From a bacterium (GTDB taxonomy: Bacteria > UBA8248): DNA of 64,000 nucleotides. The notes below the pieces were generated by a model. It ran no database searches and was not told the origin of the DNA. It worked only from the letters and a program-made list of their open reading frames with translations. The position numbers were made by a program, and so were the translations under genes. Below, one piece after another: positions 1 to 64,000 of the stretch. Positions within the stretch are counted from its first letter, which is position 1; every line of letters starts with the position of its first letter. The stretch is taken from positions 2,048,001 to 2,112,000 of the forward strand of contig OY843592.1 in assembly GCA_963692865.2 (NCBI GenBank). Direction: 5' to 3'.

Positions 1-1
1 G

Positions 2-76
2 GAGGAGAAATTTGGAAGTGATGAGGACAGAATTCGCCTGGCGATACTCAGAGGCGTAAAAACGGGAAAACGATAA
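2..76 (+). CDS. possible 3' end of a gene entering from the left edge
   Basis: Open frame EEKFGSDEDRIRLAILRGVKTGKR* ending at TAA 74-76; too short to assign. Confidence 0.3.
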   Translation, partial: EEKFGSDEDRIRLAILRGVKTGKR

Positions 77-133
77 ATGATAATTCAACTCAAGAACGCG
101 GGCTTCTCGGTTTTCCCGAGGAAATTTGCTCGC

Positions 134-1411
134 TTATGCCCGCACCCTCCAGACGAGCAATACCGCAATGAGCCGACTGGCCGCCATCGCCGTGAACACC
201 CAGAACCACCCGTTTGAAATCGCCAGAGACAGCCATCCGAAGAAAATGGCTTGAAGAGCGCCATAAATATACCCGTGAGCATCCAACACGCCGGCCGCCG
301 TTCCGGCGAGCCGCCTGCCGGCCAGGTCTACCCCCAGCGCCTGCACGGTGGACATGTTGACGCAAAACCCGCCGACGATGAGTAAAATGACGGCAAGCGG
401 GATGTTGTCTGCAGGCGCATAGGCGATTCCCATCATCGCGGCTGCGCTCAGAAAGGCCGCGAGTATGATGACGATGGAGCGATTGCTTTTGAAGAATCGA
501 TCGGAAATGATTCCCCCGAATATGGGTCCGAAAAGATACCCCAACGGGTAGGCGAAGGTCAGCAAACCCATTTCTTTCAGATTGAACCCACCCGCCTGAG
601 CGTAATACAGAGGCGCCCATGAGACGACGCCATAGCGAACCACGTTGTCCAGTCCTTTTACGTGGCACGCCAAAAAGAAGCGCAGATTTGTCATCAGGTG
701 AAAATACGCCTTCAGTCCATGTTCACTCCCGCTGCCCGCCGCTTCTGCTTCGCGCGATACTTCGTCCGACTCCCTGTACTCGGGGAGATTCAGTTCAGCA
801 GGCCGATCCTTGGCGATGAAATAAAAGATGATTCCCAAAACGGCGATGATCATCGGAGGGTAGCGAATCGCGGCCCTCCAGCCGTATTGCGACGCCGACC
901 AGGGCACGACGGCCCAAACGATGAGGAGCGCGATGCCCGCAGCCGTTCCTACGAGTCCGATCGCCTGGCCCCGCTCGCGCCTTGGCCACCACTGCGCCAC
1001 CAGCCCGAGTCCCGGCCCCCATGTCGCCGCGTTCACGAAACCGACCACCGCCCAGGGTATGGCGAGTGTGTTGATGGAGTTTCCGAAACTCGCGATGAAA
1101 TTGAATAAGGAGGTAGTGATGGCGGCGAATAGAATGGTGTTTTTGTAGCCTACTCTTTCCGCAATCCTGCCAAAGACCAGATCACCGAAAGCAAAACCCC
1201 AGAACATCCATGAATTGATCCATCCGGTATCGACTCGCGTGATGCCCAAATCCTGGATGACCGCGTATTGCACAAGACTGAAGTTGAATCTGCCCAGGTA
1301 GTTGAAGGCATAGAAAACGCAAAAGGCGATGAGAATACGCCATTTCCACCGGTGAAACTCAGGCGGCAGATCATGATATTCGACCTGGGCGGCGCTTCTT
1401 CGATCATTCAT
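134..1411 (-). CDS. MFS transporter (GlpT/UhpT-like organophosphate:Pi antiporter family)
   Basis: About 12 hydrophobic segments; YAFNYLGRFNFS, WWPRRERG and GGIISDR motifs. Confidence 0.85.
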   Translation of the reverse strand: MNDRRSAAQVEYHDLPPEFHRWKWRILIAFCVFYAFNYLGRFNFSLVQYAVIQDLGITRVDTGWINSWMFWGFAFGDLVFGRIAERVGYKNTILFAAITTSLFNFIASFGNSINTLAIPWAVVGFVNAATWGPGLGLVAQWWPRRERGQAIGLVGTAAGIALLIVWAVVPWSASQYGWRAAIRYPPMIIAVLGIIFYFIAKDRPAELNLPEYRESDEVSREAEAAGSGSEHGLKAYFHLMTNLRFFLACHVKGLDNVVRYGVVSWAPLYYAQAGGFNLKEMGLLTFAYPLGYLFGPIFGGIISDRFFKSNRSIVIILAAFLSAAAMMGIAYAPADNIPLAVILLIVGGFCVNMSTVQALGVDLAGRRLAGTAAGVLDAHGYIYGALQAIFFGWLSLAISNGWFWVFTAMAASRLIAVLLVWRVRA

Positions 1412-1553
1412 GGTTGGGGGGTTGTTTCTGCTGAGCCGAAACGCTGTCTGAAGTGCGATTTCATTTTCGCCATCTCTGGATGTCTCGGAGTTTGCAAGAA
1501 AGTTTGCTCATAATATATGACGAATCGAAGCAATCGATGATTTCCCAATTTGT

Positions 1554-2819
1554 CTATCTTTCAAATTCCAACAGATGATAGTTCTTTTTCCCCTTCCGAA
1601 GCAGGATGTATTGACCGAACAAAGTATCATTGGCCGACAGCGTGCTCGTCTCGGCGCTGACGGGATGATTGTTTGCATAGATGCCGCCGCCCTTCAGGTC
1701 TTTTCGCGCGAGGGATTTCGACTTGCAAAGTCCGGTTTCCACCAGAAGATCGATCAACGGATACGGCGGTGCTCCCGATTTCCGAGTTCTCGGTATTTCC
1801 TCCGCTAGTGAGAGCAAATCATTTTCCTCGATGTCATCGAGTTGAGCGCCAAAAAGAATCCTGGCGGCGCGCTCCGCGCTGCGCGCCGCGGCGGCGCCGT
1901 GTGCGAGCGTCGTCAACTCCTTCGAGAGGCGGCGTTGTCCTGCTCGTTTCTCCGGTGATTCGAGGTGTTCTTTCTCGATTTCATCAATCTCGTCTAGTGG
2001 CAGAAAGGTGAAGTATCGTAAAAACCTGCCGACGTCCCTGTCGTCCGTCTGAATCCAGTATTGCGAGAATCGGTATGGACTGGTTCGCTTCGGGTCCAGC
2101 CAGATATTTCCTTCTTCCGTTTTGCCGAATTTCCTGCCGTCGGAAGTCGTGATTAGCGGGAAGGTCATTCCGAATGCGGGTTTCCCGTGAACGCGCCGGA
2201 TAAGTTCTATCCCCGCCGTGATGTTGCCCCATTGATCGGAACCGCCGATCTGCATGGCGCAATTCTCTTTTTCAAACAGCTGGAGAAAATCATACGCCTG
2301 AAGCGCCATGTAGCTGAACTCGGTGTATGAAATCCCTGCATCGGCGATGCGTGATTTCACCGACTCTTTCGCCATCATGTAGCCGATGGAAAAGTGCTTG
2401 CCCACGTCCCGGAAAAAATCGATGAGGCGGACTTCATTCAGCCACTCCGCGTTGTTCACCATGAGCGCGGAATTCGGGCCCGCATCGAAATCCAAGAACT
2501 TTTCGAATTGAACTCTGATTCCCTTGAGGTTGTGTTTCAGAACTTCGGCGTCCAGGAGGTTTCTCTCTTCCGATTTGCCCGAGGGATCCCCAATCATCCC
2601 GGTCCCGCCGCCGATGACCGCAATGGGCCGGTGGCCCGCGCGCTGAAAGCGCATGAGCCCCACGATGGGGATCAGATTCCCAATGTGCAAACTGTCTGCG
2701 GTGGGGTCAAAGCCGCAATAGAGGCTCATCGCGCCTTTTCGTAATGCGCCCGTCATTTCCGCCTGGTCCGTGTGATCGTGGACCAATCCGCGGCGTTTCA
2801 GTTCATCGAACAGATTCAT
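1554..2819 (-). CDS. tyrS: tyrosine--tRNA ligase
   Basis: YCGFDPTADSLHIGN, QIGGSDQWGNI, KFGKT, C-terminal S4-like LRKGKKNY; start set at MNLFDELK. Confidence 0.97.
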   Translation of the reverse strand: MNLFDELKRRGLVHDHTDQAEMTGALRKGAMSLYCGFDPTADSLHIGNLIPIVGLMRFQRAGHRPIAVIGGGTGMIGDPSGKSEERNLLDAEVLKHNLKGIRVQFEKFLDFDAGPNSALMVNNAEWLNEVRLIDFFRDVGKHFSIGYMMAKESVKSRIADAGISYTEFSYMALQAYDFLQLFEKENCAMQIGGSDQWGNITAGIELIRRVHGKPAFGMTFPLITTSDGRKFGKTEEGNIWLDPKRTSPYRFSQYWIQTDDRDVGRFLRYFTFLPLDEIDEIEKEHLESPEKRAGQRRLSKELTTLAHGAAAARSAERAARILFGAQLDDIEENDLLSLAEEIPRTRKSGAPPYPLIDLLVETGLCKSKSLARKDLKGGGIYANNHPVSAETSTLSANDTLFGQYILLRKGKKNYHLLEFER

Positions 2820-2973
2820 GGGCGCTCCCACGGTGTTCTTGTTGTATTTCAAACGGCTTGAAAATGGTTCCCCATCGAGAATGCTATCCTCCAGCCGATA
2901 TTGTATCTTATCCGATATATATCAGGAGAGAGGGTCGGCTGAAAGTTGCGCGCCTGTTTTCGGGATGATCGAG

Positions 2974-3720
2974 ATGATGCTTCGCTTTGATTTTCGCGGC
3001 AAAAAAGTGCTATTGACCGGCGCCACGGGAGACGTGGGCAAGGCGCTCGTTCAGGGATTTCTGGATTCGGGCGCAAAACTCGCCGCCACGGGGCGGAATC
3101 CAGAGAAACTGCGCCTCATCGAGGGTTCTGAGGAGATGCTGAAAAAATTGTCCTGTGATTTCGAGAATTTCGCTGACGTGAAAACCATGCTCGAGGAAGC
3201 CATCGCATGGCTGGGTGGATGCGACGTCTTCGTTCACACTGCGGCGGACATGCTGGTGAAAGACCCGCTCTCGCTTGATGAATCCGATTGGAGGCGCGCA
3301 CTGAGAGTGAATCTCCTGGCGCCTTATTTTTGCATTCAAGGCGCGATGCCTGCGCTCATGAAGTCTCCGGCGGGGCGGATTATCCTGTTCGGCTCGGGGG
3401 CCGGAAAATCCGGGGGACTGGGCCATAATCTCACGTATGGCGCTTCGAAAGGTGGTATTTTGGCCATGACGTTCAATCTGGCTCGTGAGCTTGCGAAAAC
3501 CAGTGTGACTGTGAACTGCCTCGTTCCCGGGCCGATTGACGGGCCGTTGATGCGGGAATTTGGAGAGGAGTTGTACAACAAAGCGTTGGCGAAACACCCG
3601 ATGGGAAGGTTTGCAAAGGCTTCGGAGTTGTCGCCGGCCACTTTGTTTCTTGCGAGTGAAGAAGCCGCGCATATCACCGGAGAAGCACTGGACGTGAACG
3701 GAGGGTATTTTACGGATTAA
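2974..3720 (+). CDS. SDR family oxidoreductase (FabG-like)
   Basis: TGATGDVG, YGASK, ITGEALDVNGG; start approximate. Confidence 0.9.
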   Translation: MMLRFDFRGKKVLLTGATGDVGKALVQGFLDSGAKLAATGRNPEKLRLIEGSEEMLKKLSCDFENFADVKTMLEEAIAWLGGCDVFVHTAADMLVKDPLSLDESDWRRALRVNLLAPYFCIQGAMPALMKSPAGRIILFGSGAGKSGGLGHNLTYGASKGGILAMTFNLARELAKTSVTVNCLVPGPIDGPLMREFGEELYNKALAKHPMGRFAKASELSPATLFLASEEAAHITGEALDVNGGYFTD

Positions 3721-3792
3721 GGGGTTGCGCGCAGTATACAGAGGCGAGACGCCATGATCTTTTCAAGAGGATATCGAGTGTAGGAGTCGACT

Positions 3793-4761
3793 TTGCACGA
3801 TAAAACATCAGGAAATGAAGAATCGGGACTGAGAGCAGTTGAAATCGAAGGGGTGTCCCTGCATCTGAGCGGGCGCACCGATTCCGACCAAGCGTGGATC
3901 GGTCAGACGGAGGTGCTGCGCCAGCTTCTGGCCTGCTGGATGATCGTAGCGGAGGAGGACTTTTCTCTTTCTCCGAGAATTATCGGCCCCCCCGGCATCG
4001 GGAAGACGACGCTGGCGATGGCGGCGGCGCGGGAGAGAAAGCAGGAATTGTTCATATTTCAGTGCACCTCCGATACCCGCCCGGAAGACCTCTTGATCAC
4101 GCCCGTCCTGGCGGAATCGGGGAAAATCGCCTATCACGCATCCCCTCTTGTTACGGCCATGATGCGAGGAGGCGTCTGTGTGCTGGACGAGGGAAACCGG
4201 ATGAGCGAGAAAAGTTGGGCCTCACTGGCTCCGTTGCTCGATCATCGCCGCTATGTGGAGTCCATCGTTGCCGGCGTCACGATAAAGGCGCACCCGGATT
4301 TCCGCTGTTGCGTAACGATGAATGAAGATGCCTCGACATACGAGGTGCCCGATTACATCCTCTCGAGGCTCCAGCCCACACTGGGGCTTGAGTTCCCGAA
4401 CAAAAAAGATGAAATGGCCATCCTGAAGTACCACTTGCCGTTCGCTCCGGGCGAGATGTTGGCCTTGACGGTGGAGTTCTTGCAGGAGGCCCATGAACTG
4501 GACCTGGAGTATTCTCCCCGGGACGGGATCCACATTCTGCAATTCGCGCTCAAACGCCTTGCGCAGGACCCGGAGCATCCGCTCTCTCAGGACGAAGCGT
4601 GGCGGGAGGCGCTCGCCAAGGTTTTGGGAGATGACGCGTTGGACCTGAAAAGACTTGCGCAAAAAAGACGGCAAGCACTCGGCGACGAACTTCCGCCGCT
4701 TGATTTCGGCGATATTTTCTTTGGAGGCGACAGCCCCTTGCGCCCGGATCGAGACGATTGA
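3793..4761 (+). CDS. MoxR-type AAA+ ATPase
   Basis: Walker A GPPGIGKT, Walker B VLDEGNR, HPDFR..TMN. Confidence 0.88.
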
Positions 4762-4764
4762 TTC

Positions 4765-6738
4765 ATGGGTGAAAAAGATTTCCTGAACATCACCGATCGG
4801 ATCAGCGTACTGCCCGTCATCCATGGGTCGGGAGACTTCGCCGTCGAAGTGCGCGACAGGATTCTGAAACTCGATCCCGACTGCGTTGCGATTCCGTTGC
4901 CGCCGTCTTTTCAGGATGAGGTGGAAACGGGCGTAGACGGGCTCCCATACGTTTCCATGGTGTCGGTGAATGAAGACGCCACGTCATATCTCAGTGATGA
5001 TAAGGCGCTTTTTGACGAGGGGTGGGAGCAGGAGCAACCGCCCGGAGATAGTCTGGACGCTGAAGATGAGTTGCCGACGGATGAAGCAAATCTGTCTTCT
5101 TACAACTATGTGCCGATTGACCCTTGCCAACCCGTGATTTCCGCTCTCCGAGCGGCGATGGGGGAGCGTATCCCCAGAATCTTTGTTGATATGGAAGTGG
5201 AGCGTTTTCAGCCGGATATCCAAACGCTGCCGGATCCGTATGCGCTGAAAAATGTGCCGATGGAAGCTTTCGCCGCATCGCTTTTGACGGCGGCTCCCAA
5301 GCCCTCTGCATCTTCGCAGCGCGCCGCGAGAATTCGCTGGATGGCCGACGCTCTTCTCGAACTCGAAACACGGTACCAGCGCATCGTCTTTGTATGTTCT
5401 GCGATGGATTGGCCCTGGATTCGCTCGGACTGCCTGGAAGGGCCATCGAGAGACGAGAAATTGTTCGAGTTCCACTCGGGCGCGTCTCTCAACCCGCCCC
5501 GAAGGTTTGGGGTATCGGAAGATACCCTGGCTTTCCTGCTGGGGGAGTTTCCCTATCTGACGTATCTGTACGAGAAAAAACGCGAAGAACTCTTGGGTGA
5601 CTCTAACCTTTCGATTGACGGCGTCAAGGAACTCCTCCTGGAGGCAAGAACGTCGTGGTTGAGCGAACATCGGCCCGCGCAAAACTGGGTGACGCCTCAA
5701 CGACTCCAGGTATTCCTGCAATACGTCCGGAATCTGACGCTCCAGGGCAAGAGGCTGACGCCGGATTTATTCACTCTCGCCCTCGCCGCCAAGCAGACAG
5801 CGGGCGATGCCTTCGCCTTGTCTCTATTGGAAGTCGCGCGAAAATACCCCTATCAGCGCGAAGCCCCCGAATTGGGGGAAGATGATTCTGTCCATGTAGG
5901 CGTGGATCGTGCGGTATTCCCTGACGGGGATGTCGGGACGCTCAAGAGCCGCCTGGGCGGTTCTGCCGTCGTCTGGAGGAGGATTTCCCTCAAGCCGAAG
6001 CCCACGCCGTTTGAAAAACGCGAATGGGCCCAGAGATGGAATCCCTTCGGCATGTGTTCCTGGCCGCCGGAAGATGACGCCATAGAGAGCTTTCATACCC
6101 ATGTGCGTGAGCAGGCCAGGGCGCTATTGGGGGAAGACCTGGCTCGCACCGAAAAATTCACGACGTCGATAAAAGACGGACTCGATATCAGGGAAACGCT
6201 CCGCAACTGGCATACGGGCGACCTCTATGTAAAGGAAATTCCCCCCGCGCGGGGAAATCTGGAGGTCGTCGTCTTTTTATTCGATACGCCCGCCGACGCC
6301 GAGAAGTATTCCTGGCGTACGATGTGGTACGCCGAACATGACGAAGAATCGACGCTCTGCATCTATGCGACTCCGTTCGAGAACAATTTGGTGGGACCGG
6401 GCATCGCGGAATCGCAATACGGCGGGGCGTTCTTTGTCTTTCCTCCCCGTCATATCGAGGACGTCTGGCGGGATCCGCGCTTTCGCTACACGCAGACACT
6501 GGAGGAGCGATTGATCGCAGGGGCGTGTTTTCATTCGAGAGAGCGGTTCATCGCTCTGGTGAGTCCAAAGCCGCCCGATTCTCGCTGGCGTCGGATTGCG
6601 CGGCAACACAATAAACATTTGATTCACATTCCCATTGGCCGGTTTTCTGGAGAGACCATCGCCCGAATCCGTCGGTTTCATGTTCTGAGCGGAAAAAACA
6701 TCAGGAGCTACGCCGCTCGATTCATACGGGAAATGTAA
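4765..6738 (+). CDS. large hypothetical protein, probable MoxR partner (TraB/YehM-like N-terminus)
   Basis: 657 aa, starts 3 nt after the ATPase stop; PVIHGS..PDCVAIPLP and LDIRETLRNW motifs. Confidence 0.75.
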   Translation: MGEKDFLNITDRISVLPVIHGSGDFAVEVRDRILKLDPDCVAIPLPPSFQDEVETGVDGLPYVSMVSVNEDATSYLSDDKALFDEGWEQEQPPGDSLDAEDELPTDEANLSSYNYVPIDPCQPVISALRAAMGERIPRIFVDMEVERFQPDIQTLPDPYALKNVPMEAFAASLLTAAPKPSASSQRAARIRWMADALLELETRYQRIVFVCSAMDWPWIRSDCLEGPSRDEKLFEFHSGASLNPPRRFGVSEDTLAFLLGEFPYLTYLYEKKREELLGDSNLSIDGVKELLLEARTSWLSEHRPAQNWVTPQRLQVFLQYVRNLTLQGKRLTPDLFTLALAAKQTAGDAFALSLLEVARKYPYQREAPELGEDDSVHVGVDRAVFPDGDVGTLKSRLGGSAVVWRRISLKPKPTPFEKREWAQRWNPFGMCSWPPEDDAIESFHTHVREQARALLGEDLARTEKFTTSIKDGLDIRETLRNWHTGDLYVKEIPPARGNLEVVVFLFDTPADAEKYSWRTMWYAEHDEESTLCIYATPFENNLVGPGIAESQYGGAFFVFPPRHIEDVWRDPRFRYTQTLEERLIAGACFHSRERFIALVSPKPPDSRWRRIARQHNKHLIHIPIGRFSGETIARIRRFHVLSGKNIRSYAARFIREM

Positions 6739-6852
6739 TCCTAGCGTATTGCTTGAGAAGTGAGAAAATAGGGAGTCAAGTTGTTCCACATTTGTTAGAC
6801 TCAAAGAGTCGTTCCACTGAAAACAGCCTACTCCCATGAAGGAGTTCAAAAA

Positions 6853-7188
6853 ATGGACGTGCAGGAACTATTCGCCAGATTTCCCGAAATACCAGCGGAT
6901 TTACATGCAGAGGAAGTGATGGCTCGATTCGCCGAGGTTTTTGGCGAGCCTCTCTCCATCGCTCAAAAGCCCTCCGCCTGCTCCACGGAGTACGACGCCG
7001 GAAACCACTATTATATGAAACTCATCAACCCGATAGGCATATACCGCCTTGGATTGATGAAACGCGAGATGCTGCTCTCACAAATTGCCGGACTGGTCGA
7101 AAAACAGCAGACGGACCCGAGCTTTGTTGAAACGCTCGCGCCGCCCGACGTCGTGGCGAAAGAGATCAGGGGTCCCGGCTGTGGATGA
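6853..7188 (+). CDS. hypothetical protein with C-terminal GPGCG
   Basis: RBS AAGGAG upstream, 111 aa, followed by a hairpin. Confidence 0.75.
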   Translation: MDVQELFARFPEIPADLHAEEVMARFAEVFGEPLSIAQKPSACSTEYDAGNHYYMKLINPIGIYRLGLMKREMLLSQIAGLVEKQQTDPSFVETLAPPDVVAKEIRGPGCG

Positions 7189-7206
7189 TAATAGCCATCG
7201 CAGCGG

Positions 7207-7246
7207 TCCCCCTCGTCTATTACGCCGTGGATGAGGGGATTTTCTT
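7207..7246 (+). terminator. probable intrinsic terminator
   Basis: TCCCCCTCGTC...GATGAGGGGA stem followed by TTTTCTT. Confidence 0.5.
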
Positions 7247-7287
7247 CGTGAGTCGGAAGTAGTCGATTCACGATGCGGGTCTGATAT

Positions 7288-8214
7288 ATGTATACGATCT
7301 CCAAAGTCGATCTTGCGGGCGCATTCGCCAGGGAGTTCCTTGACGCACCGGTTGAAGCGGGAATCATCGGCGTGTTTCGCAGAAGTTTGTATGTGGAGAA
7401 TGCTTCCGGGCGGCTCGCGTGCGTCGGGGAGGGGGGAATCGGGCCGGGGCCGTTGAATGCGCTTTGTGAATTCCCGGACGACGTTGATTTCACGCAATAC
7501 CTGGAACCGGGAAGCCCTGCCGAAGTCCGGGATGGCTGGATGCGGCTCGGCCCCCGGATGAGAGTCGATGTATCCCGCCCGATGGCATGGGAGCCTGAGC
7601 CGATTCCGGTCGGGTGGGATTTGGCGTTTTTTCTGGAAAATCTCCCGTTTCTCGCTCAATGGATAGCCGGGACGGGGCCTCGGGAAGGCCTGGCCCCGCT
7701 CATCGCGCAGGTTGTGAGCGGCGGGGAAATTGCGAGTGAGGACGCGTTTCAAAAAATCTCCCGAGAGGGAATCGCAGATTTCGCTCATTGGCTGTCGGAT
7801 TCGCTCAATGGTGAGGGAAATCATGAAATTCCCGCCGCCGCCCGCAGGCTGGTAGGCCTCGGTCATGGGCTCACGCCGTCGGGGGACGATTTCTGGTGCG
7901 GCGCGATGTTGGCGTTGCGCGCGCTGGGCTTCACGGACATCCTGGAAAGAGTCTCAGGCGCCGTCTTGAAACAGGCGGGAGAGCGGACGAACAAGATCAG
8001 TCGCGCGCACCTGGAGTGCGCGGCGGCGGGGCAGGGAGCGCAGGCCCTGCATGAAACGATTTCGGCGGTGGGGGTGAGGGATGAAGCGCGTTTGCGTTCC
8101 GCCTTGCGCGCGCTGGACGGGATAGGGCATACCTCGGGCCGGGATTCCCTGGCCGGCGTCGTGCGCGTTATGGTTTCGGCGGCGGCGCAGAGGAACCACC
8201 GTGTTTTGGCATGA
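7288..8214 (+). CDS. DUF2877 / AllH (YlbF)-like protein
   Basis: GLGHGLTPSGDDF and GHTSGRD motifs. Confidence 0.85.
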   Translation: MYTISKVDLAGAFAREFLDAPVEAGIIGVFRRSLYVENASGRLACVGEGGIGPGPLNALCEFPDDVDFTQYLEPGSPAEVRDGWMRLGPRMRVDVSRPMAWEPEPIPVGWDLAFFLENLPFLAQWIAGTGPREGLAPLIAQVVSGGEIASEDAFQKISREGIADFAHWLSDSLNGEGNHEIPAAARRLVGLGHGLTPSGDDFWCGAMLALRALGFTDILERVSGAVLKQAGERTNKISRAHLECAAAGQGAQALHETISAVGVRDEARLRSALRALDGIGHTSGRDSLAGVVRVMVSAAAQRNHRVLA

Positions 8215-8233
8215 ACTTCCTGGAGCGTGATTC

Positions 8234-9109
8234 ATGAGCAGGGTGGCCGTGTTGGGAGTCGGCGCCATCGGCGGCGTGTTCGGGGTCCGGCTGTGCCGGT
8301 TGGAGAGGCACGACGTTACGCTGTGCGTGCGCAGGCCCATCGAGGAGCTCGTGGTGGAGACGCCTGATTCCGTCATCGAATCCAAGGTGAAGTGCGTCAC
8401 CTCTCCCTCGGAGGCGGGCCCCGTCGACTGCGTTCTCCTGGCGGTCAAGGGGCACCAGGTGCCCGACGTCGCGGGTTGGCTGGAGGCGCTGGTTGGGGAC
8501 GATACCATCATCGCCGTTCTGCAGAACGGCGTGGAGCACAGAGAGCGCGTGGCGCCTTACGCCGGGGGGGCGGAGGTCGTTCCCGTCGTGGTGAACTGTC
8601 CGGCGGACAGGCTGGCGCCCGGCCATGTGGCGCAGCAGGGAGGCGCCCGGCTCGTTCCCGAAGACGGCCCCGGCGCGAGATTTCTCGCCGCGCTGTACGA
8701 GGGAACGGACGTGCCCGTGAAGCCGACTCCCGACTTCACGACCGCCTCGTGGGCGAAGTTGTGCAACAACGTCGGCGCGGGCCCCGCCACCGCGCTCACG
8801 GACAGGGGCAGGGGCGTGCTGCGCGAGCCGGGCGTCGCCGAGTTTTGCCGGGGACTCGTGCGCGAATGCGCCGCCGTGGGAAGGGCCGAGGGCGCGGAAC
8901 TGGCCGATGACGTCGCCGAGCGGACGGTCGAACGCTTGCAGGACGCCGACCCCGAGGCGACCACCTCCATGCTCGTCGACAGGCGCGCCGGACGCCCCGT
9001 CGAGGCGGACGTCATGACGGGCGCGGTCGTTCGAATCGGCGCCGGACACGGCATCCCCACGCCCCTGACTACGGCGGCGGATGCGCTGCTGCGCGCCGCG
9101 AACGCCTGA
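8234..9109 (+). CDS. panE: 2-dehydropantoate 2-reductase (ketopantoate reductase family)
   Basis: GVGAIGG, LAVK, LQNG, WAKL..N, TSMLVD...E motifs. Confidence 0.85.
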   Translation: MSRVAVLGVGAIGGVFGVRLCRLERHDVTLCVRRPIEELVVETPDSVIESKVKCVTSPSEAGPVDCVLLAVKGHQVPDVAGWLEALVGDDTIIAVLQNGVEHRERVAPYAGGAEVVPVVVNCPADRLAPGHVAQQGGARLVPEDGPGARFLAALYEGTDVPVKPTPDFTTASWAKLCNNVGAGPATALTDRGRGVLREPGVAEFCRGLVRECAAVGRAEGAELADDVAERTVERLQDADPEATTSMLVDRRAGRPVEADVMTGAVVRIGAGHGIPTPLTTAADALLRAANA

Positions 9110-9543
9110 CCTCCCGCCCGCGAAAAGGGCGATTTTTCTCATAACCATATATATATCAATAAGATAAATTTTCAGTTTTTTACCGAAAAACATCGTGAAT
9201 TTATACATATTTATCCAATTTTTCAGGAATTCCGAATCCACCGTTTTCCTCCCGCCCCGGGGCCGTTGCGCCGCCTCGCTCCCGTCCGCGGGAAAAGACG
9301 GCTTGTGAGGTTCGGCCCGCATCGGGTCTTCCCCCTGAGAGGGCCGCCGGGACGACGCCCCGGCGGGAGAGAATCCGCCCGCTCCGCCTCCGTGGAGGGG
9401 CCGGACGCCTCGCCACCATACCGGAACGCCCGCCCGGCGCGGGAAGCGCAAATGCGGGGAAATGCGCGCGAGGTCGAACACGGCCCGGAAGGGAGGTCCG
9501 CCCCTGCATTCGTCATTCGAGGGGGCGCACAGGGACTGCATAC

Positions 9544-9981
9544 GGAGTTGTTGAAAAAGCCTCCCGGCGGGGTAAAGGCGCCCCCCCTGCCCCCCCCCTT
9601 GCCAGGGGTCAAACGCGAGTGAGGAGAGGCTGTTGGAAAAACCCTCTCCGCCTCACCCTGATTAGCGGCGAAGCCGCGTATCGAAGGGCGAAGTCCGCGC
9701 CTGCGGGTGTCAAACACGATTGATGAATGGGTGTCTGACGCGACCGAGAAGGGAGCGATTGCTCGGGATGACGCGCCCGACGGGCGCCCCCCCTCCTCGG
9801 TCGGGATTGGTCCGTAGGGGTCGCATATCATGCGACCCGGCCTTTTTTCGCCTCTCCGGCGACGGGCCGCATATTATGTCGGACATATATGTCCGACATA
9901 CAAAACCAACCCCCGACAAGGCGGCCAGAGCAGGTTGCTCCCATGGGATTTTCCCGTCAATGGGGCTTTTTCAACGGCCCG
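9544..9981. mobile_element. MITE-like mosaic with GGGGYTGTTGAAAAA-type ends and REP-like cargo
   Basis: Left ends at 9544 and 9626, right end TTTTTCAACGGCCCG ending 9981; internal palindromes recur in other intergenic loci. Confidence 0.7.
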
Positions 9982-10027
9982 GACAAGGGGGGGTAGGGGG
10001 GGGATTTTGCGGCGGCGGCCTTTTTTC

Positions 10028-10211
10028 CGTCATTCCGGCGTCGGAACCGACCGAGGAGGGAGGTCGAACCCGATTGATGAATGAGGGTTCGTCGGAATCC
10101 ATTTTACGCCTTTTGCCTCTCGTCGGGGTTCTCGCGCATCGGCGGGGAAGAAAACGCCGCCGTTCATTCACTCGCATCCGCAAATGGATTCCGGCTTTCG
10201 CCGGAATGACG
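10028..10211. repeat. inverted doublet of CGTC-type REP palindromes (CGTCATTCCGGCGAAAGCCGGAATCC)
   Basis: Close paralog, spacer included, at about 15288-15415; left arm interrupted by an insert at 10040-10093. Confidence 0.85.
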
Positions 10212-10459
10212 GCGGCGGTCCATTCCGGGGGAGGAGGGGGTGTTGAAAAAGCCTCACAGAGGGAGCGCACCGAATTTCACTCCCCCCTTGAGGGGGTTGT
10301 TGAAAAAACCGGACAGAGACAATTTGTTTGTAGGTCAGACATATATGTCTGACCTACAAACCTCTGCGAAACGAAACGCAGGGGCGGACCTGTGTGTCCG
10401 CTCGACACCGGAACAGGGTCTTTCAACAACCCTGACAAGGGGGGTAGGGGGGCTCTCTT

Positions 10460-11843
10460 GAGTTACGTTCAGAAGTTGTGTATGGGCTGAATTGAAGAAG
10501 GCGGCGCATCCTGCTGAAATAGGGTTTGCTAAATAGCCCGGTCATTCAGCACAAGGAGATGCGCCACCATGAGAGAAGATACGACGCTACCCTTTCGGAG
10601 TCCAGCGTTGCGCGACGAGTTGAGCGAACTGGTTCGCGCGGGCGCGCAGCGAATCATCCGCCAGGCGGTGGAGGCGGAGTTGGCGGCCTTTCTGGAAGAA
10701 CACGCCGATCACGACGCGCGGGGCCACCGCGCGGTGGTGCGCAACGGCTACCTGCCGTCGCGGGAGGTATTGACGGGAGTGGGTCCGGTGCGCGTCCGGG
10801 TTCCGCGGACGCGCGACAGGTCGGGTACGGGGCGGCGTTTCCGCTCGGAGCTTTTGCCGCCGTATCTGCGCAAGACGAGGCGCGTGGAGGCGGTGATACC
10901 GTGGCTGTACCTGAAGGGGGTATCGACGAACGACTTCGGCGAGGCGCTCACGGCGCTGTTCGGCGCGTCGGTGGGGGGTTTGTCCCCGGCGAGCGTTTCG
11001 CGGCTCAAGGAGGGTTGGGAGCGCGAGTACGCCGCGTGGCGCGAGCGGGACTGGGGTGTCGAGGAGTTCGTGTATCTGTGGGTGGACGGCATCTACATGA
11101 ACGTGCGCAGCGGGGAGCGGCGTTGTCTTCTGGTGGTCGTGGGCTGCGATGCGCGCGGCCGCAAGCGCTTCGTGGCCCTGGAACCGGGCTTCCGGGAATC
11201 GAAGGAGAGCTGGAAGGCGGTTTTGTTGCGCCTGCGGGAGCGGGGGGTGAAGGCGGCGAAGCCGGCGGTGGGCGACGGGGGGCTGGGATTCTGGTCGGCC
11301 CTGGCCGAGGTGTACCCCGAGACCCGGGCGCAGCGCTGCTGGGTTCACAAGACGGCGAACGTTCTCGACAAGCTGCCCAAAAGCGTTCAGAGCGAAGCGA
11401 GGCCGATGTTGTACGAGATGTGGGGGGCCGACACCCGCGCGCGGGCAGAGAGCGCGCTCGCACGCTTCTGCGCCACCTGGGAGGCGAAGTACCCCAAGGC
11501 CGTCGATTGCCTGGCGCGGGACCGAGAGGAGTTGTTCGCCTTCTACGACTTCCCGGCGTCGCACTGGCGGAGCATTCGGACGACGAACCCCATCGAGGCG
11601 ACCTTCGCCACCATCCGGCTGCGCACGGCGAAGACGCGGAACTGCCTGAGCGAGAAGTCGGCGCTGAGCCTCGCGCATCAACTCGCCATGAGCGCCGAGA
11701 AAAGGTGGGGGCGGCTGGGCGGCGTGCGTCATCTGGCGAATGTGGTCACCGACGTGAGGTTCGTCGATGGGGTGAGCGAAAAAGAAACCGGCAGGGAGGC
11801 CGCCGGACTCAGGACGGCCATACACAACATTTGACAGTAACTC
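10460..11843 (+). mobile_element. IS256-family insertion sequence, complete
   Basis: 26-bp IRs GAGTTACGTTCAGAAGTTGTGTATGG / GAGTTACTGTCAAATGTTGTGTATGG (22/26); 9-bp direct repeat GGCTCTCTT at 10451-10459 and 11844-11852. Confidence 0.95.
10569..11834 (+). CDS. IS256-family DDE transposase
   Basis: RNGY, YLKGVST, WVDG, GDG, QRCWVHK, TTNPIE motifs. Confidence 0.95.
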   Translation: MREDTTLPFRSPALRDELSELVRAGAQRIIRQAVEAELAAFLEEHADHDARGHRAVVRNGYLPSREVLTGVGPVRVRVPRTRDRSGTGRRFRSELLPPYLRKTRRVEAVIPWLYLKGVSTNDFGEALTALFGASVGGLSPASVSRLKEGWEREYAAWRERDWGVEEFVYLWVDGIYMNVRSGERRCLLVVVGCDARGRKRFVALEPGFRESKESWKAVLLRLRERGVKAAKPAVGDGGLGFWSALAEVYPETRAQRCWVHKTANVLDKLPKSVQSEARPMLYEMWGADTRARAESALARFCATWEAKYPKAVDCLARDREELFAFYDFPASHWRSIRTTNPIEATFATIRLRTAKTRNCLSEKSALSLAHQLAMSAEKRWGRLGGVRHLANVVTDVRFVDGVSEKETGREAAGLRTAIHNI

Positions 11844-11947
11844 GGCTCTCTTTGTCAGGGGGCAACAGCGATGCCCTTCGACGAGGACTTTTTCAACAAC
11901 CCCTCATCAGTCGAGATTTTCCTCGGCGGGGGGTTGAAATGCCGCTT

Positions 11948-11994
11948 GTAGGGACAGGCCCCCGCGCGTGTCCAAGGTCGCGACCTGTCCCTAC
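11948..11994. repeat. GTAG-type REP-like palindrome
   Basis: GTAGGGACAGGCCCCCG(C/T)G..TGTCC; related copies at 15091, 22984 and 49990. Confidence 0.8.
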
Positions 11995-12010
11995 GGAGAG
12001 AGTCCTCCGC

Positions 12011-12595
12011 TCACGCCTTCCAGGCTTCCGGCGGGGCCGCCGCGTCGCGCGGGTGGCCGTCTCGCGAGAGGCGATCCCGGAACCACTCCTCGTTCACCCG
12101 GTTCGTGTAGGGGTCCATGACGGCCATGTCGCAGAATATCTCGATGCAGTTGCCCGAGGGGTCCGCGATGTAGAGCGCGTGGTTCTCGCCCCAGAAGCCG
12201 TCGCCCTCGGGGTGCGTGGGGCTATGGATGGAGGGCCCCCAGAAAATTTCGATATCTTTTTCTTCCAGCCAGGACGCCCATTCCGCGAGTTGCGTCCGGT
12301 CTTCCACCTCGAACGCGATGTGGTGCAGGCCCGTCTGCAGGGAGAAGAAGGAGCGCTCCTCGGGCGGAGCGGGGCCTTCGCCCTCGGGCCAGAAGATGAG
12401 GTTCATGTCGTGGTGAAGCTCCGTGCACCGCATGAAGCAGAGCCCGAAGGGGAAATCGCCCACCGTGCCCGGCTCGAATATCTCCGAGATGGTGAAGCCC
12501 AGCGTGTTCACGTAAAAATCCTTGGCCGCCTCGATGTCGTGCACCTTGACGGCGGCGTGTTGGAGCCGCGTGAAGCCCCCGGATGGTCTCGGCAT
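12011..12595 (-). CDS. VOC family protein (extradiol dioxygenase-like)
   Basis: LQHAAVKV, HHDM, GLHHIAFEV, YIADPSGNCIE. Confidence 0.88.
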   Translation of the reverse strand: MPRPSGGFTRLQHAAVKVHDIEAAKDFYVNTLGFTISEIFEPGTVGDFPFGLCFMRCTELHHDMNLIFWPEGEGPAPPEERSFFSLQTGLHHIAFEVEDRTQLAEWASWLEEKDIEIFWGPSIHSPTHPEGDGFWGENHALYIADPSGNCIEIFCDMAVMDPYTNRVNEEWFRDRLSRDGHPRDAAAPPEAWKA

Positions 12596-12631
12596 GTGAA
12601 TTTCTCCTCCGTTCCTGTGAGTCGATGATAA

Positions 12632-13765
12632 TCAGTCGATGCAGGCCCATGAATCCCTGCCCAGGTCCCCCAGGCCCTCGCAGCCGTCCTCGGTGACGGC
12701 GACGGCGTCTTCAATCTTCACGTGGCCGACTTGCGCGTGGCGGATGTCGCACTCCACCGACACCACCATGCCCGCCTCTAAAGCGCGCTCCACATCGGGG
12801 CCGAAGCGCGGGAGTTCCTGTTGCACCATGCCGATGCCGTGCGCCTCGAAAACGCCTAAATCGGCGAAGCCCGTATCCGCGAACGCCTGGTGCCCCCGCT
12901 CGTGAACGGAGGCGCAGCTCGCCCCGGCGCGAATGGCGTCCCGGCAGGCGTCTACCGAGTGGAGACAGGCTTTATGCAATTCCTCGGCCAGGGCGGAGGG
13001 TTCGCCGCGCACCCCCATCCGGCAGATGTCGGACATGTAGCCCGCCTCGGAGCCGCCCGCGTCGATGTGGAGTATTTCTCCTCGCTCCCATATTTTATCG
13101 GACGGCTCGCGCCGCATGCCCGGCCCCGCCGCGGTGAAGGCGTAGTGGAAATGAAGGCCGCGCCGCACCATTTCCTCCTCCACCCTTCGCTCGATCCGCC
13201 GGGTCGTTACGCCGCGCGCGCCCTCCTGGAAGCCGGCCTGTATGGCTTCAGAATCCGCAAGCGCCGCGCGCCGGAATATCTCCAGTTCGTCCTCCCGCTT
13301 CACGGCGCGTAGTTCTTCCAGGATGGAGAGGGAATCGACGAACCGCGCGCCGGGGAGTTCGCTCTGGAGCGCCTCCATCGCGTCCACGGGCAGGAAGGCG
13401 CGCTCGACGGCGATGGTTCCTTTATCGAGGCCGCGCTTCCTGACGGCCTCGGCGGCCGTTTCCGCAGCGCCGACGGTTCCCCGCGCCTTCGTGTAGATGA
13501 CGTCGGGTATCCAGGTGTCCACCTCGTTTCGGGGCGACGCCTCGACGCGCCAAGCCACCTGAAAGGCGTTTTCGGGGTTTTCCCGCGGGATCCCCGCGAA
13601 GGGGAGGTACTGGCTCGGCCCGATGGCGGCCACCCGCTCGCGGAAGTGGAAGTAGTAGCCGCCCGTCAGGTAGCGGACGTTGTGGGGCGTGTGCGCGAGT
13701 ATGAGGTCGACGCCCGCCTCTTCCATCAGGCGCGCGAGTTTTTCCTCGTCGTACAGGGGCCGCAT
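12632..13765 (-). CDS. M24 family (Xaa-Pro peptidase/creatinase-like) hydrolase
   Basis: LRAVK..DE, HIDAGG, YMSDICR, HGIG, KIED. Confidence 0.9.
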   Translation of the reverse strand: MRPLYDEEKLARLMEEAGVDLILAHTPHNVRYLTGGYYFHFRERVAAIGPSQYLPFAGIPRENPENAFQVAWRVEASPRNEVDTWIPDVIYTKARGTVGAAETAAEAVRKRGLDKGTIAVERAFLPVDAMEALQSELPGARFVDSLSILEELRAVKREDELEIFRRAALADSEAIQAGFQEGARGVTTRRIERRVEEEMVRRGLHFHYAFTAAGPGMRREPSDKIWERGEILHIDAGGSEAGYMSDICRMGVRGEPSALAEELHKACLHSVDACRDAIRAGASCASVHERGHQAFADTGFADLGVFEAHGIGMVQQELPRFGPDVERALEAGMVVSVECDIRHAQVGHVKIEDAVAVTEDGCEGLGDLGRDSWACID

Positions 13766-14895
13766 CAGTCGACGACCACCCAGTCCTCACGCCCCAGGTC
13801 GCCCAGGGGCTCGTAGCCGTCCGACGTCACCGCCACGGCGTCCTCGACCTTCACGTAGCCCACCTCGGGGTGGCGGATGTCGGTCTCGATGGACACCACC
13901 ATGCCTTCTTCGAGCGCTCTCTCCACGCCGGGGCCGAAATAGGGCTGTTCGTGCGAGACCATGCCGATGCCGTGGATGATGAAGTTGCCGTACGCGCCGT
14001 GCTCGGTGTTCTTGAGATACGCCGCGCCCTTCTCGTATATGTCGCCGCACACCGCGCCCGGACGAATCTCCGCGCGCACGTAGTCCTGCGTTCCCAGGCA
14101 CGCCTTGTAGAGCTCGTCCGCCAGCGGCGTGGGCTCGCCGCGCACGCCCATGCGGCAGATGTCCGTCAGGTAGTCGGATTCCGAGCCGCCGGCGTCCAGG
14201 TGCAGCACCTCTCCTTTTTCCCACACCTTCTCGGAGGGGGCGCGCAGCATGCCCGGCCCCGCGCAGGCGAAGACCCACAGGAAGTGCAGGCCCCTGTCCG
14301 TCATGCCGCGCTCCACGGCGTGGGCGACGTCGCGCGTCGTGGCGCCGGGCGCCGCCGTCTCGAACGCCTCGCGGATGGCTTCCGCGTCCGCCTGGGAGAT
14401 GCGTCGGTAGATATCGATCTCCTCGGGCGTCTTGATGGCGCGAAGCTCCTCCAGGATCGGCAGCGCCTCCGTGAACGCCGCGTTCGGCAGCGCGCGCATG
14501 AGCGCGTCCTTGGCGGAGGAGGGGAGAAAGTTCTCCTCCACGGCGATGGTCCCGCCCCCCAGCCCGCGTTCCGCGATGGCGTCCGCGGCGTCCGCGGCGG
14601 CTTGCGCCGGCGTCCTCTGCGAGGGGATGAGTTCGGGTATCCAGAGGTTCTGGTCCTGCGCCTGGCCGAGTTCGCCGCTCCCGCCGATCAGGAACGCCTT
14701 CCCGGCGTCGCCGCGCGGGATGCCCGCCAGCGCCATGTACTGGCCGCGCCCCATGGACGTGAACCTCTCGTGAAAATGGAAGTAGTAGCCGCCGCACAAG
14801 TAACGCACGTTCTCGCGCGAGTTCGCGAGAACGAGGTCGACGCCCGCGTCCTGCATGAGGCGGTCCAGTTTTTCACCGTCATAGGGTGGCTGCAT
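13765..14895 (-). CDS. M24 family hydrolase (tandem paralog)
   Basis: LRAIKTPEE, HLDAGG, YLTDICR, HGIGMVSHE, KVED; start MQPPYD after RBS GGAGGA; TGATG overlap with the next gene. Confidence 0.9.
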   Translation of the reverse strand: MQPPYDGEKLDRLMQDAGVDLVLANSRENVRYLCGGYYFHFHERFTSMGRGQYMALAGIPRGDAGKAFLIGGSGELGQAQDQNLWIPELIPSQRTPAQAAADAADAIAERGLGGGTIAVEENFLPSSAKDALMRALPNAAFTEALPILEELRAIKTPEEIDIYRRISQADAEAIREAFETAAPGATTRDVAHAVERGMTDRGLHFLWVFACAGPGMLRAPSEKVWEKGEVLHLDAGGSESDYLTDICRMGVRGEPTPLADELYKACLGTQDYVRAEIRPGAVCGDIYEKGAAYLKNTEHGAYGNFIIHGIGMVSHEQPYFGPGVERALEEGMVVSIETDIRHPEVGYVKVEDAVAVTSDGYEPLGDLGREDWVVVD

Positions 14896-15027
14896 GGAAA
14901 ATCCTCCAATCCTTGTTCGCCCGGAGGCATCTGAAACAGTGGTTTGTCGTATCGCTTCATCCTCGCCCAGAACAGGGCGAGGGTCAATCCGAAACCCCGT
15001 GAAATCGAACGCCGCGCCGCCCGGTTC

Positions 15028-15595
15028 GGGGTTTTTGAAAAGGCCCTGATTTCGTGATTCGGCGAATGGAGCCAACCTGAGAGGGGGTTTGTAGGGACAG
15101 GCCCCCGTGCCTGTCCGAGATCGTGACCTGTCCGATGCCCCCGCGCCTGTCCCTGCGAAGCCAACCACGGGGATGGACATATCCGATACGGGCGGCCACG
15201 GAGGGTAGGGCGGCCCTAGGTCGAACTCCCCTCTTCGGGAAGTTCGACGCCCTGCTACGGGTGAATGCGGTTTTGATCGTCATTCCGGCGAAAGCCGGAA
15301 TCCATTTTTACGCCTTTTGCCTTTCGTCAGGATTCCCGCGCATCGGCGGGGAGTGAAACGCCGTCGTTCATTCACACGCATCCGCAAATGGATTCCGGCT
15401 TTCGCCGGAATGACGGCGGTGGTCAATTCCGAGCGAGGAGGGGGATGTTTGTAGGTAGCGCTCCCAAGAAGGGAGCGCTACAAATATGCGGCCCATGACG
15501 GGTGGCGAAAAAGGCCGGGTCGCATATATGTCGGACATATATGTCCGACATACACACAAACAATTTTTTTCTCTTCCGAGTTTTTCAACAACCCC
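15028..15595. mobile_element. MITE-like element carrying several REP families
   Basis: GGGGTTTTTGAAAAGG ... GAGTTTTTCAACAACCCC; GTAG and CGTC palindromes inside; no clear direct repeat. Confidence 0.7.
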
Positions 15596-15609
15596 GAATC
15601 ATAGCGATT

Positions 15610-16632
15610 TCAAGCGGTTAGGCCGAGTTCTTTTTTCTTCGCCTCCACGTCGATTCCGAAGAGCCGGGCCTGGTTCTCGCCCAGAATGTTTCGCTTGTCC
15701 TGCTCCGTGATGGGAGGATAGCCGTATCGTTCCTGGAGTTCCTCGTCGATCTCCATCTCCCAGAACCACTCGATCATCGGCTGGGGATTGCCGAGCAGGG
15801 GCGCTTCCGAACCCCAGAGGATTCTGTCGGAGCCCACGTCCCGAAGCAGCCTGCCCATGTATTCCTTGAACTGCCAGGGCGCGATGAGGGGCAGGTGCAT
15901 CGTGCCCGAGAGGACGAGCGCGACGTTCTCGAAGCGTGCGGCGATGTATACGCATTCCTCGAAGTAGGGGAGCGCGAGGTGGTGGATGGCGAAGGTGAGG
16001 TCGGGGAAATCCATCGCCGCCTGCTGGATGTCGAGCGGGGTCAGGTCTTCGAGCCGCGCGCGCGTGATGGGAAAGCCCTTGTGGTACTGGAACACGTTGA
16101 TTCCCAGCTCGCGTCCTCGCTCGTATATGGGATAGGCGAGTTCGGGGTCGTCGCATCGCCAGGAATTCCCGTCGATGTGGGCGTTGTAGAATTTCACCGA
16201 GCGCGCGCCCATTTCCGTGACCTGGCGCTCCAGTTCCTCGAGCGCGCCCTGCACGCTCGGATACTTGGGGTCCACCCCGCCGCAGAACAGGACGCGATCC
16301 GGATTCGCGCATGCGAATTCGTATTGCGCCTGAATGGGGGAGAAGCCCTCCTTGTAGACGTCGTAGAGCACGACGGCCTGCGCCATCGCCATGTCGGTCC
16401 CGGAATCCTCGAAGACCAGCTTGCCGAGCTCGCGCGAAGTCCACTTTTTGGCGAACCCGCCGATGGGGTCTCCGCCCGCGTAGAGGTCCTCCTGGCCCCC
16501 GGGGCGTCTTCCCTTGCCGATGCGCAGGTGCCAGAGGCGATCGAGGCCGCTGTCCGGGCGGGCGAGGTTCTCGTCCGACAGGTCGTACATGTGCACCACG
16601 TTGTCGAATACGAAGACGTCGCCGTTCAGCAT
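15610..16632 (-). CDS. amidohydrolase family (Amidohydro_2) protein
   Basis: DNVVH, HKG, IHH, ILWGSE, ILGENQARLFG; start MLNGDVF after AGAAGGGA. Confidence 0.88.
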   Translation of the reverse strand: MLNGDVFVFDNVVHMYDLSDENLARPDSGLDRLWHLRIGKGRRPGGQEDLYAGGDPIGGFAKKWTSRELGKLVFEDSGTDMAMAQAVVLYDVYKEGFSPIQAQYEFACANPDRVLFCGGVDPKYPSVQGALEELERQVTEMGARSVKFYNAHIDGNSWRCDDPELAYPIYERGRELGINVFQYHKGFPITRARLEDLTPLDIQQAAMDFPDLTFAIHHLALPYFEECVYIAARFENVALVLSGTMHLPLIAPWQFKEYMGRLLRDVGSDRILWGSEAPLLGNPQPMIEWFWEMEIDEELQERYGYPPITEQDKRNILGENQARLFGIDVEAKKKELGLTA

Positions 16633-16649
16633 TTGCGCATCCCTTCTAA

Positions 16650-16829
16650 GAGGTTGTTGAAAGAGCCGGATAGGAAAAATTAGTTTGTGTGTAGGTCGGA
16701 CATATATGCGACCCTGAATTTTTTCATTTTTCACCCACTACACGGGCCGCATATATGCGGCCCCTACAACAACCGCCCCTTCCCGGTTATGCGAAACACT
16801 CGTTCACTAGGGCTTCTTCAACTAGCCCC
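16650..16829. mobile_element. MITE-like element (180 bp) enclosing a REP doublet
   Basis: GAGGTTGTTGAAAGAGCC ... GGCTTCTTCAACTAGCCCC. Confidence 0.7.
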
Positions 16830-17040
16830 TCGGGTGGGTTTGCCGGTGAATCGTGCTAATTCCAAGCCTAAAATATCGCAAAAATCGCCGATAAGCCACG
16901 GGGTGGAGCAGGCTCCGATCCAAAAAAGAGGATTTTCCCGAATGCGGTTGACCATGCGCGCATGAATCTATACATTGCCACCCGGTTAGACGAATCAACC
17001 CTCTTGACATTGAGATTATTTGCTTTTGGGGGAGCAATTG

Positions 17041-17718
17041 ATGGGCCGGTTTGCGAAAGTCCTGCAATCATCGGTCGGCGCCAAGGTCGCCATGGCCGTC
17101 ACCGGGATTCTGTTGGTCCTGTTCATCATCGCCCACATGCTCGGCAACCTCCTGATGTTCGCAGGCCCCGAGGCGACGAACGCCTACGCCAAGGGCTTGA
17201 AGGACCTGGGCGCCTTGCTGTGGGTCGCGCGAATCGGCCTGCTGGTCGTGTTCCTGGTGCACATCGGCTCGGCGCTGCGTCTTTGGCGCATGAACCGCGC
17301 GGCCCGGCCGCAGGCCTACGCCGTCTCCGAATCCACGATGGTCACCTACGCGGGCCGCTCCATCGTGCTGACGGGCGCCCTGGTGCTGGCCTTCGCGGCG
17401 TATCACCTGCTTCATTTCACCCTGTTCGCCACGAACCCCGAATTCGCCGGGTTGCACGACGCGCAGGGCCGTCACGACGTGTACCGCATGGTGATTCTGG
17501 GATTCGGGAACACCGCGGTGTCGGGCGTGTATCTGGTTTCGATGATTCTTCTGGGGCTTCACCTGAGCCACGGCGTGACGAGCCTGTTCCAGTCGCTCGG
17601 GATCAACAATCCCTCTTACAACCCTTTGATCAAACGGCTGGGCCCCTGGAGCGGCGTCCTCGTAGCAATCGGCTTCATGGCGATTCCGCTGGCCGTCTTG
17701 GCGGGCGTGTTGAAATAG
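17041..17718 (+). CDS. sdhC: succinate dehydrogenase/fumarate reductase cytochrome b subunit
   Basis: 5 TM segments, HMLGN, HL.HG...FQSLG; upstream of the flavoprotein gene. Confidence 0.92.
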   Translation: MGRFAKVLQSSVGAKVAMAVTGILLVLFIIAHMLGNLLMFAGPEATNAYAKGLKDLGALLWVARIGLLVVFLVHIGSALRLWRMNRAARPQAYAVSESTMVTYAGRSIVLTGALVLAFAAYHLLHFTLFATNPEFAGLHDAQGRHDVYRMVILGFGNTAVSGVYLVSMILLGLHLSHGVTSLFQSLGINNPSYNPLIKRLGPWSGVLVAIGFMAIPLAVLAGVLK

Positions 17719-17742
17719 TTCTCCCCTGGTGAGGAGAAGGGT

Positions 17743-19668
17743 ATGGATACGAACGGCAGCCTGAACGGAAACGTCCCCGCAGGTCCTCTGGCGGAGAAGT
17801 GGGACAATCACCGCTTCAACATGAAGCTCGTGAACCCGGCCAACAGACGCCGCTACAAGGTGATCGTGGTGGGTTCGGGGCTGGCCGGAGGGGGCGCCGC
17901 GGCCACGCTGGGCGAGTTGGGCTACAACGTGGATTGCTTCTGTTATCAGGACAGCCCCCGGCGTGCGCACTCCATCGCGGCCCAGGGCGGGATCAACGCC
18001 GCCAAGAACTACCAGAACGACGGCGACAGCACCTACCGGCTCTTCTACGACACCATCAAGGGGGGTGATTTCCGCTCCCGCGAGTCGAACGTGTACCGGC
18101 TGGCGCAGGTGAGCGCGAACATCATCGACCAGTGCGTCGCCATGGGCGTGCCCTTCGCGCGCGAGTACGGCGGCCAGCTCGCGAACCGCTCCTTCGGCGG
18201 GGCGCAGGTGTCGAGAACCTTCTACGCCAGGGGCCAGACGGGCCAGCAGCTTCTCCTGGGCGTGTATGCGGCCCTGAGCCGGCAGATAGCGGCCGGTTCG
18301 GTGAAAATGCACTCGCGCACCGAGATGCTCGAAGTCGTCCTGGTCGACGGGCAGGCGAAGGGCATCGTCACCAGAAACCTCGTGACAGGCGAGATCGAAA
18401 AACACGCGGCGGACGTGGTCATCATGGCGACGGGCGGTTACGGCCCGGTGTTCTACCTCTCCACGAACGCGATGGGGAACAACATCACCGCCTCGATACG
18501 CGCGTACATGAAGGGCGCTTATTTCGCCAACCCCTGCTACACGCAAATCCACCCCACCTGCATTCCGGTTTCGGGGGATCACCAGTCGAAACTCACGCTC
18601 ATGTCCGAATCGCTCAGAAACGACGGGCGCATCTGGGTGCCGACCAAGGAAGGCGACCCGCGCGGCCCCGCCGAGATACCCGAGGACGAGCGCGATTATT
18701 ACCTGGAGCGCATGTACCCGAGCTTCGGGAACCTGGCGCCTCGCGACATCGCCTCGCGCGCGGCGAAAAGGGCGTGCGACGAGGGGCGCGGCGTGGGCGA
18801 TACGGGTCTGGGCGTTTATCTCGACTTCACGGACGCCATCAAGCGCCTGAGTTTGCCCGTGGTGCAGCAGCGCTACGGCAACCTCTTCGACATGTACGAG
18901 AAGATCACCGGCGAGAACGCCTATCAGGTGCCCATGCGCATCTATCCGGCCATCCACTACACGATGGGCGGCCTGTGGGTCGACTACAACCTGATGAGCA
19001 ACATCCCCGGCCTGTTCGTGCTGGGAGAGTCGAATTTTTCGGATCACGGCGCGAACCGCCTGGGCGCGAGCGCCCTCATGCAGGGGCTGGCGGACGGCTA
19101 CTTCGTCGCGCCCTACACGGTGGGGAACTACCTCGCGAGCCTGACGCCGGGCGATTATTCCGCCGATTCCTCGGAATTCACGCAGGCCGCCGACGACGTG
19201 AAGGACAGGATCAGGCGCGTGCTCTCGGTCGACGGCAAGCGCACGGTCACCTCGTTCCACCGCGAACTGGGTCTCATCTGCTGGGATTACTGCGGCATGG
19301 CCCGCACCGACCAGAGCCTGACCAAGGCGCTCGACCTGATTCCCGCGCTCAAGGAGGAATTCTGGGAGAACGTCTCCGTGCCCGGAGGGGGCGACGAGTT
19401 GAACCCCGAGCTCGAAAAGGCGCTGCGCGTGGCCGATTTCCTCGAGTTTGCGGAACTCATGTGCTACGACGCGCTCATGCGGAAGGAATCCTGTGGCGGC
19501 CACTTCCGGGAGGAATACCAGACGCAGGAGGGCGAAGCCCTTCGCGACGATGAGAATTTCAGCCACGTGAGCGCGTGGGAGGCGCCGCGCAACGGCGGAC
19601 GCCCGATACTGCACAAGGAAAATCTCGAATTCGAAGAGGTTGAATTCAGCGTGAGGAGTTACAAGTAA
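17743..19668 (+). CDS. sdhA: succinate dehydrogenase/fumarate reductase flavoprotein subunit
   Basis: [42 protein letters not shown]. Confidence 0.96.
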
Positions 19669-20414
19669 TGGACCTCACCCTCAGGGTTTGGCGGCAAAAG
19701 GACGCTCGGTCGACGGGCAGGATCGAGACCTACCAGGTGAGTGGCATCATTCCCGACATGTCTTTCCTGGAGATGCTCGACGTGACGAACGAGCGTCTCA
19801 TCGAGGAGGGGGAGGAACCCATCGCCTTCGACCACGATTGCCGCGAGGGAATCTGCGGCATGTGCTCGCTCGTCATCAACGGGAAGGCGCACGGCGGTTT
19901 CTCCGGAACGACCACCTGCCAGCTTCACATGAGAAAATTCAGCGACGGCGACACCATCACGATCGAGCCCTGGCGGGCGAGCGCCTTCCCGATCCTACGG
20001 GACCTGGTGGTGGATCGCACCTCGTTCGACCGCATCATCCAGGTGGGCGGGTTCATCTCCGCGAACACGGGGGGCGCGCCGGACGGCAACGCGGTCCCCA
20101 TCCCCAAGCCCGACGCGGACGCGGCCATGGACGCGGCCGCCTGCATCGGCTGCGGCGCCTGCGCGGCGTCGTGCCCGAACGGCTCGGCGATGCTCTTCGT
20201 GGCGGCGAAGGTTTCCCACCTCGCGCACCTGCCCCAGGGAGTGCCCGAACGGGGGCAGAGGGTGCTCAATATGGTCGCCCGGATGGATGAGGAGGGTTTC
20301 GGCAACTGCACCAACCACGCCGAGTGCGAGGCCATGTGCCCCAAGGACATCAGCATCAGCCACATCGCCAAGATGAACCGCGAGTTCATCCGCGCGACCG
20401 TGAGGGGCGATTAA
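19668..20414 (+). CDS. sdhB: succinate dehydrogenase/fumarate reductase iron-sulfur subunit
   Basis: [34 protein letters not shown]. Confidence 0.96.
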
Positions 20415-20440
20415 GCTTTACTTTTCATATACTTATAAGG

Positions 20441-20470
20441 AGGCTCCCCCGAGCGGGGAGCCTTTTTCTT
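20441..20470 (+). terminator. intrinsic terminator after sdhB
   Basis: AGGCTCCCC-CGAGC-GGGGAGCCT followed by a T tract. Confidence 0.85.
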
Positions 20471-20548
20471 GGCGGGAGAACGGTTTGAGCCGGGCAGAAG
20501 TCGGCGGAGCCGCCCGCCGAGCCGCTCGGTCCCCGCATCATCCATGCG

Positions 20549-21307
20549 TCATGCCATGGGAATCATATAGCGCCGCATGAGCCTGTGGATGGTCATGCGG
20601 AAGAGCTGGTCGGTGATGAGGCCGAACGTGCCCAGCATCAGGAAGCCGACGAACATCTCCGCGGGCGCGATGATGTTCGTGCTCTGCATGATGAGGAAGC
20701 CGATGCCCTGGTCGGCGGCCAGCATCTCCGCGGCCACGACGCCCATGAAGGAGAAGCCCAGCGCGATCCGCAGTCCGGTGAGGATGTGGGGCCAGGCCGA
20801 AGGCAGGACGACGCGCACGAAGACGTCCCCCTTGCGCGCGCCCAGGCAAAGAGCGGCCCGCACCCGAATCTGCGGGGTGGAGGCAACGCCCGCGGCGGTG
20901 TTGAACAGCACCGCGATCCCCGCGGCGTAGGAGATGATGAAATACTTTCCGATCTCGCCGATGCCGAAAATAGAGACGACCAGCGGAATGAGGGCCACCG
21001 GCGGGATGTTCCGGCAGAACTCAAGCGGCGGTTCGATGAGGTCCCGGGCCAGGCGAATCGCCCCGGTCGCCACCCCGACCACGATTCCGATAAAACACCC
21101 CAGGGCGTAGCCCAGGACGATGCGCTTCAGGCTCGCTCCGAGGTGGGCGAACAACACGGCGTTCCAGGTCATCTCGGCGAGTTTTTCGGCCACCGAGACG
21201 GGAGAGGGAACGATAGCGGCTTCGAAGAAGGTTCCGCTCGACGCCCACCAGACCCCGATGAACGCCAGGATAGAAACCGACAGCCTCGCCAGCTTTCCCG
21301 CATACAT
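20549..21307 (-). CDS. ABC permease (SsuC/TauC/NtrB-like)
   Basis: IPPVALIPL, AALCLGA..VVLPSAWP, VVAAEM; start MYAGKL. Confidence 0.9.
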   Translation of the reverse strand: MYAGKLARLSVSILAFIGVWWASSGTFFEAAIVPSPVSVAEKLAEMTWNAVLFAHLGASLKRIVLGYALGCFIGIVVGVATGAIRLARDLIEPPLEFCRNIPPVALIPLVVSIFGIGEIGKYFIISYAAGIAVLFNTAAGVASTPQIRVRAALCLGARKGDVFVRVVLPSAWPHILTGLRIALGFSFMGVVAAEMLAADQGIGFLIMQSTNIIAPAEMFVGFLMLGTFGLITDQLFRMTIHRLMRRYMIPMA

Positions 21308-21330
21308 TCGCCCCGGCCTCCCTTTCCGCC

Positions 21331-22098
21331 TCAGTCGAACGCCGCCGTCTGCAGCATGTAGCGCCGCATGAGACGGCCGATGGTGAACTGGAAGGCGCGA
21401 TCCGTGACGAGGCCGATCAGGCCCAGCAGGAACAGGCCCGAGAACATCTGCTCGGGAAGCAGCATGTTCCGGCTCTGCATGATGAGGTAGCCCACGCCGG
21501 ACTCGGCCGCGATCATCTCCGCGGCCACCACCCCCATGAACGCGAAGCCGAGCGCGACCCGAAGCCCGGTGAGGATGAACGGCCAGGCAGAGGGCAGCAC
21601 CACGCGCGTGAAGATTTCCCAACGCCCCGCGCCCAGGCACATGGCCGCGCGGACGCGAATCTGGGGGGTGGACGCCACCCCCGCTGCGGTGTTGAAGACG
21701 ACCGGAATGATGGTCGAATAGATGATGACGAAATACTTGCTGGGCTCCTCCAGGCCGAAGGCGTTCACCGCCAGCGGAATGATGGCGACCGGCGTAATGT
21801 TGCGCACGAACTGAAGGGGCGGTTCGAGCATGTCTTCGGCAATCCGGATCCGCGCGACGGCGACCCCCGTGAGAATCCCCAGGACGGACCCGAACGCGTA
21901 ACCGACGATCACGCGCCGGAGGCTGGCCCAGGCGTGAAAGAGTATCTCGCCCTCCGCCGTCATCTCCCAGAGGTTCACGGCCACCTTGTGCGGCGGGGGC
22001 ACCAGGATCGGGTTGAAGACGGCGCCGCTGCTCAGCCACCACAGGGCGAGCGCACAGGCGACCGATAGCGTTCTCAGAAAAAACTTCCGGGGGTTCAC
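21331..22098 (-). CDS. ABC permease (SsuC/TauC-like), paralog
   Basis: AAMCLGA..VVLPSAWP, VVAAEMIAAESGVG. Confidence 0.9.
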   Translation of the reverse strand: MNPRKFFLRTLSVACALALWWLSSGAVFNPILVPPPHKVAVNLWEMTAEGEILFHAWASLRRVIVGYAFGSVLGILTGVAVARIRIAEDMLEPPLQFVRNITPVAIIPLAVNAFGLEEPSKYFVIIYSTIIPVVFNTAAGVASTPQIRVRAAMCLGAGRWEIFTRVVLPSAWPFILTGLRVALGFAFMGVVAAEMIAAESGVGYLIMQSRNMLLPEQMFSGLFLLGLIGLVTDRAFQFTIGRLMRRYMLQTAAFD

Positions 22099-22880
22099 CG
22101 CGCGCGCATCCTCTGTACTTCTTCGTCGATGAGCGACTCGACCCGGCTGTACATGGCGGCGAAATCGGGATTGGACGGAGAGCGGGGCTCCTCCAGGTCG
22201 ATCTGAAAGATCTCCTTGATCCCCGCCTCCGGCCCGGCCGTCATCACCGCCAGGTGGGTGCTCAACAGGAGCGCCTCGAAGATGTCGTGGGTGATGTAGA
22301 AGATGGTCTTGCCCGTCTCGTCCCAGATCTTGCGGAATTCGACCTGAAGGTGTTTCTTCGTGATCGCGTCCAGCGCCGCGAACGGCTCGTCCATGAGGAG
22401 GATGTCCGGGTCGTTCGCCAGCGCGCGGGCGATCTGGATGCGCTGCTTCATCCCGCCCGAGAGTTCAAAGGGAAACTTCCCGCCGTCGGCGTCGAGGCCC
22501 ACGAGCCGAAGATACCTGTCGGCCAGCTCCTTGCGCGCCGGGGCGCCGAGGCGGGCCATCTTCGGGCCGAACTCCACGTTTTCGCGCGCGTTCATCCAGG
22601 GGAAGAGGGCGTTGCTGACGTCCTGGAAGATGACCGTCCTGTCCGTTCCGGGTCCGGTGACGGGGTTGTCGTCGAGGGAAACGCCTCCCGTCGTCGTCCC
22701 TTCAAAGCCGGCGACGATGTTGAGGAGGGTGGATTTGCCGCACCCGCTCGGCCCGAGGAGAGTGAAAAAAGCCCCCCGCTCCACTGTCAGGGTGACGTCC
22801 CGCAACACCTGCGCGACGCCCCCGTCGGCGCGGTCAAAATCCTTGCCTACGCCCTCCAGGCGTAAGACCCGCCAGTTCAC
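22095..22880 (-). CDS. ABC ATP-binding protein (SsuB/TauB-like)
   Basis: GPSGCGKST, LSGGMKQR, LLMDEPF; GTG start after GGAGG. Confidence 0.92.
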   Translation of the reverse strand: MNWRVLRLEGVGKDFDRADGGVAQVLRDVTLTVERGAFFTLLGPSGCGKSTLLNIVAGFEGTTTGGVSLDDNPVTGPGTDRTVIFQDVSNALFPWMNARENVEFGPKMARLGAPARKELADRYLRLVGLDADGGKFPFELSGGMKQRIQIARALANDPDILLMDEPFAALDAITKKHLQVEFRKIWDETGKTIFYITHDIFEALLLSTHLAVMTAGPEAGIKEIFQIDLEEPRSPSNPDFAAMYSRVESLIDEEVQRMRAR

Positions 22881-22937
22881 ACCGCCTCCCCGTCCCCGCC
22901 CCCGGCCGCCGTTTGGCCGGCCGGAGGCGGGGGAAAC

Positions 22938-23122
22938 CGCGCTGTTGAAAAACCCCTCGTGGGCCCCTGCAAGTAAAGAGTTTGTAGGGACAGGCCCCCG
23001 TGCCTGTCCGAGTGCGGTGGGAGGACACACAGGTCCTCCCCTACAAGAAGCATCGCGTTTTGACCCGTAGGGGCGGCCCTATGTGTCCGCCCGGTCTCGA
23101 AAGAGGCCTTTTCAACAGGCCC
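22938..23122. mobile_element. MITE-like element (185 bp) inside the ABC operon
   Basis: CGCGCTGTTGAAAAA ... TTTTCAACAGGCCC flanked by AAAC on both sides; GTAG REPs inside. Confidence 0.75.
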
Positions 23123-23144
23123 AAACCGCGTTTTCGTCCCGCGC

Positions 23145-24134
23145 CTACTTGATGAGCTTGGAGCTCACCGACTTCAGGCCCCTCGAGTCAAAGAGCTTGC
23201 CCCAGTCCACTTTGGCCTTGGACTTGCCCTTCGAGATCATGAAGTTGTTGAGGGAGTCCATGTCCTTTCGGAACTGCGGCGTATAGGACACGTCCATGTT
23301 CATGACCGCTATCATCCGCTTGGCCTTCTCCGCGGGGACCTTGAACTCCTTGCCCACGATCTTCGCCGCTTCGTCGAGGTTCTTCGCGGAGAATTCGGCC
23401 CCTTGGATCGTCCCCTTGATGAGGGCCGTCACGGCGTCGAAGTCGTTGTCGATGAGGTCCTTGCGGGCGGAGGTCACCATGTACTCGGTGAAGAAACCCT
23501 TGCCCGTGCTCAGGATGTGCACCTTCTTCGCTCCCGACACCTCGACCGACCGCCAGCCGAAGGGCTGCCAGATGGTGAAGCCGTCCAGGTCGCCCCGGTC
23601 GAGGGCGACGACCATCTCGGCCGGCTTGACGTTCTTGTACTTCACGTCGGAGAGCTTGACGCCGTTCGCGTCGAGATACTTGGCCGCGAAGAACTCAGAC
23701 GTCGTCCCCAGCCACACGCCCATGGTCTTGCCGATGAAATCCTTGGCGCTCTTGACCGATGTTTTGGAGACCACCACCGAAAGTTCGGTGTAGTGCGCGG
23801 AGGGATGTACCCCGACTATCTTCCCCTTGGTCTGGAGCCAGGTGCGCACGGCGGGCCAGTCGCCCGTGTTCACGAAGTCCCCGCGGCCCGCGATGAACGA
23901 CTGCGCGGCGACGCCGCCCGAGGTGAAATGCTTGAGTTTCACGTTGAGCCCCAGCTTCTTGTAGAACCCCTTGTGGACCGCCGCCACTATCGGCGCGAAC
24001 TGGGGCGTGGAGCCGATGAGATAGGTGTACTGCGACTTCTTGGGCGCCGCCCCCGATGGAACGGCGACGGCCAATGCGAAGGCCGCCAGTAGAATCAGCA
24101 CAAATAAGCGCTTCCTGCCTGCCGTGTGACGCAT
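23145..24134 (-). CDS. ABC substrate-binding protein (SsuA/TauA/NMT1-like)
   Basis: Signal peptide, FTSG, GTTSE, WQP motifs; first gene of the ABC cluster. Confidence 0.88.
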   Translation of the reverse strand: MRHTAGRKRLFVLILLAAFALAVAVPSGAAPKKSQYTYLIGSTPQFAPIVAAVHKGFYKKLGLNVKLKHFTSGGVAAQSFIAGRGDFVNTGDWPAVRTWLQTKGKIVGVHPSAHYTELSVVVSKTSVKSAKDFIGKTMGVWLGTTSEFFAAKYLDANGVKLSDVKYKNVKPAEMVVALDRGDLDGFTIWQPFGWRSVEVSGAKKVHILSTGKGFFTEYMVTSARKDLIDNDFDAVTALIKGTIQGAEFSAKNLDEAAKIVGKEFKVPAEKAKRMIAVMNMDVSYTPQFRKDMDSLNNFMISKGKSKAKVDWGKLFDSRGLKSVSSKLIK

Positions 24135-24296
24135 TGCTCATCCTCCTTGTTGTGATTGCCTCGAAAAACGAACATCGTCCGCAACTTCCCTGGACGAGCC
24201 CGTGTAGCCTATGCTCCGGTTATCCGGGGCAGCCGCCTGGATTCGCTGAAAAATGCCCGCGTTTCATGCCGCGCTTCGCCTTCCTCCCGTACAAAG

Positions 24297-25652
24297 TCAG
24301 AGCGTCACCGTGCTCCGGCGCTGCTCTTCGATCTTCCGCTTGATGTGGGGGAGGATTTCCTCCTTCGGCCTGCCGCAAACGTCGAGCAGCAGGCTCGCAT
24401 AGACCTTCGTCGTATGGTAGAGGTCCTCCAGGCTCACGTGCTCGCCGATGTTCGGGTCCCACCCCGGCACCCCCGAGCGGGTCCTGCCGGAGGGTCCGTA
24501 GTTGAGGGTGGGAACGCCGTAGCGCGTGATGTGGGAGGCGTCCGATATCCAGCCCTCGGTCACCGTTTCCGGGTCCTGGCCGTGCACCGACTTGTGGGCG
24601 CGCTTGATGGCGCCGTAGATGTATTCGTCCTCTTCGATCTCGGCCCCCGGGTTGGACATGTACATCTCGAGGTCCACCTTGAGGTCGGGGTCTCCCGCCA
24701 CGATCTCCTCGATGATGTCTTGAATCTCGCGCTTGATCTCCAGAGGGTGCTGCCTGGGCAAGAGGCGCGTATCCAGATACAGGTTGCAGAAAACGGGGGT
24801 GCGGCTGCACCGCCAGGGCCAGCCGCCCTCGATGGCAGCAATGTTCACGTTGGCGTTCGAATTGCCGTAGGGGTGCGCTTCGCGGTATTTGGGCGCCCAG
24901 CGCTCCAGGGCGTCGAGGATTTTCTTCATCTTCAAAATGGCGTTGACCGCGTTGTGCGCGTAGGTCGTGTGGGCCGGCGTCCCGTAGACGGTGATCTTGT
25001 GATAGACGTAGCCCATGTGGCCGAGGACCACCCGCATCTCGGAAGGCTCGCCGATGACCGCCATGTCGGCGGTGCCGCCGTGCGTGGCCAGATAGCAGGC
25101 GCCGCATCCGCCGCCCCGGTAGTGCTTGCCCTGGTACTGGTCGACAGCCCCCATCTCGATCTCGCCGCCCACCGCCCCGACAGTGACGTTTCCCTTGAGT
25201 TTCACGCCCGCGTCCTGGATGGCGTTGAGCGCCTCGACGTAGCAGGCGATGGCGCCCTTCATGTTGTAGATGCCCAGGCCGTATATCCACTCCTCGCCCG
25301 TGGCGGAGTCCGTCTCGCTCCAGGCTTGGGGCTGGTAGGCGGGGAGCTTGGGGAGGCCGGGCTCCTTGCCCGAGTAGGAGGTGTCGATATGACCGCAGAA
25401 GAGAAACTCGATTCCTGTGCCGTCGCCATGCAGGGTTCCCAGCGCGTTGAAGCGATCCGTCTCGAACTCCTGGAGGCGCGACGCCAGCCCGATGGACTCG
25501 TAGCGGTCGCCGAGGAAGTGGGCGATCTCGCTCTCCTCCCCGGTGGGACTCCAGATATCGACGAGGTCCATTCCCAGCTTCTTGAGACGCCCTTTGTCGA
25601 TAGCCGCCCAGACTTTCTCCCGATGCTCGTCCATGCCCGTCGCCCGTTCCAT
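24297..25652 (-). CDS. M20 family metallopeptidase/deacylase (ArgE/DapE-like)
   Basis: SPTGEE, GHIDT, YGLGIYNMKG, GEIE, IGEP, GEHV. Confidence 0.9.
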   Translation of the reverse strand: MERATGMDEHREKVWAAIDKGRLKKLGMDLVDIWSPTGEESEIAHFLGDRYESIGLASRLQEFETDRFNALGTLHGDGTGIEFLFCGHIDTSYSGKEPGLPKLPAYQPQAWSETDSATGEEWIYGLGIYNMKGAIACYVEALNAIQDAGVKLKGNVTVGAVGGEIEMGAVDQYQGKHYRGGGCGACYLATHGGTADMAVIGEPSEMRVVLGHMGYVYHKITVYGTPAHTTYAHNAVNAILKMKKILDALERWAPKYREAHPYGNSNANVNIAAIEGGWPWRCSRTPVFCNLYLDTRLLPRQHPLEIKREIQDIIEEIVAGDPDLKVDLEMYMSNPGAEIEEDEYIYGAIKRAHKSVHGQDPETVTEGWISDASHITRYGVPTLNYGPSGRTRSGVPGWDPNIGEHVSLEDLYHTTKVYASLLLDVCGRPKEEILPHIKRKIEEQRRSTVTL

Positions 25653-25897
25653 AAGTCCTCTCCCTCTCCTGGCCGGGCTGCCGCCCGGCGAACACGGCCT
25701 GCGAAGAGACGACGGCGATAACGGGGCCCTGCGCATGAAGCCGAAACGAGGTGAAAACGAAACCCCTCCCCGATTCCTCATCGGGCGCTCGCAATCTCAA
25801 GCGCGCTTTATTTTCAGTGTGTTTTTGATCCTAGCAGAATCAATGCGCGAATCAAACCACGCGCGACGCATCTTCCCTTTCGGAATATCGGGTGATG

Positions 25898-26043
25898 GGG
25901 GTGTTGTGAAAGCCCCGATTTCGTGATTTGGCGCATGCAACCGACCGGGGAGGGAGGAGACATCGCTCCTCGCGTGAGGGGGTTGTTGCCCCCCATCGAG
26001 AGTGTTTGCCGGAATGACGAGCAAAGGCGAAACCCCTGGATTC
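25898..26043. repeat. degenerate MITE end plus REP remnants
   Basis: GGGGTGTTGTGAAAGCCCCGATTTCGTGATTTGGCG matches the module at 15028; GCCGGAATGACG half-site. Confidence 0.6.
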
Positions 26044-26149
26044 CACATTCACTGCCGTCTTGTCGGAAATGATGCCGGCATGAGGGAGGAAAATCGCCCG
26101 GCAGGCCCGAAGAGCGCCCCGGCCCTTACGCCGGCCGGGGCTTCTTCGC

Positions 26150-27421
26150 TCAATCCGGGATGTAGGCGGCCAGCGACGCCAGAATCCGGCATCCGGGCAC
26201 GGGCATGGGCGTGGCGGTCTGCGCGCTCATGTTCACCGGCGGCGCGTCCGTGAATGCGCCGCCCCATACTTCGAACGCGCCGTGCAGATCAGCCATGTCG
26301 TGGAACACGGTCTGGCTTCTCACGACGTCGGCGAGGCTCCCTCCCCCCGCGCGGCAGATGGCGTCCGCGTTCTCGAGTATGTATTCGGTCTGGCGCTTTA
26401 CCGGCGAGGAATGCCAGGGGAGCCCGGAACTCACGCGAACCTCGGGCGCGAGGCCGCTTTCGTCTGCGGCGATCTGCGTCGAGAGCCACAGATACGGACC
26501 CGTCTTGACGGCGTGCGGCTCATGGAAGAGGGGGGCCGGAACTTCGGGCGACAGGATCGTCCGGCGCTCCAGCCCGCCGCCCGGACGCAGGGCCATGGAG
26601 CTGACCTCGATGCGCGCGCCGCCGATGGCCAGATCGTCGCAGGGGATGACGCTGCGCGCGGGCGGATCGTCCGCGAAGAACTCGCGCCACACGTGATCCA
26701 CCGCGGGCAGATCCTCCATGTGGGTGAGGTAGACGGAAGTCTGGACGACGTTATCGAGGTCGAGGCCCAGTTCGTTCAGCACCTTCCGCTTGGTGCGGAG
26801 GATGTACTCGGTCTGGCGCTTGATGGCGGACTGGTGCCAGAAGGTCGGGTCGACGCGGGCGTCGGGGTGAATCCCGGTCGCGTAATCGGTGGCGATCATC
26901 CCCGGCATCAGCACGAAGGGGCCTGCGGACTGGGCCGCGGGGTAGCCGGTCAGGGATTTGGGCACGAGTTCAAGGTCGTGCGTCTGCTTTTCCCACCCCG
27001 ACGCTGGCTTGAGCGCAAACCCGTCGCATACGATGAGCGCGTCGGGCACCTCCAGGGCCTTCGCCACCACCCGCGTGCTGGTCGGGTGCGCCCTGGCCAT
27101 GTAGGCCTGCCTCGTCGCGGAATACCACGCGGCCTGCTCGCGACCGGTGATGAACTGCTCGATGCGGATCAGATCCTCGAACCCGAGGCCCGCGCTTTCG
27201 AGTATCTTCCCCATCCGCCCGAGGATGACGTGGGTCTGCCGCGCCATGGGCGGAGGTCCCGCGAACGGGTTCTCGGGGTCCGCGGCGGCCTCTGGCGCGA
27301 CGCCGGTGGCGTAGTCCGTCGCCATCTGTCCGGCGAAGAAGAGCAGGTGTTCGGTCTCGATTGCTTCTGACTGCGCCTTAGGGGAGGCGGGACAGGCTTC
27401 TGGAACGATCACGCGCTTCAT
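26150..27421 (-). CDS. Rid (YjgF/RidA) superfamily protein with three tandem domains
   Basis: Three ~135-aa repeats (AGQMATD/PGMIATD/STQIAAD ... RQT..IL ... D(L/V)(I/V)); PPARSVI in domain 2. Confidence 0.88.
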   Translation of the reverse strand: MKRVIVPEACPASPKAQSEAIETEHLLFFAGQMATDYATGVAPEAAADPENPFAGPPPMARQTHVILGRMGKILESAGLGFEDLIRIEQFITGREQAAWYSATRQAYMARAHPTSTRVVAKALEVPDALIVCDGFALKPASGWEKQTHDLELVPKSLTGYPAAQSAGPFVLMPGMIATDYATGIHPDARVDPTFWHQSAIKRQTEYILRTKRKVLNELGLDLDNVVQTSVYLTHMEDLPAVDHVWREFFADDPPARSVIPCDDLAIGGARIEVSSMALRPGGGLERRTILSPEVPAPLFHEPHAVKTGPYLWLSTQIAADESGLAPEVRVSSGLPWHSSPVKRQTEYILENADAICRAGGGSLADVVRSQTVFHDMADLHGAFEVWGGAFTDAPPVNMSAQTATPMPVPGCRILASLAAYIPD

Positions 27422-27827
27422 GATGTCTCCTCGAAGGGGTTTTCTCATATGGGCCGGCGGGGGCGTCGTCCGCGCCGGTTCGACAAGCGGTGTCCATCCG
27501 TATCCTTATCATTTTATCAGGCCTGGATGATACCACGACGCAGGCGCGAACGACGGCGCCCCGAGTGCCGCGCCGAGCGCTAGGCGGTGCGTCCCGGGGA
27601 GGTCGGCCTCGGCCGCGTCGCCAGGATGAGCCGCGAGTTCGTCCGCGCGAGCGTGAGAGGCGATAAGGTTTTACTCATCGGCCGGTTACGGTGGGGCTCC
27701 CCCGCACGGGGAACCTTTTTTCATTGGCCGGGGAAATACTGGAGTTCATCCGAAAACATCGGATCGAATGCATCGCCGAAATCGCCGGTGTCAGGCGGAG
27801 AAGAAACAACCAAGACATTCGCATGGT

Positions 27828-27855
27828 TTGACAATCAACGGGTTGTTGCTAGAAT
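27828..27855 (+). promoter_or_regulatory. sigma70-like promoter
   Basis: TTGACA-N16-TAGAAT with extended TGn. Confidence 0.6.
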
Positions 27856-27903
27856 TTATCATAAGATGGTGTTGACTATTGGGACTTGTTTTTGGTGGTG
27901 GTT

Positions 27904-28089
27904 ATGAGAGAACTTGTTCGGAAAGTTCAGAGCGACAGCGCCGACGAGGGCGTAAAGGCTCTGATGCGCGCGGCTCAGGAGGGCATGTCCGAGCAGGACA
28001 AGCTCCAGAAACGAGATGAATATCTTGCGAAAGGATGTTCTCTCGATACGGCCAACAAACTTTTTCCCGACTTGCCTCCGCTTCAATAG
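27904..28089 (+). CDS. small hypothetical protein (61 aa)
   Basis: Follows a near-consensus promoter; GGTGGTGG before the ATG; lower GC. Confidence 0.55.
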   Translation: MRELVRKVQSDSADEGVKALMRAAQEGMSEQDKLQKRDEYLAKGCSLDTANKLFPDLPPLQ

Positions 28090-28344
28090 CTAGCCGTACC
28101 TTCCGATTCTCCGCGCTTGTTCGACGAATTCTTCGATGTCCCACCCCATGGCGGGCGCGAATTTCCTTGCCTGCTCGTACAAATCATCATCTGAAAAGCA
28201 ACTGCTCGTCAGGTGCCGAATAATTTCCCGGTCATTCAGCGGCTTACCCTTTCCGTCGAAACCGGTTCTTGCCGCTTGAATAATCATTTCCGCTTCGGAC
28301 ATGTATCGAATGTCGCGAGGGTCTTCCTCATTACCCATCCGCAC
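28090..28344 (-). CDS. small hypothetical protein (84 aa)
   Basis: RBS AAGAGGAA; stop codon abuts the convergent gene. Confidence 0.6.
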   Translation of the reverse strand: MRMGNEEDPRDIRYMSEAEMIIQAARTGFDGKGKPLNDREIIRHLTSSCFSDDDLYEQARKFAPAMGWDIEEFVEQARRIGRYG

Positions 28345-28638
28345 GGTTGCTATGTTCCTCTTTCATTTCGCCGGGTAAATCGTTTTTACATCGAAGATGG
28401 ATTGTATGCCATTCAGACATGCCCCATCGGAGCCTGTCTGGAATCGGGTGTTCGTGAACCAAACGACGCGCAATATCCGATAAGCGATCATACTATCGAA
28501 CGAAAAAGATACCGAGCTGAACGCGCCCCGCCCCGGAAGTCCACGAATCCCCCCGTTTTCAATCCCGGCGATATGTATTATGCTTATAAGCATCCTGTGG
28601 GAACTTGACTATCTACACTCAGCAGAGGGGATGAAGCC

Positions 28639-29373
28639 ATGTCCACGCAAGTAGAGATTCTCGATCGCTCCGAAATGACGGATCAGTTGAAGGAAATGAT
28701 TTCGCTCGATCCCAAGGAAACCACCATCGTCACCATCGACATGCACCGGGGGCACCTCGACCCCGAAGTCGCCACCATGCCGGCGAGTGACGAGGATTGC
28801 GAGAGCGTCATCAGCGCCGCGGAGGAACTCCTCGGTTTCGCCAGAAACCACGGAATTCCCGTCGTCCACGTGAAGCTCATCTTCCGGAAGATCCCCGGGC
28901 TCGGAAGCGAGGGTATGAGAGTCCATTTCTGGAAGGCGCTCCATGACATTCAGGACGAGAAGAACCGCCTCACCCTGGGGCGCAAGAGCACGGTGAACGA
29001 CCACAACATCATGGGCGAGGTGACGACGGAGATGATCCCCTCTCTCGTGGAAGAGGGCGACTACGTCATCGACAACAAGAAGCGCCTCGACTGCTTCATG
29101 GGAACGGACCTCCAGATGCTCCTGGACTCACTCGGTACGAAGAACGTGTGCCTGATGGGCATCAACACGAACACCTGCGTTCTGAACACGGCCTTCACCG
29201 CCTTCAACTACGACTACCGAGTGGTGATGCTCTCCGATTGCGTGAAGAGCATGTACGGGCCGGATCTCCACGTTTTCGGGATGCAGAACGTCATGCGCTG
29301 CCTCGGCTGGGTGTTCGACAACGAGGAGTTCATGGAGAAGGTGGCCGAGGGCGCCGAAGGCAAGAAGAGCTGA
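28639..29373 (+). CDS. isochorismatase-family cysteine hydrolase
   Basis: IDM, KKR.DCF.GTDL, GINTNTCV (D-K-C triad). Confidence 0.9.
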   Translation: MSTQVEILDRSEMTDQLKEMISLDPKETTIVTIDMHRGHLDPEVATMPASDEDCESVISAAEELLGFARNHGIPVVHVKLIFRKIPGLGSEGMRVHFWKALHDIQDEKNRLTLGRKSTVNDHNIMGEVTTEMIPSLVEEGDYVIDNKKRLDCFMGTDLQMLLDSLGTKNVCLMGINTNTCVLNTAFTAFNYDYRVVMLSDCVKSMYGPDLHVFGMQNVMRCLGWVFDNEEFMEKVAEGAEGKKS

Positions 29374-29481
29374 TTCCCCGCGCTCGATATGAGCGTCTCC
29401 AATGTCTCACAAGCAGGCTGTAGTGGCCGCAAGCGGTCGAAGAGCGGCTTATTGGCTTACTAACAGAAGAGGATTTACAAG

Positions 29482-30276
29482 ATGCCGAAAGTTCAGGTGG
29501 GTGATGTAGAGCTTTACTACGAGGATTACGGGGAAGGCGTGCCCGTCGTCCTCATCCACGGCCTCGCGGGCGATTGCAGCGCGTGGAAGGCCCAGATCGC
29601 GAGCCTGGAGAAGAACTACCGCGTACTGGCCTTCGACAACCGGGGGGCGGGCAGGAGTTCCGCGCCCGATTATCCCTATACGTCCAGCCATTTCGCGGCC
29701 GACACCATCGGCCTGATGGACGCGGTGGGCATCACCGAGCCCGCGCACGTCATCGGCCGCTCGATGGGGGGAGCCATCGCCCAGATGATGGCGCTCGACT
29801 ACCCGGACCGCGTGAGGAGCCTCCTCATCACCGCCTCTTTCGGCAAGCTGGACAGGTACGGCTATCAGATTCTCTACAACATCAACGAGGTGGTGAAGGC
29901 CCAGGGCTACGCGCCCGCGGCGATGCACCAGTCGCTTTTCTTCTTCCCGCCTCACTATTTCAACGACAACAAGGAACAACTCGACGCGTTCGAGGCGGGG
30001 CTCGGGAACACGGACAGGCCCATACCCGGCTACGTGAATTCCACCCACGCCTGCCTGACGCACGACGCGCTCGACAGGCTGCAAGAGGTGAAGTGCCCGA
30101 CGCTCGTGCTCGCGGGCGGGCAGGACGTGCTTTGCGCGGCGAGCGCGTCCCAGGAGATAGCCGACCGCGTGCCGGGTTGCGAAATCAAGATTTACGAGGA
30201 GGCGAGCCACTTCTTCCTCATCCAGTGCTTTGAGGAATCCTTGCGCGACATCGAGGATTTTCTGGCGAGAAACTAA
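29482..30276 (+). CDS. alpha/beta hydrolase (RutD/PcaD-like)
   Basis: HGLAGD, DNRGAGRS, GRSMGG, ASH. Confidence 0.9.
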   Translation: MPKVQVGDVELYYEDYGEGVPVVLIHGLAGDCSAWKAQIASLEKNYRVLAFDNRGAGRSSAPDYPYTSSHFAADTIGLMDAVGITEPAHVIGRSMGGAIAQMMALDYPDRVRSLLITASFGKLDRYGYQILYNINEVVKAQGYAPAAMHQSLFFFPPHYFNDNKEQLDAFEAGLGNTDRPIPGYVNSTHACLTHDALDRLQEVKCPTLVLAGGQDVLCAASASQEIADRVPGCEIKIYEEASHFFLIQCFEESLRDIEDFLARN

Positions 30277-30395
30277 AGACGGGCGAGGCGCGGGCGCAGT
30301 TCCCGCCCTCCTGGTTTTCAGATCGCATCGCGGCGGGTCCGGCGGGCTCGCCGCGATGGTGATTTGTGGGGGTGATTTTCGGGAGATTTCTCTAC

Positions 30396-31589
30396 ATGGC
30401 TAAATTTACGGATCCCATCGAAGTGCGCGGCCGGCGCATCAAGCACCGCATTCTGATGTCAGCAATGACGACCTCGCGCGCAGAAGAAGACGGCGCGCCC
30501 TCCGCCTGGTCGCACGCGCACTACAAGGCCCGCGCCCGGGGCGGCGCCGCGGTTTGCTTCACCGAGGCGACCTACGTCAACCAGGAGGGGAAGGGCTTTC
30601 CCAACCAGTTGAGCACGCACGACGACGCGCACGTCCCTGCCCTTCGCGATTTGATACGGGCGGTCGAGGAGGCGGGCGCGCCGCTCGCGGTGCAGATTTA
30701 TCACGCCGGCAGAACCGCGCTCAGCGCCATCACGGGAATGGAGCCCGTGGGGCCTTCCCCCATCCCGCACCCCACCGAGGACGAGGTGCCGCGCGAGATG
30801 AGCGAGGCGGAGGTCAAGACCGCCGTAAAGGCTTACGGAGATGCGGCGCGCAGGGTGCGCGAGGCGGGCGGAAAGATTCTCGAGATTCACGGGGCCACCT
30901 GGTATCTGTGCCAGCAGTTCTTCTCCCCGGCTTCGAACCGGCGGACGGACGGCTACGGCGGCGCGCTCGCAAACCGCATGCGCTTTCCGCTCGAGGTGGC
31001 GCAGGCCGTGCGCGAGGGCGGGGGAGACGAGATGGTGGTGAGCTACCGCCTGGGTCTTCTGGAGCCTTTCGAGAACGGCTTCACGGTGGAGGACACGCTG
31101 GCTCTCGCGCCCGCCCTCGTGGAGGCGGGGGTGGACATTCTCCATTGCTCGCGAAACGCGCGCGTGGGGCTGCCCGTCATGCCGGATCTGTACAACCCCG
31201 CCTTCGACAGGCTGCGCAAGGCGGTGGACGTTCCCCTCGTCGCGAACGGGGCCGCCTTCGAGCCCGCGCGGATTCAGGCGTATCTCGACGGGGGCGCCGA
31301 TTTCGTCGGCGTGGGGCGGGCCCTGCTCACGGATCCCGATTACGCGAACAAAGCCCTCACAGGGCGGGATGGAGAAGTCATCCGCTGCATCGAATGCAAG
31401 CCGTGCGCCTTCATGACGAACAGCAAGTGTCCCGACGATGCCTATCCCACGGGTATGCCCGAATCGATGGGCGAGGTGATCGAAATCGCCTCCACGATGG
31501 CGGGCGGCGGCTACGCGCCCACGGCGAAAAAGCGCCTCACCACCGACGCGCCGATAGAAGAGCAGCCAGAGGGTTCGTCTATTTCGTGA
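30396..31589 (+). CDS. NADH:flavin oxidoreductase (OYE-like) with C-terminal Cys motif
   Basis: RARGG, QIYHAGR, SNRRTDGYGG, CIECKPC. Confidence 0.9.
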   Translation: MAKFTDPIEVRGRRIKHRILMSAMTTSRAEEDGAPSAWSHAHYKARARGGAAVCFTEATYVNQEGKGFPNQLSTHDDAHVPALRDLIRAVEEAGAPLAVQIYHAGRTALSAITGMEPVGPSPIPHPTEDEVPREMSEAEVKTAVKAYGDAARRVREAGGKILEIHGATWYLCQQFFSPASNRRTDGYGGALANRMRFPLEVAQAVREGGGDEMVVSYRLGLLEPFENGFTVEDTLALAPALVEAGVDILHCSRNARVGLPVMPDLYNPAFDRLRKAVDVPLVANGAAFEPARIQAYLDGGADFVGVGRALLTDPDYANKALTGRDGEVIRCIECKPCAFMTNSKCPDDAYPTGMPESMGEVIEIASTMAGGGYAPTAKKRLTTDAPIEEQPEGSSIS

Positions 31590-31731
31590 GGTTGGCCTTG
31601 TAAATAATTGATAACGAATAGTTTTTTAGGGAATCGAATTTTCGTAGGAGTGTCGGGCTTCGCTGAGGAAGCGAAGCCCGAATGTGTCCGCCCTGTTTTT
31701 TACCGAACAGGTGAACGCGGAGGACGCATAT

Positions 31732-31992
31732 CGGGATGTTGAAAAAGTCCACAGAAGGAGCGCACCGAATTTCACTCCCCCTTGAGGGGGAGTGGGTGAG
31801 GTGAGGGGGTTTTACCCCCGAAACCGAACCGGTGGGGGGTAAAATGTGTTTTATCGCCATTCCGAATTATACCCCCCACCGAATCGCTTTCGGGCTTACG
31901 CCCTCAGCTCTTCGACTCCCCCTCAAGGGGGAGTGAAATTCAAAAGCGTGCACGCAACCAAAATCGCTCCCGAGGACTTTTTCAACAGCCCC
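31732..31992. mobile_element. MITE-like element (261 bp) inserted into the loop of a REP palindrome
   Basis: 19-bp ends CGGGATGTTGAAAAAGTCC / GGACTTTTTCAACAGCCCC; ATAT on both flanks; flanks rejoin to a GCATAT..ATGCGGCCCCTAC REP. Confidence 0.85.
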
Positions 31993-32116
31993 ATATGCGG
32001 CCCCTACACTCAATTCCACCCGGTGAGGAAATGAATGGCTTTTTGTGCGGGTAGGGGCAAAGTTCTTCTCGAGATCGACCCAAGATTCGCGAACCTCCCC
32101 TAGGGGTTCTGGAACC

Positions 32117-32839
32117 TCAATCCCCGAACAGCGATCCTTGAAGCTGTGGCGGCTTCTCTTGTTCCACATGCCTTTCGAGGCACGCCGCGTCGTCGTTCCT
32201 CGGGCTGTTGACCCGCTCGCTCACCGGATAATACGAAAAGGCCTCGGATGGATACGGCTTGAGCAGCGGCTGGAGGACCTTCGCTCTGTTCTCGCGCGGG
32301 TTCAGCCAGTCCGCGTAGGACGCCTCGGGCAGGATGACGGGCATCCGGTGGTGCAGTTCGGCCAGTTTTTTGTTCGCTTCCGTCGTGAGGATCGTGCAGG
32401 TTTCGAGAACGCTCCCCTCCGCCCCGGTCCAGCTCTCCCAGAGACCCGCAAACGCGAAGGGTTTTCCGTTTTCCAGATGAATGAACCAGGGCTGTTTTTT
32501 TCTCCCGTTCCCCGACCACTCGTAGAAGCCGTCCGCGGGGATGAGGCATCGCCTGTAGCGGAAGGCGGCGCGGAAGGCGGGTTTCTCGGCGGCGGTCTCG
32601 GAGCGCGCGTTGATTGTCCTGGCGCCGAAATCGGAGTCTTTCGCCCAGAAGGGCACCAGACCCCAGCGCGCCAGGGCGAGTTCGCGCGGCTTGTTCTCCC
32701 GGGAGCGGACGATGGCGACGTCCGTACCCGGCGAAACGTTGTAGCGGGGCGGCACGCCGCCTACCTTTTCGGGATTTTCCAGGCCCAAAATCTCGGCGAG
32801 CCAGGGGATGGGTTCTATGAGGGTGAAGCGTCCGCACAT
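32117..32839 (-). CDS. SRAP / SOS response-associated peptidase (YedK/HMCES-like abasic-site protein)
   Basis: MCGRF, RYNVSP, INARSET, RCLIPADGFYEW, HHRMPVIL. Confidence 0.95.
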   Translation of the reverse strand: MCGRFTLIEPIPWLAEILGLENPEKVGGVPPRYNVSPGTDVAIVRSRENKPRELALARWGLVPFWAKDSDFGARTINARSETAAEKPAFRAAFRYRRCLIPADGFYEWSGNGRKKQPWFIHLENGKPFAFAGLWESWTGAEGSVLETCTILTTEANKKLAELHHRMPVILPEASYADWLNPRENRAKVLQPLLKPYPSEAFSYYPVSERVNSPRNDDAACLERHVEQEKPPQLQGSLFGD

Positions 32840-32842
32840 CGC

Positions 32843-33889
32843 CTACAAACCCCGCCAGGCGACGCCGTTCGCCACGCCCTGGGGCGCTTCGCCGTTCAGC
32901 GCGCGGTGGACGTTCGCGAAGTAAATCTCGATTTCCCGGATGATGTTTTCATCGTCCCCGCCCGCGCAGTGCGGCGTGGGGATGACGTTCGGCAGGCGCA
33001 GCAGGGGGTGTTCGGGCGGAAAGGGTTCGGGGTCGAAGACGTCCAGCCCCGCGCCGCCGATGTGGCCGTCTGAGAGCGCGCGGTACATGGCCTCCTGGTC
33101 GATCAGCGGCCCGCGCCCGATGTTCAGAAGGTACGCCCCTCTGGGCAGCGCGCGAATCTCCTTCTCGCCGATGATGCCGCGCGTCTGCTCGTTCAGGCCC
33201 ACGCCGACCAGAAGCGCCTCTGTGTTTTCAAACAACTCCTCCCGTCCCACGGGTCGCGCGCCCAGCGCCTCGTCCACGGATTCGGGCAGGGGCGTTCGGT
33301 TCCAATACAGAATTTCCATCCCGAACGCGCGGGCGCGCAGGGCCACGCCGCGTCCGATGTCGCCCATCCCCAGGACGCCCAGGCGCATCCCGCGCAGGGG
33401 GGAGATGCCCTGCGTCTGCGTCCAGTTGTACGCGCTGCCGTCTGGCCTTTGGGGGGATGGGGGATTGCCCGAACCCTCGCGGGAGGCGCGGGTCGTTTCC
33501 TCAAAATTTCTCACGAGCGCAAGCAGCATCATGATGACGTGGTCCGCCACCGAATCGGTGATCGGCATGGGGAAGGTCATCACGGGCACGCCCGCCCGCG
33601 TGGCGCGCTCGATCTGGAGTTTTTCGAAGAAATAGCCGCCCGCCTGGATGAGCTTGAGATTCTTGGCGCGCGCATAAAAATCATCGGGCAGCGGGTCGTT
33701 TTCGCAGAAGAAAAAATCCGCATCTTGCATCGCCGCCATCCGCTTATCGGCGTCCGGTTCGATGATGAGTTCGATTCTTTCCTCATCCAGCGCGCGGGTG
33801 AGGCGCTCTCCGATATCGGGAGAGAAGGGCCTGCCGCGCAGGGCGCGGATGCAGGGCAGCATGCGTGCGACGACGCGGACACGGCGCAT
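32843..33889 (-). CDS. D-isomer-specific 2-hydroxyacid dehydrogenase
   Basis: GMGDIG, NIGRG, LDVFDPEP, TPHCAG. Confidence 0.9.
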   Translation of the reverse strand: MRRVRVVARMLPCIRALRGRPFSPDIGERLTRALDEERIELIIEPDADKRMAAMQDADFFFCENDPLPDDFYARAKNLKLIQAGGYFFEKLQIERATRAGVPVMTFPMPITDSVADHVIMMLLALVRNFEETTRASREGSGNPPSPQRPDGSAYNWTQTQGISPLRGMRLGVLGMGDIGRGVALRARAFGMEILYWNRTPLPESVDEALGARPVGREELFENTEALLVGVGLNEQTRGIIGEKEIRALPRGAYLLNIGRGPLIDQEAMYRALSDGHIGGAGLDVFDPEPFPPEHPLLRLPNVIPTPHCAGGDDENIIREIEIYFANVHRALNGEAPQGVANGVAWRGL

Positions 33890-33893
33890 GCGC

Positions 33894-35639
33894 TTACTCC
33901 GTCTTTCTCAGGAAGCCGAAGTCACAACCTTGGGGCGCCTGGAGCACGTTTTCGATGAACAGCCTGCCGTAGCCCCTGTCATAGTGAGGTGGCCTGGTTT
34001 CCAGAGCGGCGCGGCGGCGTTCGAGTTCTTCTTCTGGTACGTTCAGGTCGAGCCTCCGGTTCGGGACGTCCAGGGTGATCATGTCGCCGTCGCGAACCAG
34101 GGCGAGGGGGCCTCCCGCCGCCGCCTCGGGCGCAACGTGGAGCACGATGGTCCCCGACGCCGTGCCGCTCATGCGCGCGTCCGAAACGCGCACCACGTCG
34201 CGCACGCCCGCTTCGAGCAGCTTCTTCGGCAGTGGCAGAGAACCCGCCTCCGGGAAGCCGGGCGCGCCGATGGGGCCGGTGTTCTGGAGGACGAAGACGC
34301 TCTCCGCCGTGGCGGGGAGGTCGGGGTCGTCGATGCGCTCGATCATGTCCTGCTGGGATGTGAACACGACCGCAGACCCCGTGTGGGTCAGCAGATCGGA
34401 GCCTGCCGCCGACACCTTGATGACCGCCCCGTCGGGCGCGAGCGAGCCCTTGACGATCACGAGGCCGCCTTCTTTCGATATGGGCTTCTCCCGCGTGTAG
34501 ATGACGTCCTGCCAGGGCTGCGCCCTTTGGACTTTTGCGAGGTTTTCCGTCACGCTCTCTCCCGTCACGGTGAGGCAATCCCCGTGGAGGAGGGGTTCGA
34601 GTTCCTTCATCACCACGGGGATGCCGCCCGCCGCCGCGAGGTCTTCCATCAGGTATTTCTTCCCCGATGGGCGGATGTTGCCGATCATGGGCGTGGTGCG
34701 CGAGATTTCATCGAACAGCGAGAGCGGAAGGTCGATCCCCAGCCTTCCGGCGATGGCCGGCAGGTGGACGACGGCGTTCGTCGAGCCGCCCACGGCCATG
34801 AGCACGCGGATGGCGTTCTCGAACGCCTCGCGCGCGATGATCTTATCGGGCGTAACGTCTTTTTCGATCAGGTCGACGATGCGCCGCCCGCTCTGCTCCG
34901 CCAGACGCATGCGGTTCGAGTTCACCGCCGGGATCGCCGCGAGTCCGGGGAGCATCATGCCCATCGCCTCGGTGAGCGAGGCCATGGTGCTCGCCGTGCC
35001 CATCACCATGCAGGTTCCCGTGGAGGGGAACAGCGATCCCTGCACCTCTTCGAGCCTGTCGTCGTCGTAGTTGCCTGCCCGGTATTCGGCCCACGTTCCC
35101 CGGCAGTCCGAGCACGCGCCCAGCACCTTGTCCTCGAAGCGGCCGCCGATCATCGGCCCCGCCGTCACGCAGATGGCGGGAATGCCCGCGCTGGCCGCGC
35201 CCATGAGCTGCGCGGGCAGGGTCTTGTCACAGCCGCCGAGCAGCACCACGCCGTCCATGGGCTGGCCCTTGATCATCTCCTCGGTGTCCATCGAGAGGAG
35301 GTTTCTGAAGAACATGGCCGTGGGGTTCATGTACATCTCGCCCAGGGAGATGGTGGGAAATTCCAGCGGCAGTCCGCCTGATTGCCACACGCCGCGCTTC
35401 ACGGCCTCGGCGACCTCGCGCAGGTGGCGGTGGCAGGGATTGAGTTCGCTCCAGGTCTGCGCGATGCCGACGATGGGTTTTTCCAGGTCCTCTTTCGTAA
35501 GCCCGAACCCCCGCGCGTAGGCGCCTCTTGCGAAAACGCTGAAGCCCGGGTCGCCATAGTTCGTCAGTCCTCTCAGGTGTCCCCGCATCTTGGAAAGCAC
35601 TCCTTTGGGTGTAGGTTTTCGGGAATCCATCCGCATCAT
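33894..35639 (-). CDS. IlvD/Edd family dehydratase (sugar-acid dehydratase type)
   Basis: NPCH, GCDKT, GTCMVMGTASTM, GGSTN, SDARMSGT. Confidence 0.92.
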   Translation of the reverse strand: MMRMDSRKPTPKGVLSKMRGHLRGLTNYGDPGFSVFARGAYARGFGLTKEDLEKPIVGIAQTWSELNPCHRHLREVAEAVKRGVWQSGGLPLEFPTISLGEMYMNPTAMFFRNLLSMDTEEMIKGQPMDGVVLLGGCDKTLPAQLMGAASAGIPAICVTAGPMIGGRFEDKVLGACSDCRGTWAEYRAGNYDDDRLEEVQGSLFPSTGTCMVMGTASTMASLTEAMGMMLPGLAAIPAVNSNRMRLAEQSGRRIVDLIEKDVTPDKIIAREAFENAIRVLMAVGGSTNAVVHLPAIAGRLGIDLPLSLFDEISRTTPMIGNIRPSGKKYLMEDLAAAGGIPVVMKELEPLLHGDCLTVTGESVTENLAKVQRAQPWQDVIYTREKPISKEGGLVIVKGSLAPDGAVIKVSAAGSDLLTHTGSAVVFTSQQDMIERIDDPDLPATAESVFVLQNTGPIGAPGFPEAGSLPLPKKLLEAGVRDVVRVSDARMSGTASGTIVLHVAPEAAAGGPLALVRDGDMITLDVPNRRLDLNVPEEELERRRAALETRPPHYDRGYGRLFIENVLQAPQGCDFGFLRKTE

Positions 35640-35764
35640 TCCTCATGGGCGGGGAATGGGCAAGCGCATCCGGCGGTCGCCCCTTTCCGCGGCTTTTGCT
35701 CTCGCCCGAAACAGGTTACATTGAATGAAGTAAGGCTCAGGACTCGCGCGACAGGAGGATGAGC

Positions 35765-36349
35765 ATGCAACACAGGCTATCTGCTTCATTTTTGCCGCCG
35801 AAGCGCTCCATCCGTTCCATTTTCATATTGTTCACGCTTCTCACTCTGGCGGCGGGCGCGGGGTGCGCCCGTGGGAAAAAGTCCGCCGAAACCCCGCGCA
35901 GCGGCAAGGGCGAAATTATCGTGACGAGCAGGCCCGAGGGCGCCGTCATCATCTTCAACGGCAACCTGCGCGGGGAGGCTTATAAACTGAGGCCCGTCGA
36001 GATCAAGGGCGTCGACTACGGGCGTCATTCGGTTCGGGCGGAGTTTCCGGGCTACGTCGGCCGGGTCGTGGAATTCGACGTGCGCGCGAAGAAGACGCCC
36101 GTCGAGATACGGCTGACGAAAAACGGCGCCGGCCGCCTGGTCGTCCATTCGAATCCGCCGGGCGCGGAAGTCTTTATCAACAGCCGGTATTTCGGCAAGG
36201 CCGAACCGATGCTCAAGGTGCCGAGTCTCGCGCCGGGCGAGTATTCGATGTGGCTGCGTTTGCCGGGATACGGGATGGAGCGCCGCAAAGTCATCGTCGA
36301 GCGAAGGCGCGAGCGCCGCTACATGGTCGTCCTGGACAAAACGCCTTGA
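35765..36349 (+). CDS. PEGA-domain lipoprotein
   Basis: Lipobox-like GAGC; two S.PxGA.(V/I) PEGA repeats. Confidence 0.8.
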   Translation: MQHRLSASFLPPKRSIRSIFILFTLLTLAAGAGCARGKKSAETPRSGKGEIIVTSRPEGAVIIFNGNLRGEAYKLRPVEIKGVDYGRHSVRAEFPGYVGRVVEFDVRAKKTPVEIRLTKNGAGRLVVHSNPPGAEVFINSRYFGKAEPMLKVPSLAPGEYSMWLRLPGYGMERRKVIVERRRERRYMVVLDKTP

Positions 36350-36426
36350 ATCTATCCAATCGCTGAGCGGCCGGCCTGACGAAAGCTGAACTGACAACCC
36401 GATTTGCGCCGGTTACCCGCGCTTCG

Positions 36427-36852
36427 GGGGTTGTTGGAAAAGCCACGCAGGAGAAAAGCAGAGGGGTTTGTAGGTCAGACATATATGTCTGACATATCAT
36501 GCGGCCCGTTCGCGGGAGGCATGAAAATCCGGGTCGCATGATATGCGACCCCTACACTTGCGTTGCAGATGGGGTCGCCTATGCACAATCGGGCGCCATA
36601 TCACCCTCACCCTGAGTAGCCGCCGAAGGCGGCGTATCGAAGGGCGAGGGGAGTCGAACGCCTCGCGCCGGGCGAGAAGGCATCCTTCGATACGCGGCTT
36701 CGCCGCTACTCAGGATGAGGCGGAGGGGGGTTTTGCACCAGTCCTGCACATGCGTCCCTTTGCTTTTGCCCGTCATTCCGGTTTTCGCCGGAATGGCGGG
36801 CAAGGCGAAAATCATTCCCTCTCTCGTTAATCGGGGCTTTTTCAACAGCTCC
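36427..36852. mobile_element. MITE-like element (426 bp) carrying several REP families
   Basis: GGGGTTGTTGGAAAAGCC ... GGCTTTTTCAACAGCTCC flanked by GCTTCG on both sides. Confidence 0.8.
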
Positions 36853-36986
36853 GCTTCGGCGCCGATTTGCGGACTTGATCCGTGATGGCGATGCCTTTAT
36901 CTTGTTGAACTCGTTCCGGATGAAACTTTCGGGCTTCTTCGGATATGGGCGCTTCGCATTTGCAGGTAGCGTCAAGGAGACGAGAG

Positions 36987-38093
36987 ATGTCCACCGAATA
37001 CATATGGGCGCTTTGCTCCCACAGAGCGGGGGACGGGTCGCAGGTGAACCAGAAGACGCCCGAGCGCCCCGCCACCCTGGATTATTTGGCGGAAGTCACG
37101 GCGACGGCCGAGGAGGCGGGCTTCGCCAACATCCTCGTGCCGTGCGGCACGCACTGCATCGACGCCTGGACGACGGCGGGCGCGATTTCGAGCCGGACGA
37201 AGAAAATCAAGTTTCTCGTGGCTTTCAGACCCGGAATCACCGGTCCGGTCTATGCGGCGCAGCAGGCGAACAGCCTCGATTATCTCACGCGCGGGCGGTG
37301 CACCCTGAACGTGGTGACGGGCAGCACGCCCGTGGATCAGAAAAGATACGGGGATTTCATGCCGCACGACGATCGCTACGCGCGAACGGGCGAGTTCCTG
37401 GACGTGGTGCGCAAGCTCTGGAACGCGGAGGGCCCCCTGGACTACAAGGGGAAATTCTTTGAAATCGAAAACGCAAGCATCTTTCCCGAGCGGGTGACGA
37501 AGCCGAATCCCCCGATTTTCCTGGCGGGCAGCTCCGAGCCGGGCAAGCGCGTGGCGTGGGAGCACGGCGACGTGCACGTCATGTACGCGGCCGAGCCCGA
37601 GGTTGTCGGGAAGGACATCGAGGAGGGCAGGCGCGAGTCCCAGGCGTACGAGCGGGAGCGGCCGCTCAGCTACGGCATCCGCCATCTCGTCTGCGTGCGC
37701 GAGACGAGGGAAGAGGCTGTGCGCGCCGCCGAGGCGCTCATCGACAAGAGCGACATCTCGAACACGGGCACCTGGAGCGACATGAAGAACAACACCGAAT
37801 CCACCGGCCAGATGCGCATCAACGAGATGGGCTCGCGCGGGAGCCTCTGGCTCACCGACACGATCTGGATGGGCGTGAACCGGGTGCGCGGCGGCGCGGG
37901 GACGATGTTCGTCGGCACGCCGGACATGGTCGCCGACGTGATTCGCGAGTATTACGACGCGGGCGTGCGGCACTTCATCATGAACGGATGGCCCCACAAG
38001 GAAGAGGCGGAAATTTTCGGCAGGGAGGTTCTGCCGCTTCTCAAGGATACCGAACCCGTCGTACTGCCCGAGCCCGCCGGCGTCGCAGCGTAA
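36987..38093 (+). CDS. LLM-class flavin-dependent monooxygenase (SsuD-like)
   Basis: AEEAGF..ILVP, FLVAFRPG, LNVVTG, HDDRYAR, FLAGSS. Confidence 0.9.
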   Translation: MSTEYIWALCSHRAGDGSQVNQKTPERPATLDYLAEVTATAEEAGFANILVPCGTHCIDAWTTAGAISSRTKKIKFLVAFRPGITGPVYAAQQANSLDYLTRGRCTLNVVTGSTPVDQKRYGDFMPHDDRYARTGEFLDVVRKLWNAEGPLDYKGKFFEIENASIFPERVTKPNPPIFLAGSSEPGKRVAWEHGDVHVMYAAEPEVVGKDIEEGRRESQAYERERPLSYGIRHLVCVRETREEAVRAAEALIDKSDISNTGTWSDMKNNTESTGQMRINEMGSRGSLWLTDTIWMGVNRVRGGAGTMFVGTPDMVADVIREYYDAGVRHFIMNGWPHKEEAEIFGREVLPLLKDTEPVVLPEPAGVAA

Positions 38094-38108
38094 ACGCAAA
38101 AACACGAA

Positions 38109-38642
38109 ATGACCCCCTACATTCTCGTCTTCGGCGGCAGCCGCAGGCCGCAAAACAACACCGACAAGGCCCTCGCATTAGCGCTCGATGAGTTGGGCGA
38201 GGGCGATTTCGAGATCAGGCGCGTTCATCTGGGCGAACTGGATCTCCCTCTGCCGGGTGAGCCGAGCGAGTCGAAAGACCCCGATAAGCTCAAGGAACTC
38301 GTGACGGGGGCGGCGGGCATCCTCATTGCGACGCCCGAGTATCACGGCAGCATCAGCAGCACGCTCAAGCTGGCGATTGACAACCTGGGCTATCCCTCCA
38401 CCTTCGAGGGCAAGACCATCGCCATCTTCGGCGTGGCGATGGGGCCGAGCGCGGACAACGCACTCGCGCACCTGAGACACATTCTCACCCACATCGGCGG
38501 AGAGGTTCTGCCCGGACAGGCTTCGGTCGGGAGCGTCCACAAGGTCTTCGGCGAGGATGGTCGCTGCGTGGATGAGGAGGCGGAGGCAGAGATTCGGGGC
38601 GTCGCCGCTCGTTTGATTGGTCATCTCAAGAATTCATCCTGA
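38109..38642 (+). CDS. NADPH-dependent FMN reductase
   Basis: GS.R, TPEYHGS, LKLAID. Confidence 0.9.
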   Translation: MTPYILVFGGSRRPQNNTDKALALALDELGEGDFEIRRVHLGELDLPLPGEPSESKDPDKLKELVTGAAGILIATPEYHGSISSTLKLAIDNLGYPSTFEGKTIAIFGVAMGPSADNALAHLRHILTHIGGEVLPGQASVGSVHKVFGEDGRCVDEEAEAEIRGVAARLIGHLKNSS

Positions 38643-38650
38643 AACGAATA

Positions 38651-39430
38651 ATGACGGACTCCCCCACCAGTTTTCTGCACCGGCCGGGAAAATCTTCGCT
38701 CGCCTGGTTCCGGCTGGAGGGCGAATCGCCCGGCCTGATGTTCCTGGGCGGTTTCCGCTCGGACATGAGCGGGACGAAGGCGAGCGCGCTGGAAGCCCAT
38801 TGCCGAAAAGTCGGGCGCGCCTACGTCCGCTTCGATTACGGCGGACACGGGGAATCTTCCGGGAAATTCGAGGAGGGCACCATCGGCGAGTGGGCGGAGG
38901 ACGCTCTCGCGATACTGGACGGCGTCGCACAGGGTTCTCAGGTGCTCGTGGGATCCAGCATGGGCGCGTGGATGATGCTGCTCGCCGCCCTGGCCCGGCC
39001 CGAACGCGTGAAGGGTCTTGTGGGCGTGGCGTCGGGCCCCGACTTCACGGCGGGCTTCAAAAAACACAGGCTCACCGAAGAATTAAAGGGAGAACTCGAC
39101 GAGCGGGGATATATCATGCACCCGCCGAATATCTGGGAGGAGCCGTACCCCATCACCAAAAAGCTGCTCGATGAGGGGGACAACCATCTGCTCCTGCGCG
39201 GTGAAATCGATGTAACTTGTCCCGTGCGTCTCATCCACGGAATGTGCGATGAGACCATTTCCTGGGAGGTTTCCTTGAAACTGGCGAAGCTCCTGAAAGG
39301 CGACGATGTGCGACTCACGCTCGTCAAGGACGGCGGCCACCGGCTCTCGCGGGATGCGGACATCGAACTCATCATCCGGACGGCAGAGGAGTTGGCTGCG
39401 GGGCAGGGGGAGGCAACGGTCGATTTGTGA
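38651..39430 (+). CDS. alpha/beta hydrolase (ABHD10-like)
   Basis: GFRSDM.GTKA, RFDYGGHG, GSSMG, GGHRLSR. Confidence 0.9.
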   Translation: MTDSPTSFLHRPGKSSLAWFRLEGESPGLMFLGGFRSDMSGTKASALEAHCRKVGRAYVRFDYGGHGESSGKFEEGTIGEWAEDALAILDGVAQGSQVLVGSSMGAWMMLLAALARPERVKGLVGVASGPDFTAGFKKHRLTEELKGELDERGYIMHPPNIWEEPYPITKKLLDEGDNHLLLRGEIDVTCPVRLIHGMCDETISWEVSLKLAKLLKGDDVRLTLVKDGGHRLSRDADIELIIRTAEELAAGQGEATVDL

Positions 39431-39530
39431 AGCACTTGATGGGATGGAAAGCGCATCGCCTTGTTGTAAACAAATATGAAATTTGTTATCATTTTGTAGT
39501 GTCTAGGTGTGGTGTCCATGAGGAGGTTGA

Positions 39531-40043
39531 ATGATCGGAGCCGATGCCTCCCCGTTAATCGTCTTTGCCAAGATTGGTCGCCTGAGGTTTTTGAAAGAAC
39601 TCTACGATGAGGTGTTGATAGGGCCTGTAGTGAAGGAGGAGACAATCGACGCCGGCAAGGTTGTTCGCGCCTTGGGCGTAGAGCAACTCGAATCCGCTAT
39701 GGAAGACGGCTGGCTGCAGGTGGTTCGCTTGACTGGTGAAGAACAAGACCTGATGCGACGACTCAGTGACCGCTCTCGGCTCGATAACGGGGAGTCCGAG
39801 TCTATCGCGCTTGCGAGTGCACGGGGCTTGCAACTGATCGTTGACGATAAAGAGGCCCGAAGCATGGCCGCCGCCGCGGGAATAGAACACATCGGCGCTG
39901 TCGGTGCATTGTTGGAAGCATACTTTCGAGGACATCTCGACTTGGAGGAACTGGAAGTCACGGTTCAGGACATTACCCGGATTCTGTGGCTTTCCCCATC
40001 CGTTGTGGCGGAAGTATTGCGAATCGCGCGGGAGGCGAAGTGA
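39531..40043 (+). CDS. PIN-domain protein (DUF3368 family), putative toxin
   Basis: DASPLI, V.EE, LDNGESESIALA, IVDDKEAR, G.VG.L. Confidence 0.85.
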   Translation: MIGADASPLIVFAKIGRLRFLKELYDEVLIGPVVKEETIDAGKVVRALGVEQLESAMEDGWLQVVRLTGEEQDLMRRLSDRSRLDNGESESIALASARGLQLIVDDKEARSMAAAAGIEHIGAVGALLEAYFRGHLDLEELEVTVQDITRILWLSPSVVAEVLRIAREAK

Positions 40044-40360
40044 TGAAAAAAGAGCGTATGGTGGGCGCGAGGCTTCCCCTGGAACTGGTCCGCGAACTGG
40101 AACTCATCGAGAACGTGGAGCAGTCCGACCGTTCGACCACCCTGCGAAAGCTGCTGTCGAACGCCGTCCGGCAGTGGAAGCTGGAGCACTACGCCCGGCT
40201 GTACGGGGACGGGAAGGTGACCCTCGCGCGGGCGGCCCGCGATGCGGGAGTTTCCCTGTGGGAGATGATGGACTATGCGCGCATACGAAAAACGCCGGTC
40301 CAATACGACCTCGAAGATCTCGAGCGGGACCTGCAAACCATCCATCAAGGGGATGCGTAG
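40043..40360 (+). CDS. UPF0175-family putative antitoxin with RHH-like N-terminus
   Basis: VGARLP..DRST.LRKLL; LY..GKVTLARAA..AGVSLWEM; YD.EDLERDL; TGATG overlap with the PIN gene. Confidence 0.85.
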   Translation: MKKERMVGARLPLELVRELELIENVEQSDRSTTLRKLLSNAVRQWKLEHYARLYGDGKVTLARAARDAGVSLWEMMDYARIRKTPVQYDLEDLERDLQTIHQGDA

Positions 40361-40463
40361 CTCAAATTCGGTTTGAACAGGTGTTGCCCTCTCGACCCGC
40401 ATGAATGGGTTCCCCCCTGTCGATGTTCGCCCCGACGCGTCTGCGCGATTGATGATGCGCGGC

Positions 40464-40493
40464 TTGACACCAAGTCTTTGTTATCGTTAGTCT
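40464..40493 (+). promoter_or_regulatory. possible sigma70 promoter of the eL13-domain gene
   Basis: TTGACA-N18-TAGTCT. Confidence 0.4.
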
Positions 40494-40545
40494 TAACCCG
40501 TAAGTTTTCTTATTTCTCTTACCGCCCCCTTACAATCCTTTGAAG

Positions 40546-41322
40546 ATGGTTTTCTGCCGGGACGAATTATCGACCTCAAAGGGGGGCGCGAAAATCAAAA
40601 AGAAACTTTTCAACCGCATCGCGCGTCACAAGGGTTCCACACCTGCCGAACCGGATGAGGGGCATGAAATTCCGCCTCCCTCGGCCATCGAACCGGGAGT
40701 GCCGTATTCGGCTGAAGATCCGGAGGGCGAAAGCTATGGCTCTCATATGGAGTTGGAGCTGCTGGCTGCCGATGAGCCTTCGCGCACGGATTCGACGAAC
40801 GGTGTGGATGCCGAAGAAAGCGGCCGCCATGTCGCAGCAGAGGCATCGGCGGCCTTGGTCCCGGACGATTCACCGGATGATTCCGAACCGTCTCGTGAGG
40901 TCGAGGCGCACCGGGAGTATGGTCTTGAAATGGAAGTTTTGGCTTCGCCGGGAGTAGACGAGTCGCCTGCTGCGCCGGAGCCGTCTCAAGAAGATGATGA
41001 AACCGTCCCGGATGCAGCCGAAAGCGTCCCGGAGGTTCCTGCGTCCGAACCGGAGAGCCTCGATGCGAGTGGTGGGGAAACTGCGGACGACCCCGCGGAT
41101 GCTCCACCGGAAACGTCCGCAGCGGACAATGGACTCTCCGCCCTCGTCAGGGATGCGCGCGGCGACTGGCGGCCCGGAAAGGGCTTCAGCCGGAGCGAAT
41201 TGCGGGAAGCCGGCCTGAGCCTCGCCGAGGCCGCGCGTCTGCGTATCCGCGTCGACAAGCGCCGCCGCAATTCGCACCCGATGAACGTCGCGGCCCTTGA
41301 AAAAGCGAAAAATAAAGCCTGA
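40546..41322 (+). CDS. protein with acidic disordered N-terminus and C-terminal ribosomal protein eL13 (L13e)-like domain
   Basis: C-terminal RPGKGFSRSELREAGLSLAEAARLRIRVDKRRRNSHPMNVAAL fits the eL13 signature R.G(R/K)GFS..EL..AG......A..(L/I).I.VD.RR; start codon uncertain. Confidence 0.8.
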   Translation: MVFCRDELSTSKGGAKIKKKLFNRIARHKGSTPAEPDEGHEIPPPSAIEPGVPYSAEDPEGESYGSHMELELLAADEPSRTDSTNGVDAEESGRHVAAEASAALVPDDSPDDSEPSREVEAHREYGLEMEVLASPGVDESPAAPEPSQEDDETVPDAAESVPEVPASEPESLDASGGETADDPADAPPETSAADNGLSALVRDARGDWRPGKGFSRSELREAGLSLAEAARLRIRVDKRRRNSHPMNVAALEKAKNKA

Positions 41323-41339
41323 GGCGAGGCGACGTGCCC

Positions 41340-41824
41340 CTATGCTATTTCTCTCAAATCAAGTTGGTTAATAACTTGGAGCCGATGATTGCCAGACACG
41401 TCCTCGTTTATTTTCCGCAGGACACTGAGTGATATTTGTCTCTGTCCGTTAGATTGTAATTTGCCTGTCTTCTGCCAAGGTTTCATGCCAGGACCGTTAT
41501 AGACAATTTCAAGTTCGTGTTCGGGAGTCAGTCTAAGCACAATGAGGTGCTCAGGTTCGCTCGACATTGCAACGCCTTTATTTCCTTGCGTGAATTTGAT
41601 CTGAACGAACGTCCCTTGTTTTGTCTTGGCACGTGCGTTTGGGTGGAATTCTCTAATAGCTTCAAATCAAATACGTATGCGGCGATGACTTCACCAATAC
41701 TGCCGACCAGATGACCATCCAACGTAAACTTACGGTTTGGAAATAAAGTTTCCAGTTCGGCAACCGTCTTATAAAGGTTTTTTAATAACCTGCCTAAATC
41801 ATTCCATTTCTATTCTTTTCTCAC
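41340..41824 (-). pseudogene. DUF6998-like putative PD-(D/E)xK nuclease, disrupted
   Basis: FTLDGHLVGSIGEV, H[D]AK...VQIK, EIVYNGPG; in-frame TAG at 41810-41812 and a 1-nt deletion at about 41631; AT-rich. Confidence 0.75.
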
Positions 41825-41882
41825 GCTAGAAAGCCTTGGTATGAGAAAGGACTGAGGGGCGGACGATGTATCGAGAAAACCT

Positions 41883-41957
41883 TGGCTCCGGCGGTAGGAT
41901 TCGAACCTACAACCCATCGGTTAACAGCCGATTGCTCTGCCGTTGAGCTACGCCGGA
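41883..41957 (-). tRNA. tRNA-Asn(GTT)
   Basis: TCCGGCGTAGCTCAACGGCAGAGCAATCGGCT-GTT-AACCGATGGGTTGTAGGTTCGAATCCTACCGCCGGAGCCA; cloverleaf, encoded CCA. Confidence 0.98.
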
Positions 41958-42022
41958 GTGAGAGGCGTTGCGCTTGAGTCTGGATTCTACCGGATTCGGC
42001 GCCAACTCCCAAGCGTAAGGGG

Positions 42023-42052
42023 GTTATAGGGAAGCGGGCTTAAGGTTGTCAA
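42023..42052 (-). promoter_or_regulatory. promoter for tRNA-Asn
   Basis: TTGACA-N18-TATAAC on the minus strand. Confidence 0.55.
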
Positions 42053-42073
42053 GGCTACCGGGTGAGCCGAAAA

Positions 42074-43021
42074 TCATACCGGCGCGGATAGTCTCTGCTT
42101 CTCTCTGCGAACCAGCGAATCTTCTTCGGCCAGCGCTCGGCGGATCGCTTCGCTCAGGCCGCAGGGGCGGATATCGAACATCCCCATGCCGCTCGGGTCG
42201 CCGACGGTCGTCTCGTTGCGGAGACTCTCGACGAGTTTGCGCCCGACCCTGGCGTAGAGCGGCGTAACCAGCGCGAGCCACAGGCTGGAGAGGCGCGGAG
42301 TGAGTACGGGCACGGCGATCATCATTCGCCTAAGCCCCCGCTGGCGGGCGTATTCCGCCATGATGTCCCCGTAGGAGGCGCGGTCGGCGCCGCCGATTTC
42401 CAGGACGAGGCTGCGGCCTGTGGGAGCGTCGAGAGCGGCGACGAGGTATTCGATCACGTCTTCTATGGAGATCGGCTGAGCGAGCGTGCGCACCCAGCGG
42501 GGCGTTACCATGACGGGCAGCCTCTCCACCAGCGCCCGGATCATCTCGAACGAGAGGCTTCCCGAGCCGATGATGATTGAGGCTCTGAGCTCTATCGTCT
42601 GCGCGCCGGAGTCCCGGAGAATGCGGCCTACCTCCTGCCTGCTCGCGAGGTGGTCGGACAACCCATCCTCGCTTCCCAGTCCGCCCAGATAGACGATGCG
42701 CTTAACACCCGCCGCCCGGGCCGTGGATGCGAACCCTTTTGCGGCTTGGCGGTCTTCTCGGGCGAAGTCTCCGCCCGACGCCATCGAGTGGACGAGGTAA
42801 TAGGCCGTGGATATACCGCGCATGGCCGCGGGTAGCGTCTCGGGTTTAAGGAGGTCGCCATGCACTACCTCTGTACTGGGCGCGACCTGTGGTTCGAGGG
42901 CTTCGGGGCGGCGGGCCAGGCACCGAAGCGCGCGTGATTCGGCTTCGAGGCGGCGCCTGAGCCTGCCGCCGATGTATCCGGTCGCTCCGGTCAACAGGAT
43001 CTTTTTGCGGTTTTCGGCCAA
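42074..43021 (-). CDS. atypical SDR / NAD(P)H-binding protein (YbjT-like, no C-terminal extension)
   Basis: TGATGYIG, YYLVHSM, HLASRQEVG, GSGSLSFEM; TTG start. Confidence 0.85.
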   Translation of the reverse strand: MAENRKKILLTGATGYIGGRLRRRLEAESRALRCLARRPEALEPQVAPSTEVVHGDLLKPETLPAAMRGISTAYYLVHSMASGGDFAREDRQAAKGFASTARAAGVKRIVYLGGLGSEDGLSDHLASRQEVGRILRDSGAQTIELRASIIIGSGSLSFEMIRALVERLPVMVTPRWVRTLAQPISIEDVIEYLVAALDAPTGRSLVLEIGGADRASYGDIMAEYARQRGLRRMMIAVPVLTPRLSSLWLALVTPLYARVGRKLVESLRNETTVGDPSGMGMFDIRPCGLSEAIRRALAEEDSLVRREKQRLSAPV

Positions 43022-43430
43022 TGTCGAACCCCCCGTCCCGTTGTTTCGATATGGCGGCAGGTCGTAGCGATATCCATCCGGGTTGGATGCGCCGCCGCGG
43101 GTTTTGAGAAGAAAAAATTTCGACAATCGGCGCCGGAGGGGAGATTTGACCGGAAGGCAGGGAGGCGCTGCGTTTGGTTATCGGGTTCGCTTGCCAGGTC
43201 ATTGAGCATGGGTAACTCTCCCCGGTCTTTCGCGGCGCGACTCCGAAATCCCCTGGGGACAGGGAGTCGGGAGCCAGTCTATACGAGTTGTCCGCCCAAG
43301 TGAAGAGAAATGAACCGTCGCGGAATTCGGGTTCCTGCGATAGCGGAACGATAAACGGCGCGTCGAGACGTCATGATCGTCAGGTTTGCGGGGTGTTCAG
43401 GGCGTATGGAGCAGGGGAAGCCGAACTGCG

Positions 43431-44795
43431 CTAGTCGAGCAGCACCCGCGGCAACCACATGGCGATTTCGGGGAAGACGATGACGAGCCCCAGTCCGATG
43501 AGCTGCAGCAACACGAAGGGGATGATCCCGCGGTAAATCTGCTGGAGGCGCACCTGGGGCGGGGCGACTCCCTTCATATAGAACAAGGCGAAGCCGAACG
43601 GCGGCGTGAGGAACGACGTCTGCAGATTGACCGCCATCAGAATCGAGAACCAGTAGATGACCTCGCTCTTGGGCAGGTGGTCGCCGAAATCCAGCTCGGC
43701 GAGGATCGGCGCGAACACCGGGAGCACGATGAGCGTGATCTCGATCCAGTCGAAGAAGAACCCGAGGAAGAACACCACCGCCATCAGGATCATGAGGATC
43801 CACCAGGGGTTGGTTCCCACCGAGTAGATCACGTCCTGAATGAAGTCGTCGCCGCCGAGCGAGCGGAAGACGTAGGAGAAGGCGGTCGCGCCGACGAAGA
43901 TGAAGAACAGCATCGCGTTGGTGAGCGAGGTGCGCTCGACCACGTCTTTCAGGACCGACCAGGTCAGCTGCCGGTTGACGATGGCGAGCAGGGTCGCTCC
44001 GGCCGCCCCGACCCCGGCCGCTTCGGTGGGCGTCGCCCAGCCAGCGACGATCGACCCCAGGACCAGTACGATCAGGAACACCGCCGGCACCAGGCCCTTG
44101 AGCAGCAGCAGGATCAGTTCGCCCGACGTCTGCGGACCCATCTCCTTGGGCAAACGCGGCGCCAGACTGGGCTTCAGCGCGCACCTCGTGAAAATGTAGG
44201 CGAAGTAAAGCCCCGACAGTATCAGGCCGGGGAAGATGGCCGCGACGAACAGGGTTCCCACCGAACGACCGAGAAGATCGGCCATGATGACCAGCATGAT
44301 GCTGGGCGGTATCAGGATCCCGAGCGTACCCGAGGCGGCGATGGTGCCGGTCGCGAGCTCCATGTTGTACTCGCGCTCGACCATGACCGGCAGCGCCATC
44401 AGGCTGATCATCACCACTGACGCGCCGATGATGCCGGTCGTCGCCGCGAGGATCGTGCCCATGACCGTGACGGCGAGCGCCAGCCCGCCCGGCGTGCGCC
44501 GCAGCACCACCTGGAGGCAGTACAGGAGATTGGCGGCGACGCCGGAGCGTTCCAGCATCGTCCCCATGAAGATGAACATCGGGATCGCCACCAGCACCAG
44601 GTTGTCGGCGAAACCCCAGATGCGGAGCACGAGGTTGAAGAACTCGACCTGGGAGAAGACCTCGAAATACATGCCGATGAAGCCGAAGGCGAGACCCACG
44701 CCCCCCAGTACGAATCCGACCGGGAAGCCCGAGAACAGGAGAACCGCCAGAGTGATAAACATGCAAGCCGGCAGGTAGTCCTCGATATAGAACAT
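43431..44795 (-). CDS. dctM: TRAP transporter large permease
   Basis: LVAIPMFIFMG, SGTLGILIPPS, FFDWIEI, TPPFG. Confidence 0.93.
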   Translation of the reverse strand: MFYIEDYLPACMFITLAVLLFSGFPVGFVLGGVGLAFGFIGMYFEVFSQVEFFNLVLRIWGFADNLVLVAIPMFIFMGTMLERSGVAANLLYCLQVVLRRTPGGLALAVTVMGTILAATTGIIGASVVMISLMALPVMVEREYNMELATGTIAASGTLGILIPPSIMLVIMADLLGRSVGTLFVAAIFPGLILSGLYFAYIFTRCALKPSLAPRLPKEMGPQTSGELILLLLKGLVPAVFLIVLVLGSIVAGWATPTEAAGVGAAGATLLAIVNRQLTWSVLKDVVERTSLTNAMLFFIFVGATAFSYVFRSLGGDDFIQDVIYSVGTNPWWILMILMAVVFFLGFFFDWIEITLIVLPVFAPILAELDFGDHLPKSEVIYWFSILMAVNLQTSFLTPPFGFALFYMKGVAPPQVRLQQIYRGIIPFVLLQLIGLGLVIVFPEIAMWLPRVLLD

Positions 44796-44807
44796 GCGCA
44801 GGCGCCT

Positions 44808-45386
44808 CTAACTCTGCCCGAGCCGGTCGATCGGCTCGCTCGCGCGCTCTTCCTTCCGGGGGAGGAGTTCGCGGAGGTCCGCCGGGCCGAACAACTCGAT
44901 GATCTTGCGCAGTAGGATGGTGATACCCGACAGGAGCAGAACGAACAGACCGATCGGCAGGCACGCCTTGATCGCCCACCGATAGGGAAGGCCGGTCGCG
45001 GAGTCCGAGGCCTCGCCGACGGCCCACGATCTCGCGACGAAGTCTTCGGCGAAATAGGTGACGATGAGGCAGTAGGGGATCACGAACACGATGCAGCCAA
45101 TTAACTCGATCCAATCCTTGGCGCGCGTACTCAGCCGTTCACGGAGCAGGTCGATCCGCACGTGGGCGTCTTCGATATAGGTGAAGCCGATGCAGAGCAG
45201 GAACAGGACTGCGTGCAGGTGCCATTCGCCCTCCTGTAGCTTGGTGGATCCCAGCACCAGAAAGCGCCGGGTAACGACGTCGAATATGATGACGACCATC
45301 AGCGGAATCGAGAGCCAGGCGCTGAACTTTCCGACGCCGATCACGATCCGGGCGAGAAAATCCTGTATTCGAAACAGTTGCCGCAT
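44808..45386 (-). CDS. dctQ: TRAP transporter small permease
   Basis: 4 TM segments, LQE.EWH, HVRIDL. Confidence 0.92.
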   Translation of the reverse strand: MRQLFRIQDFLARIVIGVGKFSAWLSIPLMVVIIFDVVTRRFLVLGSTKLQEGEWHLHAVLFLLCIGFTYIEDAHVRIDLLRERLSTRAKDWIELIGCIVFVIPYCLIVTYFAEDFVARSWAVGEASDSATGLPYRWAIKACLPIGLFVLLLSGITILLRKIIELFGPADLRELLPRKEERASEPIDRLGQS

Positions 45387-45414
45387 GAATAGGCTTCCCG
45401 GCGCAGCATACGCG

Positions 45415-45455
45415 AAAAAGGCGCCGGAACCGTGACCGTTACGGTTCCGGCGCCT
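45415..45455 (-). terminator. intra-operon hairpin/terminator between dctP and dctQ
   Basis: AGGCGCCGGAACCGT...ACGGTTCCGGCGCCT 15-bp stem with a T tract on the minus strand. Confidence 0.75.
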
Positions 45456-45498
45456 GTGGGTTTTTCAAGCGAGACGGCTGAGCGCCGTCACATCGGTA

Positions 45499-46560
45499 TT
45501 ACCTGAGGTAGCCGAGATCCTTCCAGACAGCGTATTCCTTGCGGAAGGCGCTGTAGGATTCCCAGACCTTCTTGAAGTTCGCGTCGCGCGCGGCGTCCGC
45601 AGCGGCGACTTCGGCCCATTTCTTCTCGAGCGTGTCCAGGATCGACTGGGGCCAGCGATGAATCGTCACGCCCTTCTTCTTGAGTTCGATCAAAGCCTTG
45701 CCCTGAATGGCCTCGCCCTCGGCGAGCCCCTGGCGGAACGCGTCGCCGCACGACACCTCAATCTGCGCCCGCTGGGTATCGGTGAGCGCGTCCCACTTCT
45801 TTCTGTTCAACAACAGTTCGAATACCGTGGACTGCTGGTGCCAGCCGGGGAAGTAGTAGTGCTTCGCCACCTGGTAGAAGCCGAGGTTGAGGTCGATCGC
45901 CGGCATCGAGTATTCCGTCGCGTCGATGGAGCCGCGCTCGAGCGCCGGGAAGATGTCGCCGCCCGCGATGAGCTGGGTGGAAACGCCTATTTTTTCCATC
46001 ACCTTGGCGCCGAGACCGAAGAAACGCATCTTCAGGCCCTTCAAGTCGTCGATGCTCTTGATCTCCTTGCGGAACCAGCCCGACGCTTCGGGCGCGATGA
46101 CGCCGCAGGGCAGCGATTTCAGGCCATGCTTCTTGTAAATTTCGTCCCAGAGCTTGTAGCCGCCGCCGTAGAAAATCCAGCCCATATATTCGCCGGCCCT
46201 GGGGCCGAAGGGGACGGCGGCGAACATGGCGAGCGCCGGCTCCTTGCCGTACCAGTAGCCGGGCGTCGACCAGCACGCATCCACCGAGCCCTTCGCCACG
46301 GCGTCGAAGCACTCCTTGGCCGGAATCAGCGCGCCGGGCTCGAAGAACCTGATTTTGATGTTGCCGCCCGAAACCCTGTCCAGACGGTCGACCATGGCTT
46401 TGCCCATCGAGCCGAGCTGGGTCAATTTGCTCGGGAACCAACTCGCCATTTTCCAGCGTATGCGCTTCGCGGCGTCCGCTTCGCCGACGCCCGACGCCGC
46501 CAGCGCGACGCTCAGCGCACAGATCATGAATCCGATCGTCATAAGCTTCCTGGTCGCCAT
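45499..46560 (-). CDS. dctP: TRAP substrate-binding protein (TakP/alpha-keto-acid-like)
   Basis: Signal peptide, WKMAS, GWFRKEI..DDLKGLKMR, YYFPGWH. Confidence 0.92.
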   Translation of the reverse strand: MATRKLMTIGFMICALSVALAASGVGEADAAKRIRWKMASWFPSKLTQLGSMGKAMVDRLDRVSGGNIKIRFFEPGALIPAKECFDAVAKGSVDACWSTPGYWYGKEPALAMFAAVPFGPRAGEYMGWIFYGGGYKLWDEIYKKHGLKSLPCGVIAPEASGWFRKEIKSIDDLKGLKMRFFGLGAKVMEKIGVSTQLIAGGDIFPALERGSIDATEYSMPAIDLNLGFYQVAKHYYFPGWHQQSTVFELLLNRKKWDALTDTQRAQIEVSCGDAFRQGLAEGEAIQGKALIELKKKGVTIHRWPQSILDTLEKKWAEVAAADAARDANFKKVWESYSAFRKEYAVWKDLGYLR

Positions 46561-46780
46561 TCGCAGTTCCCTCCTTTCGAGTTGGCGCGTATTTATGCAG
46601 AGACATTCATCTCAACCATTGAGACGACGCTCTGATTCCTGTTGCGCCAGATACCCACTATTGATGTGTTCGATGTGTCGAATACATTCTATTCATCGTT
46701 CGCCCGCTGTCAAGGGGGCCGAAATCGGGTGTCAGTGATTACCGGAGGCGCGGGCGGGCTTCTCGAGGTCCGCGTGCCCG

Positions 46781-47590
46781 TCAGAAGCCGTAATAACGCG
46801 GGTAGCCCTGCTTCTCCCAGAACCCGCCCATGTCCTCGTTCGTGAAGAAGACGTAGCGCAGGAATTTCGCGCTCTTCCAGCCCACGTTGGTCGGCGAGGC
46901 GAGGCGCAGCGGCGCGCCGTGCTGCAGGGGCAGCGTCTCGCCGTTGTATTCATAGGCGAGGACGTTTTGGGGGTGCATCGCCTGCTTGAGATCGAACGTC
47001 ACGCTGTAGCGCTCGTGCCCGTTCGCGGTGGCGAGCATGTCGTCGCACAGGAAGAACACGTAGCGGCTCTCGGGCCGGATGTCGTGCATTTCGATGAAGC
47101 GCGCCAGGTGCACCCCCCGCCAGTGGCAGATGGCGCTCCAGCCCTCCACGCAGATGTGCTCCACCGTCTGCTCCAGCACGGGCATCGCGCGAAGCTGCGC
47201 AAGCGTGTATTCCCGCACCCAGCGGCGCTTCATCATCCGGCCGTTCCTGAGATGGGCCTCCCCAACGACGAGCCGCCATTCCTCCGGCGGCGTCTCGATG
47301 AGCCGGGAGTTCGGCGTGACCACCGATCCATTGGGCCGCATCTGTTCGGGCTGGACGGCGCTTCTGGGATAGGTGCGCGCCAGGCGGTGGTTGCTGTCCG
47401 TCAAGAGGCCCACCTTGTGGTTCAATCTATCGAACCAGCTCAGCACGGCCTGCGCGCCGGGCGAATCGTCCAGGCGCGAGCATCCGGCCATGAAGGCGGA
47501 TGCGAGGCCAAGGAGCATCTTCATGAATCCGCGCCTGGACGACGCCGGTTTATCCTCGCTGGAGACGTTTCTTTCTTCGTCTCTATTCAT
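46781..47590 (-). CDS. molybdopterin-dependent oxidoreductase, sulfite-oxidase family (MsrP/YedY-like), Tat-exported
   Basis: SRRGFMK Tat motif followed by AGC; HICVEGWS, HGAPLRL, GWKSAK, GGFWE..GY; ATGA overlap with the upstream gene. Confidence 0.9.
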   Translation of the reverse strand: MNRDEERNVSSEDKPASSRRGFMKMLLGLASAFMAGCSRLDDSPGAQAVLSWFDRLNHKVGLLTDSNHRLARTYPRSAVQPEQMRPNGSVVTPNSRLIETPPEEWRLVVGEAHLRNGRMMKRRWVREYTLAQLRAMPVLEQTVEHICVEGWSAICHWRGVHLARFIEMHDIRPESRYVFFLCDDMLATANGHERYSVTFDLKQAMHPQNVLAYEYNGETLPLQHGAPLRLASPTNVGWKSAKFLRYVFFTNEDMGGFWEKQGYPRYYGF

Positions 47591-47877
47591 GGCTTCTCTC
47601 CGGGAGACTCCGGCGGCGGCTTCAATACCTTGATGACGACGGGCGCGATGATGGGTACGGCCAGTACGAGAGAGGTCGGAAACAAGATGCAGGCCCAGGC
47701 CAGAAACCCGAACCCGAAGCGCGTGAGCCAGGCCATCGGCCCGCTCAGGAGATAAGCGGCGACCACGGCCAGAAGCGCGTTGATGCAGACGACGCTCAAC
47801 ACCAGCCTGCCCGCGAACAGCCTGCGCTTCGCCAGTCGTGTCGGCAGCACGAATTCCGTTTGATCTTCCGTGCCCAT
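47587..47877 (-). CDS. small 2-TM membrane protein
   Basis: Two hydrophobic segments; tightly coupled within the operon. Confidence 0.7.
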   Translation of the reverse strand: MGTEDQTEFVLPTRLAKRRLFAGRLVLSVVCINALLAVVAAYLLSGPMAWLTRFGFGFLAWACILFPTSLVLAVPIIAPVVIKVLKPPPESPGEKP

Positions 47878-47880
47878 CTC

Positions 47881-48873
47881 TCAGCTTCCCGCTTTCGCCT
47901 TGCGCCACAGGTTCCCGACGCGACGTCCGCGCATGAGACCGAAGCGAAAAAGGAGATAGCCCGGCGCGCCGAACCAAAGTCCCTGGGCCTCGCCGCCCAA
48001 AGCCGCGTTCATCATATCCGCAACGAGGCTACCAAGCCAGAAGGAAACCACCAGGATCGCCGCCTCCTCGGCGGCGCGCCCGAGATTTCTGGCGAATTGC
48101 CTTTGTCTGGCCCGAAAGGCGTCGCGCTCCGCCTTGACGCCGACGATCATGGGCGCGAGTCCGCGCCGCCATCCGTGGGATATCACCATGAGGAAATGGC
48201 CGATCATGAAGACGACGAGGAACAGCATCACCAGAAAATGGAGGAACCTGCTCGACTGATAACCCCCGAAAAGCCATGTCAACCACCCGAACTGGACGGG
48301 TTTCAGGATGGCGAGGCCCGTCAGGACGGTGAGCACGCCCGCCAGTACGACGACGTTGTACGCAATTTTTTGAATCGGGTTGAACTTCCCCTCTCCGGGG
48401 GAACGGTGAAAGGTCTTGATCGGGTGAAGGAGCATCTCCTTCGCGCCGGCGAAATCCGCTTTCTTAATCCGGTAGTGCCTCCCTTCTTCCGTCAGGAGGA
48501 GCAGGAGCAGGAAGATCAATCCGTTGATGGTGTAGGGCCACATGAGGGCGAAGTGCCAGCGCAGCGCGCCCGCGAGCCACCTTCCGATGCCGAAGGTCTT
48601 CGTGAGGCCCTGGACGAACACCCTGTAATCGGCGCCCAGGTTGACGGCGCGCGGGTCGGCCTGGGTTTCCGTCCCCCGCAGCGCTTCGAAGATGGCCTCG
48701 GGGTTGGGCCTGTCCGGCCCGAACGCGGGGTAGGCCCACCATATCTGAAGCCCGCTCGCCATCATCAGGAGCAGGAGGGGGACGTTCAGCCAATGGGTGA
48801 TCCTTAAGAGCGATGAATAGGGATATGCGGGGGCGTCCGGGGTTTTCGGGGTCGTTTCTTCGGTTTCCATCAT
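47881..48873 (-). CDS. cytochrome b/b6-domain membrane subunit (hydrogenase-cyt-b/YdhU type) with extra C-terminal TMs
   Basis: RITHWLN, WHF, FNPIQK.AY, RFLHF..GH. Confidence 0.88.
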   Translation of the reverse strand: MMETEETTPKTPDAPAYPYSSLLRITHWLNVPLLLLMMASGLQIWWAYPAFGPDRPNPEAIFEALRGTETQADPRAVNLGADYRVFVQGLTKTFGIGRWLAGALRWHFALMWPYTINGLIFLLLLLLTEEGRHYRIKKADFAGAKEMLLHPIKTFHRSPGEGKFNPIQKIAYNVVVLAGVLTVLTGLAILKPVQFGWLTWLFGGYQSSRFLHFLVMLFLVVFMIGHFLMVISHGWRRGLAPMIVGVKAERDAFRARQRQFARNLGRAAEEAAILVVSFWLGSLVADMMNAALGGEAQGLWFGAPGYLLFRFGLMRGRRVGNLWRKAKAGS

Positions 48874-49391
48874 TCGGCGAGCAGCTTCATGATCATCGCT
48901 TCGGTGCGCTCGTGATTGCCCTCGCCGATCGTCTTGAAGCGTACGACGCCCTTCTTGTCGATCAGGTATTTCGTGGGCCAGAAGCGGTTTTCATAGGCTT
49001 TCCAGTTGGTGAAGTCGTTGTCCATCACGACGCGGTATTTGATGCCGAGCTTGGCCATGGCGTCTGCGACGTTCTCTTTTTTCCTGTCGAAGTTGAACTC
49101 GGGCGCATGGTTCCCGATGACGACCAGCCCCTTCTCCTCATAGCGCTCGTGCCACGAACGCAGCGTGGGGATCTCCCGCACGCAATTGATTCAGGCGAAC
49201 GTCCACATGTCGAGGAGAACGACCTTGCCGCGCAGGTCGGCGAGTTTCACGGGTTCGCCGCCCAGCCAGGGACCGCCCTTGAACTCGGGCGCCTGCGCGC
49301 CGGGTCCGAGGCCCGATGCGCCCGCCTGGTAAAACGTCCAGAAAACGGCGAGAAGGGCGACGGCGATGATGCAGGTGAGGGTTCGCTTCAT
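48870..49391 (-). CDS. TlpA/DipZ-like exported redoxin, probable selenoprotein (UxxC)
   Basis: The 49191-49391 and 48870-49181 ORFs are in frame: LRGKVVLLDMWTFA-TGA-INC-VREIP...HAPEF...DND...NRFWP; TGA at 49191-49193. Confidence 0.85.
49163..49183 (-). promoter_or_regulatory. candidate bacterial SECIS hairpin
   Basis: GCGTG-C-GGG-AGAT-CCC-CACGC starting 7 nt after the in-frame TGA. Confidence 0.6.
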
Positions 49392-49457
49392 CGTGATCTC
49401 CTGGGAACAAGACGGCCTGAGAACACTTTAGGAGAAGGTTTGAGCGGATGCAAATAC

Positions 49458-50182
49458 GGGGCTGTTGAAAAAGGCTTGGAGAGCGATTCTGGTTGTGTGC
49501 ACGCTTTTGAATTTCACTCCCCCCTTGAGGGGGCTGTTGAAAAACCCTCGTCTTCGATCCCCGCAACCCGCCGACGCCTCTTTCCTCATCCTGAGTAGGC
49601 GCGTAAGCTCCGTATCGAAGGATGGGGGAACGCATCTGACCAGCGGGACGCGAATTTCGCCCTTCGATACGCGGCTTCGCCGCTACTCAGGGTGAGGCGG
49701 AGCGGCGGGCTGCGCAGGGCGAGGAGGGGATGGCGCCGCATCGGACTTTTTCAACAACCCCTTGAGGGTCAGGCTTCCCGAGGGGAAAGCCCGACGAAGA
49801 GGCCGAGCCCTTGGGCGAAGGCCGATTCGGTGGGGGGTAAAACGCATTATGTCTCCATTCCGAATTCTACCCCCCACCAGTTCGCTTTCGGGCTTACGCC
49901 CTCAGCTCACTGTCGGTCTTCCCCGAGGGAGACCGACCCTCAAGGGGGGAGTGAATCTTGTATCCCCCGGTCGGCGACATGATGCTCCCGTAGGGACAGG
50001 CCTCAGTGCCTGTCCTGATTGCAATCATCCTGTAAAGGGACAACCACGGAGGGTTGTCCCTACACCGCGACTCCTCATTCATCGGACCTTTTCAACAACC
50101 CCCTCAAGGGGGGAGTGATTTTCTCTCTCGTCGGTCGAGTACATACGACAAGTCTGGAAACCAGGGGTTTTTCAACAGCCCC
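49458..50182. mobile_element. composite MITE-like element (725 bp)
   Basis: Perfect 15-bp ends GGGGCTGTTGAAAAA / TTTTTCAACAGCCCC; 4-bp direct repeat ATAC (49454-49457, 50183-50186). Confidence 0.88.
49530..49761. mobile_element. nested MITE-like element (232 bp)
   Basis: GGGGCTGTTGAAAAA ... TTTTTCAACAACCCC with TTGAG on both flanks, inside a CACTCCCCCCTTGAGG palindrome. Confidence 0.85.
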
Positions 50183-50253
50183 ATACTCCTATACGATGGG
50201 CGGAGAGATTCGCAGACCCCGAATTCATTTTTCGGTAAAGTTTCATCATCCGG

Positions 50254-50610
50254 ATGGAGAAGAGCGTGAAGCACTATCATTTCGAGGAGATGGAAGCGCA
50301 CGATACCGGCGAGCGGATTCAGCGGGTGGTGGCGGGCGAGAAGCTGACCGTGCTTCGCCAGACGATTCGCGCCGGCGTGGACATGTACAACCCCCATTCG
50401 CACCCGAACGAGCAGATGACGATCGTGCTGGAAGGCACGGCGAGGTTCGCTTGCGGGGGTAAAGAGGTGGTGCTCGGGCCGGGCGGCGTCGTGGTTTTTC
50501 CACCGAACCAGGAACACTCCACGCGCAACGCGGGCGATGGGCCGCTCGTTCTGGAGGAGATATTCACGCCGGGCGTCGAGAAGCTGAACGAACTCGCGCC
50601 CGAGGATTGA
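50254..50610 (+). CDS. cupin domain protein
   Basis: PHSHPNEQ..VLEG and PPNQEH motifs. Confidence 0.88.
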   Translation: MEKSVKHYHFEEMEAHDTGERIQRVVAGEKLTVLRQTIRAGVDMYNPHSHPNEQMTIVLEGTARFACGGKEVVLGPGGVVVFPPNQEHSTRNAGDGPLVLEEIFTPGVEKLNELAPED

Positions 50611-50628
50611 AGCGGGCCGGAGAGAGGC

Positions 50629-51435
50629 ATGAGCCGTCTGACGATTACGGGACTCAGGAAAAATTTCGACGACGTTTGCGCAATCGACAATCTCTCCTTG
50701 GCGCTGGAGGACCGGGAGTTCATGGTGCTCGTGGGGCCGACGGGCTGCGGGAAATCGACGCTCTTGCGCCTCATCGCCGGCGTGGAGGATGAAGACGGCG
50801 GCCACATCTACTTGGACGGGGTTCGTCTGAACGGCATCCCGCCCGGGCGGCGCGGGGTGCAGCTCGTTTTCCAGAGCTACGCCCTCTGGCCGCACATGCG
50901 GGTTTTCGACGAGAAGAAATACTCGAACCTGGGCTTCGCGCTCAAAATCAGGCGCTGGCTGCCGGGGGTGCTGAACGAGCGCGCCCAGGACGTAATGCGG
51001 CGTCTGGGGATCAGCAAAAAATGGTCCCGCCGCCGCCCGGACAGCCTGAGCGCGGGCCAGCAGCAAAAAGTCGCCATCGGCCGCGCCATCGCCATACCGC
51101 CGCAGGTCTTTCTCCTCGATGAACCCCTGGCGAACATCGATCCGGTGGCGAGGCTCGAGGTCCGAAAAGAACTGCGAAGAGTGCACGACGAGATCGGAGC
51201 GATCAGCCTGCTCGTCACGCATGATTTGACGGATGCCTTCCAGATTGCCGACAGGATCGCCGTGATGCGCGACGGCGCAATCGTTCAGGTCGATACGCCG
51301 GAGAACCTCATCAACCATCCGGTGGATTCGTTCGTCGAGAGTTTCTTCACGAGCGTGCGCCATGAAAGGCTGCTGCAGGAGTTTCGCGCGAGGCGAAGGG
51401 CCGGGAAGGCGGAGCCGACCCCCGATTCACCCTGA
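50629..51435 (+). CDS. ABC ATP-binding protein (MalK/PotA-like), orphan
   Basis: GPTGCGKST, VFQSYALWPHM, LSAGQQQ, LLDEP, VTHD. Confidence 0.9.
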   Translation: MSRLTITGLRKNFDDVCAIDNLSLALEDREFMVLVGPTGCGKSTLLRLIAGVEDEDGGHIYLDGVRLNGIPPGRRGVQLVFQSYALWPHMRVFDEKKYSNLGFALKIRRWLPGVLNERAQDVMRRLGISKKWSRRRPDSLSAGQQQKVAIGRAIAIPPQVFLLDEPLANIDPVARLEVRKELRRVHDEIGAISLLVTHDLTDAFQIADRIAVMRDGAIVQVDTPENLINHPVDSFVESFFTSVRHERLLQEFRARRRAGKAEPTPDSP

Positions 51436-52206
51436 TTCGGGGTTTTCCAGAAAATCCCGCCATGCCGCCCAGTAGGCGGCGCCCCCCGTGTAATACGTGT
51501 CGTTGTGGCCCGCTCCCTGGATGGTGAAAAATCGCTTATGCCTTGATCCCGCCAATTCGAAGAGCCGCCGCCCTTGCGCGAAAGGCACGATGCCGTCCCT
51601 ATCCCCGTGCAGGATGAGGAGGGGCAATTTCACTTTCGGGAGCATGGCGGCGCTGTCGAATTTGGAGGAGATGATCCAGCTAACCGGCAGGAAGGGGAAC
51701 ATCTTCTTCCCCATGGCGAGGGTGCTCTCGAAGGGGCTTTCGAGAATCAGGCCGCGCGCTTTCTTTCCTTCCACGGCGAGTTTCGCCGCCACCGCCGCGC
51801 CGAGGGAGCGGCCGAAGAGAAAGATGCGCTCGGGCGGCACGCGCTCGACGAGCCAGGCGTAGGCGGCCCTGCCGTCGGCGTATAAGCCCTCCTCGCCCGG
51901 TCTGCCCTCGCTTTTCCCGTATCCCCTGTAGTCGAAGATGAAGACGCCCGCTCCCAGTTCTTTTTGAATGAGCGCGATGTTCTCCGCGCGGTGGGAGAGG
52001 TTGCCCGCGTTGCCGTGCGCCCACAGGAGCACCGGGCCGTCCGGGTCTTTGGGGGCGACGTGCCAGCCGTGCAGGCGCACGCCGTCGGCGGCGCTGAAGG
52101 AGACGTTTTCAAACATGACGCCGTAGTTTCTGGGCGTCACCTCGATTTCCCGGTAGGGATGATAGAGCAGGAAATTTTCTAATAGACCGAACATCCCCAT
52201 GACCAT
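51427..52206 (-). CDS. alpha/beta hydrolase (ABHD13/Bem46-like)
   Basis: HGNAGN, DYRGYGKSEG.P.E, GRSLG, HGDRD, GHND; start uncertain. Confidence 0.9.
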   Translation of the reverse strand: MVMGMFGLLENFLLYHPYREIEVTPRNYGVMFENVSFSAADGVRLHGWHVAPKDPDGPVLLWAHGNAGNLSHRAENIALIQKELGAGVFIFDYRGYGKSEGRPGEEGLYADGRAAYAWLVERVPPERIFLFGRSLGAAVAAKLAVEGKKARGLILESPFESTLAMGKKMFPFLPVSWIISSKFDSAAMLPKVKLPLLILHGDRDGIVPFAQGRRLFELAGSRHKRFFTIQGAGHNDTYYTGGAAYWAAWRDFLENPESG

Positions 52207-52270
52207 CAGCGCGCCTGCGCCGAGGAGCAGATAGCGGTGGAATTTTTGCGAGATTCGCAGCGGCCCGGTC

Positions 52271-52687
52271 TCATCGAGGGGGTTGGGCGAGTTCCCGGTG
52301 CGCGGTCTTGATGCAGAGGTTCTGGATCGTCGTGACGCCCGCATCCTCCAGGCGTCGCGCGGAGGTGGGATGCGCGATGCCCTTTTGCATCCAGAAGGCG
52401 CGCGGGCGTTTTTCGATGGTTTCATCGACAAGAGCGGGTATCTCTTCAGAACGCCTGAAGACGTTCACGATGTCGACGCGCTCGCTCACCTCGCCCAGGC
52501 TCGGAAATGCCTTCTCTCCGAGGGCGGACTCGATTCCGGGGTTTATCGGAATGACGCGGTAGCCCGCCTCCTGCATATACGCGGCGATGCGGTGGCTCGT
52601 GCGCGCGGGATCGTCCGAAAGGCCGACAACGGCGATGGTTTCCGCCTCGGCGAGTATGGATGCGAGCTTCTCGTTATCGGGGTTCAT
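52271..52687 (-). CDS. CoA-binding protein (YccU-like)
   Basis: IAVVGLS, IPINP, DIVNVFRR, WMQKG, LCIK. Confidence 0.92.
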   Translation of the reverse strand: MNPDNEKLASILAEAETIAVVGLSDDPARTSHRIAAYMQEAGYRVIPINPGIESALGEKAFPSLGEVSERVDIVNVFRRSEEIPALVDETIEKRPRAFWMQKGIAHPTSARRLEDAGVTTIQNLCIKTAHRELAQPPR

Positions 52688-52864
52688 TCGGGTAGTCTCC
52701 TCGGTTTTCGGCATGATACCACAGCTTTTTCGGGCGCATCAGGCGCTCGCGGGAACAGCGACTTGCCCTCGATGGAGCCTGCGTGTAAATCATCGGGGAG
52801 GGGAGAGGACGCGCCTCTCCCTGATTTCATCTTGAGATATTTCTCTTATCTGTGAGGACATGAG

Positions 52865-53548
52865 ATGTCGGATACGGCGATTGTCGAGATTTTCCACGAA
52901 TACCACTGACCCTGGGCGTACATGGCCGCGGCGCGGCTGGACAAAGTGATGCCCGAGTTCCGGGAAAAACTGCATCTCAAATGGCGCGCGTTTCCGCTGG
53001 AGGTCATCAACGACCGCCCGGCGCCGCGCCACATCGTGGACCAGGAATGGCCCCTGATAGCGGTGCAGGAGCCGCTCTCGCCGTGCAGGAGCTGGCCGCA
53101 CGAGGAATATCTGCGGACCACCATTCTGGCCTTTCAGGCCTACGCGAGCGCCTACGCGCAGGACCCCGAAAAGGCGCGCGTCTACGACCTCAGGATCAGG
53201 CGGGGTTTTTTCTACGAGGGAAGGCGCGTGGATGAGGACGCCGTGCTTTGCGAGATGGCCGATGAGGCGGGCCTCGACGCCTCCAGGGTGCGCGCGGATT
53301 TGGAATCAAGCGCATACGCGAAGGGCGTGATGGATGATTACAGAGAGGCCATGCGCTTAAGAGACGAAGAAGGAATGCCCATGACGAGCCCCACCCTCAT
53401 CTTTCCGAGCGGAGAAGCGGTCTTCAACCCGTATGCTTCGGATAAGACCATAGAAGGCGGTAAGCTCACCGAAGTGCACGCCCCGCCCGCCTACGGGGAG
53501 GCGGTGTACGCCGGCTACCGCGAGATTCTGGCCAGAGCGGCGAGGTGA
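52865..53548 (+). CDS. DsbA/FrnE-family thioredoxin-fold protein, probable selenoprotein
   Basis: RBS GAGGA, ATG 52865: MSDTAIVEIFHEYH-TGA-PWAY, in frame with the 52922 ORF; TGA (52907-52909) occupies the C of CPW; W.AFPLE and TSPT motifs. Confidence 0.85.
52924..52938 (+). promoter_or_regulatory. candidate bacterial SECIS hairpin
   Basis: GGCCGC-GGC-GCGGCT starting 14 nt after the TGA. Confidence 0.45.
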
Positions 53549-53732
53549 TGGGGGAGCACGCCTTGTATTCTCGACCCCGGTAATTTCTAGCACTATCCTG
53601 ACAGGTTTGCTTTTAATGGATGAACCTGAAGGATCGGCAATCCGGTCGGTTCTGGGCCGGAGGTCTTGTTGTTCGGTTTTGCAGGCTGGACGTATGGAAG
53701 CATGTGCGTGGCATTTTCAGGACGATGAGCTG

Positions 53733-53824
53733 TAATACCACTTTGCCCGAGTTTCTATTGACACTTTCACCATTTTTGTAATATAAAATTCACCAGAATT
53801 ATATTGACACTTTCACCAGGAACA
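53733..53824 (+). repeat. four phased 23-bp imperfect direct repeats overlapping a promoter
   Basis: TAATACCACTTTGCCC / TATTGACACTTTCACC / TAATATAAAATTCACC / TATTGACACTTTCACC at 53733, 53756, 53779, 53802; TTGACA-N18-TATAAA inside. Confidence 0.75.
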
Positions 53825-53851
53825 TGGGCGCATGAAAAGCATGAGGACGCA

Positions 53852-55123
53852 ATGATCCTGCCACGCCACCTGAGCGCCGAATTGCTGGACGCGCTGAGCT
53901 ATTCACGTGTGATCAACATCGTGGGGGCTCGTCAGGTGGGCAAGACGACGCTCGTTCGGGACATTCTCCAGCATGGAAGGTTCATTTCGCTCGACGATGA
54001 TGCGTTGTTGGAAGCAATCGAAGACGACCCATGGGGACAGTTGCAGCGGCTCGTCGGCGAACTGAAAGACGGGCCGCTGGTGATCGACGAGGCGCAACGC
54101 TCCGGGAAGCTGTCCCTGGCGATCAAGAGGATTGTCGATCTCGGGGATCAAATGGGGCAGTTTGTCCTCACGGGTTCCTCCAACATTTTCACGACGCTGC
54201 ACGTGGCCGATTCGCTTGCCGGCCGCATTTTGACGTTGAAGTTGTGGCCGATGACCGTGGCCGAAACGATGTCGCGCGGCCCGTCGAAGATACTGGATTG
54301 GGCGATCTCCAAATCGCCGGACTTGAACGATCTGCCGGCGCCGGAAACTGCGACGAGGGCGGATTATGTCGATCTCGTCCTGAGCGGTGGGTTTCCCGGA
54401 ATCCGGGACCTCGATAACAGGAGGCGGCAGAAGGTTTATTTCGATTACGTTGATACGGTGGTGGACCGCGATGTTTCCGACATCGTCCGCATCCGAAAAA
54501 GCGACGCCCTGCGGCGCTTACTTGACCAATTGGCAATTCGTACGGGTTCCGAGCTCAACATCTCGCTGCTTTGCAAACTTATCGGCGTGCAACGCAATAC
54601 CGTCGAACAGTACCTTGATGTGCTGATACGGCTTTCGCTGGTCGTCAAACTGGGCGCCTGGACATCCGGAGAAGCCCGCCGCGAGATCAAGAACGCAAAG
54701 TATCATTTCGCCGATACGGGGATAGCGGCGGCGCTTCGAAACTTGACGCCTCGGTCATTCGATCCCGATGCCGACCCCAAAGCGCTTGGCGGATTGCTCG
54801 AGAGCTTTGTTTTTTCCGAACTCTTGCGCTCCGCGCCGTATCAGGATAACGGTTTTCGTTTCTATCACTGGCGCGACCAACGGGGGCGGGAGGTCGATAT
54901 TCTTGCGGAGAGCGCAAACGACATGGCGGCCATCGAGGTAAAAGCGTCCTCCTCGGTGAGCCGTCAGGATTTCAGGCATTTGGAATGGTTTGCCGGCGAA
55001 GGTCCGGGGAAAACCCGGGAAGTGACCTCGATAGTTTTCTATTTCGGCGAAGAGAAGCTGGGTTTCGGCGAACGTCGATATGCCTTGCCGGTGAGTTGCT
55101 TGTGGGGGGCAACGCGGAAATGA
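53852..55123 (+). CDS. AAA_14 ATPase with DUF4143 and PD-(D/E)xK-like C-terminus
   Basis: GARQVGKTT, IDEAQ, LTGSS, SLAGR, GGFP, K.HFADTG, EVD...IEVK. Confidence 0.92.
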   Translation: MILPRHLSAELLDALSYSRVINIVGARQVGKTTLVRDILQHGRFISLDDDALLEAIEDDPWGQLQRLVGELKDGPLVIDEAQRSGKLSLAIKRIVDLGDQMGQFVLTGSSNIFTTLHVADSLAGRILTLKLWPMTVAETMSRGPSKILDWAISKSPDLNDLPAPETATRADYVDLVLSGGFPGIRDLDNRRRQKVYFDYVDTVVDRDVSDIVRIRKSDALRRLLDQLAIRTGSELNISLLCKLIGVQRNTVEQYLDVLIRLSLVVKLGAWTSGEARREIKNAKYHFADTGIAAALRNLTPRSFDPDADPKALGGLLESFVFSELLRSAPYQDNGFRFYHWRDQRGREVDILAESANDMAAIEVKASSSVSRQDFRHLEWFAGEGPGKTREVTSIVFYFGEEKLGFGERRYALPVSCLWGATRK

Positions 55124-55199
55124 AACATTCGTTTCGGGAGATTCGGCGCATGCGCCGCCGCAGGTTGATGGCCGAAAACTTCCTTCGATGAGGAGCGAC

Positions 55200-56012
55200 A
55201 TGAACTACCGCCGTCTTGGCAGGACAGGGCTGGAAGTAAGCGAGATAGGCCTCGGCACTTCGCACAATTTCATGCACATGGCGAGCGGCGACCCCGCCCG
55301 GTGCGTCGAGATCGTCCGGGAATGCCTGGATTGCGGGATCAATTTCTTCGACACCGCGCCGATATACGGGGAATCCGAGCGGGTGCTGGGAGAGGCGCTG
55401 GCGGGCAGCCGCGAGAGAATCGTCCTCGCGACCAAGGTGTGGGAGTCGAGCGCCTCGGCGGCCCGCGCGAGCATCGAGCGATCCTTCCGCCACCTCCGCA
55501 CGGACGTGATAGACCTCTTGCAGATTCACAACATGGCGGGCTGGCGCGAGGTGACGCCCGCCATGCAGGCGTATCAAGAAGAGGGCAGAATCCGCCATCT
55601 GGGGATCACGGACAGAAGGCCGGAGAATTTCCCCGAACTCATCGAAGCCATGAAGACGGATGCGTACGACGCTATCCAGATTCCCTACTATCTGGGCGAG
55701 GTTGAGTGCCGCGAGGAGGTGCTGCCTATGGCGCGGGAGATGGACCTGGGCGTGATCGTCATGCGGCCTTTCAGCCATCTGAGAAGAGGCCTGCTCGACC
55801 CGAATGGCCCCGTCGCGCGCATGGAAGAGTTGAAAGCCTGCAGCGCCGCCACTCCCGGTCAGGCGCTTTTGAGGTATCTACTGGCGGACGAGCGCGTCTC
55901 CAGCGTCATCCCCGCCACGGGAAGGGCGGGCCGCATGAGCGAGAATGCGGCGGCCTCAGGCGGCGCGCTTCCCCCCGAAATCCGCGCGCGCCTGGAGGCG
56001 CTCGTGGGCTAG
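55200..56012 (+). CDS. aldo/keto reductase
   Basis: YRRLGRTGLEVSEIGLG, FDTAPIYG, ATK, IDLLQIH. Confidence 0.92.
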   Translation: MNYRRLGRTGLEVSEIGLGTSHNFMHMASGDPARCVEIVRECLDCGINFFDTAPIYGESERVLGEALAGSRERIVLATKVWESSASAARASIERSFRHLRTDVIDLLQIHNMAGWREVTPAMQAYQEEGRIRHLGITDRRPENFPELIEAMKTDAYDAIQIPYYLGEVECREEVLPMAREMDLGVIVMRPFSHLRRGLLDPNGPVARMEELKACSAATPGQALLRYLLADERVSSVIPATGRAGRMSENAAASGGALPPEIRARLEALVG

Positions 56013-56326
56013 GACGCCGTGGAAATGGCCCCTACCTCGTTGTCCACGATGACGGGCGAGGTGAAGTACTCGACCGTGGGATCGACGCCCAGACGCTCGC
56101 GCAGCCCGGCGCGCCAGGCGTCGTCGTAGAGCCGCTCGGCGTCTTCGCGCGATTCGAAAAGATACACCCCGCCGCCCGTGCGCACGTCGTCCGACACCAG
56201 ATAGTATTTGCGCACAAGACCGGGGACGTCGCGGTAGAGAGGGGCCGAGCGCTCGAAGGCCGCGGCCATCTCCTCGTGGGTTTTTCCCTCGGGAAGCGTG
56301 AAGCGAACGATTGCGGTGACTGCCAT
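56009..56326 (-). CDS. YdhR-like putative monooxygenase
   Basis: VPGLVRKYY, GGGVYLFE; RBS GGAGG. Confidence 0.85.
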   Translation of the reverse strand: MAVTAIVRFTLPEGKTHEEMAAAFERSAPLYRDVPGLVRKYYLVSDDVRTGGGVYLFESREDAERLYDDAWRAGLRERLGVDPTVEYFTSPVIVDNEVGAISTAS

Positions 56327-56337
56327 GAAGGTCCTCC

Positions 56338-56652
56338 CTATGCGGTGGAAGCGGCCCTGGCTTCGTTGTCGACGATGACGGGCGAGTCGAAGTACTGGAC
56401 GTCGGGCTCGACTCCCATGCGTTCGCGCAGCCTGGCGCGCCACACCTCGTCATGGACGCGTTCGGCGTCGGCGCGCGTCTCGAAGATGTAGACCCCGCCG
56501 CCTGACCTCCGGTCTTCGGACAGCAGATAGTATTTGCGCAAGAGGCCGGGCACGTCGCGGTAGAGAGAAGTCGAACTCTCGAAACCCGCAACCAGCTCCT
56601 CCTCGGTTTTTCCTTCGGGAAACGGGAAACGGACAACTGCGGTAACGGCCAT
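56338..56652 (-). CDS. YdhR-like putative monooxygenase (tandem paralog)
   Basis: VPGLLRKYY, GGGVYIFE; highly similar to its neighbour. Confidence 0.85.
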   Translation of the reverse strand: MAVTAVVRFPFPEGKTEEELVAGFESSTSLYRDVPGLLRKYYLLSEDRRSGGGVYIFETRADAERVHDEVWRARLRERMGVEPDVQYFDSPVIVDNEARAASTA

Positions 56653-56710
56653 GGGGGATACTCCCTGTGTGATGGGTTTGGGTCGGATTATAGCACGAAC
56701 AAGGTTGATC

Positions 56711-57774
56711 TCACCCAACCGGATACATGCGCGTGACGTTTAAATGCTATTACTGGCCTGTTAATTTGGCGCACCTATATCCTTCAGGAAATTACTGATG
56801 CGTGGACTCCATAGATACTGCCCTTCGCCTCTGTATAGTCTGTGTCCGTCATCGGCGTACATGAGCGGCCCGAACCAATGGAGGCGTACCGGCGCACCGC
56901 CCTTGGAATATGCGTCAAATGCATCCTTGACCAGGTCGGGCCAAAAGAAATGGTCGGCTGTAGAGTAGAGCCAAAGCGACGGAACACGCGCCGTCTTGCC
57001 GAACTCGGCAAAGGCGCTGACGAACCCAAATTCGCTGCAATTATGACGTTCATCATGCCTGTTCCCGCCACGTCCACCGGCGAAATTGACGACTCCGACG
57101 AGTCCGGCGGGTGGTTGTGATGCCAGCGCCAATACCGCGAATCCTCCACCTGACTGTCCGGCGGCGATTATGGTCGAACCATCGATATCCTGTTGATTTC
57201 TTAGTACCTTGATGACGGCGGCGTAGTCCTCCGCCGACGTTCTCCCGGCATCTAAATGCCGGCAGCCCCACATATTATCCACGTAGTCTCCCGTGGAGGA
57301 TGCGGCGCCCCTCCGTGCAAAGACGACCGCTTTATAGCCGCGCTCCGCGAAATCCTCCGCGATTCGCTGGTATCTGGCAAGTTGGACTCGTCTCTGGTTT
57401 CTCGAGTTCCCGTGTGAGATTACGGCGAGCGGGAACGGTCCGGGACCGGAAGGCGTAACAGTTAGCGCTTCGAGTTCGTGCTTCTCTCCATCGATAGAAA
57501 CAGCCAATGTGCCCGAGTTCACTTCGAGGTTCGAATATGGGATAGCAGGACTCGTCTTGCCAGGAGTTTTATTCAGCACGAGATTCCGTTCTTCGCGAAG
57601 CTTTGTCGGGGCTTCACGGACCTGACAGCCTGACAACACCAGCATGGAAAAAGCGACGACAAACATCGCAAAGAGCACTGAAAAACGTGATGGAGTCGTC
57701 GAACATAGACGCGAATGTCTCATTCTTCTCCCTCCCTTTCGCTCGTTCACCCAACCGGATACATGCGCTTGACG
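56711..57774. repeat. 28-bp direct repeats bracketing a one-gene cassette
   Basis: TCACCCAACCGGATACATGCGC(G/T)TGACG at 56711-56738 and 57747-57774 (27/28). Confidence 0.9.
56761..57723 (-). CDS. dienelactone-hydrolase/S9-like alpha/beta hydrolase, probable lipoprotein
   Basis: Lipobox LSGC, GPFPLAVISHG, GQSGGG, NFAGG, DGH; lower GC than flanks. Confidence 0.85.
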   Translation of the reverse strand: MRHSRLCSTTPSRFSVLFAMFVVAFSMLVLSGCQVREAPTKLREERNLVLNKTPGKTSPAIPYSNLEVNSGTLAVSIDGEKHELEALTVTPSGPGPFPLAVISHGNSRNQRRVQLARYQRIAEDFAERGYKAVVFARRGAASSTGDYVDNMWGCRHLDAGRTSAEDYAAVIKVLRNQQDIDGSTIIAAGQSGGGFAVLALASQPPAGLVGVVNFAGGRGGNRHDERHNCSEFGFVSAFAEFGKTARVPSLWLYSTADHFFWPDLVKDAFDAYSKGGAPVRLHWFGPLMYADDGHRLYRGEGQYLWSPRISNFLKDIGAPN

Positions 57775-58148
57775 CGCAGCCTCGCCACGAGGCGCTTCTC
57801 GTTTTTCATCGCTTGGAGGTATTCGTCGAGGTCGTCGGGGTCCTTTCCGGTGATGCGGCGGTAGAGATCGAGGTTCTTCGTGCCGTCGGGGTCTTCGACG
57901 AGTTCGGCTTCGCCCTCGGCGCAGAGGTAGGGATAGAAGCTCTCCTGCGGCATCACGCAGAGCGTTGCCCTGGAGTCGCGCCCAAGATTCCTGGCCTTCA
58001 CGCGGTCCCACGTCATGGAAATCTCCGCGACGCCGTCTTTGTAGTCGAAAACGATGGGCGTGGGGTGCGATCTGCCGTCTGAGAGCAGGGTGCTCAGGAC
58101 GCCGTAGTGCTGCTCGTTCAGGAAGGCCAGCGCCTCGTCGTGCGTCAT
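57747..58148 (-). CDS. PPOX-class (pyridoxamine 5'-phosphate oxidase-like, possibly F420-binding) protein
   Basis: VLSTL..DG..H.TP, KARNL.RD.R.TL, E.R. Confidence 0.88.
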   Translation of the reverse strand: MTHDEALAFLNEQHYGVLSTLLSDGRSHPTPIVFDYKDGVAEISMTWDRVKARNLGRDSRATLCVMPQESFYPYLCAEGEAELVEDPDGTKNLDLYRRITGKDPDDLDEYLQAMKNEKRLVARLRVKRMYPVG

Positions 58149-58159
58149 GAAGGTTCTCC

Positions 58160-58960
58160 TTATGAGTCCGAATCAATCGCCGCCTCGACGAAGTCATCGA
58201 ACGCGGCGCAAAAAGCCTCGGGCGCATCCTGCATTGGATAATGCCCGCAGGCGGGAATGACCGTTCTCACGCAATCCGGAATTCGCTCCTCGAACATCTC
58301 CCCAAATGCCATCGCCCCGGCGTCTCCCTCGCCCACGCAGACCCAGGCGGGGACGTGGATTTCGCTTAGCCGCTCCCGCATATCCGGCGTGCCCAGTATG
58401 GCGTCCACCGCGGCGGCGTAATCCTCAGGGGTGTTCTTGAGAAAGCGCTTTCTGAATTCTTCCGCGCTCGCGCCGTCGATGTAGTCCCGGGGAAGCGTCG
58501 CCTGCATTCCCTCGCTATCGAGGGCCGCCTCGACTCCCTCATCGAGCGCCAGCTTTCGCAAGAATTCGAACCGCCGCCTCATTTCTCCTTCGGGCGCTGC
58601 GGCGGATGCGCCGACGAGCATCAGGCCCTCGACCCTCTCGGGGTGTTCGAGTGCGCACCACAGGGCCACCCGCCCGCCCATGCTGTGTCCCATGAGGTGG
58701 ACCCTGTCGAGCCCCCAGAAATTGAGAAGAGCGAGCAGATCCCCGGTGAGGGTCTCGATCTGATAAGGCCCTTGGCGCTTGCTCGACCCCCCGTGGCCTC
58801 GATGGTCGTATGCAAAGGCCTGAAAGCGCCCGGAGAGCGCATCCATCACCGGGTCCCAGGTGTATATGGAGTTGGCGAACCCGTGCATCGCGACCAGGGG
58901 GGCGCCGCTCCCTTTCACGATGTATGTGAGGTTCACGCCGTTCACCGTCGCCACCGGCAT
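58160..58960 (-). CDS. alpha/beta hydrolase (PcaD-like)
   Basis: [19 protein letters not shown]. Confidence 0.9.
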
Positions 58961-59079
58961 CGTCCGATCCTCCGGTCGAGAGAAATACGCCTTTCGCCTT
59001 TGCCGAGTTGCTAGAATACCCTATTATGGCTTTTTTCGCAGAACGGCTCATCCGCTCGGCCATGGACGGGAATTTGCGC

Positions 59080-59769
59080 ATGAACGGGAAAAGAGTGGCG
59101 GTCGTCCTCTTAAGCGGCGGCATGGATTCGGCCGTCGTTCTGGCCATCGCGAAGGGGGCGGGATTCGCCTGTGAGGCGCTCAGTTTCGACTATGGACAAA
59201 GGCACCGCTGTGAGCTGATAGCCGCAAAAAATGTGGCGAAGCAAATCGGCGCGTCCGGCCATACTGTATTGTCCATCGACATGCGCCCCATCGGCGGAAG
59301 CGCGCTCACCGACGACATCGAGGTGCCCAAGGAGCGCGACGACATCGGGGAGGGCATACCGGTAACGTATGTGCCCGCGCGGAACACGATTTTTCTGAGC
59401 TATGCGCTCGCCCTCGCCGAGGTGAAGGGGGCGAGCGACATCTTCATCGGGGTGAACGCGCTCGATTATTCGGGCTATCCCGACTGCCGCCCGGAATACA
59501 TAGACGCCTATGCGCAAATGGCGCGTCTGGCGACGAAATCGGGCGTGGGGGGCGCGCCGCTCGAAATCCATACGCCCTTGAGCGCGATGAGGAAGTCCGC
59601 CATTGCGCGCAAGGGCCTGGAACTGGGGGTGGATTTTTCTCTCACCCACACCTGCTACGATCCGCTGGATGAAAGGCGGCCCTGTGGTTCGTGCGACGCC
59701 TGTATCCTGAGGCGCAAGGGGTTCGAGGAGATCGGAGAGCGCGACCCGCTCCCTTATCCTGTTGCTTGA
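59080..59769 (+). CDS. queC: 7-cyano-7-deazaguanine synthase
   Basis: [32 protein letters not shown]...CGSCDAC. Confidence 0.96.
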
Positions 59770-61451
59770 TGTTCGGAGGAGCCGTGGAAGAAATACGCAC
59801 GGACGTATTGGTCGTAGGCGGAGGACTGGCCGGAACGCTGGCCGCTCTGGCCGCGCGCGAAGAGGGGGCGGACGTCTGCATCGCCATGAAGGGCGAGGCC
59901 GGCCTGACGGGTAATTCCGCGCGCGCGGGCGGCGTTTTCGCCACGATTCTGGATGGCTTCTCCCTGCCGGATGATTCCGTTGAAACCATGGTGGCGGATA
60001 ATTTCCGCAGCGGGTGGTTCATGTCCGACCCCGCGCTGGTGCGGACGGTCGCGGCCGAATCGGGCGCGGCCATAGAGCGCCTGCGTGCGCACGTGGTCCC
60101 TTTTCTCGAGAAGAACGGGCGGATGACGCCCACGAAACTCCCCGGGCATACTTATCCTAGGGGTGCGCGCGTACCGGGCGGCGGGCCCCGGATGATGCGG
60201 GTTCTGGGCGCGCGGCTCGCGCAGAGCGGAGCGCGCGTGCTGGAGGGTCTCTCCTTCATCGGTTTGCTGCGTGATGGCGGCGGAAGGGTCGTGGGAGCGG
60301 ATTTTCAAGTAGAGGGAGACTCAAGCCTGCTTCGGGCGCACGCGCGCGCTACGGTTCTCGCGATGGGCGGTTTGGGGGGGATGTACCCCATCACCACGAA
60401 TGCGCCGGGCGTGGCGGGCGTCGGCTACGGGGCGGCTCTGGACGCCGGAGCGCGGTTGCGGGACATGGAGTTCGTGCAATTCACGCCGACGGCGATGGCC
60501 CATCCGCCGCAACTCAGGGGCAGAAACTCAGGGGGCATGGCGCTGTCTTTTCCAGAAACGCGATTGAGAAACAGCCTGAACGAGCGCTTCATGGCCCGCT
60601 ATGCGCCCGATGACATGGAGCACGCCAAGCGCGACGTTCTCTCCCGCGCGATGCACCGCGAAATCGTCGAGGGACGCGGAACGGAAAACGGCGGCTTGTA
60701 TCTCGATTTGACGGCGGTGCCCTATGATGGACTGAGAGACGTGATGGGTGAGATCATCGACGATTTCGAGGCGGCGGGACTCGACGTGCGAAAAGAGCCG
60801 ATAGAAATCGCTCCCGCCGCGCACTCGTGCATGGGCGGCGTCGTCATCGACACCAACGGGCGAACGGACGTAGGCGGCCTCTTCGCCGCCGGTGAGAACG
60901 GAGGAGGTCTGCACGGCGCGAATCGCCTGGCGAGCGGGGGCCTCACCGTGTGCGCCGTCATGGGCGACCGGGCGGGCCGGGCCGCCGCTCATGTGGAAGG
61001 AGAAGGCGGGCCGCCCGAGAAGAAAGAGACGGGCGCGAATGGCACTGATGAGGCGGGTGATGCGCAACTCGATGAAATTGAAGAAAATATCTGCGACGTC
61101 ATGTTTTCCGCTGGAGGCATCGAGCGGACTTCGGGGGCGCTTCAGGGTGGGGTCGAGAGAATCGCCGCGCTGAAAGAGAGGTTGGCCGACGGCTCGACCC
61201 CCGCTTCGCTCGTCTCGCGCCATGCGCAGGCGAGGCTCATGTGCCTGACGGCCGAGGCGATGCTGGGCGCGATGCTCATGCGCGCGGAAAGCCGGGGAGC
61301 GCATGCGAGGTCGGATTATCCCGAACGAGACGATGAGAACTGGCTGGCCAACATTCACGTGTTGCTGGGGGCCGATGGAACGCCTGCGCACGAGAAAGTT
61401 CCCATACCCGATGAATTGCGTGAGGCTTCGTCGCGCCATATGAAGGCTTGA
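59769..61451 (+). CDS. FAD-dependent oxidoreductase of the SdhA/NadB family
   Basis: GGGLAG, DMEFVQFTPT, HSCMGG, HGANRL, ESRGAH.R.DYP; no adjacent Fe-S subunit. Confidence 0.88.
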   Translation: MFGGAVEEIRTDVLVVGGGLAGTLAALAAREEGADVCIAMKGEAGLTGNSARAGGVFATILDGFSLPDDSVETMVADNFRSGWFMSDPALVRTVAAESGAAIERLRAHVVPFLEKNGRMTPTKLPGHTYPRGARVPGGGPRMMRVLGARLAQSGARVLEGLSFIGLLRDGGGRVVGADFQVEGDSSLLRAHARATVLAMGGLGGMYPITTNAPGVAGVGYGAALDAGARLRDMEFVQFTPTAMAHPPQLRGRNSGGMALSFPETRLRNSLNERFMARYAPDDMEHAKRDVLSRAMHREIVEGRGTENGGLYLDLTAVPYDGLRDVMGEIIDDFEAAGLDVRKEPIEIAPAAHSCMGGVVIDTNGRTDVGGLFAAGENGGGLHGANRLASGGLTVCAVMGDRAGRAAAHVEGEGGPPEKKETGANGTDEAGDAQLDEIEENICDVMFSAGGIERTSGALQGGVERIAALKERLADGSTPASLVSRHAQARLMCLTAEAMLGAMLMRAESRGAHARSDYPERDDENWLANIHVLLGADGTPAHEKVPIPDELREASSRHMKA

Positions 61452-61564
61452 GAGATGTGAGAACTATTGCGGTTTGAAGTTGACACCATAATAGGCGCTA
61501 GAGGATAACCAAGGAATACACACTTATTTTCGAAGAGAATTCTTCTCAAGAATCTGGAGGAGTT

Positions 61565-62749
61565 ATGCAATATCCTTTTACCGAAGAACAATTGGCGCTC
61601 GCCGATCTGACCCGGGATTTCATGGAGCGCGAGGTCGCGCCCGTCGCCGCGGAAATGGACAGGCGGCCCGACCCCAAGGATTGCTATCCGGGCGAGCTTC
61701 TGAACAAAGCGTCGCATCTCGGCCTCCGCACCATGGCGGTCCCGGAGGAGCATGGCGGCATCGGGGCCGACACGACGACCAAGGCCCTTTGCCTCTGGAC
61801 GGGCGCGCAAATCGAGATCGGCGTCATCAAGTGCCTTAGCCAGTGCTGGAAAGTGTCGAACGCGATCTTCAAATGCGGTTCGGAAGCGGTACTCGAAAAG
61901 TGGGGCAAGATGTTCGTGGAAGACCACGATTGCGTGGGCTCGTTCGTGATAACCGAACCGGATTACGGCTCGGACAACATCTACCGGCAGAGCGACCCCG
62001 CGCTGGGCCTCAAAACCTCTGCGGTTCGGGACGGCGATTATTTCGTGCTCAACGGAGCGAAACGCTTCACGTCGCTCACGAGTTGGGCGAAGATTCTGCT
62101 GGTATTTGCGAGAACGGACCCCGATGTTCCGCTTCATCAGGGAACCACCTGCTTTCTCGTGCACGGGGACCAGGAGGGCGTCTCCTACGGCAACGTGCAC
62201 GATAAGCTCGGCTACAGGCTGTATCCCAACGCCGAGAGCTACTACGACAACGTGCGCGTCCACAAGGACGACATTCTGGGCGAGGTCGACAAAGGTTTTC
62301 AGACGTTCGCCACGGTATTCCGGGGCAGCGCGGAACTCCCGGCGTGTAATACGGGCATCGCGCGCGGCATCTACAACTTCTGCCTCCAGCACGCAAAAGA
62401 GCGCATCCAGGGCGGCAAGCCCATTATCGAGCACCAGACGATACAGCACATGCTCGCCGAGATGCTGATGAACATCGAGGTGGCCGAGCAGTTCATGTGG
62501 CGCATCTGCTGGGGCGTGGAGAACGACGAGAGCTACAACACGCGCTTCACGCGGTACGGAAAGGTGTTCAGCGATCAGGTGGCGCTCAAGACGATAGCCT
62601 TCGCCACGGACATTCTCGGCGGCATCGGCATCATGAAGGAGACGCCGACGGAGAAGATGATGCGAGATCTCCTCACCTTCCTGCACGGCGACGGCACGGA
62701 CTCGATGACTTTGCTGCGCGCCGCCCAGACGCTGGACGAGCCGACCTAA
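61565..62749 (+). CDS. acyl-CoA dehydrogenase family protein
   Basis: PEEHGG, TEPDYGSD, LNGAKRF, KLG.R, R.QGGKPI..HQ, ILGG.G. Confidence 0.92.
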   Translation: MQYPFTEEQLALADLTRDFMEREVAPVAAEMDRRPDPKDCYPGELLNKASHLGLRTMAVPEEHGGIGADTTTKALCLWTGAQIEIGVIKCLSQCWKVSNAIFKCGSEAVLEKWGKMFVEDHDCVGSFVITEPDYGSDNIYRQSDPALGLKTSAVRDGDYFVLNGAKRFTSLTSWAKILLVFARTDPDVPLHQGTTCFLVHGDQEGVSYGNVHDKLGYRLYPNAESYYDNVRVHKDDILGEVDKGFQTFATVFRGSAELPACNTGIARGIYNFCLQHAKERIQGGKPIIEHQTIQHMLAEMLMNIEVAEQFMWRICWGVENDESYNTRFTRYGKVFSDQVALKTIAFATDILGGIGIMKETPTEKMMRDLLTFLHGDGTDSMTLLRAAQTLDEPT

Positions 62750-62793
62750 GCGCGTCACAAAGCCGTCATTCCCCGATTTGGGAGAGGAATACG

Positions 62794-63567
62794 ATGGATT
62801 TGATGCTCACCGATAAAGTGGCGATGATCTCGGGCGGCAGCCGGGGTCTGGGCTTCCACATCGCGAAGGATCTGGTGGGCGAGGGCTGCCACGTGGCGAT
62901 CAGCGCGCGGGGCGAGGAGCGCCTGAACCAGGCCGTTGATGAGCTGAACGCGCTGGGCGGCGGGCGCGCTGCGGGTTTCGCGGGCGACGTGACTGAGAAG
63001 AGCGTACCCGGCGCTTTTTTACAGAATACGCTCGACGCGTTCGGCGGCGTCGACATTCTCGTGAACAACGTGGGCGGCAGCAATCCCAAGGCGTTTTTGG
63101 ACATCACGGACGAGGAATGGCGCGAGGGGTTCGATTTCAACCTCTATCACGCCGTGACGCTCTCGCGCCTCGTGATACCGGAGATGAAAAAAAGAGGCGG
63201 CGGCTCCATCCTGAACGTCGCCTCCATCTACGGGCGCGAATCGAAGGGCGCGATGACGTACAACGCTTCCAAAGCGGCGCTCATCAGTTTTTCCAAGGGG
63301 CTCGCCCAGCAGACGGCGCAGGACAACATTCGCGTGAACTCGATTGCGCCGGGCAGCATCATTTTCCCCGGCGGCGTCTGGGAGCGGCGGGTGAACGAGG
63401 CGCCCGACGGCCTCAAGGGCTTCATCGACGCGGAAATGCCCCTGGGCCGCTTCGGCCGACCCGAGGAACTCTCCGCCGTGGCCGTCTTCATGGTGAGCCC
63501 GAGAGCGAGCCTGGTGCACGGGGCCTGCTGGAACGTGGACGGCTCGCAGAGCCGTTCGAATATCTAA
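62794..63567 (+). CDS. SDR family oxidoreductase
   Basis: SGGSRGLG, LVNNVG, YNASK, GRFGRPEE. Confidence 0.92.
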   Translation: MDLMLTDKVAMISGGSRGLGFHIAKDLVGEGCHVAISARGEERLNQAVDELNALGGGRAAGFAGDVTEKSVPGAFLQNTLDAFGGVDILVNNVGGSNPKAFLDITDEEWREGFDFNLYHAVTLSRLVIPEMKKRGGGSILNVASIYGRESKGAMTYNASKAALISFSKGLAQQTAQDNIRVNSIAPGSIIFPGGVWERRVNEAPDGLKGFIDAEMPLGRFGRPEELSAVAVFMVSPRASLVHGACWNVDGSQSRSNI

Positions 63568-63580
63568 TCCCTGCTGAGAT

Positions 63581-64000
63581 TCACGAAACTTTCTGGAGTG
63601 GTTCGCGCACGCGCGTGAGCCACTGTTGTTTCAGTGTGCTCTTGACGACGCGGGGAATGCTGAAGCCTATCGGTATCATCCTCGGCTCGACCAGGGGTGT
63701 GGACAATCTCGCCTCTTGAACAGATAGTCCCACCACGTCGATTTTGCCCAGGTCCGTTTCGCCGAAGCCCGTCACGCGGGCGGCTTCCAGGGTTCTCAGT
63801 TTCCCGGGCGAGAGTCCCGCGACCTCGCAGGCGACGCGGTCGAGCGCCACCGGGTCGGCGCTCGCGATGATGAGGCCGACCCGCCGGGGAGTTCCCTGTG
63901 CGGGCCCCTGGCCCTCCATCGCGTATACGGCGTCGAGGACGGAGAGCCTCGTCTTGAGCAGCCGCGCCGTTTCGACGAGCATGAGTGGGAAATAATTCTC
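63581..64000 (-). CDS. DUF362 domain protein, 3' part (runs off the window)
   Basis: LDAVYAMEGQGP..G.P, ASADPVALD. Confidence 0.85.
   Translation of the reverse strand, partial: ENYFPLMLVETARLLKTRLSVLDAVYAMEGQGPAQGTPRRVGLIIASADPVALDRVACEVAGLSPGKLRTLEAARVTGFGETDLGKIDVVGLSVQEARLSTPLVEPRMIPIGFSIPRVVKSTLKQQWLTRVREPLQKVS

Follow-up and report, generated by a model that had tools for sequence, protein, structure and literature searches.

Tiny hairpins with ends such as GTC...GAC lie in the intergenic regions of the 64,000-nucleotide stretch of DNA analysed here (the window), many of them standing where part of another palindromic repeat would be expected. What are these hairpins, and how did they come to occupy a piece of their hosts? 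The original prediction saw in them the independent footprints, locus by locus, of an unrecognised hairpin-targeted recombination or editing process, akin to integrons or tyrosine recombinases, that would replace exactly 7 nt of each host. We followed the repeats through the whole genome and into its relatives. The micro-hairpins of the window are small palindromic repeats of the REP kind themselves, and the "interrupted" copies REP-in-REP chimeras. Their hosts are ordinary repeats of three kinds: GTAG-tagged REPs paired into REPINs, CGTC-tagged REPs and MITE-like units.

Two palindromes with one stem length

The commonest REP of this genome, here called A, carries a GTAG tag next to a 7-bp stem closed by an AT-rich loop of 6-7 nt, and is paired into REPINs. 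B is a 20-nt palindrome with the same stem length and loop, tagged on both sides; at its native sites it is bordered by the tag and the complement of the tag, or by sequences that differ from these at one base. B occurs at 133 sites genome-wide and the reversed control pattern at none, an abundance far above chance. Covariation of the arms, as originally predicted, is clear in both palindromes: the arms are complementary in 118 pairs of B against 16 that are not, and in 215 pairs of A against 4. Compensatory stem changes are seen in several hairpin families; in one family a conserved purine-rich loop resembles a ribosome-binding site.

The two palindromes meet in a very regular way. Among 378 arrays, 222 are intact A hairpins, 98 consist of B followed by the distal arm of A, 37 are B alone and 21 are hybrids; not one of the 378 keeps both A arms together with B. 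A is thus a high-copy repeat (222 intact hairpins and 98 chimeras), and its copies in the window lie between long ORFs. The exact tag is present in 270 of 291 A halves. The commonest loop follows B in 75 of 104 cases and fills 148 of 291 A loops, the same kinds of loop being found in both. When inverted REP pairs with spacers of 8-45 nt are collected, the genome yields 233 REPIN doublets: 77 are intact at both ends and 117 carry B at one end. B at both ends was found in none of the 233, where about 15 would be expected if the ends were independent (per-end frequency 0.25; Poisson P(0) about 4e-7, by our own arithmetic).

In the window, every coordinate of the original prediction does hold the feature described for it, with no target duplication seen. 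In the REPIN at 36470-36555 (DNA fold z -7.0), B (36474-36493) stands for the left tag-proximal arm and the right half (36531-36555) is intact A. The doublet at 9814-9901 (z -6.8) starts with an intact A REP (tag 9814-9817, hairpin 9818-9838); in its right half B (9878-9897), which forms its own hairpin, takes the place of the tag-proximal arm, next to a degenerate tag at 9898-9901. Both tag-proximal arms are replaced in the REPIN at 15451-15553, by a doubly tagged 27-nt hairpin on the left (15455-15481) and by B on the right (15530-15549). The hybrid REPIN at 16691-16767 has a B arm for an A arm, seven for seven, at 16695-16701, and an intact right half (A REP at 16744); it sits within a block of about 190 bp with imperfect TIRs that is missing at the orthologous site of three relatives. 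Many REPINs of this genome sit within such larger TIR-bounded blocks. A solo B with a tag on each side forms a 28-nt perfect palindrome at 10330-10357; at one other locus the same flanks are separated by 198 nt that include a REPIN with B at one end.

The remaining hosts are of other families. CGTC-tagged REPs are high-copy palindromes with CGTC at one end (fold z -4.6), and 271 of 307 anchors keep an intact core of 10-11 nt. The reference intact copy (15278-15303) belongs to a MITE-like unit of about 138 bp (15278-15415), highly repeated in relatives, whose inverted ends are intact CGTC-tagged REPs. In the interrupted copy at 10028-10100 (plus strand), the 54-nt composite at 10040-10093, present as predicted, consists of two nested hairpins and stands for 7 host nt, namely 3 nt of the 3' arm together with the loop; composites of this class, 54-59 nt long, number 8. 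Its inner hairpin shares a loop family, with about 10 perfect-stem copies, with the small hairpin at 9709-9739, in which a conserved loop of 12-13 nt is closed by a variable stem. A second family of GTAG-tagged REPs, the C-type, has its intact reference at 23067-23092 (plus strand); the copy at 15205-15258 (plus strand) carries a 29-nt GTC...GAC hairpin (15220-15248) in its apical part, and that at 31644-31693 (plus strand) a 31-nt hairpin (31652-31682) after its tag. Finally, MITE-like elements with inverted ends, many copies and no coding capacity occur in a short form (31773-31935), with a small 9-bp hairpin at each end, and in a long form of the same element (49758-49953), where GTC...GAC hairpins (49768-49795 and 49912-49937) lie in both inverted ends. 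About 65 ends in the genome, relatives of the long form, carry such a hairpin-bearing inverted end.

How much of the host is replaced?

For B in A, the claim of an exact 7-nt replacement is borne out genome-wide: the replaced stretch is always the 7-nt tag-proximal arm. Measured from the loop to the nearest upstream tag at 616 distal-arm anchors, the distance is 7 nt in 221 cases and 20 nt in 79, and more rarely 31 nt (13), 30 nt (3), 23 nt (3) or 22 nt (1); in the rest it is longer, or there is no tag. Beyond this pair the claim fails as a general rule, because 2-5, 4 or 9-11 nt are lost in other hairpin and host pairs of this genome; the figure of 2-5 nt, for D-type and F-type REPs, is a reading of the sequences by eye. 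Our automatic measurement of replaced length could be trusted only in part (rare hybrid arms were counted as intact in A, most CGTC composites were filtered out, and the rows for D-type hosts were unusable), so we used it only where its printed examples could be checked by eye.

Individual loci tell the same mixed story. For 31652-31682 to replace 7 nt, two mismatches beside the junction must be accepted, and 9-10 nt is the more parsimonious figure. At 49768 the alignment is not clean, for the sequence past the hairpin also differs from the "intact" form, but a 7-nt swap is supported by one copy elsewhere in the genome. What survives is the loss of 7 nt, G first and C last, from A, the CGTC REP and the MITE end, which are unrelated hosts; in the latter two the figure holds roughly. 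Since 7 nt is the length of an arm in A only, arm length cannot account for all three.

A RAYT-like transposase for the main REP

No candidate enzyme lies in the window, as the original prediction had noted, but the rest of the genome holds both RAYT-like genes and IS110-family copies. By tblastn with the proteins of relatives we located three RAYT-like loci, two of them intact Y1 transposase genes and the third a fragment; none lies in the window. A whole-genome search with Pfam Y1_Tnp returned no match; this was a false negative, since hmmscan of the translated ORFs passed the cut-off of 23 bits (24.1 and 26.2 bits, with the C-terminal half alone aligning). The NCBIfam model for REP-associated tyrosine transposases gives E values of 3.7e-16 and 5.8e-18, at 59-65 bits and under its 80-bit cut-off, and a PDB sequence search with one of the two proteins, RAYT-1, found no match. 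A HUH motif and a tyrosine, which we take to be the catalytic residues, are visible in the translations of C1:1531610-1532140 and C1:17499-18020.

RAYT-1 sits among more than 12 clustered A REPs and A/B chimeras; the genome has several REP classes, each adjoining its own RAYT copy. A-type REPs also flank the RAYT-1 homologues (61-67% identity) of three other species, one of which has A/B chimeras there and one no B at all. A is the cognate repeat of one RAYT-like Y1 transposase. A search of a wider collection of genome contigs for loci related to RAYT-1 gave only 5, all distant (32-60% identity) and uninformative about context.

B itself is present in 16 of the 22 other genus genomes and absent from all 18 genomes outside the genus. 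The co-occurrence with RAYT genes proposed at the outset is seen, with B in 15 of 17 genus genomes that have a RAYT-1 homologue and in 1 of 5 that do not, a count over kin that are not independent. Chimeric junctions occur in 10 of the 22 genus genomes, and versions with a 6-nt loop in two more.

Chimeras as amplified repeats

The same chimera, with the same left flank and the same spacer, recurs at 8 or more loci. Together with the absence of REPINs bearing B at both ends and the presence of the chimeras in other species of the genus, this tells us that the chimeras are amplified repeat subfamilies, and the idea of independent events at each locus does not hold.

To explain how the first chimeras formed, we propose that a copy of B was placed in an A REP by way of two short identities, one on either side of the tag-proximal arm. 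One would be the tag; the other lies at the start of the loop, whose first bases are similar to B's far-side tag. Such a swap would span exactly one 7-nt arm, because the identities bracket that arm, and at C1:1246688 one copy has B's far-side tag joined in register to the loop of A. The likeliest route would be copy-choice template switching on extruded hairpins; alternatively, a RAYT could have cut and rejoined the DNA at the tags. The chimeric REPIN, with one A REP still intact, would then have been amplified as other REPINs are, often within larger TIR-bounded blocks. Deletion between two loop copies could have produced the 7-for-7 hybrids, and collapse between two copies of B the solo, doubly tagged palindromes. 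The remaining hairpin and host pairs would have arisen separately, in broadly similar events whose junctions differ. We lean towards this account as a whole: what the elements are, their link to RAYT, their amplification and the restriction of B to one end are shown here, and the joining step is inferred.

Several observations pull against it, among them the 7-nt losses from the three hosts described above and the lack of replichore bias given below. B chimeras fall into at least 10 spacer classes and lie on either side of an asymmetric spacer, which calls for many origins or for frequent exchange between REPINs. The variant of B and the variant of the adjacent A arm are almost unlinked (30/21/24/38; chi-square about 4.5, our arithmetic). 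The tag is kept less well beside B (77 of 104) than beside A (270 of 291). Moreover, a donor-to-recipient event was not caught in the relatives' orthologous intergenic regions. Comparing three window intergenic regions in up to five genomes, with relatives at about 88-92% identity in genes, we found that regions from relatives at about 90% identity differ wholesale. From the side of two relatives, 16 loci surrounding B were taken, and BLAST matched both flanks in this genome for 15; the flanks adjoin in about 7 of the 15 (5 distinct places). Among the three of these loci that we read, two are cases of presence and absence; at the third both species have a REPIN, but its spacer and flanks differ. 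The suggested comparison of orthologous loci thus yielded no clean in-situ change from A to B, either in these three or in the window regions. Logan contigs from four runs of one study, covering window positions 8500-28400, end at repeats, and the joints listed are cross-matches between repeats.

Could an enzyme have made the exchange directly? The most serious rival, which we nevertheless hold to be unlikely, is that RAYT swaps cassettes: its Y1 (HUH) domain would cut single-stranded DNA after the tag and at the boundary of arm and loop and ligate in an excised B hairpin, so that the 7-nt replacement is a direct product of the enzyme. Every hairpin substituted into a GTAG-tagged host does adjoin the tag, and since B shares the stem length and loop of A, the same enzyme could plausibly bind B; B might be a substrate of RAYT-1. 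The chimeras that flank RAYT-1 in two species and the tie between B and RAYT homologues across genomes also suit this reading. On the right-hand side, however, the junctions in GTAG hosts vary (2-5, 4, 7 and 9-11 nt), and in CGTC REPs and MITE ends, where no GTAG tag stands at the junction, about 7 nt are replaced as well. To our knowledge, Y1 transposases insert without loss of target bases. Nor is there a replichore bias of the B-bearing end (55 against 57, Fisher p 0.85), so that a strictly strand-specific one-step process leaves no trace. More broadly, a Y1 (HUH) RAYT or another single-strand DNA enzyme might perform true cassette exchange on folded REPs, a 7-nt G...C segment leaving and a self-folding mini-palindrome entering. 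We rate this as doubtful; if true, it would be the long-sought mechanism of REP-class replacement ("orthoswitch"), and B would be confined to one end of a REPIN because further copying demands that one REP stay intact.

An unrecognised recombinase of integron or tyrosine type, hitting 7-nt cores independently at many loci, seems quite improbable to us. The three unrelated hosts that each lose 7 nt, G first and C last, do recall it, and the genome has eleven Phage_integrase-domain matches, one of them about 500 bp from RAYT-1. Yet frequent independent hits should have placed B at both ends of some of the 233 REPINs when half carry it at one, identical chimeras recur with identical flanks, and other pairs lose other lengths. 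In tyrosine recombination, a core of 6-8 nt is common to both partners and is kept; here host bases are replaced. We found no support for an integron-like or tyrosine-recombinase mechanism. From the predicted hairpin-targeted process there remains a real relation of substitution, for which a hairpin-directed enzyme acting on single-stranded DNA is plausible; the rest of that reading fails.

It is hard to believe, further, that the micro-hairpins are tiny non-autonomous transposons that enter exposed loops or arms and delete a few target bases, moved in trans by, say, an IS110-family enzyme. Six identical IS110-family copies do sit in the loop of one hairpin variant: in four, the flanks are the two halves of one GTC...GAC variant of the MITE-end hairpin, a fifth has the left flank, and an uninterrupted copy of the variant exists. 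But the ends of the IS do not match the hairpins, so we rejected the idea that hairpins are IS110 end remnants; for these copies the hairpin is the target, not the derivative, and none of the six gives a sign that IS110 makes or moves hairpins. In about 65 MITE ends the hairpin simply belongs to the inverted end, and we know of no deletion of target bases upon IS110-family insertion. Least credible is that the modules are kept by selection as DNA or RNA structures (terminators, translation-control hairpins), their combinations reflecting structure rather than any joining mechanism: the compensatory stem changes and the ribosome-binding-site-like loop of one family would fit, but apart from one tRNA an Rfam scan of the window found no match, the fold of the 10028-10100 composite is no stronger than that of shuffled sequences (z -0.98), copy number, tags and RAYT link are those of selfish repeats, and wholesale presence or absence between species speaks against conserved function at given loci.

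A caution follows for annotators of this genome: its intergenic regions are mosaics of nested selfish palindromes, and thus odd hairpins there should not be taken for regulatory signals without further evidence.

Comparison with known systems

Integron attC sites are imperfect palindromes with 7-nt end boxes (GTTRRRY/RYYYAAC) that are recombined as folded single strands; they measure about 57-141 nt, end in GTT/AAC and lie next to gene cassettes. The hairpins described here, unlike attC, measure 20-31 nt, end in GTC/GAC and come with no gene cassettes; their copies lie inside other repeats and not after ORF cassettes, and they replace bases of the host where integrons exchange a shared core. 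IS110/IS1111-family elements are known to target REPs and hairpins, as the six copies in one hairpin loop do here.

Closer relatives are found among the repeats themselves. The GTAG and CGTC super-families, as presented in the parts of Di Nocera et al. 2013 (PMC3733652) available to us, likewise coexist in one genome and include sub-families with alternative complementary stem residues. The same parts describe CGTC REPs without a known transposase and, for three species, REPs nested within other small palindromes; IS insertion into REPs is mentioned as background. In those nested cases the palindrome around the REP is otherwise intact; here the host loses one arm or its apex.

Few bacterial repeat systems are as common or as old as REPINs with their RAYTs. 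The likeness to REPtrons, in the sections of Bertels and Rainey 2011 (PMC3116915) and Nunvar et al. 2013 (PMC3686654) accessible to us, extends to the GTAG tag and the 7-bp stem-loop, present in hundreds of extragenic copies, to the inverted doublets, whose spacer measures about 23 nt, to a RAYT-like gene inside a cluster of its own REPs, and to several REP classes each next to its RAYT copy. Unlike those systems, half of the doublets here have the tag-proximal arm of one REP swapped for a different palindrome, a replacement of which we found no description in the passages of the REP/REPIN literature searched, and many REPINs lie inside larger TIR-bounded blocks. In the portions of Nunvar et al. 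2013 (PMC3686654) that we could draw on, "orthoswitch" denotes the replacement of an older REP variant by a new one around the same RAYT lineage, by a mechanism stated to be unknown. In this sponge-associated genome, unlike there, we see apparent physical intermediates of such a replacement, and in large numbers: in about half of the REPINs, at one end only, a new hairpin directly follows the tag and the far arm of the old REP persists as a vestige. They may show how one class of REP gives way to another.

One palindrome replaces one arm of the A REP

The commonest GTAG-tagged REP of this genome (4.15 Mb, 61% G+C, 8 contigs), here called A, has a 7-bp stem and a 6-7-nt AT-rich loop behind its tag (intact reference copy at 9814-9838). 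At 36474-36493, a 20-nt palindrome with the stem length and loop of A, here called B, stands where the tag-proximal 7-nt arm should be. We inspected each site named in the original prediction and found all sequences as described; the observation itself is real and mostly accurate. The public runs that hold this stretch of DNA (C1:2048001-2112000) are labeled as sponge or reef metagenomes, and its sole Rfam match is a tRNA gene (41886-41957, minus strand).

Genome-wide, the heptamers that flank AT-rich loops give 215 A:A' pairs (with 4 mismatched) and 118 B:B' pairs (with 16 mismatched), and in 113 cases they combine one A arm with one B arm. Parsing 378 array loci yielded 222 intact A REPs, 98 chimeras (B hairpin, loop and distal A arm), 37 cases of B alone and 21 hybrids in which a single arm is swapped 7 nt for 7 nt; B never accompanies both A arms at these 378 loci. 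On inspection, many of the 37 "B alone" cases are chimeras with a degenerate loop, and true solos, tagged on both sides like the one at 10330-10357, number about 12. At 616 anchors we took the distance between the loop that precedes the distal A arm and the nearest tag upstream: 221 cases are at 7 nt and 79 at 20 nt, with 31 (n=13), 30 (n=3), 23 (n=3) and 22 nt (n=1) as rarer values. Thus, for B in A, the replacement of exactly 7 nt is both precise and general, and it leaves no target duplication, as had been predicted.

How special is a length of 7 nt?

On either side of the replaced arm, A shares a short identity with the context of B: at one edge the tag (plus one G), at the other the initial 3-4 loop bases, which resemble B's far-side tag. 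In one copy, the A loop is even fused in register with B's own far-side tag.

The original prediction extended the 7-nt rule to REP-like hosts in general, and here it fares less well. Across all hairpin and host pairs the replaced lengths are broadly spread (2-11 nt), because pairs other than B in A give other lengths. A 31-nt insert in A leaves the final 2-4 arm bases in place and replaces 2-5 nt. A 26-nt hairpin in C-type REPs, a second GTAG-tagged family, replaces 4 nt, and in two further REP families one and the same 23-nt hairpin, placed behind the tag, stands in for about 2-5 nt as read by eye. In single cases among C-type REPs, 31652-31682 included, the replaced stretch is 7, 9-10 or about 11 nt long. 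Among the 307 CGTC-tagged palindromes, whose family (for example 15278-15303) belongs to the second published REP super-family (PMC3733652), 271 are intact, and in 26 a 31-nt hairpin takes the place of 7 nt (8 nt if a neighboring C-to-T change is counted); 8 copies bear a 54-59-nt composite, and in a few the 4-nt loop alone is replaced and the full stem kept. At one anchor of a MITE end, the inverted end of a MITE-like element, 4 hairpin-bearing copies differ from 16 short ones by a 7-nt swap; since hairpin-bearing ends outnumber short ones overall (about 65-70 versus about 33), this change could run either way.

Does 7 merely equal the arm length, then? It does for B in A, but this does not account for all of the three unrelated hosts that share a replaced stretch of 7 nt, starting with G and ending with C. 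One hairpin family (10052-10064, 15430-15445 and genome-wide) has a purine-rich conserved loop resembling a ribosome-binding site; its stems vary freely with compensating changes, and it occurs solo, in tandem or nested in CGTC REPs.

B occupies only one end of a REPIN

Most A REPs form inverted doublets (REPINs) with a spacer of about 23 nt. Of 233 such doublets genome-wide, 77 are intact at both ends, and in 117 just one end is taken by B or a slightly mutated form of it; about 28 doublet ends hold the different, 31-nt hairpin insert. In none of the 233 do both ends carry B. Since B fills 117 of the 466 ends, independent hits would predict about 15 double-B doublets (our own arithmetic). No other observation speaks as strongly against replacement that is frequent and strikes each locus independently. 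The pattern is consistent with a single chimeric lineage, or a few of them, that later multiplied by copying. Alternatively, double-B forms may get lost: because B is its own reverse complement, two B copies are direct repeats, and collapse of such a pair by deletion would yield precisely the solo, doubly tagged palindrome seen about 12 times. In a single case, the flanks of the window's solo B enclose, at one other locus, a 198-nt segment with a REPIN that has one B end.

That chimeras are copied as units is indicated by a REPIN that combines B at one end with the 31-nt hairpin at the other and recurs with identical spacer and 25-nt left flank at at least 8 loci. Chimeric REPINs fold well as single-stranded DNA (z -7.0 and -6.8), with B forming its own hairpin. 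The tag is retained beside B in 77 of 104 cases versus 270 of 291 beside A, as might be expected if the B-bearing end had ceased to be the working one. The cumulative GC skew of contig C1 is clean, and its minimum (about 0.71 Mb) and maximum (about 2.54 Mb) are likely the origin and terminus; the B-bearing end has no replication-direction bias (55 versus 57).

The genome encodes RAYT-like transposases

It had been noted that the window holds no candidate enzyme. This is true of the window, where the sole transposase is of the IS256 family (Mutator type; gene at 10569-11834, also given as 10460-11844; 421 codons; Pfam E 4e-66); copies about 90% identical to it number at least 7 in one relative and several in others. 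A whole-genome search with Pfam Y1_Tnp (PF01797) gave no match, although two ORFs pass the cut-off as proteins, and absence calls made by that route need a second look. Relatives gave weak Y1_Tnp matches, and tblastn with their proteins led to three loci in this genome. One is a fragment; the other two are intact ORFs (177 and 174 codons) that score 24.1 and 26.2 bits against Y1_Tnp (cut-off 23), over its C-terminal half only, and E 3.7e-16 and 5.8e-18 against the NCBIfam model "REP-associated tyrosine transposase", under that model's strict cut-off. HUH and Tyr motifs are visible in both.

Each RAYT-like copy adjoins a different GTAG-tagged REP family. The first, RAYT-1 (C1:1531610-1532143), lies within a 3.5-kb cluster of more than 12 A REPs and A/B chimeras. 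The RAYT-1 homologues of three other species (61-67%) are all flanked by A-type REPs; chimeras stand beside the homologue in one of these, and B is wholly absent from another. In the REPtron region (C1:1529300-1532700, outside the window), a flank of more than 60 nt is repeated about five times in a dense REP array, and after the tag comes, variously, an intact A REP, a B chimera, a single-arm hybrid or a solo B. Eleven tyrosine-recombinase domains occur in the genome, one of them about 500 bp downstream of RAYT-1 (C1:1532677-1533177, minus strand).

Chimeras are older than the species

B occurs in 16 of 22 other genomes of the genus versus 0 of 18 outside it, and a control pattern occurs in none. 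Of the genus genomes, 17 have a RAYT-1 homologue and 15 of these carry B; among the 5 that lack one, B occurs in 1. Because the genomes are related, this co-occurrence is no statistical proof. The chimeric junction itself appears in 10 of the 22, at 1-9 copies each versus 110 here, and with a 6-nt loop in two further genus genomes. Being found across the genus at lower copy, the architecture is older than the species and was expanded in this genome.

Gene identity to the relatives is 88-92%, and the blocks between genes differ wholesale. Three relatives lack the REPIN at 16691-16767, and with it an enclosing block of about 190 bp that has imperfect inverted ends; REPINs often travel inside such larger units. 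Blocks with imperfect inverted repeats built on a 10-nt T-rich motif (434 occurrences genome-wide, both strands counted) hold REPINs at 16651-16832 and many other loci, and the unit present or absent between species is the whole block. Logan contigs break at repeats.

How the chimeras may have arisen

We conclude that these hairpins belong, as chimeras, to known families of selfish repeats whose transposases the genome carries, and that most chimera copies arose by amplification; the unrecognised, integron-like editing process that had been proposed is unsupported. B chimeras fall into at least 10 spacer classes and lie on either side of an asymmetric spacer, and there is almost no linkage between the B variant (an A:T or a G:C pair at the center) and the adjacent A-arm variant (30/21/24/38, our own tabulation). 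This diversity points to many origins or to frequent exchange of parts between REPINs; the inverted REPIN halves could flip the spacer.

For the joining step we favor template switching or repeat-to-repeat conversion at the tag and loop common to A and B, which would have produced the first chimera, over direct cut-and-paste by a RAYT. Site-specific replacement has a low probability given replaced lengths of 2-11 nt, and it stays alive through the 7-nt G...C stretch of three unrelated hosts, which is hard to account for otherwise. Six IS110-family elements, identical and about 1.5 kb long, occur in the genome (C1:12430, 834657, 1780654, 1824463, 1958172 and 3895871, all outside the window), with no sign that they make the hairpins.

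Relation to known systems

IS110-family elements are known to target hairpins and REPs. Here, most of them sit in a hairpin loop: both flanks of four of the six copies, and the left flank of a fifth, are halves of one GTC...GAC hairpin variant at a MITE end, and one uninterrupted copy of this variant is present in the genome. The hairpin is their target.

A limited search of passages in PMC3733652, PMC3686654 and PMC3116915 found no description of a REP arm replaced by another palindrome. PMC3733652 does describe REPs inside other small palindromes in three species. A related process is the "orthoswitch", in which one REP class is replaced by another around the same RAYT, by a mechanism that PMC3686654 states to be unknown. 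With its abundant apparent intermediates and its one-end-only rule, the present genome offers a useful system for such REP-class turnover.

What the first reader, a model, noticed from the sequence alone, without database searches (positions are those of the whole stretch)
40546..41322. Bacterial protein carrying an archaeal/eukaryotic ribosomal eL13-like domain on a long acidic disordered tail
Seen: the last ~60 aa (about 41140-41319) read RPGKGFSRSELREAGLSLAEAARLRIRVDKRRRNSHPMNVAALEK. They follow ~170 aa of E/D/P/A/S-rich sequence with a twice-occurring motif (SYGSHMELELLA / EYGLEMEVLA) and a short basic N-terminus. Established: R.G(R/K)GFS..EL..AG...A....I.VD.RR....N...L is the core of eL13, a large-subunit protein of eukaryotes and some archaea that is not part of the bacterial ribosome. 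Inference: a horizontally acquired rRNA-binding module repurposed in a bacterium, for example as a ribosome-associated or regulatory factor, or an RNA-binding effector whose acidic tail mimics nucleic acid. It has its own candidate promoter, and all neighbours are bacterial-type genes.
Basis: partly seen in the sequence, partly recalled or inferred. Interest (0 to 1): 0.85.

Follow-up and report, generated by a model that had tools for sequence, protein, structure and literature searches.

The report
Bacterial protein ending in eL13 fold
A real, conserved bacterial gene ends in a copy of the archaeal/eukaryotic ribosomal protein eL13 fold, but its nearest relatives are the tail domains of proteins paired with an anti-phage helicase, so it is probably a nucleic-acid-binding spin-off of a defence system rather than a ribosomal protein.

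Summary
ORF 40546-41322 (+) encodes 258 aa: a basic N-terminus, a 164-aa acidic disordered middle with two Y-G-x-x-[LM]-E-x-L motifs, and a ~60-aa C-terminal domain. That domain passes Pfam Ribosomal_L13e (32.6 bits, cut-off 24.9), and its model matches only eL13 chains among the 50 listed PDB hits.

It is not an assembly artefact. Contigs from public runs bridge both junctions. 17 of 22 sister species carry it, mostly at the same tRNA-Asn-flanking locus behind a conserved promoter-like box, and dN/dS is 0.23-0.54.

The interpretation needs revision. The domain's closest relatives are not ribosomal proteins. They are the C-terminal domains of a large uncharacterised family (N-terminal helix, disordered stretch, multi-Ig core, eL13-like tail). 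In 8 of 8 loci examined, DruE-like (Druantia III-B-like) helicase sequence lies directly downstream of that gene. One such operon occupies the same tRNA-Asn hotspot in a sister species.

The window's gene lacks both the core and the helicase. I read it as a stand-alone, island-borne offshoot that binds nucleic acid through the eL13 fold. A ribosome-binding role is neither supported nor excluded. I found no published description.

The parts
40464..40493 (+). Promoter-like box: TTGACA (40464-40469), 18-nt spacer, TAGTCT (40488-40493)
   Evidence: Present with the same spacing pattern in 13 of 13 main-locus orthologues. Not called by the consensus scan, because the second hexamer matches TATAAT at only 3 of 6 positions (my count).
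40494..40545 (+). Conserved 5' leader. It holds a CCGCCCCC box (40522-40529) complementary to the G-rich ribosome-binding stretch (40581-40588). In orthologues the leader runs to the ancestral start, which corresponds to 40588.
   Evidence: Alignment of 13 leaders. RNAalifold pairs only this box with the G-run: 5 pairs, -1.9 kcal/mol, 0 compensatory changes. This is a hint only. No Rfam match.
40546..41322 (+). Coding sequence, 258 aa plus stop (P0001)
   Evidence: 104 proteins at E<=0.001 in the word-index search, one of them the query itself and one (P0104) a Thermofilum L13e. dN/dS is 0.32 (N-terminal 40 columns), 0.54 (next 44 columns) and 0.23 (C-terminal 66 codons).
40588..40641 (+). Basic N-terminal segment (residues 15-32); codon 15 (GCG) aligns with the ATG start of orthologues
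   Evidence: K3, R8 and K13 of alignment A5 are invariant in 12 of 12 sequences.
40642..41133 (+). Acidic, proline/alanine/serine-rich region, presumably disordered (residues 33-196, net charge -43)
   Evidence: Length varies among relatives (proteins of 146-449 aa listed) through gain and loss of repeat units.
40732..40767 (+). Motif copy 1 (residues 63-74, S-Y-G-S-H-M-E-L-E-L-L-A)
   Evidence: A pattern for this motif is found in 99 of 105 proteins of the acidic family, 0 of 63 of the long family and 0 of 58 small L13e-like proteins.
40915..40944 (+). Motif copy 2 (residues 124-133, E-Y-G-L-E-M-E-V-L-A)
   Evidence: as for copy 1.
41134..41319 (+). eL13-fold C-terminal domain (residues 197-258): beta-hairpin, two short helices, one longer helix; net charge +9
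   Evidence: The Pfam match covers residues 209-244 (41170-41277).
39986..40360 (+). Upstream neighbour: UPF0175 (antitoxin-type) gene, with a 170-aa ORF (39531-40043) of no Pfam family before it
   Evidence: By the family clustering, homologues of this pair are present in some relatives' loci and not in others, and part of it is replaced in a related strain (joint 39413/39865).
41340..41722 (-). Downstream neighbour: DUF6998 gene split into two frames (41340-41567 and 41528-41722)
   Evidence: the two ORFs match profile positions 73-135 and 21-59 of 136. A related strain lacks 41310-41881 (table 5).
41883..41957 (-). tRNA-Asn (GTT), whose 3' flank holds this variable segment
   Evidence: In sister genome G007 the same tRNA region is followed by the long-family gene and a DruE-like helicase.

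Best explanation
The gene encodes a three-part protein of one Nitrospinota genus. It has a short basic N-terminal segment, an acidic disordered spacer with 1-4 copies of a lineage-specific Y-G-x-x-[LMF]-E-x-L motif, and a C-terminal domain of about 60 aa that is a true eL13 fold.

The domain belongs to a bacterial lineage of eL13-like modules. The main home of that lineage is the C-terminus of an uncharacterised family of roughly 580-1090 aa: N-terminal amphipathic helix, disordered stretch, a core of about 440 aa made of Ig-like beta-sandwiches, a flexible linker, then the eL13-like tail. That family's gene lies directly upstream of a compact, nuclease-less DruE-like helicase. This layout is described for Druantia type III-B.

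The window's gene has neither the Ig core nor a helicase partner. I read it as a stand-alone offshoot of that defence-associated family, carried in a variable island on the 3' flank of tRNA-Asn and copied to other mobile contexts.

Inferred mechanism:
- The basic eL13 fold binds nucleic acid, as it binds rRNA in ribosomes and as the C-terminal region of canonical DruH helps to bind ssDNA.
- The acidic spacer either masks that surface or presents its repeated motifs to a partner.

Shown: the fold, family relations, gene neighbourhoods, conservation and purifying selection.
Inferred: derivation from the long family, nucleic-acid binding, and any defence or regulatory role.
For: Fold:
- Pfam PF01294 above its cut-off.
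- AlphaFold2 pLDDT 84.4, and all 50 listed Foldseek PDB hits are eL13 chains.
- R-x-G-x-G-F-S...E...D-x-R-R...N is invariant or nearly so across 68 bacterial and small L13e-like sequences.

Family relations:
- Searching 1.84 billion representatives with the last 74 aa gave 345 hits at E<=0.001.
- 63 of the best 150 carry the ~440-aa core. In all 63 the eL13-like domain ends within 22 residues of the C-terminus.
- 48 of 51 long-family members match PF01294 at E<=0.01, and no Pfam family covers the core.
- The best long-family hit (P0111) scores 71.7 bits over all 74 residues. The best small archaeal-type hit scores 51.3 bits.

Helicase link:
- DruE-like sequence lies directly downstream of the long gene in 8 of 8 loci: G007, G009 and 6 metagenome contigs. 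One of these is a 136-aa remnant and one is cut near the contig end.
- PADLOC DruE models score E 3e-154 and 2e-156. Pfam shows DEAD, Helicase_C and MZB but no PLD domain.

Long-family model:
- pLDDT 82.4. Helix 34-56, low-confidence stretch, beta-rich core 157-589, low-confidence linker 599-612, then the tail.
- Foldseek hits to the core are multi-Ig proteins.

Same hotspot: in G007 the operon starts at the same tRNA-Asn and ends at the same alpha/beta-hydrolase gene that flank the window's gene.

Gene is real and maintained:
- 17 of 22 sister species have it, and synteny is shared.
- dN/dS is 0.23-0.54.
- The promoter-like box is conserved in 13 of 13 orthologues.
- Contigs bridge the junctions.

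Mobile context of extra copies: an integrase about 100 bp upstream, and IS110, IS1595 and Mutator-family transposases within a few kb.

[quoted passage not shown] Type III-B has a compact DruE without PLD domains (10.64898/2026.05.13.724758 and PMC12458937, passages read).
Against: - Homology with the long family is demonstrated only for the last 70-110 residues. A profile-profile comparison of the N-terminal 100 aa against the long family found nothing (probability 0.2%). The 'core-less derivative' reading could therefore equally be an independent fusion.
- The domain tree does not place the acidic family inside the long family (support 60, 61 columns, quick method).
- No remnant of the Ig core or helicase is left in the window, and the gene's orientation relative to the tRNA is opposite to that of G007's operon.
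- No DruE-like helicase was found in this genome, nor in 16 of the 17 sister genomes with the short form. Any defence role would have to work without it.
- PADLOC holds no model that matches either the short or the long protein.
- Nucleic-acid binding is untested.
- AlphaFold2 has seen eL13 structures and the alignment contained L13e-like proteins, so the fold match is not independent of the sequence match.
- The complementary distribution in the genus may simply reflect phylogeny. The four smallest genomes of about 3 Mb (G001, G007, G009, G019) together with G015 lack the short form.
Confidence: 0.5

Rival explanations
1. Ribosome-associated factor. The eL13 fold docks on bacterial 23S rRNA at the site that eL13 occupies in archaeal and eukaryotic large subunits. 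The acidic tail projects from the ribosome to recruit or repel factors, or to silence translation.
For: - The domain scores against the archaeal L13e model (56.2 bits) within the range of ten free-standing small L13e-like proteins (55.9-84 bits).
- The residues invariant in those proteins are kept.
- The fold superposes on eL13 in ribosome structures.
Against: - The gene is not in a ribosomal-protein context. It sits in a variable tRNA-flank island with a local GC dip to 0.557.
- It was not found in 5 of 22 sister species.
- It occurs in 2-3 copies near an integrase and transposases in some genomes.
- Its closest relatives are tails of helicase-partner proteins.
- Only the core of eL13 is present: 36 of 180 Pfam positions are matched.
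Confidence: 0.15
2. General nucleoid-, RNA- or regulator-type protein unrelated to defence. A small basic helix-rich domain was fused independently to an acidic disordered region and acts as a housekeeping nucleic-acid chaperone or regulator of this genus.
For: - Stable syntenic position in most species, with its own conserved promoter-like box and leader.
- Purifying selection over the whole gene.
- No helicase partner.
- No detectable N-terminal homology with the long family.
Against: - The segment between the tRNA and the hydrolase gene is variable between species and strains.
- Paralogues sit in mobile contexts.
- Restricted to one genus among the 51 genomes of the phylum searched.
- The domain's nearest relatives are defence-associated.
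Confidence: 0.15
3. Non-functional remnant of a degraded DruH-like gene, conserved only because the species are closely related.
For: - It lacks the core and the partner of its relatives.
- The start codon has shifted in this genome.
- Two paralogues in G011 are split into two frames.
- Neighbouring genes are broken.
Against: - dS between orthologues is 0.4-1.0 while dN/dS is 0.23 in the domain and 0.32 in the N-terminus.
- The ORF is intact in 17 species.
- The upstream box is conserved in 13 of 13.
- The family-specific motif is kept in 99 of 105 proteins.
Confidence: 0.07
4. Host-directed 'eukaryote-like' protein of a sponge-associated symbiont. It would be delivered to host cells, where the eL13-like domain targets host ribosomes or nucleoli and the acidic motifs engage host proteins.
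For: - A close relative of this locus (pieces 92-99% identical) lies in a run labelled sponge metagenome (run X5).
- The family is confined to one genus.
Against: - I see no hydrophobic signal-peptide-like stretch at the N-terminus on reading the sequence, and no secretion genes among the immediate neighbours scanned. No signal-peptide predictor was run.
- The domain resembles archaeal-type and bacterial long-family versions more than eukaryotic eL13: PDB E-values for the eukaryotic chains other than the microsporidian one (3.2e-5) are 0.001-0.35, against 1.1e-5 for the best, a 157-aa chain.
Confidence: 0.05

Closest known systems
Ribosomal protein eL13 / archaeal L13e (Pfam PF01294; NCBIfam NF008914)
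   Same: Same fold and the same conserved core, R-x-G-[KR]-G-F-S...E-L...G...D-[KR]-R-R...N. The similarity to the archaeal model is as strong as for ten free-standing small L13e-like proteins.
   Different: - Only the ~60-aa core is present, and it sits at the end of a 258-aa acidic protein.
- Below the NCBIfam equivalog cut-off (56.2 of 96 bits).
- Bacterial host. Papers list eL13 as absent from bacteria: PMC3056875 Table 4 gives 0 bacterial Pfam members in 2011. PMC3353972 and PMC9932298 treat it as specific to archaea and eukaryotes (passages read).
- Island context, paralogues and patchy presence in the genus.
DruH, the partner of DruE in Druantia type III (especially the compact III-B subtype)
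   Same: The long family that shares the window's C-terminal domain has the same layout as DruH. It is a large protein of Ig-like beta-sandwiches plus a C-terminal domain, encoded immediately upstream of a DruE-type helicase. Canonical DruH binds ssDNA partly through its C-terminal domain (10.64898/2026.05.12.722862, section 9).
   Different: - No PADLOC model (that library's DruH models included, if it holds any) matches the long or the short protein.
- The window's protein has no Ig core and no DruE in its genome.
- The Druantia and YprA papers I searched do not mention an L13e-like domain in their main text. Their supplements were closed.
Basic nucleic-acid-binding domains regulated by an acidic disordered tail (for example HMGB1) and acidic DNA-mimic proteins (for example phage Ocr); both recalled, not tested here
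   Same: Same charge layout: a small basic domain (+9) tethered to a long acidic stretch (-43).
   Different: No sequence or fold relation. No experiment shows either self-masking or mimicry. A complex prediction between the N-terminal/motif region and the domain gave no verdict (see Tried and rejected).

Membership tests
eL13 / Ribosomal_L13e domain (PF01294) | Sequence match above Pfam's gathering score | tested here: met
   32.6 bits against 24.9, E 9.2e-8, residues 209-244.
eL13 / Ribosomal_L13e domain (PF01294) | Fold of the conserved eL13 core | tested here: met
   Model pLDDT 84.4. All 50 listed Foldseek PDB hits are eL13 chains, TM 0.57-0.71 normalised to the query, rmsd 2.1-3.3 A. Not independent of the sequence signal.
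eL13 / Ribosomal_L13e domain (PF01294) | Conserved core residues (R, G-x-G-F-S, E, D-x-R-R, N) | tested here: met
   G29, S31, E34, D53, R56 and N63 are invariant, and R25, G27, F30, G39, R55 and L67 at least 90% conserved, in 68 sequences.
Archaeal 50S ribosomal protein L13e (NCBIfam NF008914, equivalog) | Score above the curated equivalog cut-off (96 bits) | tested here: not met
   56.2 bits. Ten small L13e-like proteins from the search also fall below it (55.9-84 bits).
Ribosomal protein (functional membership) | Stoichiometric component of the large subunit; present throughout the lineage; typical stand-alone architecture | tested here: not met
   - Architecture differs: the domain is the tail of an acidic 258-aa protein.
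- Not found in 5 of 22 sister species.
- Multiple copies in mobile contexts.
- Physical association with ribosomes is not testable with these tools.
DruH (Druantia type III partner protein) | Encoded next to a DruE helicase | tested here: not met
   No DruE-like match in G000 or in 16 of the 17 short-form sister genomes at E<=1e-10. No remnant in the window. The feature is met for the long family, 8 of 8 loci.
DruH (Druantia type III partner protein) | Match to a curated defence-protein model (PADLOC-DB 2.0.0, DruH models included if it holds any) | tested here: not met
   0 PADLOC families for P0001, for two long-family proteins from genomes and for two from the representative library.
DruH (Druantia type III partner protein) | Multi-Ig-like body | tested here: not met
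   P0001 is not among the 64 proteins that match the core profile. The long family has such a body.
Long family defined here (helix - disordered stretch - Ig core - eL13-like tail) | Shared C-terminal domain including the stretch just before the eL13 core | tested here: met
   The window matches the long-family profile at positions 644-714 of 714, E 6.8e-23. Relatives match from positions 602-649. P0111 scores 71.7 bits over all 74 residues.
Long family defined here (helix - disordered stretch - Ig core - eL13-like tail) | Homologous N-terminal helix and disordered region | tested here: not met
   hhalign of A5 against A3: probability 0.2%. There is only a qualitative likeness, a short basic amphipathic N-terminus followed by an acidic stretch.

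The most novel reading that the evidence does not exclude
The eL13 fold keeps its ribosomal target in bacteria. Both the tail of the DruE-partner proteins and this stand-alone acidic protein would dock on rRNA or the 50S subunit at the site that eL13 fills in archaea and eukaryotes. A Druantia-like defence system, and its spin-off in this genus, would then sense or act at the ribosome rather than on DNA. The acidic tail would serve as a stalk-like or factor-excluding appendage.
Probability: 0.1. Interest if true: 0.9.

Novelty: new variant of a known kind. Interest (0 to 1): 0.6.

Why it matters
eL13 is treated in the literature as confined to eukaryotes and some archaea. Here the same fold turns up in bacteria in at least 63 sequence clusters (representatives at 50% identity) of one helicase-partner family, and in a derived stand-alone family.

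If the reading is right, it is a clear case of a ribosomal-protein fold serving as a module of an anti-phage system. Which way the module moved, and which domain of life most long-family members come from, is not established.

It would give a concrete, testable handle on what the poorly understood partner protein of compact Druantia-like systems binds.

It also corrects automatic database names. Sources call these proteins 'ribosomal protein L13e' of Nitrospinota or Rhodospirillaceae bacteria, which is misleading.

Tried and rejected
- **Expression.** No listed holder of the stretch is on record as RNA, so nothing can be said about expression.
- **Complex prediction.** I ran the C-terminal domain (A2) against the N-terminal 100 aa with the first motif (A5). 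Result: no answer, score 0.00. This is not evidence either way.
- **Domain phylogeny.** 159 rows, 61 columns, quick method only because the careful search did not finish. Three in four acidic-family rows were dropped beforehand to thin near-copies. The acidic family is one group (support 52). Its placement between the long family and the small L13e-like proteins is unresolved, so the tree shows neither donor nor direction.
- **Leader RNA.** No Rfam family at E<=1. The consensus fold is weak and without covariation.
- **att-like direct repeats** around the tRNA flank: none of 14 nt or more in 39300-42100.
- **Tandem DNA repeats in the gene:** only one 12-nt unit, 1.9 copies. The protein repeats are diverged.
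- **Phage and plasmid collections.**
  - No tblastn match of the domain in 50,697 phage records.
  - No match of a long-family protein in 72,556 plasmids.
  - No relative of the domain in viral contigs.
- **Taxonomic range of the long family.**
  - Blind sampling of one other phylum (19 genomes) found nothing, and I stopped.
  - The protein atlas gave only scores of 0.82 or lower, which are not usable.
  - The range therefore remains unknown beyond two genomes of this genus, six metagenome contigs and 63 representative clusters.
- **PF01294 controls.** PF01294 rang in 0 of the 14 named control genomes. Another call names Sulfolobus acidocaldarius among controls that rang for a different family. 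If the control set is the same in both calls, that six-frame search may miss small L13e genes. Its 'one match in the own genome' should be read with that in mind.
- **Literature.** I found no paper describing a bacterial L13e-like domain or linking it with Druantia. Searches. In-paper term searches. Supplementary Table S2 of PMC12458937 and the supplements of the 2026 Druantia preprints may hold domain calls for III-B partner proteins that I could not see.
Full report
**1. The observation**

The ORF at 40546-41322 (+) is open and encodes 258 aa.
- Residues 1-32 are basic (net +7).
- Residues 33-196 are acidic and rich in P, A and S (47 D/E against 4 K/R).
- Residues 197-258 are basic (net +9).

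Both quoted motifs are there (residues 63-74 and 124-133).

The C-terminus matches several eL13 references:
- Pfam Ribosomal_L13e above its gathering score (32.6 against 24.9 bits, E 9.2e-8, profile positions 63-98 of 180).
- The archaeal L13e model of NCBIfam at E 1.9e-15, but below that model's strict equivalog cut-off (56.2 of 96 bits).
- Only eL13 chains among the 60 listed PDB sequences.

An AlphaFold2 model of the last 74 residues, built on a 68-row alignment, has pLDDT 84.4. All 50 listed Foldseek hits in the PDB are eL13 chains from ribosomes and 60S/pre-60S particles. The model and the sequence signal are not independent, because the alignment contained L13e-like proteins and the predictor was trained on ribosome structures.

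**2. It is a real bacterial gene, not a mis-join**

- The window lies at 2.05-2.11 Mb of contig C1, in a 4.15-Mb assembly of 8 contigs. The only cluster record for P0001 gives its longest contig as 3.94 Mb.
- The bacterial protein bL12 is encoded on the same contig. No eL34 was found.
- Relatives come from records titled Nitrospinota.
- In public runs, one contig of 4,088 nt covers 38000-41938 without a difference (run X2), and another of 1,993 nt covers 39930-41922 (run X1). Both bridge the gene's two junctions. These runs are from one study and may include the source sample.
- A run from another study, labelled sponge metagenome (X5), holds a relative with pieces 92-99% identical. One contig runs from inside the gene's 3' part to the tRNA.

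**3. Conservation**

With the whole protein as query, 18 of 22 sister-species genomes matched. One of these (G007) matched only through the tail of a different, longer protein. So 17 of 22 carry the acidic form, often at 2-3 places. None of 18 genomes outside the genus matched. None of the 28 genomes outside the genus in the phylum search had the domain. One (G032) gave a weak match to an N-terminal part of the long-family profile.

The main copy is syntenic. The order is: dihydroxy-acid dehydratase-like, luciferase-like monooxygenase, FMN reductase, alpha/beta hydrolase, then (in some genomes) a UPF0175 gene with a 170-aa partner, then this gene, then tRNA-Asn and an NmrA-like gene.

Pairwise dN/dS is 0.23 for the last 66 codons (91 pairs), 0.32 for the first 40 aligned columns and 0.54 for the next 44 (66 pairs).

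Upstream, TTGACA, 18 nt and TAGTCT, followed by a leader of about 100 nt, are conserved in 13 of 13 main-locus orthologues. The simple consensus scan does not call a promoter there.

In this genome and in one relative, the orthologous ATG has become GCG and an upstream ATG extends the frame by about 14 codons.

**4. What the domain is related to**

A search of 1.84 billion representative proteins with the last 74 residues gave 345 hits at E<=0.001. Among the best 150:
- About a quarter to a third are the acidic family itself.
- 63 are proteins or fragments of up to 1,086 aa that share a conserved core of about 440 aa. In all 63 the eL13-like domain sits within 22 residues of the C-terminus.
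- About 58 are small proteins of 55-135 aa. The ten I scanned all match the archaeal L13e model at 55.9-84 bits.

The best non-family hit is a long-family protein (71.7 bits over all 74 residues). The best small protein reaches 51.3 bits.

48 of 51 long-family members match PF01294 at E<=0.01, and nothing in Pfam covers their core.

A model of one member (G007, 660 aa, pLDDT 82.4) shows an N-terminal helix, a low-confidence stretch, a beta-rich body (157-589), a low-confidence linker (599-612) and the eL13-like tail. The body resembles chains of Ig-like domains.

**5. The helicase link**

In G007 the long-family gene overlaps the start of a 1,425-aa protein. That protein matches PADLOC DruE models at E 3e-154 and has DEAD, Helicase_C and MZB domains but no PLD nuclease domain. 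G009 has the same pair; its long protein (P0245) lacks the eL13-like tail.

All six metagenome contigs found with the long-family profile have DruE-like sequence directly downstream:
- Three have full-length genes of 1,399-1,405 aa.
- One is cut by the contig end after 513 aa.
- One has 146 aa (then a second short N-terminal match) near the end of its contig.
- One has a 136-aa remnant.

The count is therefore 8 of 8 loci.

Papers describe Druantia type III as DruE plus DruH, and a III-B subtype with a compact DruE lacking PLD domains (10.64898/2026.05.13.724758 and PMC12458937, passages read). [quoted passage not shown] The long family fits that description in layout, but no PADLOC model matches it.

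I found no mention of an L13e-like domain in these papers' main texts, nor any paper combining 'Druantia' and 'L13e'. Supplements were closed.

**6. How the window's gene relates to this**

- It has no Ig core.
- No DruE-like helicase was found in its genome at E<=1e-10, nor in 16 of the 17 sister genomes with the acidic form.
- No remnant of either is in the window.
- In G007 the helicase operon lies between the same tRNA-Asn and the same alpha/beta hydrolase gene, though in the opposite orientation relative to the tRNA. This flank is therefore a variable cargo site.
- Within the genus, the acidic form (17 species) and the long form (G007, G009) were never seen together. Three species had neither. 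This may simply follow phylogeny.
- Extra copies of the acidic gene lie about 100 bp downstream of a tyrosine integrase, or within a few kb of IS110, IS1595 and Mutator-family transposases. Two copies in G011 are split into two frames.
- The repeated motif is specific to the acidic family: 99 of 105 proteins, 0 of 63 long, 0 of 58 small.
- Homology with the long family is demonstrable only for the tail and the stretch just before it. The N-terminal regions share a qualitative layout (a short basic amphipathic start, then an acidic stretch) but no profile similarity.
- One unrelated 160-aa protein in the library (P0166) has the same mini-architecture.

**7. Reading**

The best-supported account is that a bacterial lineage of eL13-fold modules exists mainly as the tail of DruE-partner proteins. 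This genus carries a stand-alone derivative: basic start, acidic spacer with its own docking motifs, and the eL13-fold tail. The derivative is maintained by selection in a variable, mobile-element-prone site.

Nucleic-acid binding by the tail is an inference from two things: the role of eL13 in ribosomes and the role of DruH's C-terminal region. Masking or partner recruitment by the acidic spacer is an inference from charge and motif conservation.

The ribosome-factor idea is not excluded, but nothing in the context favours it. Which way the module moved between archaeal L13e and the bacterial proteins is unresolved. The tree has too few columns.

**8. Verdict**

- Observation: confirmed.
- Interpretation: partly supported.
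- Novelty: a new variant of known kinds (the eL13 fold; Druantia-III-like partner proteins), apparently undescribed in print.
- Interest: 0.6.

Noticed in passing
L032 (G007) 6959-13202; L044 (G009) 8742-15498; L050-L055: An uncharacterised two-gene module. A protein of about 660-815 aa (where the gene is complete) has an N-terminal helix, a disordered stretch, a multi-Ig core and usually an eL13-like tail. Where the downstream helicase gene is complete it is a compact DruE-like helicase of 1,387-1,425 aa without a PLD domain. This looks like Druantia III-B, but PADLOC has no model for the partner.
   Followed up: partly
L044 8742-11132 (P0245): The long-family protein of G009 keeps the core and an extra Ig-like segment, but ends in a different acidic, helical tail instead of the eL13-like domain.
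   Followed up: no
window 40494-40593 and the orthologous leaders: The 5' leader of about 100 nt is more conserved than the acidic coding region. It holds a CCGCCCC box complementary to the G-rich ribosome-binding stretch. This could mask translation start, but the predicted pairing is weak and shows no covariation.
   Followed up: partly
window 40546-40590: The orthologous ATG start is GCG here (and in L014), while an upstream ACG/ATG position has become ATG. The start has shifted by about 14 codons in this lineage.
   Followed up: partly
window 41340-41722 (-): A DUF6998 gene is split into two overlapping frames (frameshift). A related strain in run X5 joins 41309 directly to 41882 and so lacks it.
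   Followed up: partly
window 39413-39865: In run X5 a contig replaces this stretch (the start of the 170-aa ORF that precedes the UPF0175 gene) with 3,495 other letters. This is a further sign that the segment is variable between strains.
   Followed up: no
L019 8440-9562 and L020 8586-9859 (G011): Two extra copies of the acidic gene in one genome are each split into two ORFs, probably pseudogenes. The L020 copy lies about 100 bp downstream of a tyrosine integrase gene.
   Followed up: partly
P0166 (representative library): A 160-aa protein from elsewhere has the same mini-architecture: a cysteine-rich basic N-terminal helix, a short acidic/serine-rich stretch and an eL13-like tail. Its sequence is unrelated outside the tail.
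   Followed up: no
window 3793-6738 (+): An AAA_5-type ATPase gene is followed by a 657-aa ORF with no Pfam family, in the low-GC first 8 kb of the window (GC 0.54-0.57). This could be another two-gene defence-type module.
   Followed up: no
L054 7723-9747; L055 4036-5670: One long-family/DruE-like module is followed by a fused restriction-modification methylase gene (HSDR_N + N6_Mtase). Another, whose helicase is reduced to a remnant, is followed by a PIN-kinase fusion gene. These are defence-island-like surroundings.
   Followed up: no
own-genome search: The PF01294 control search rang in none of the 14 named control genomes. Another call names Sulfolobus acidocaldarius among controls that rang for a different family. 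If the control set is the same, the six-frame family search may be insensitive to small L13e genes.
   Followed up: no
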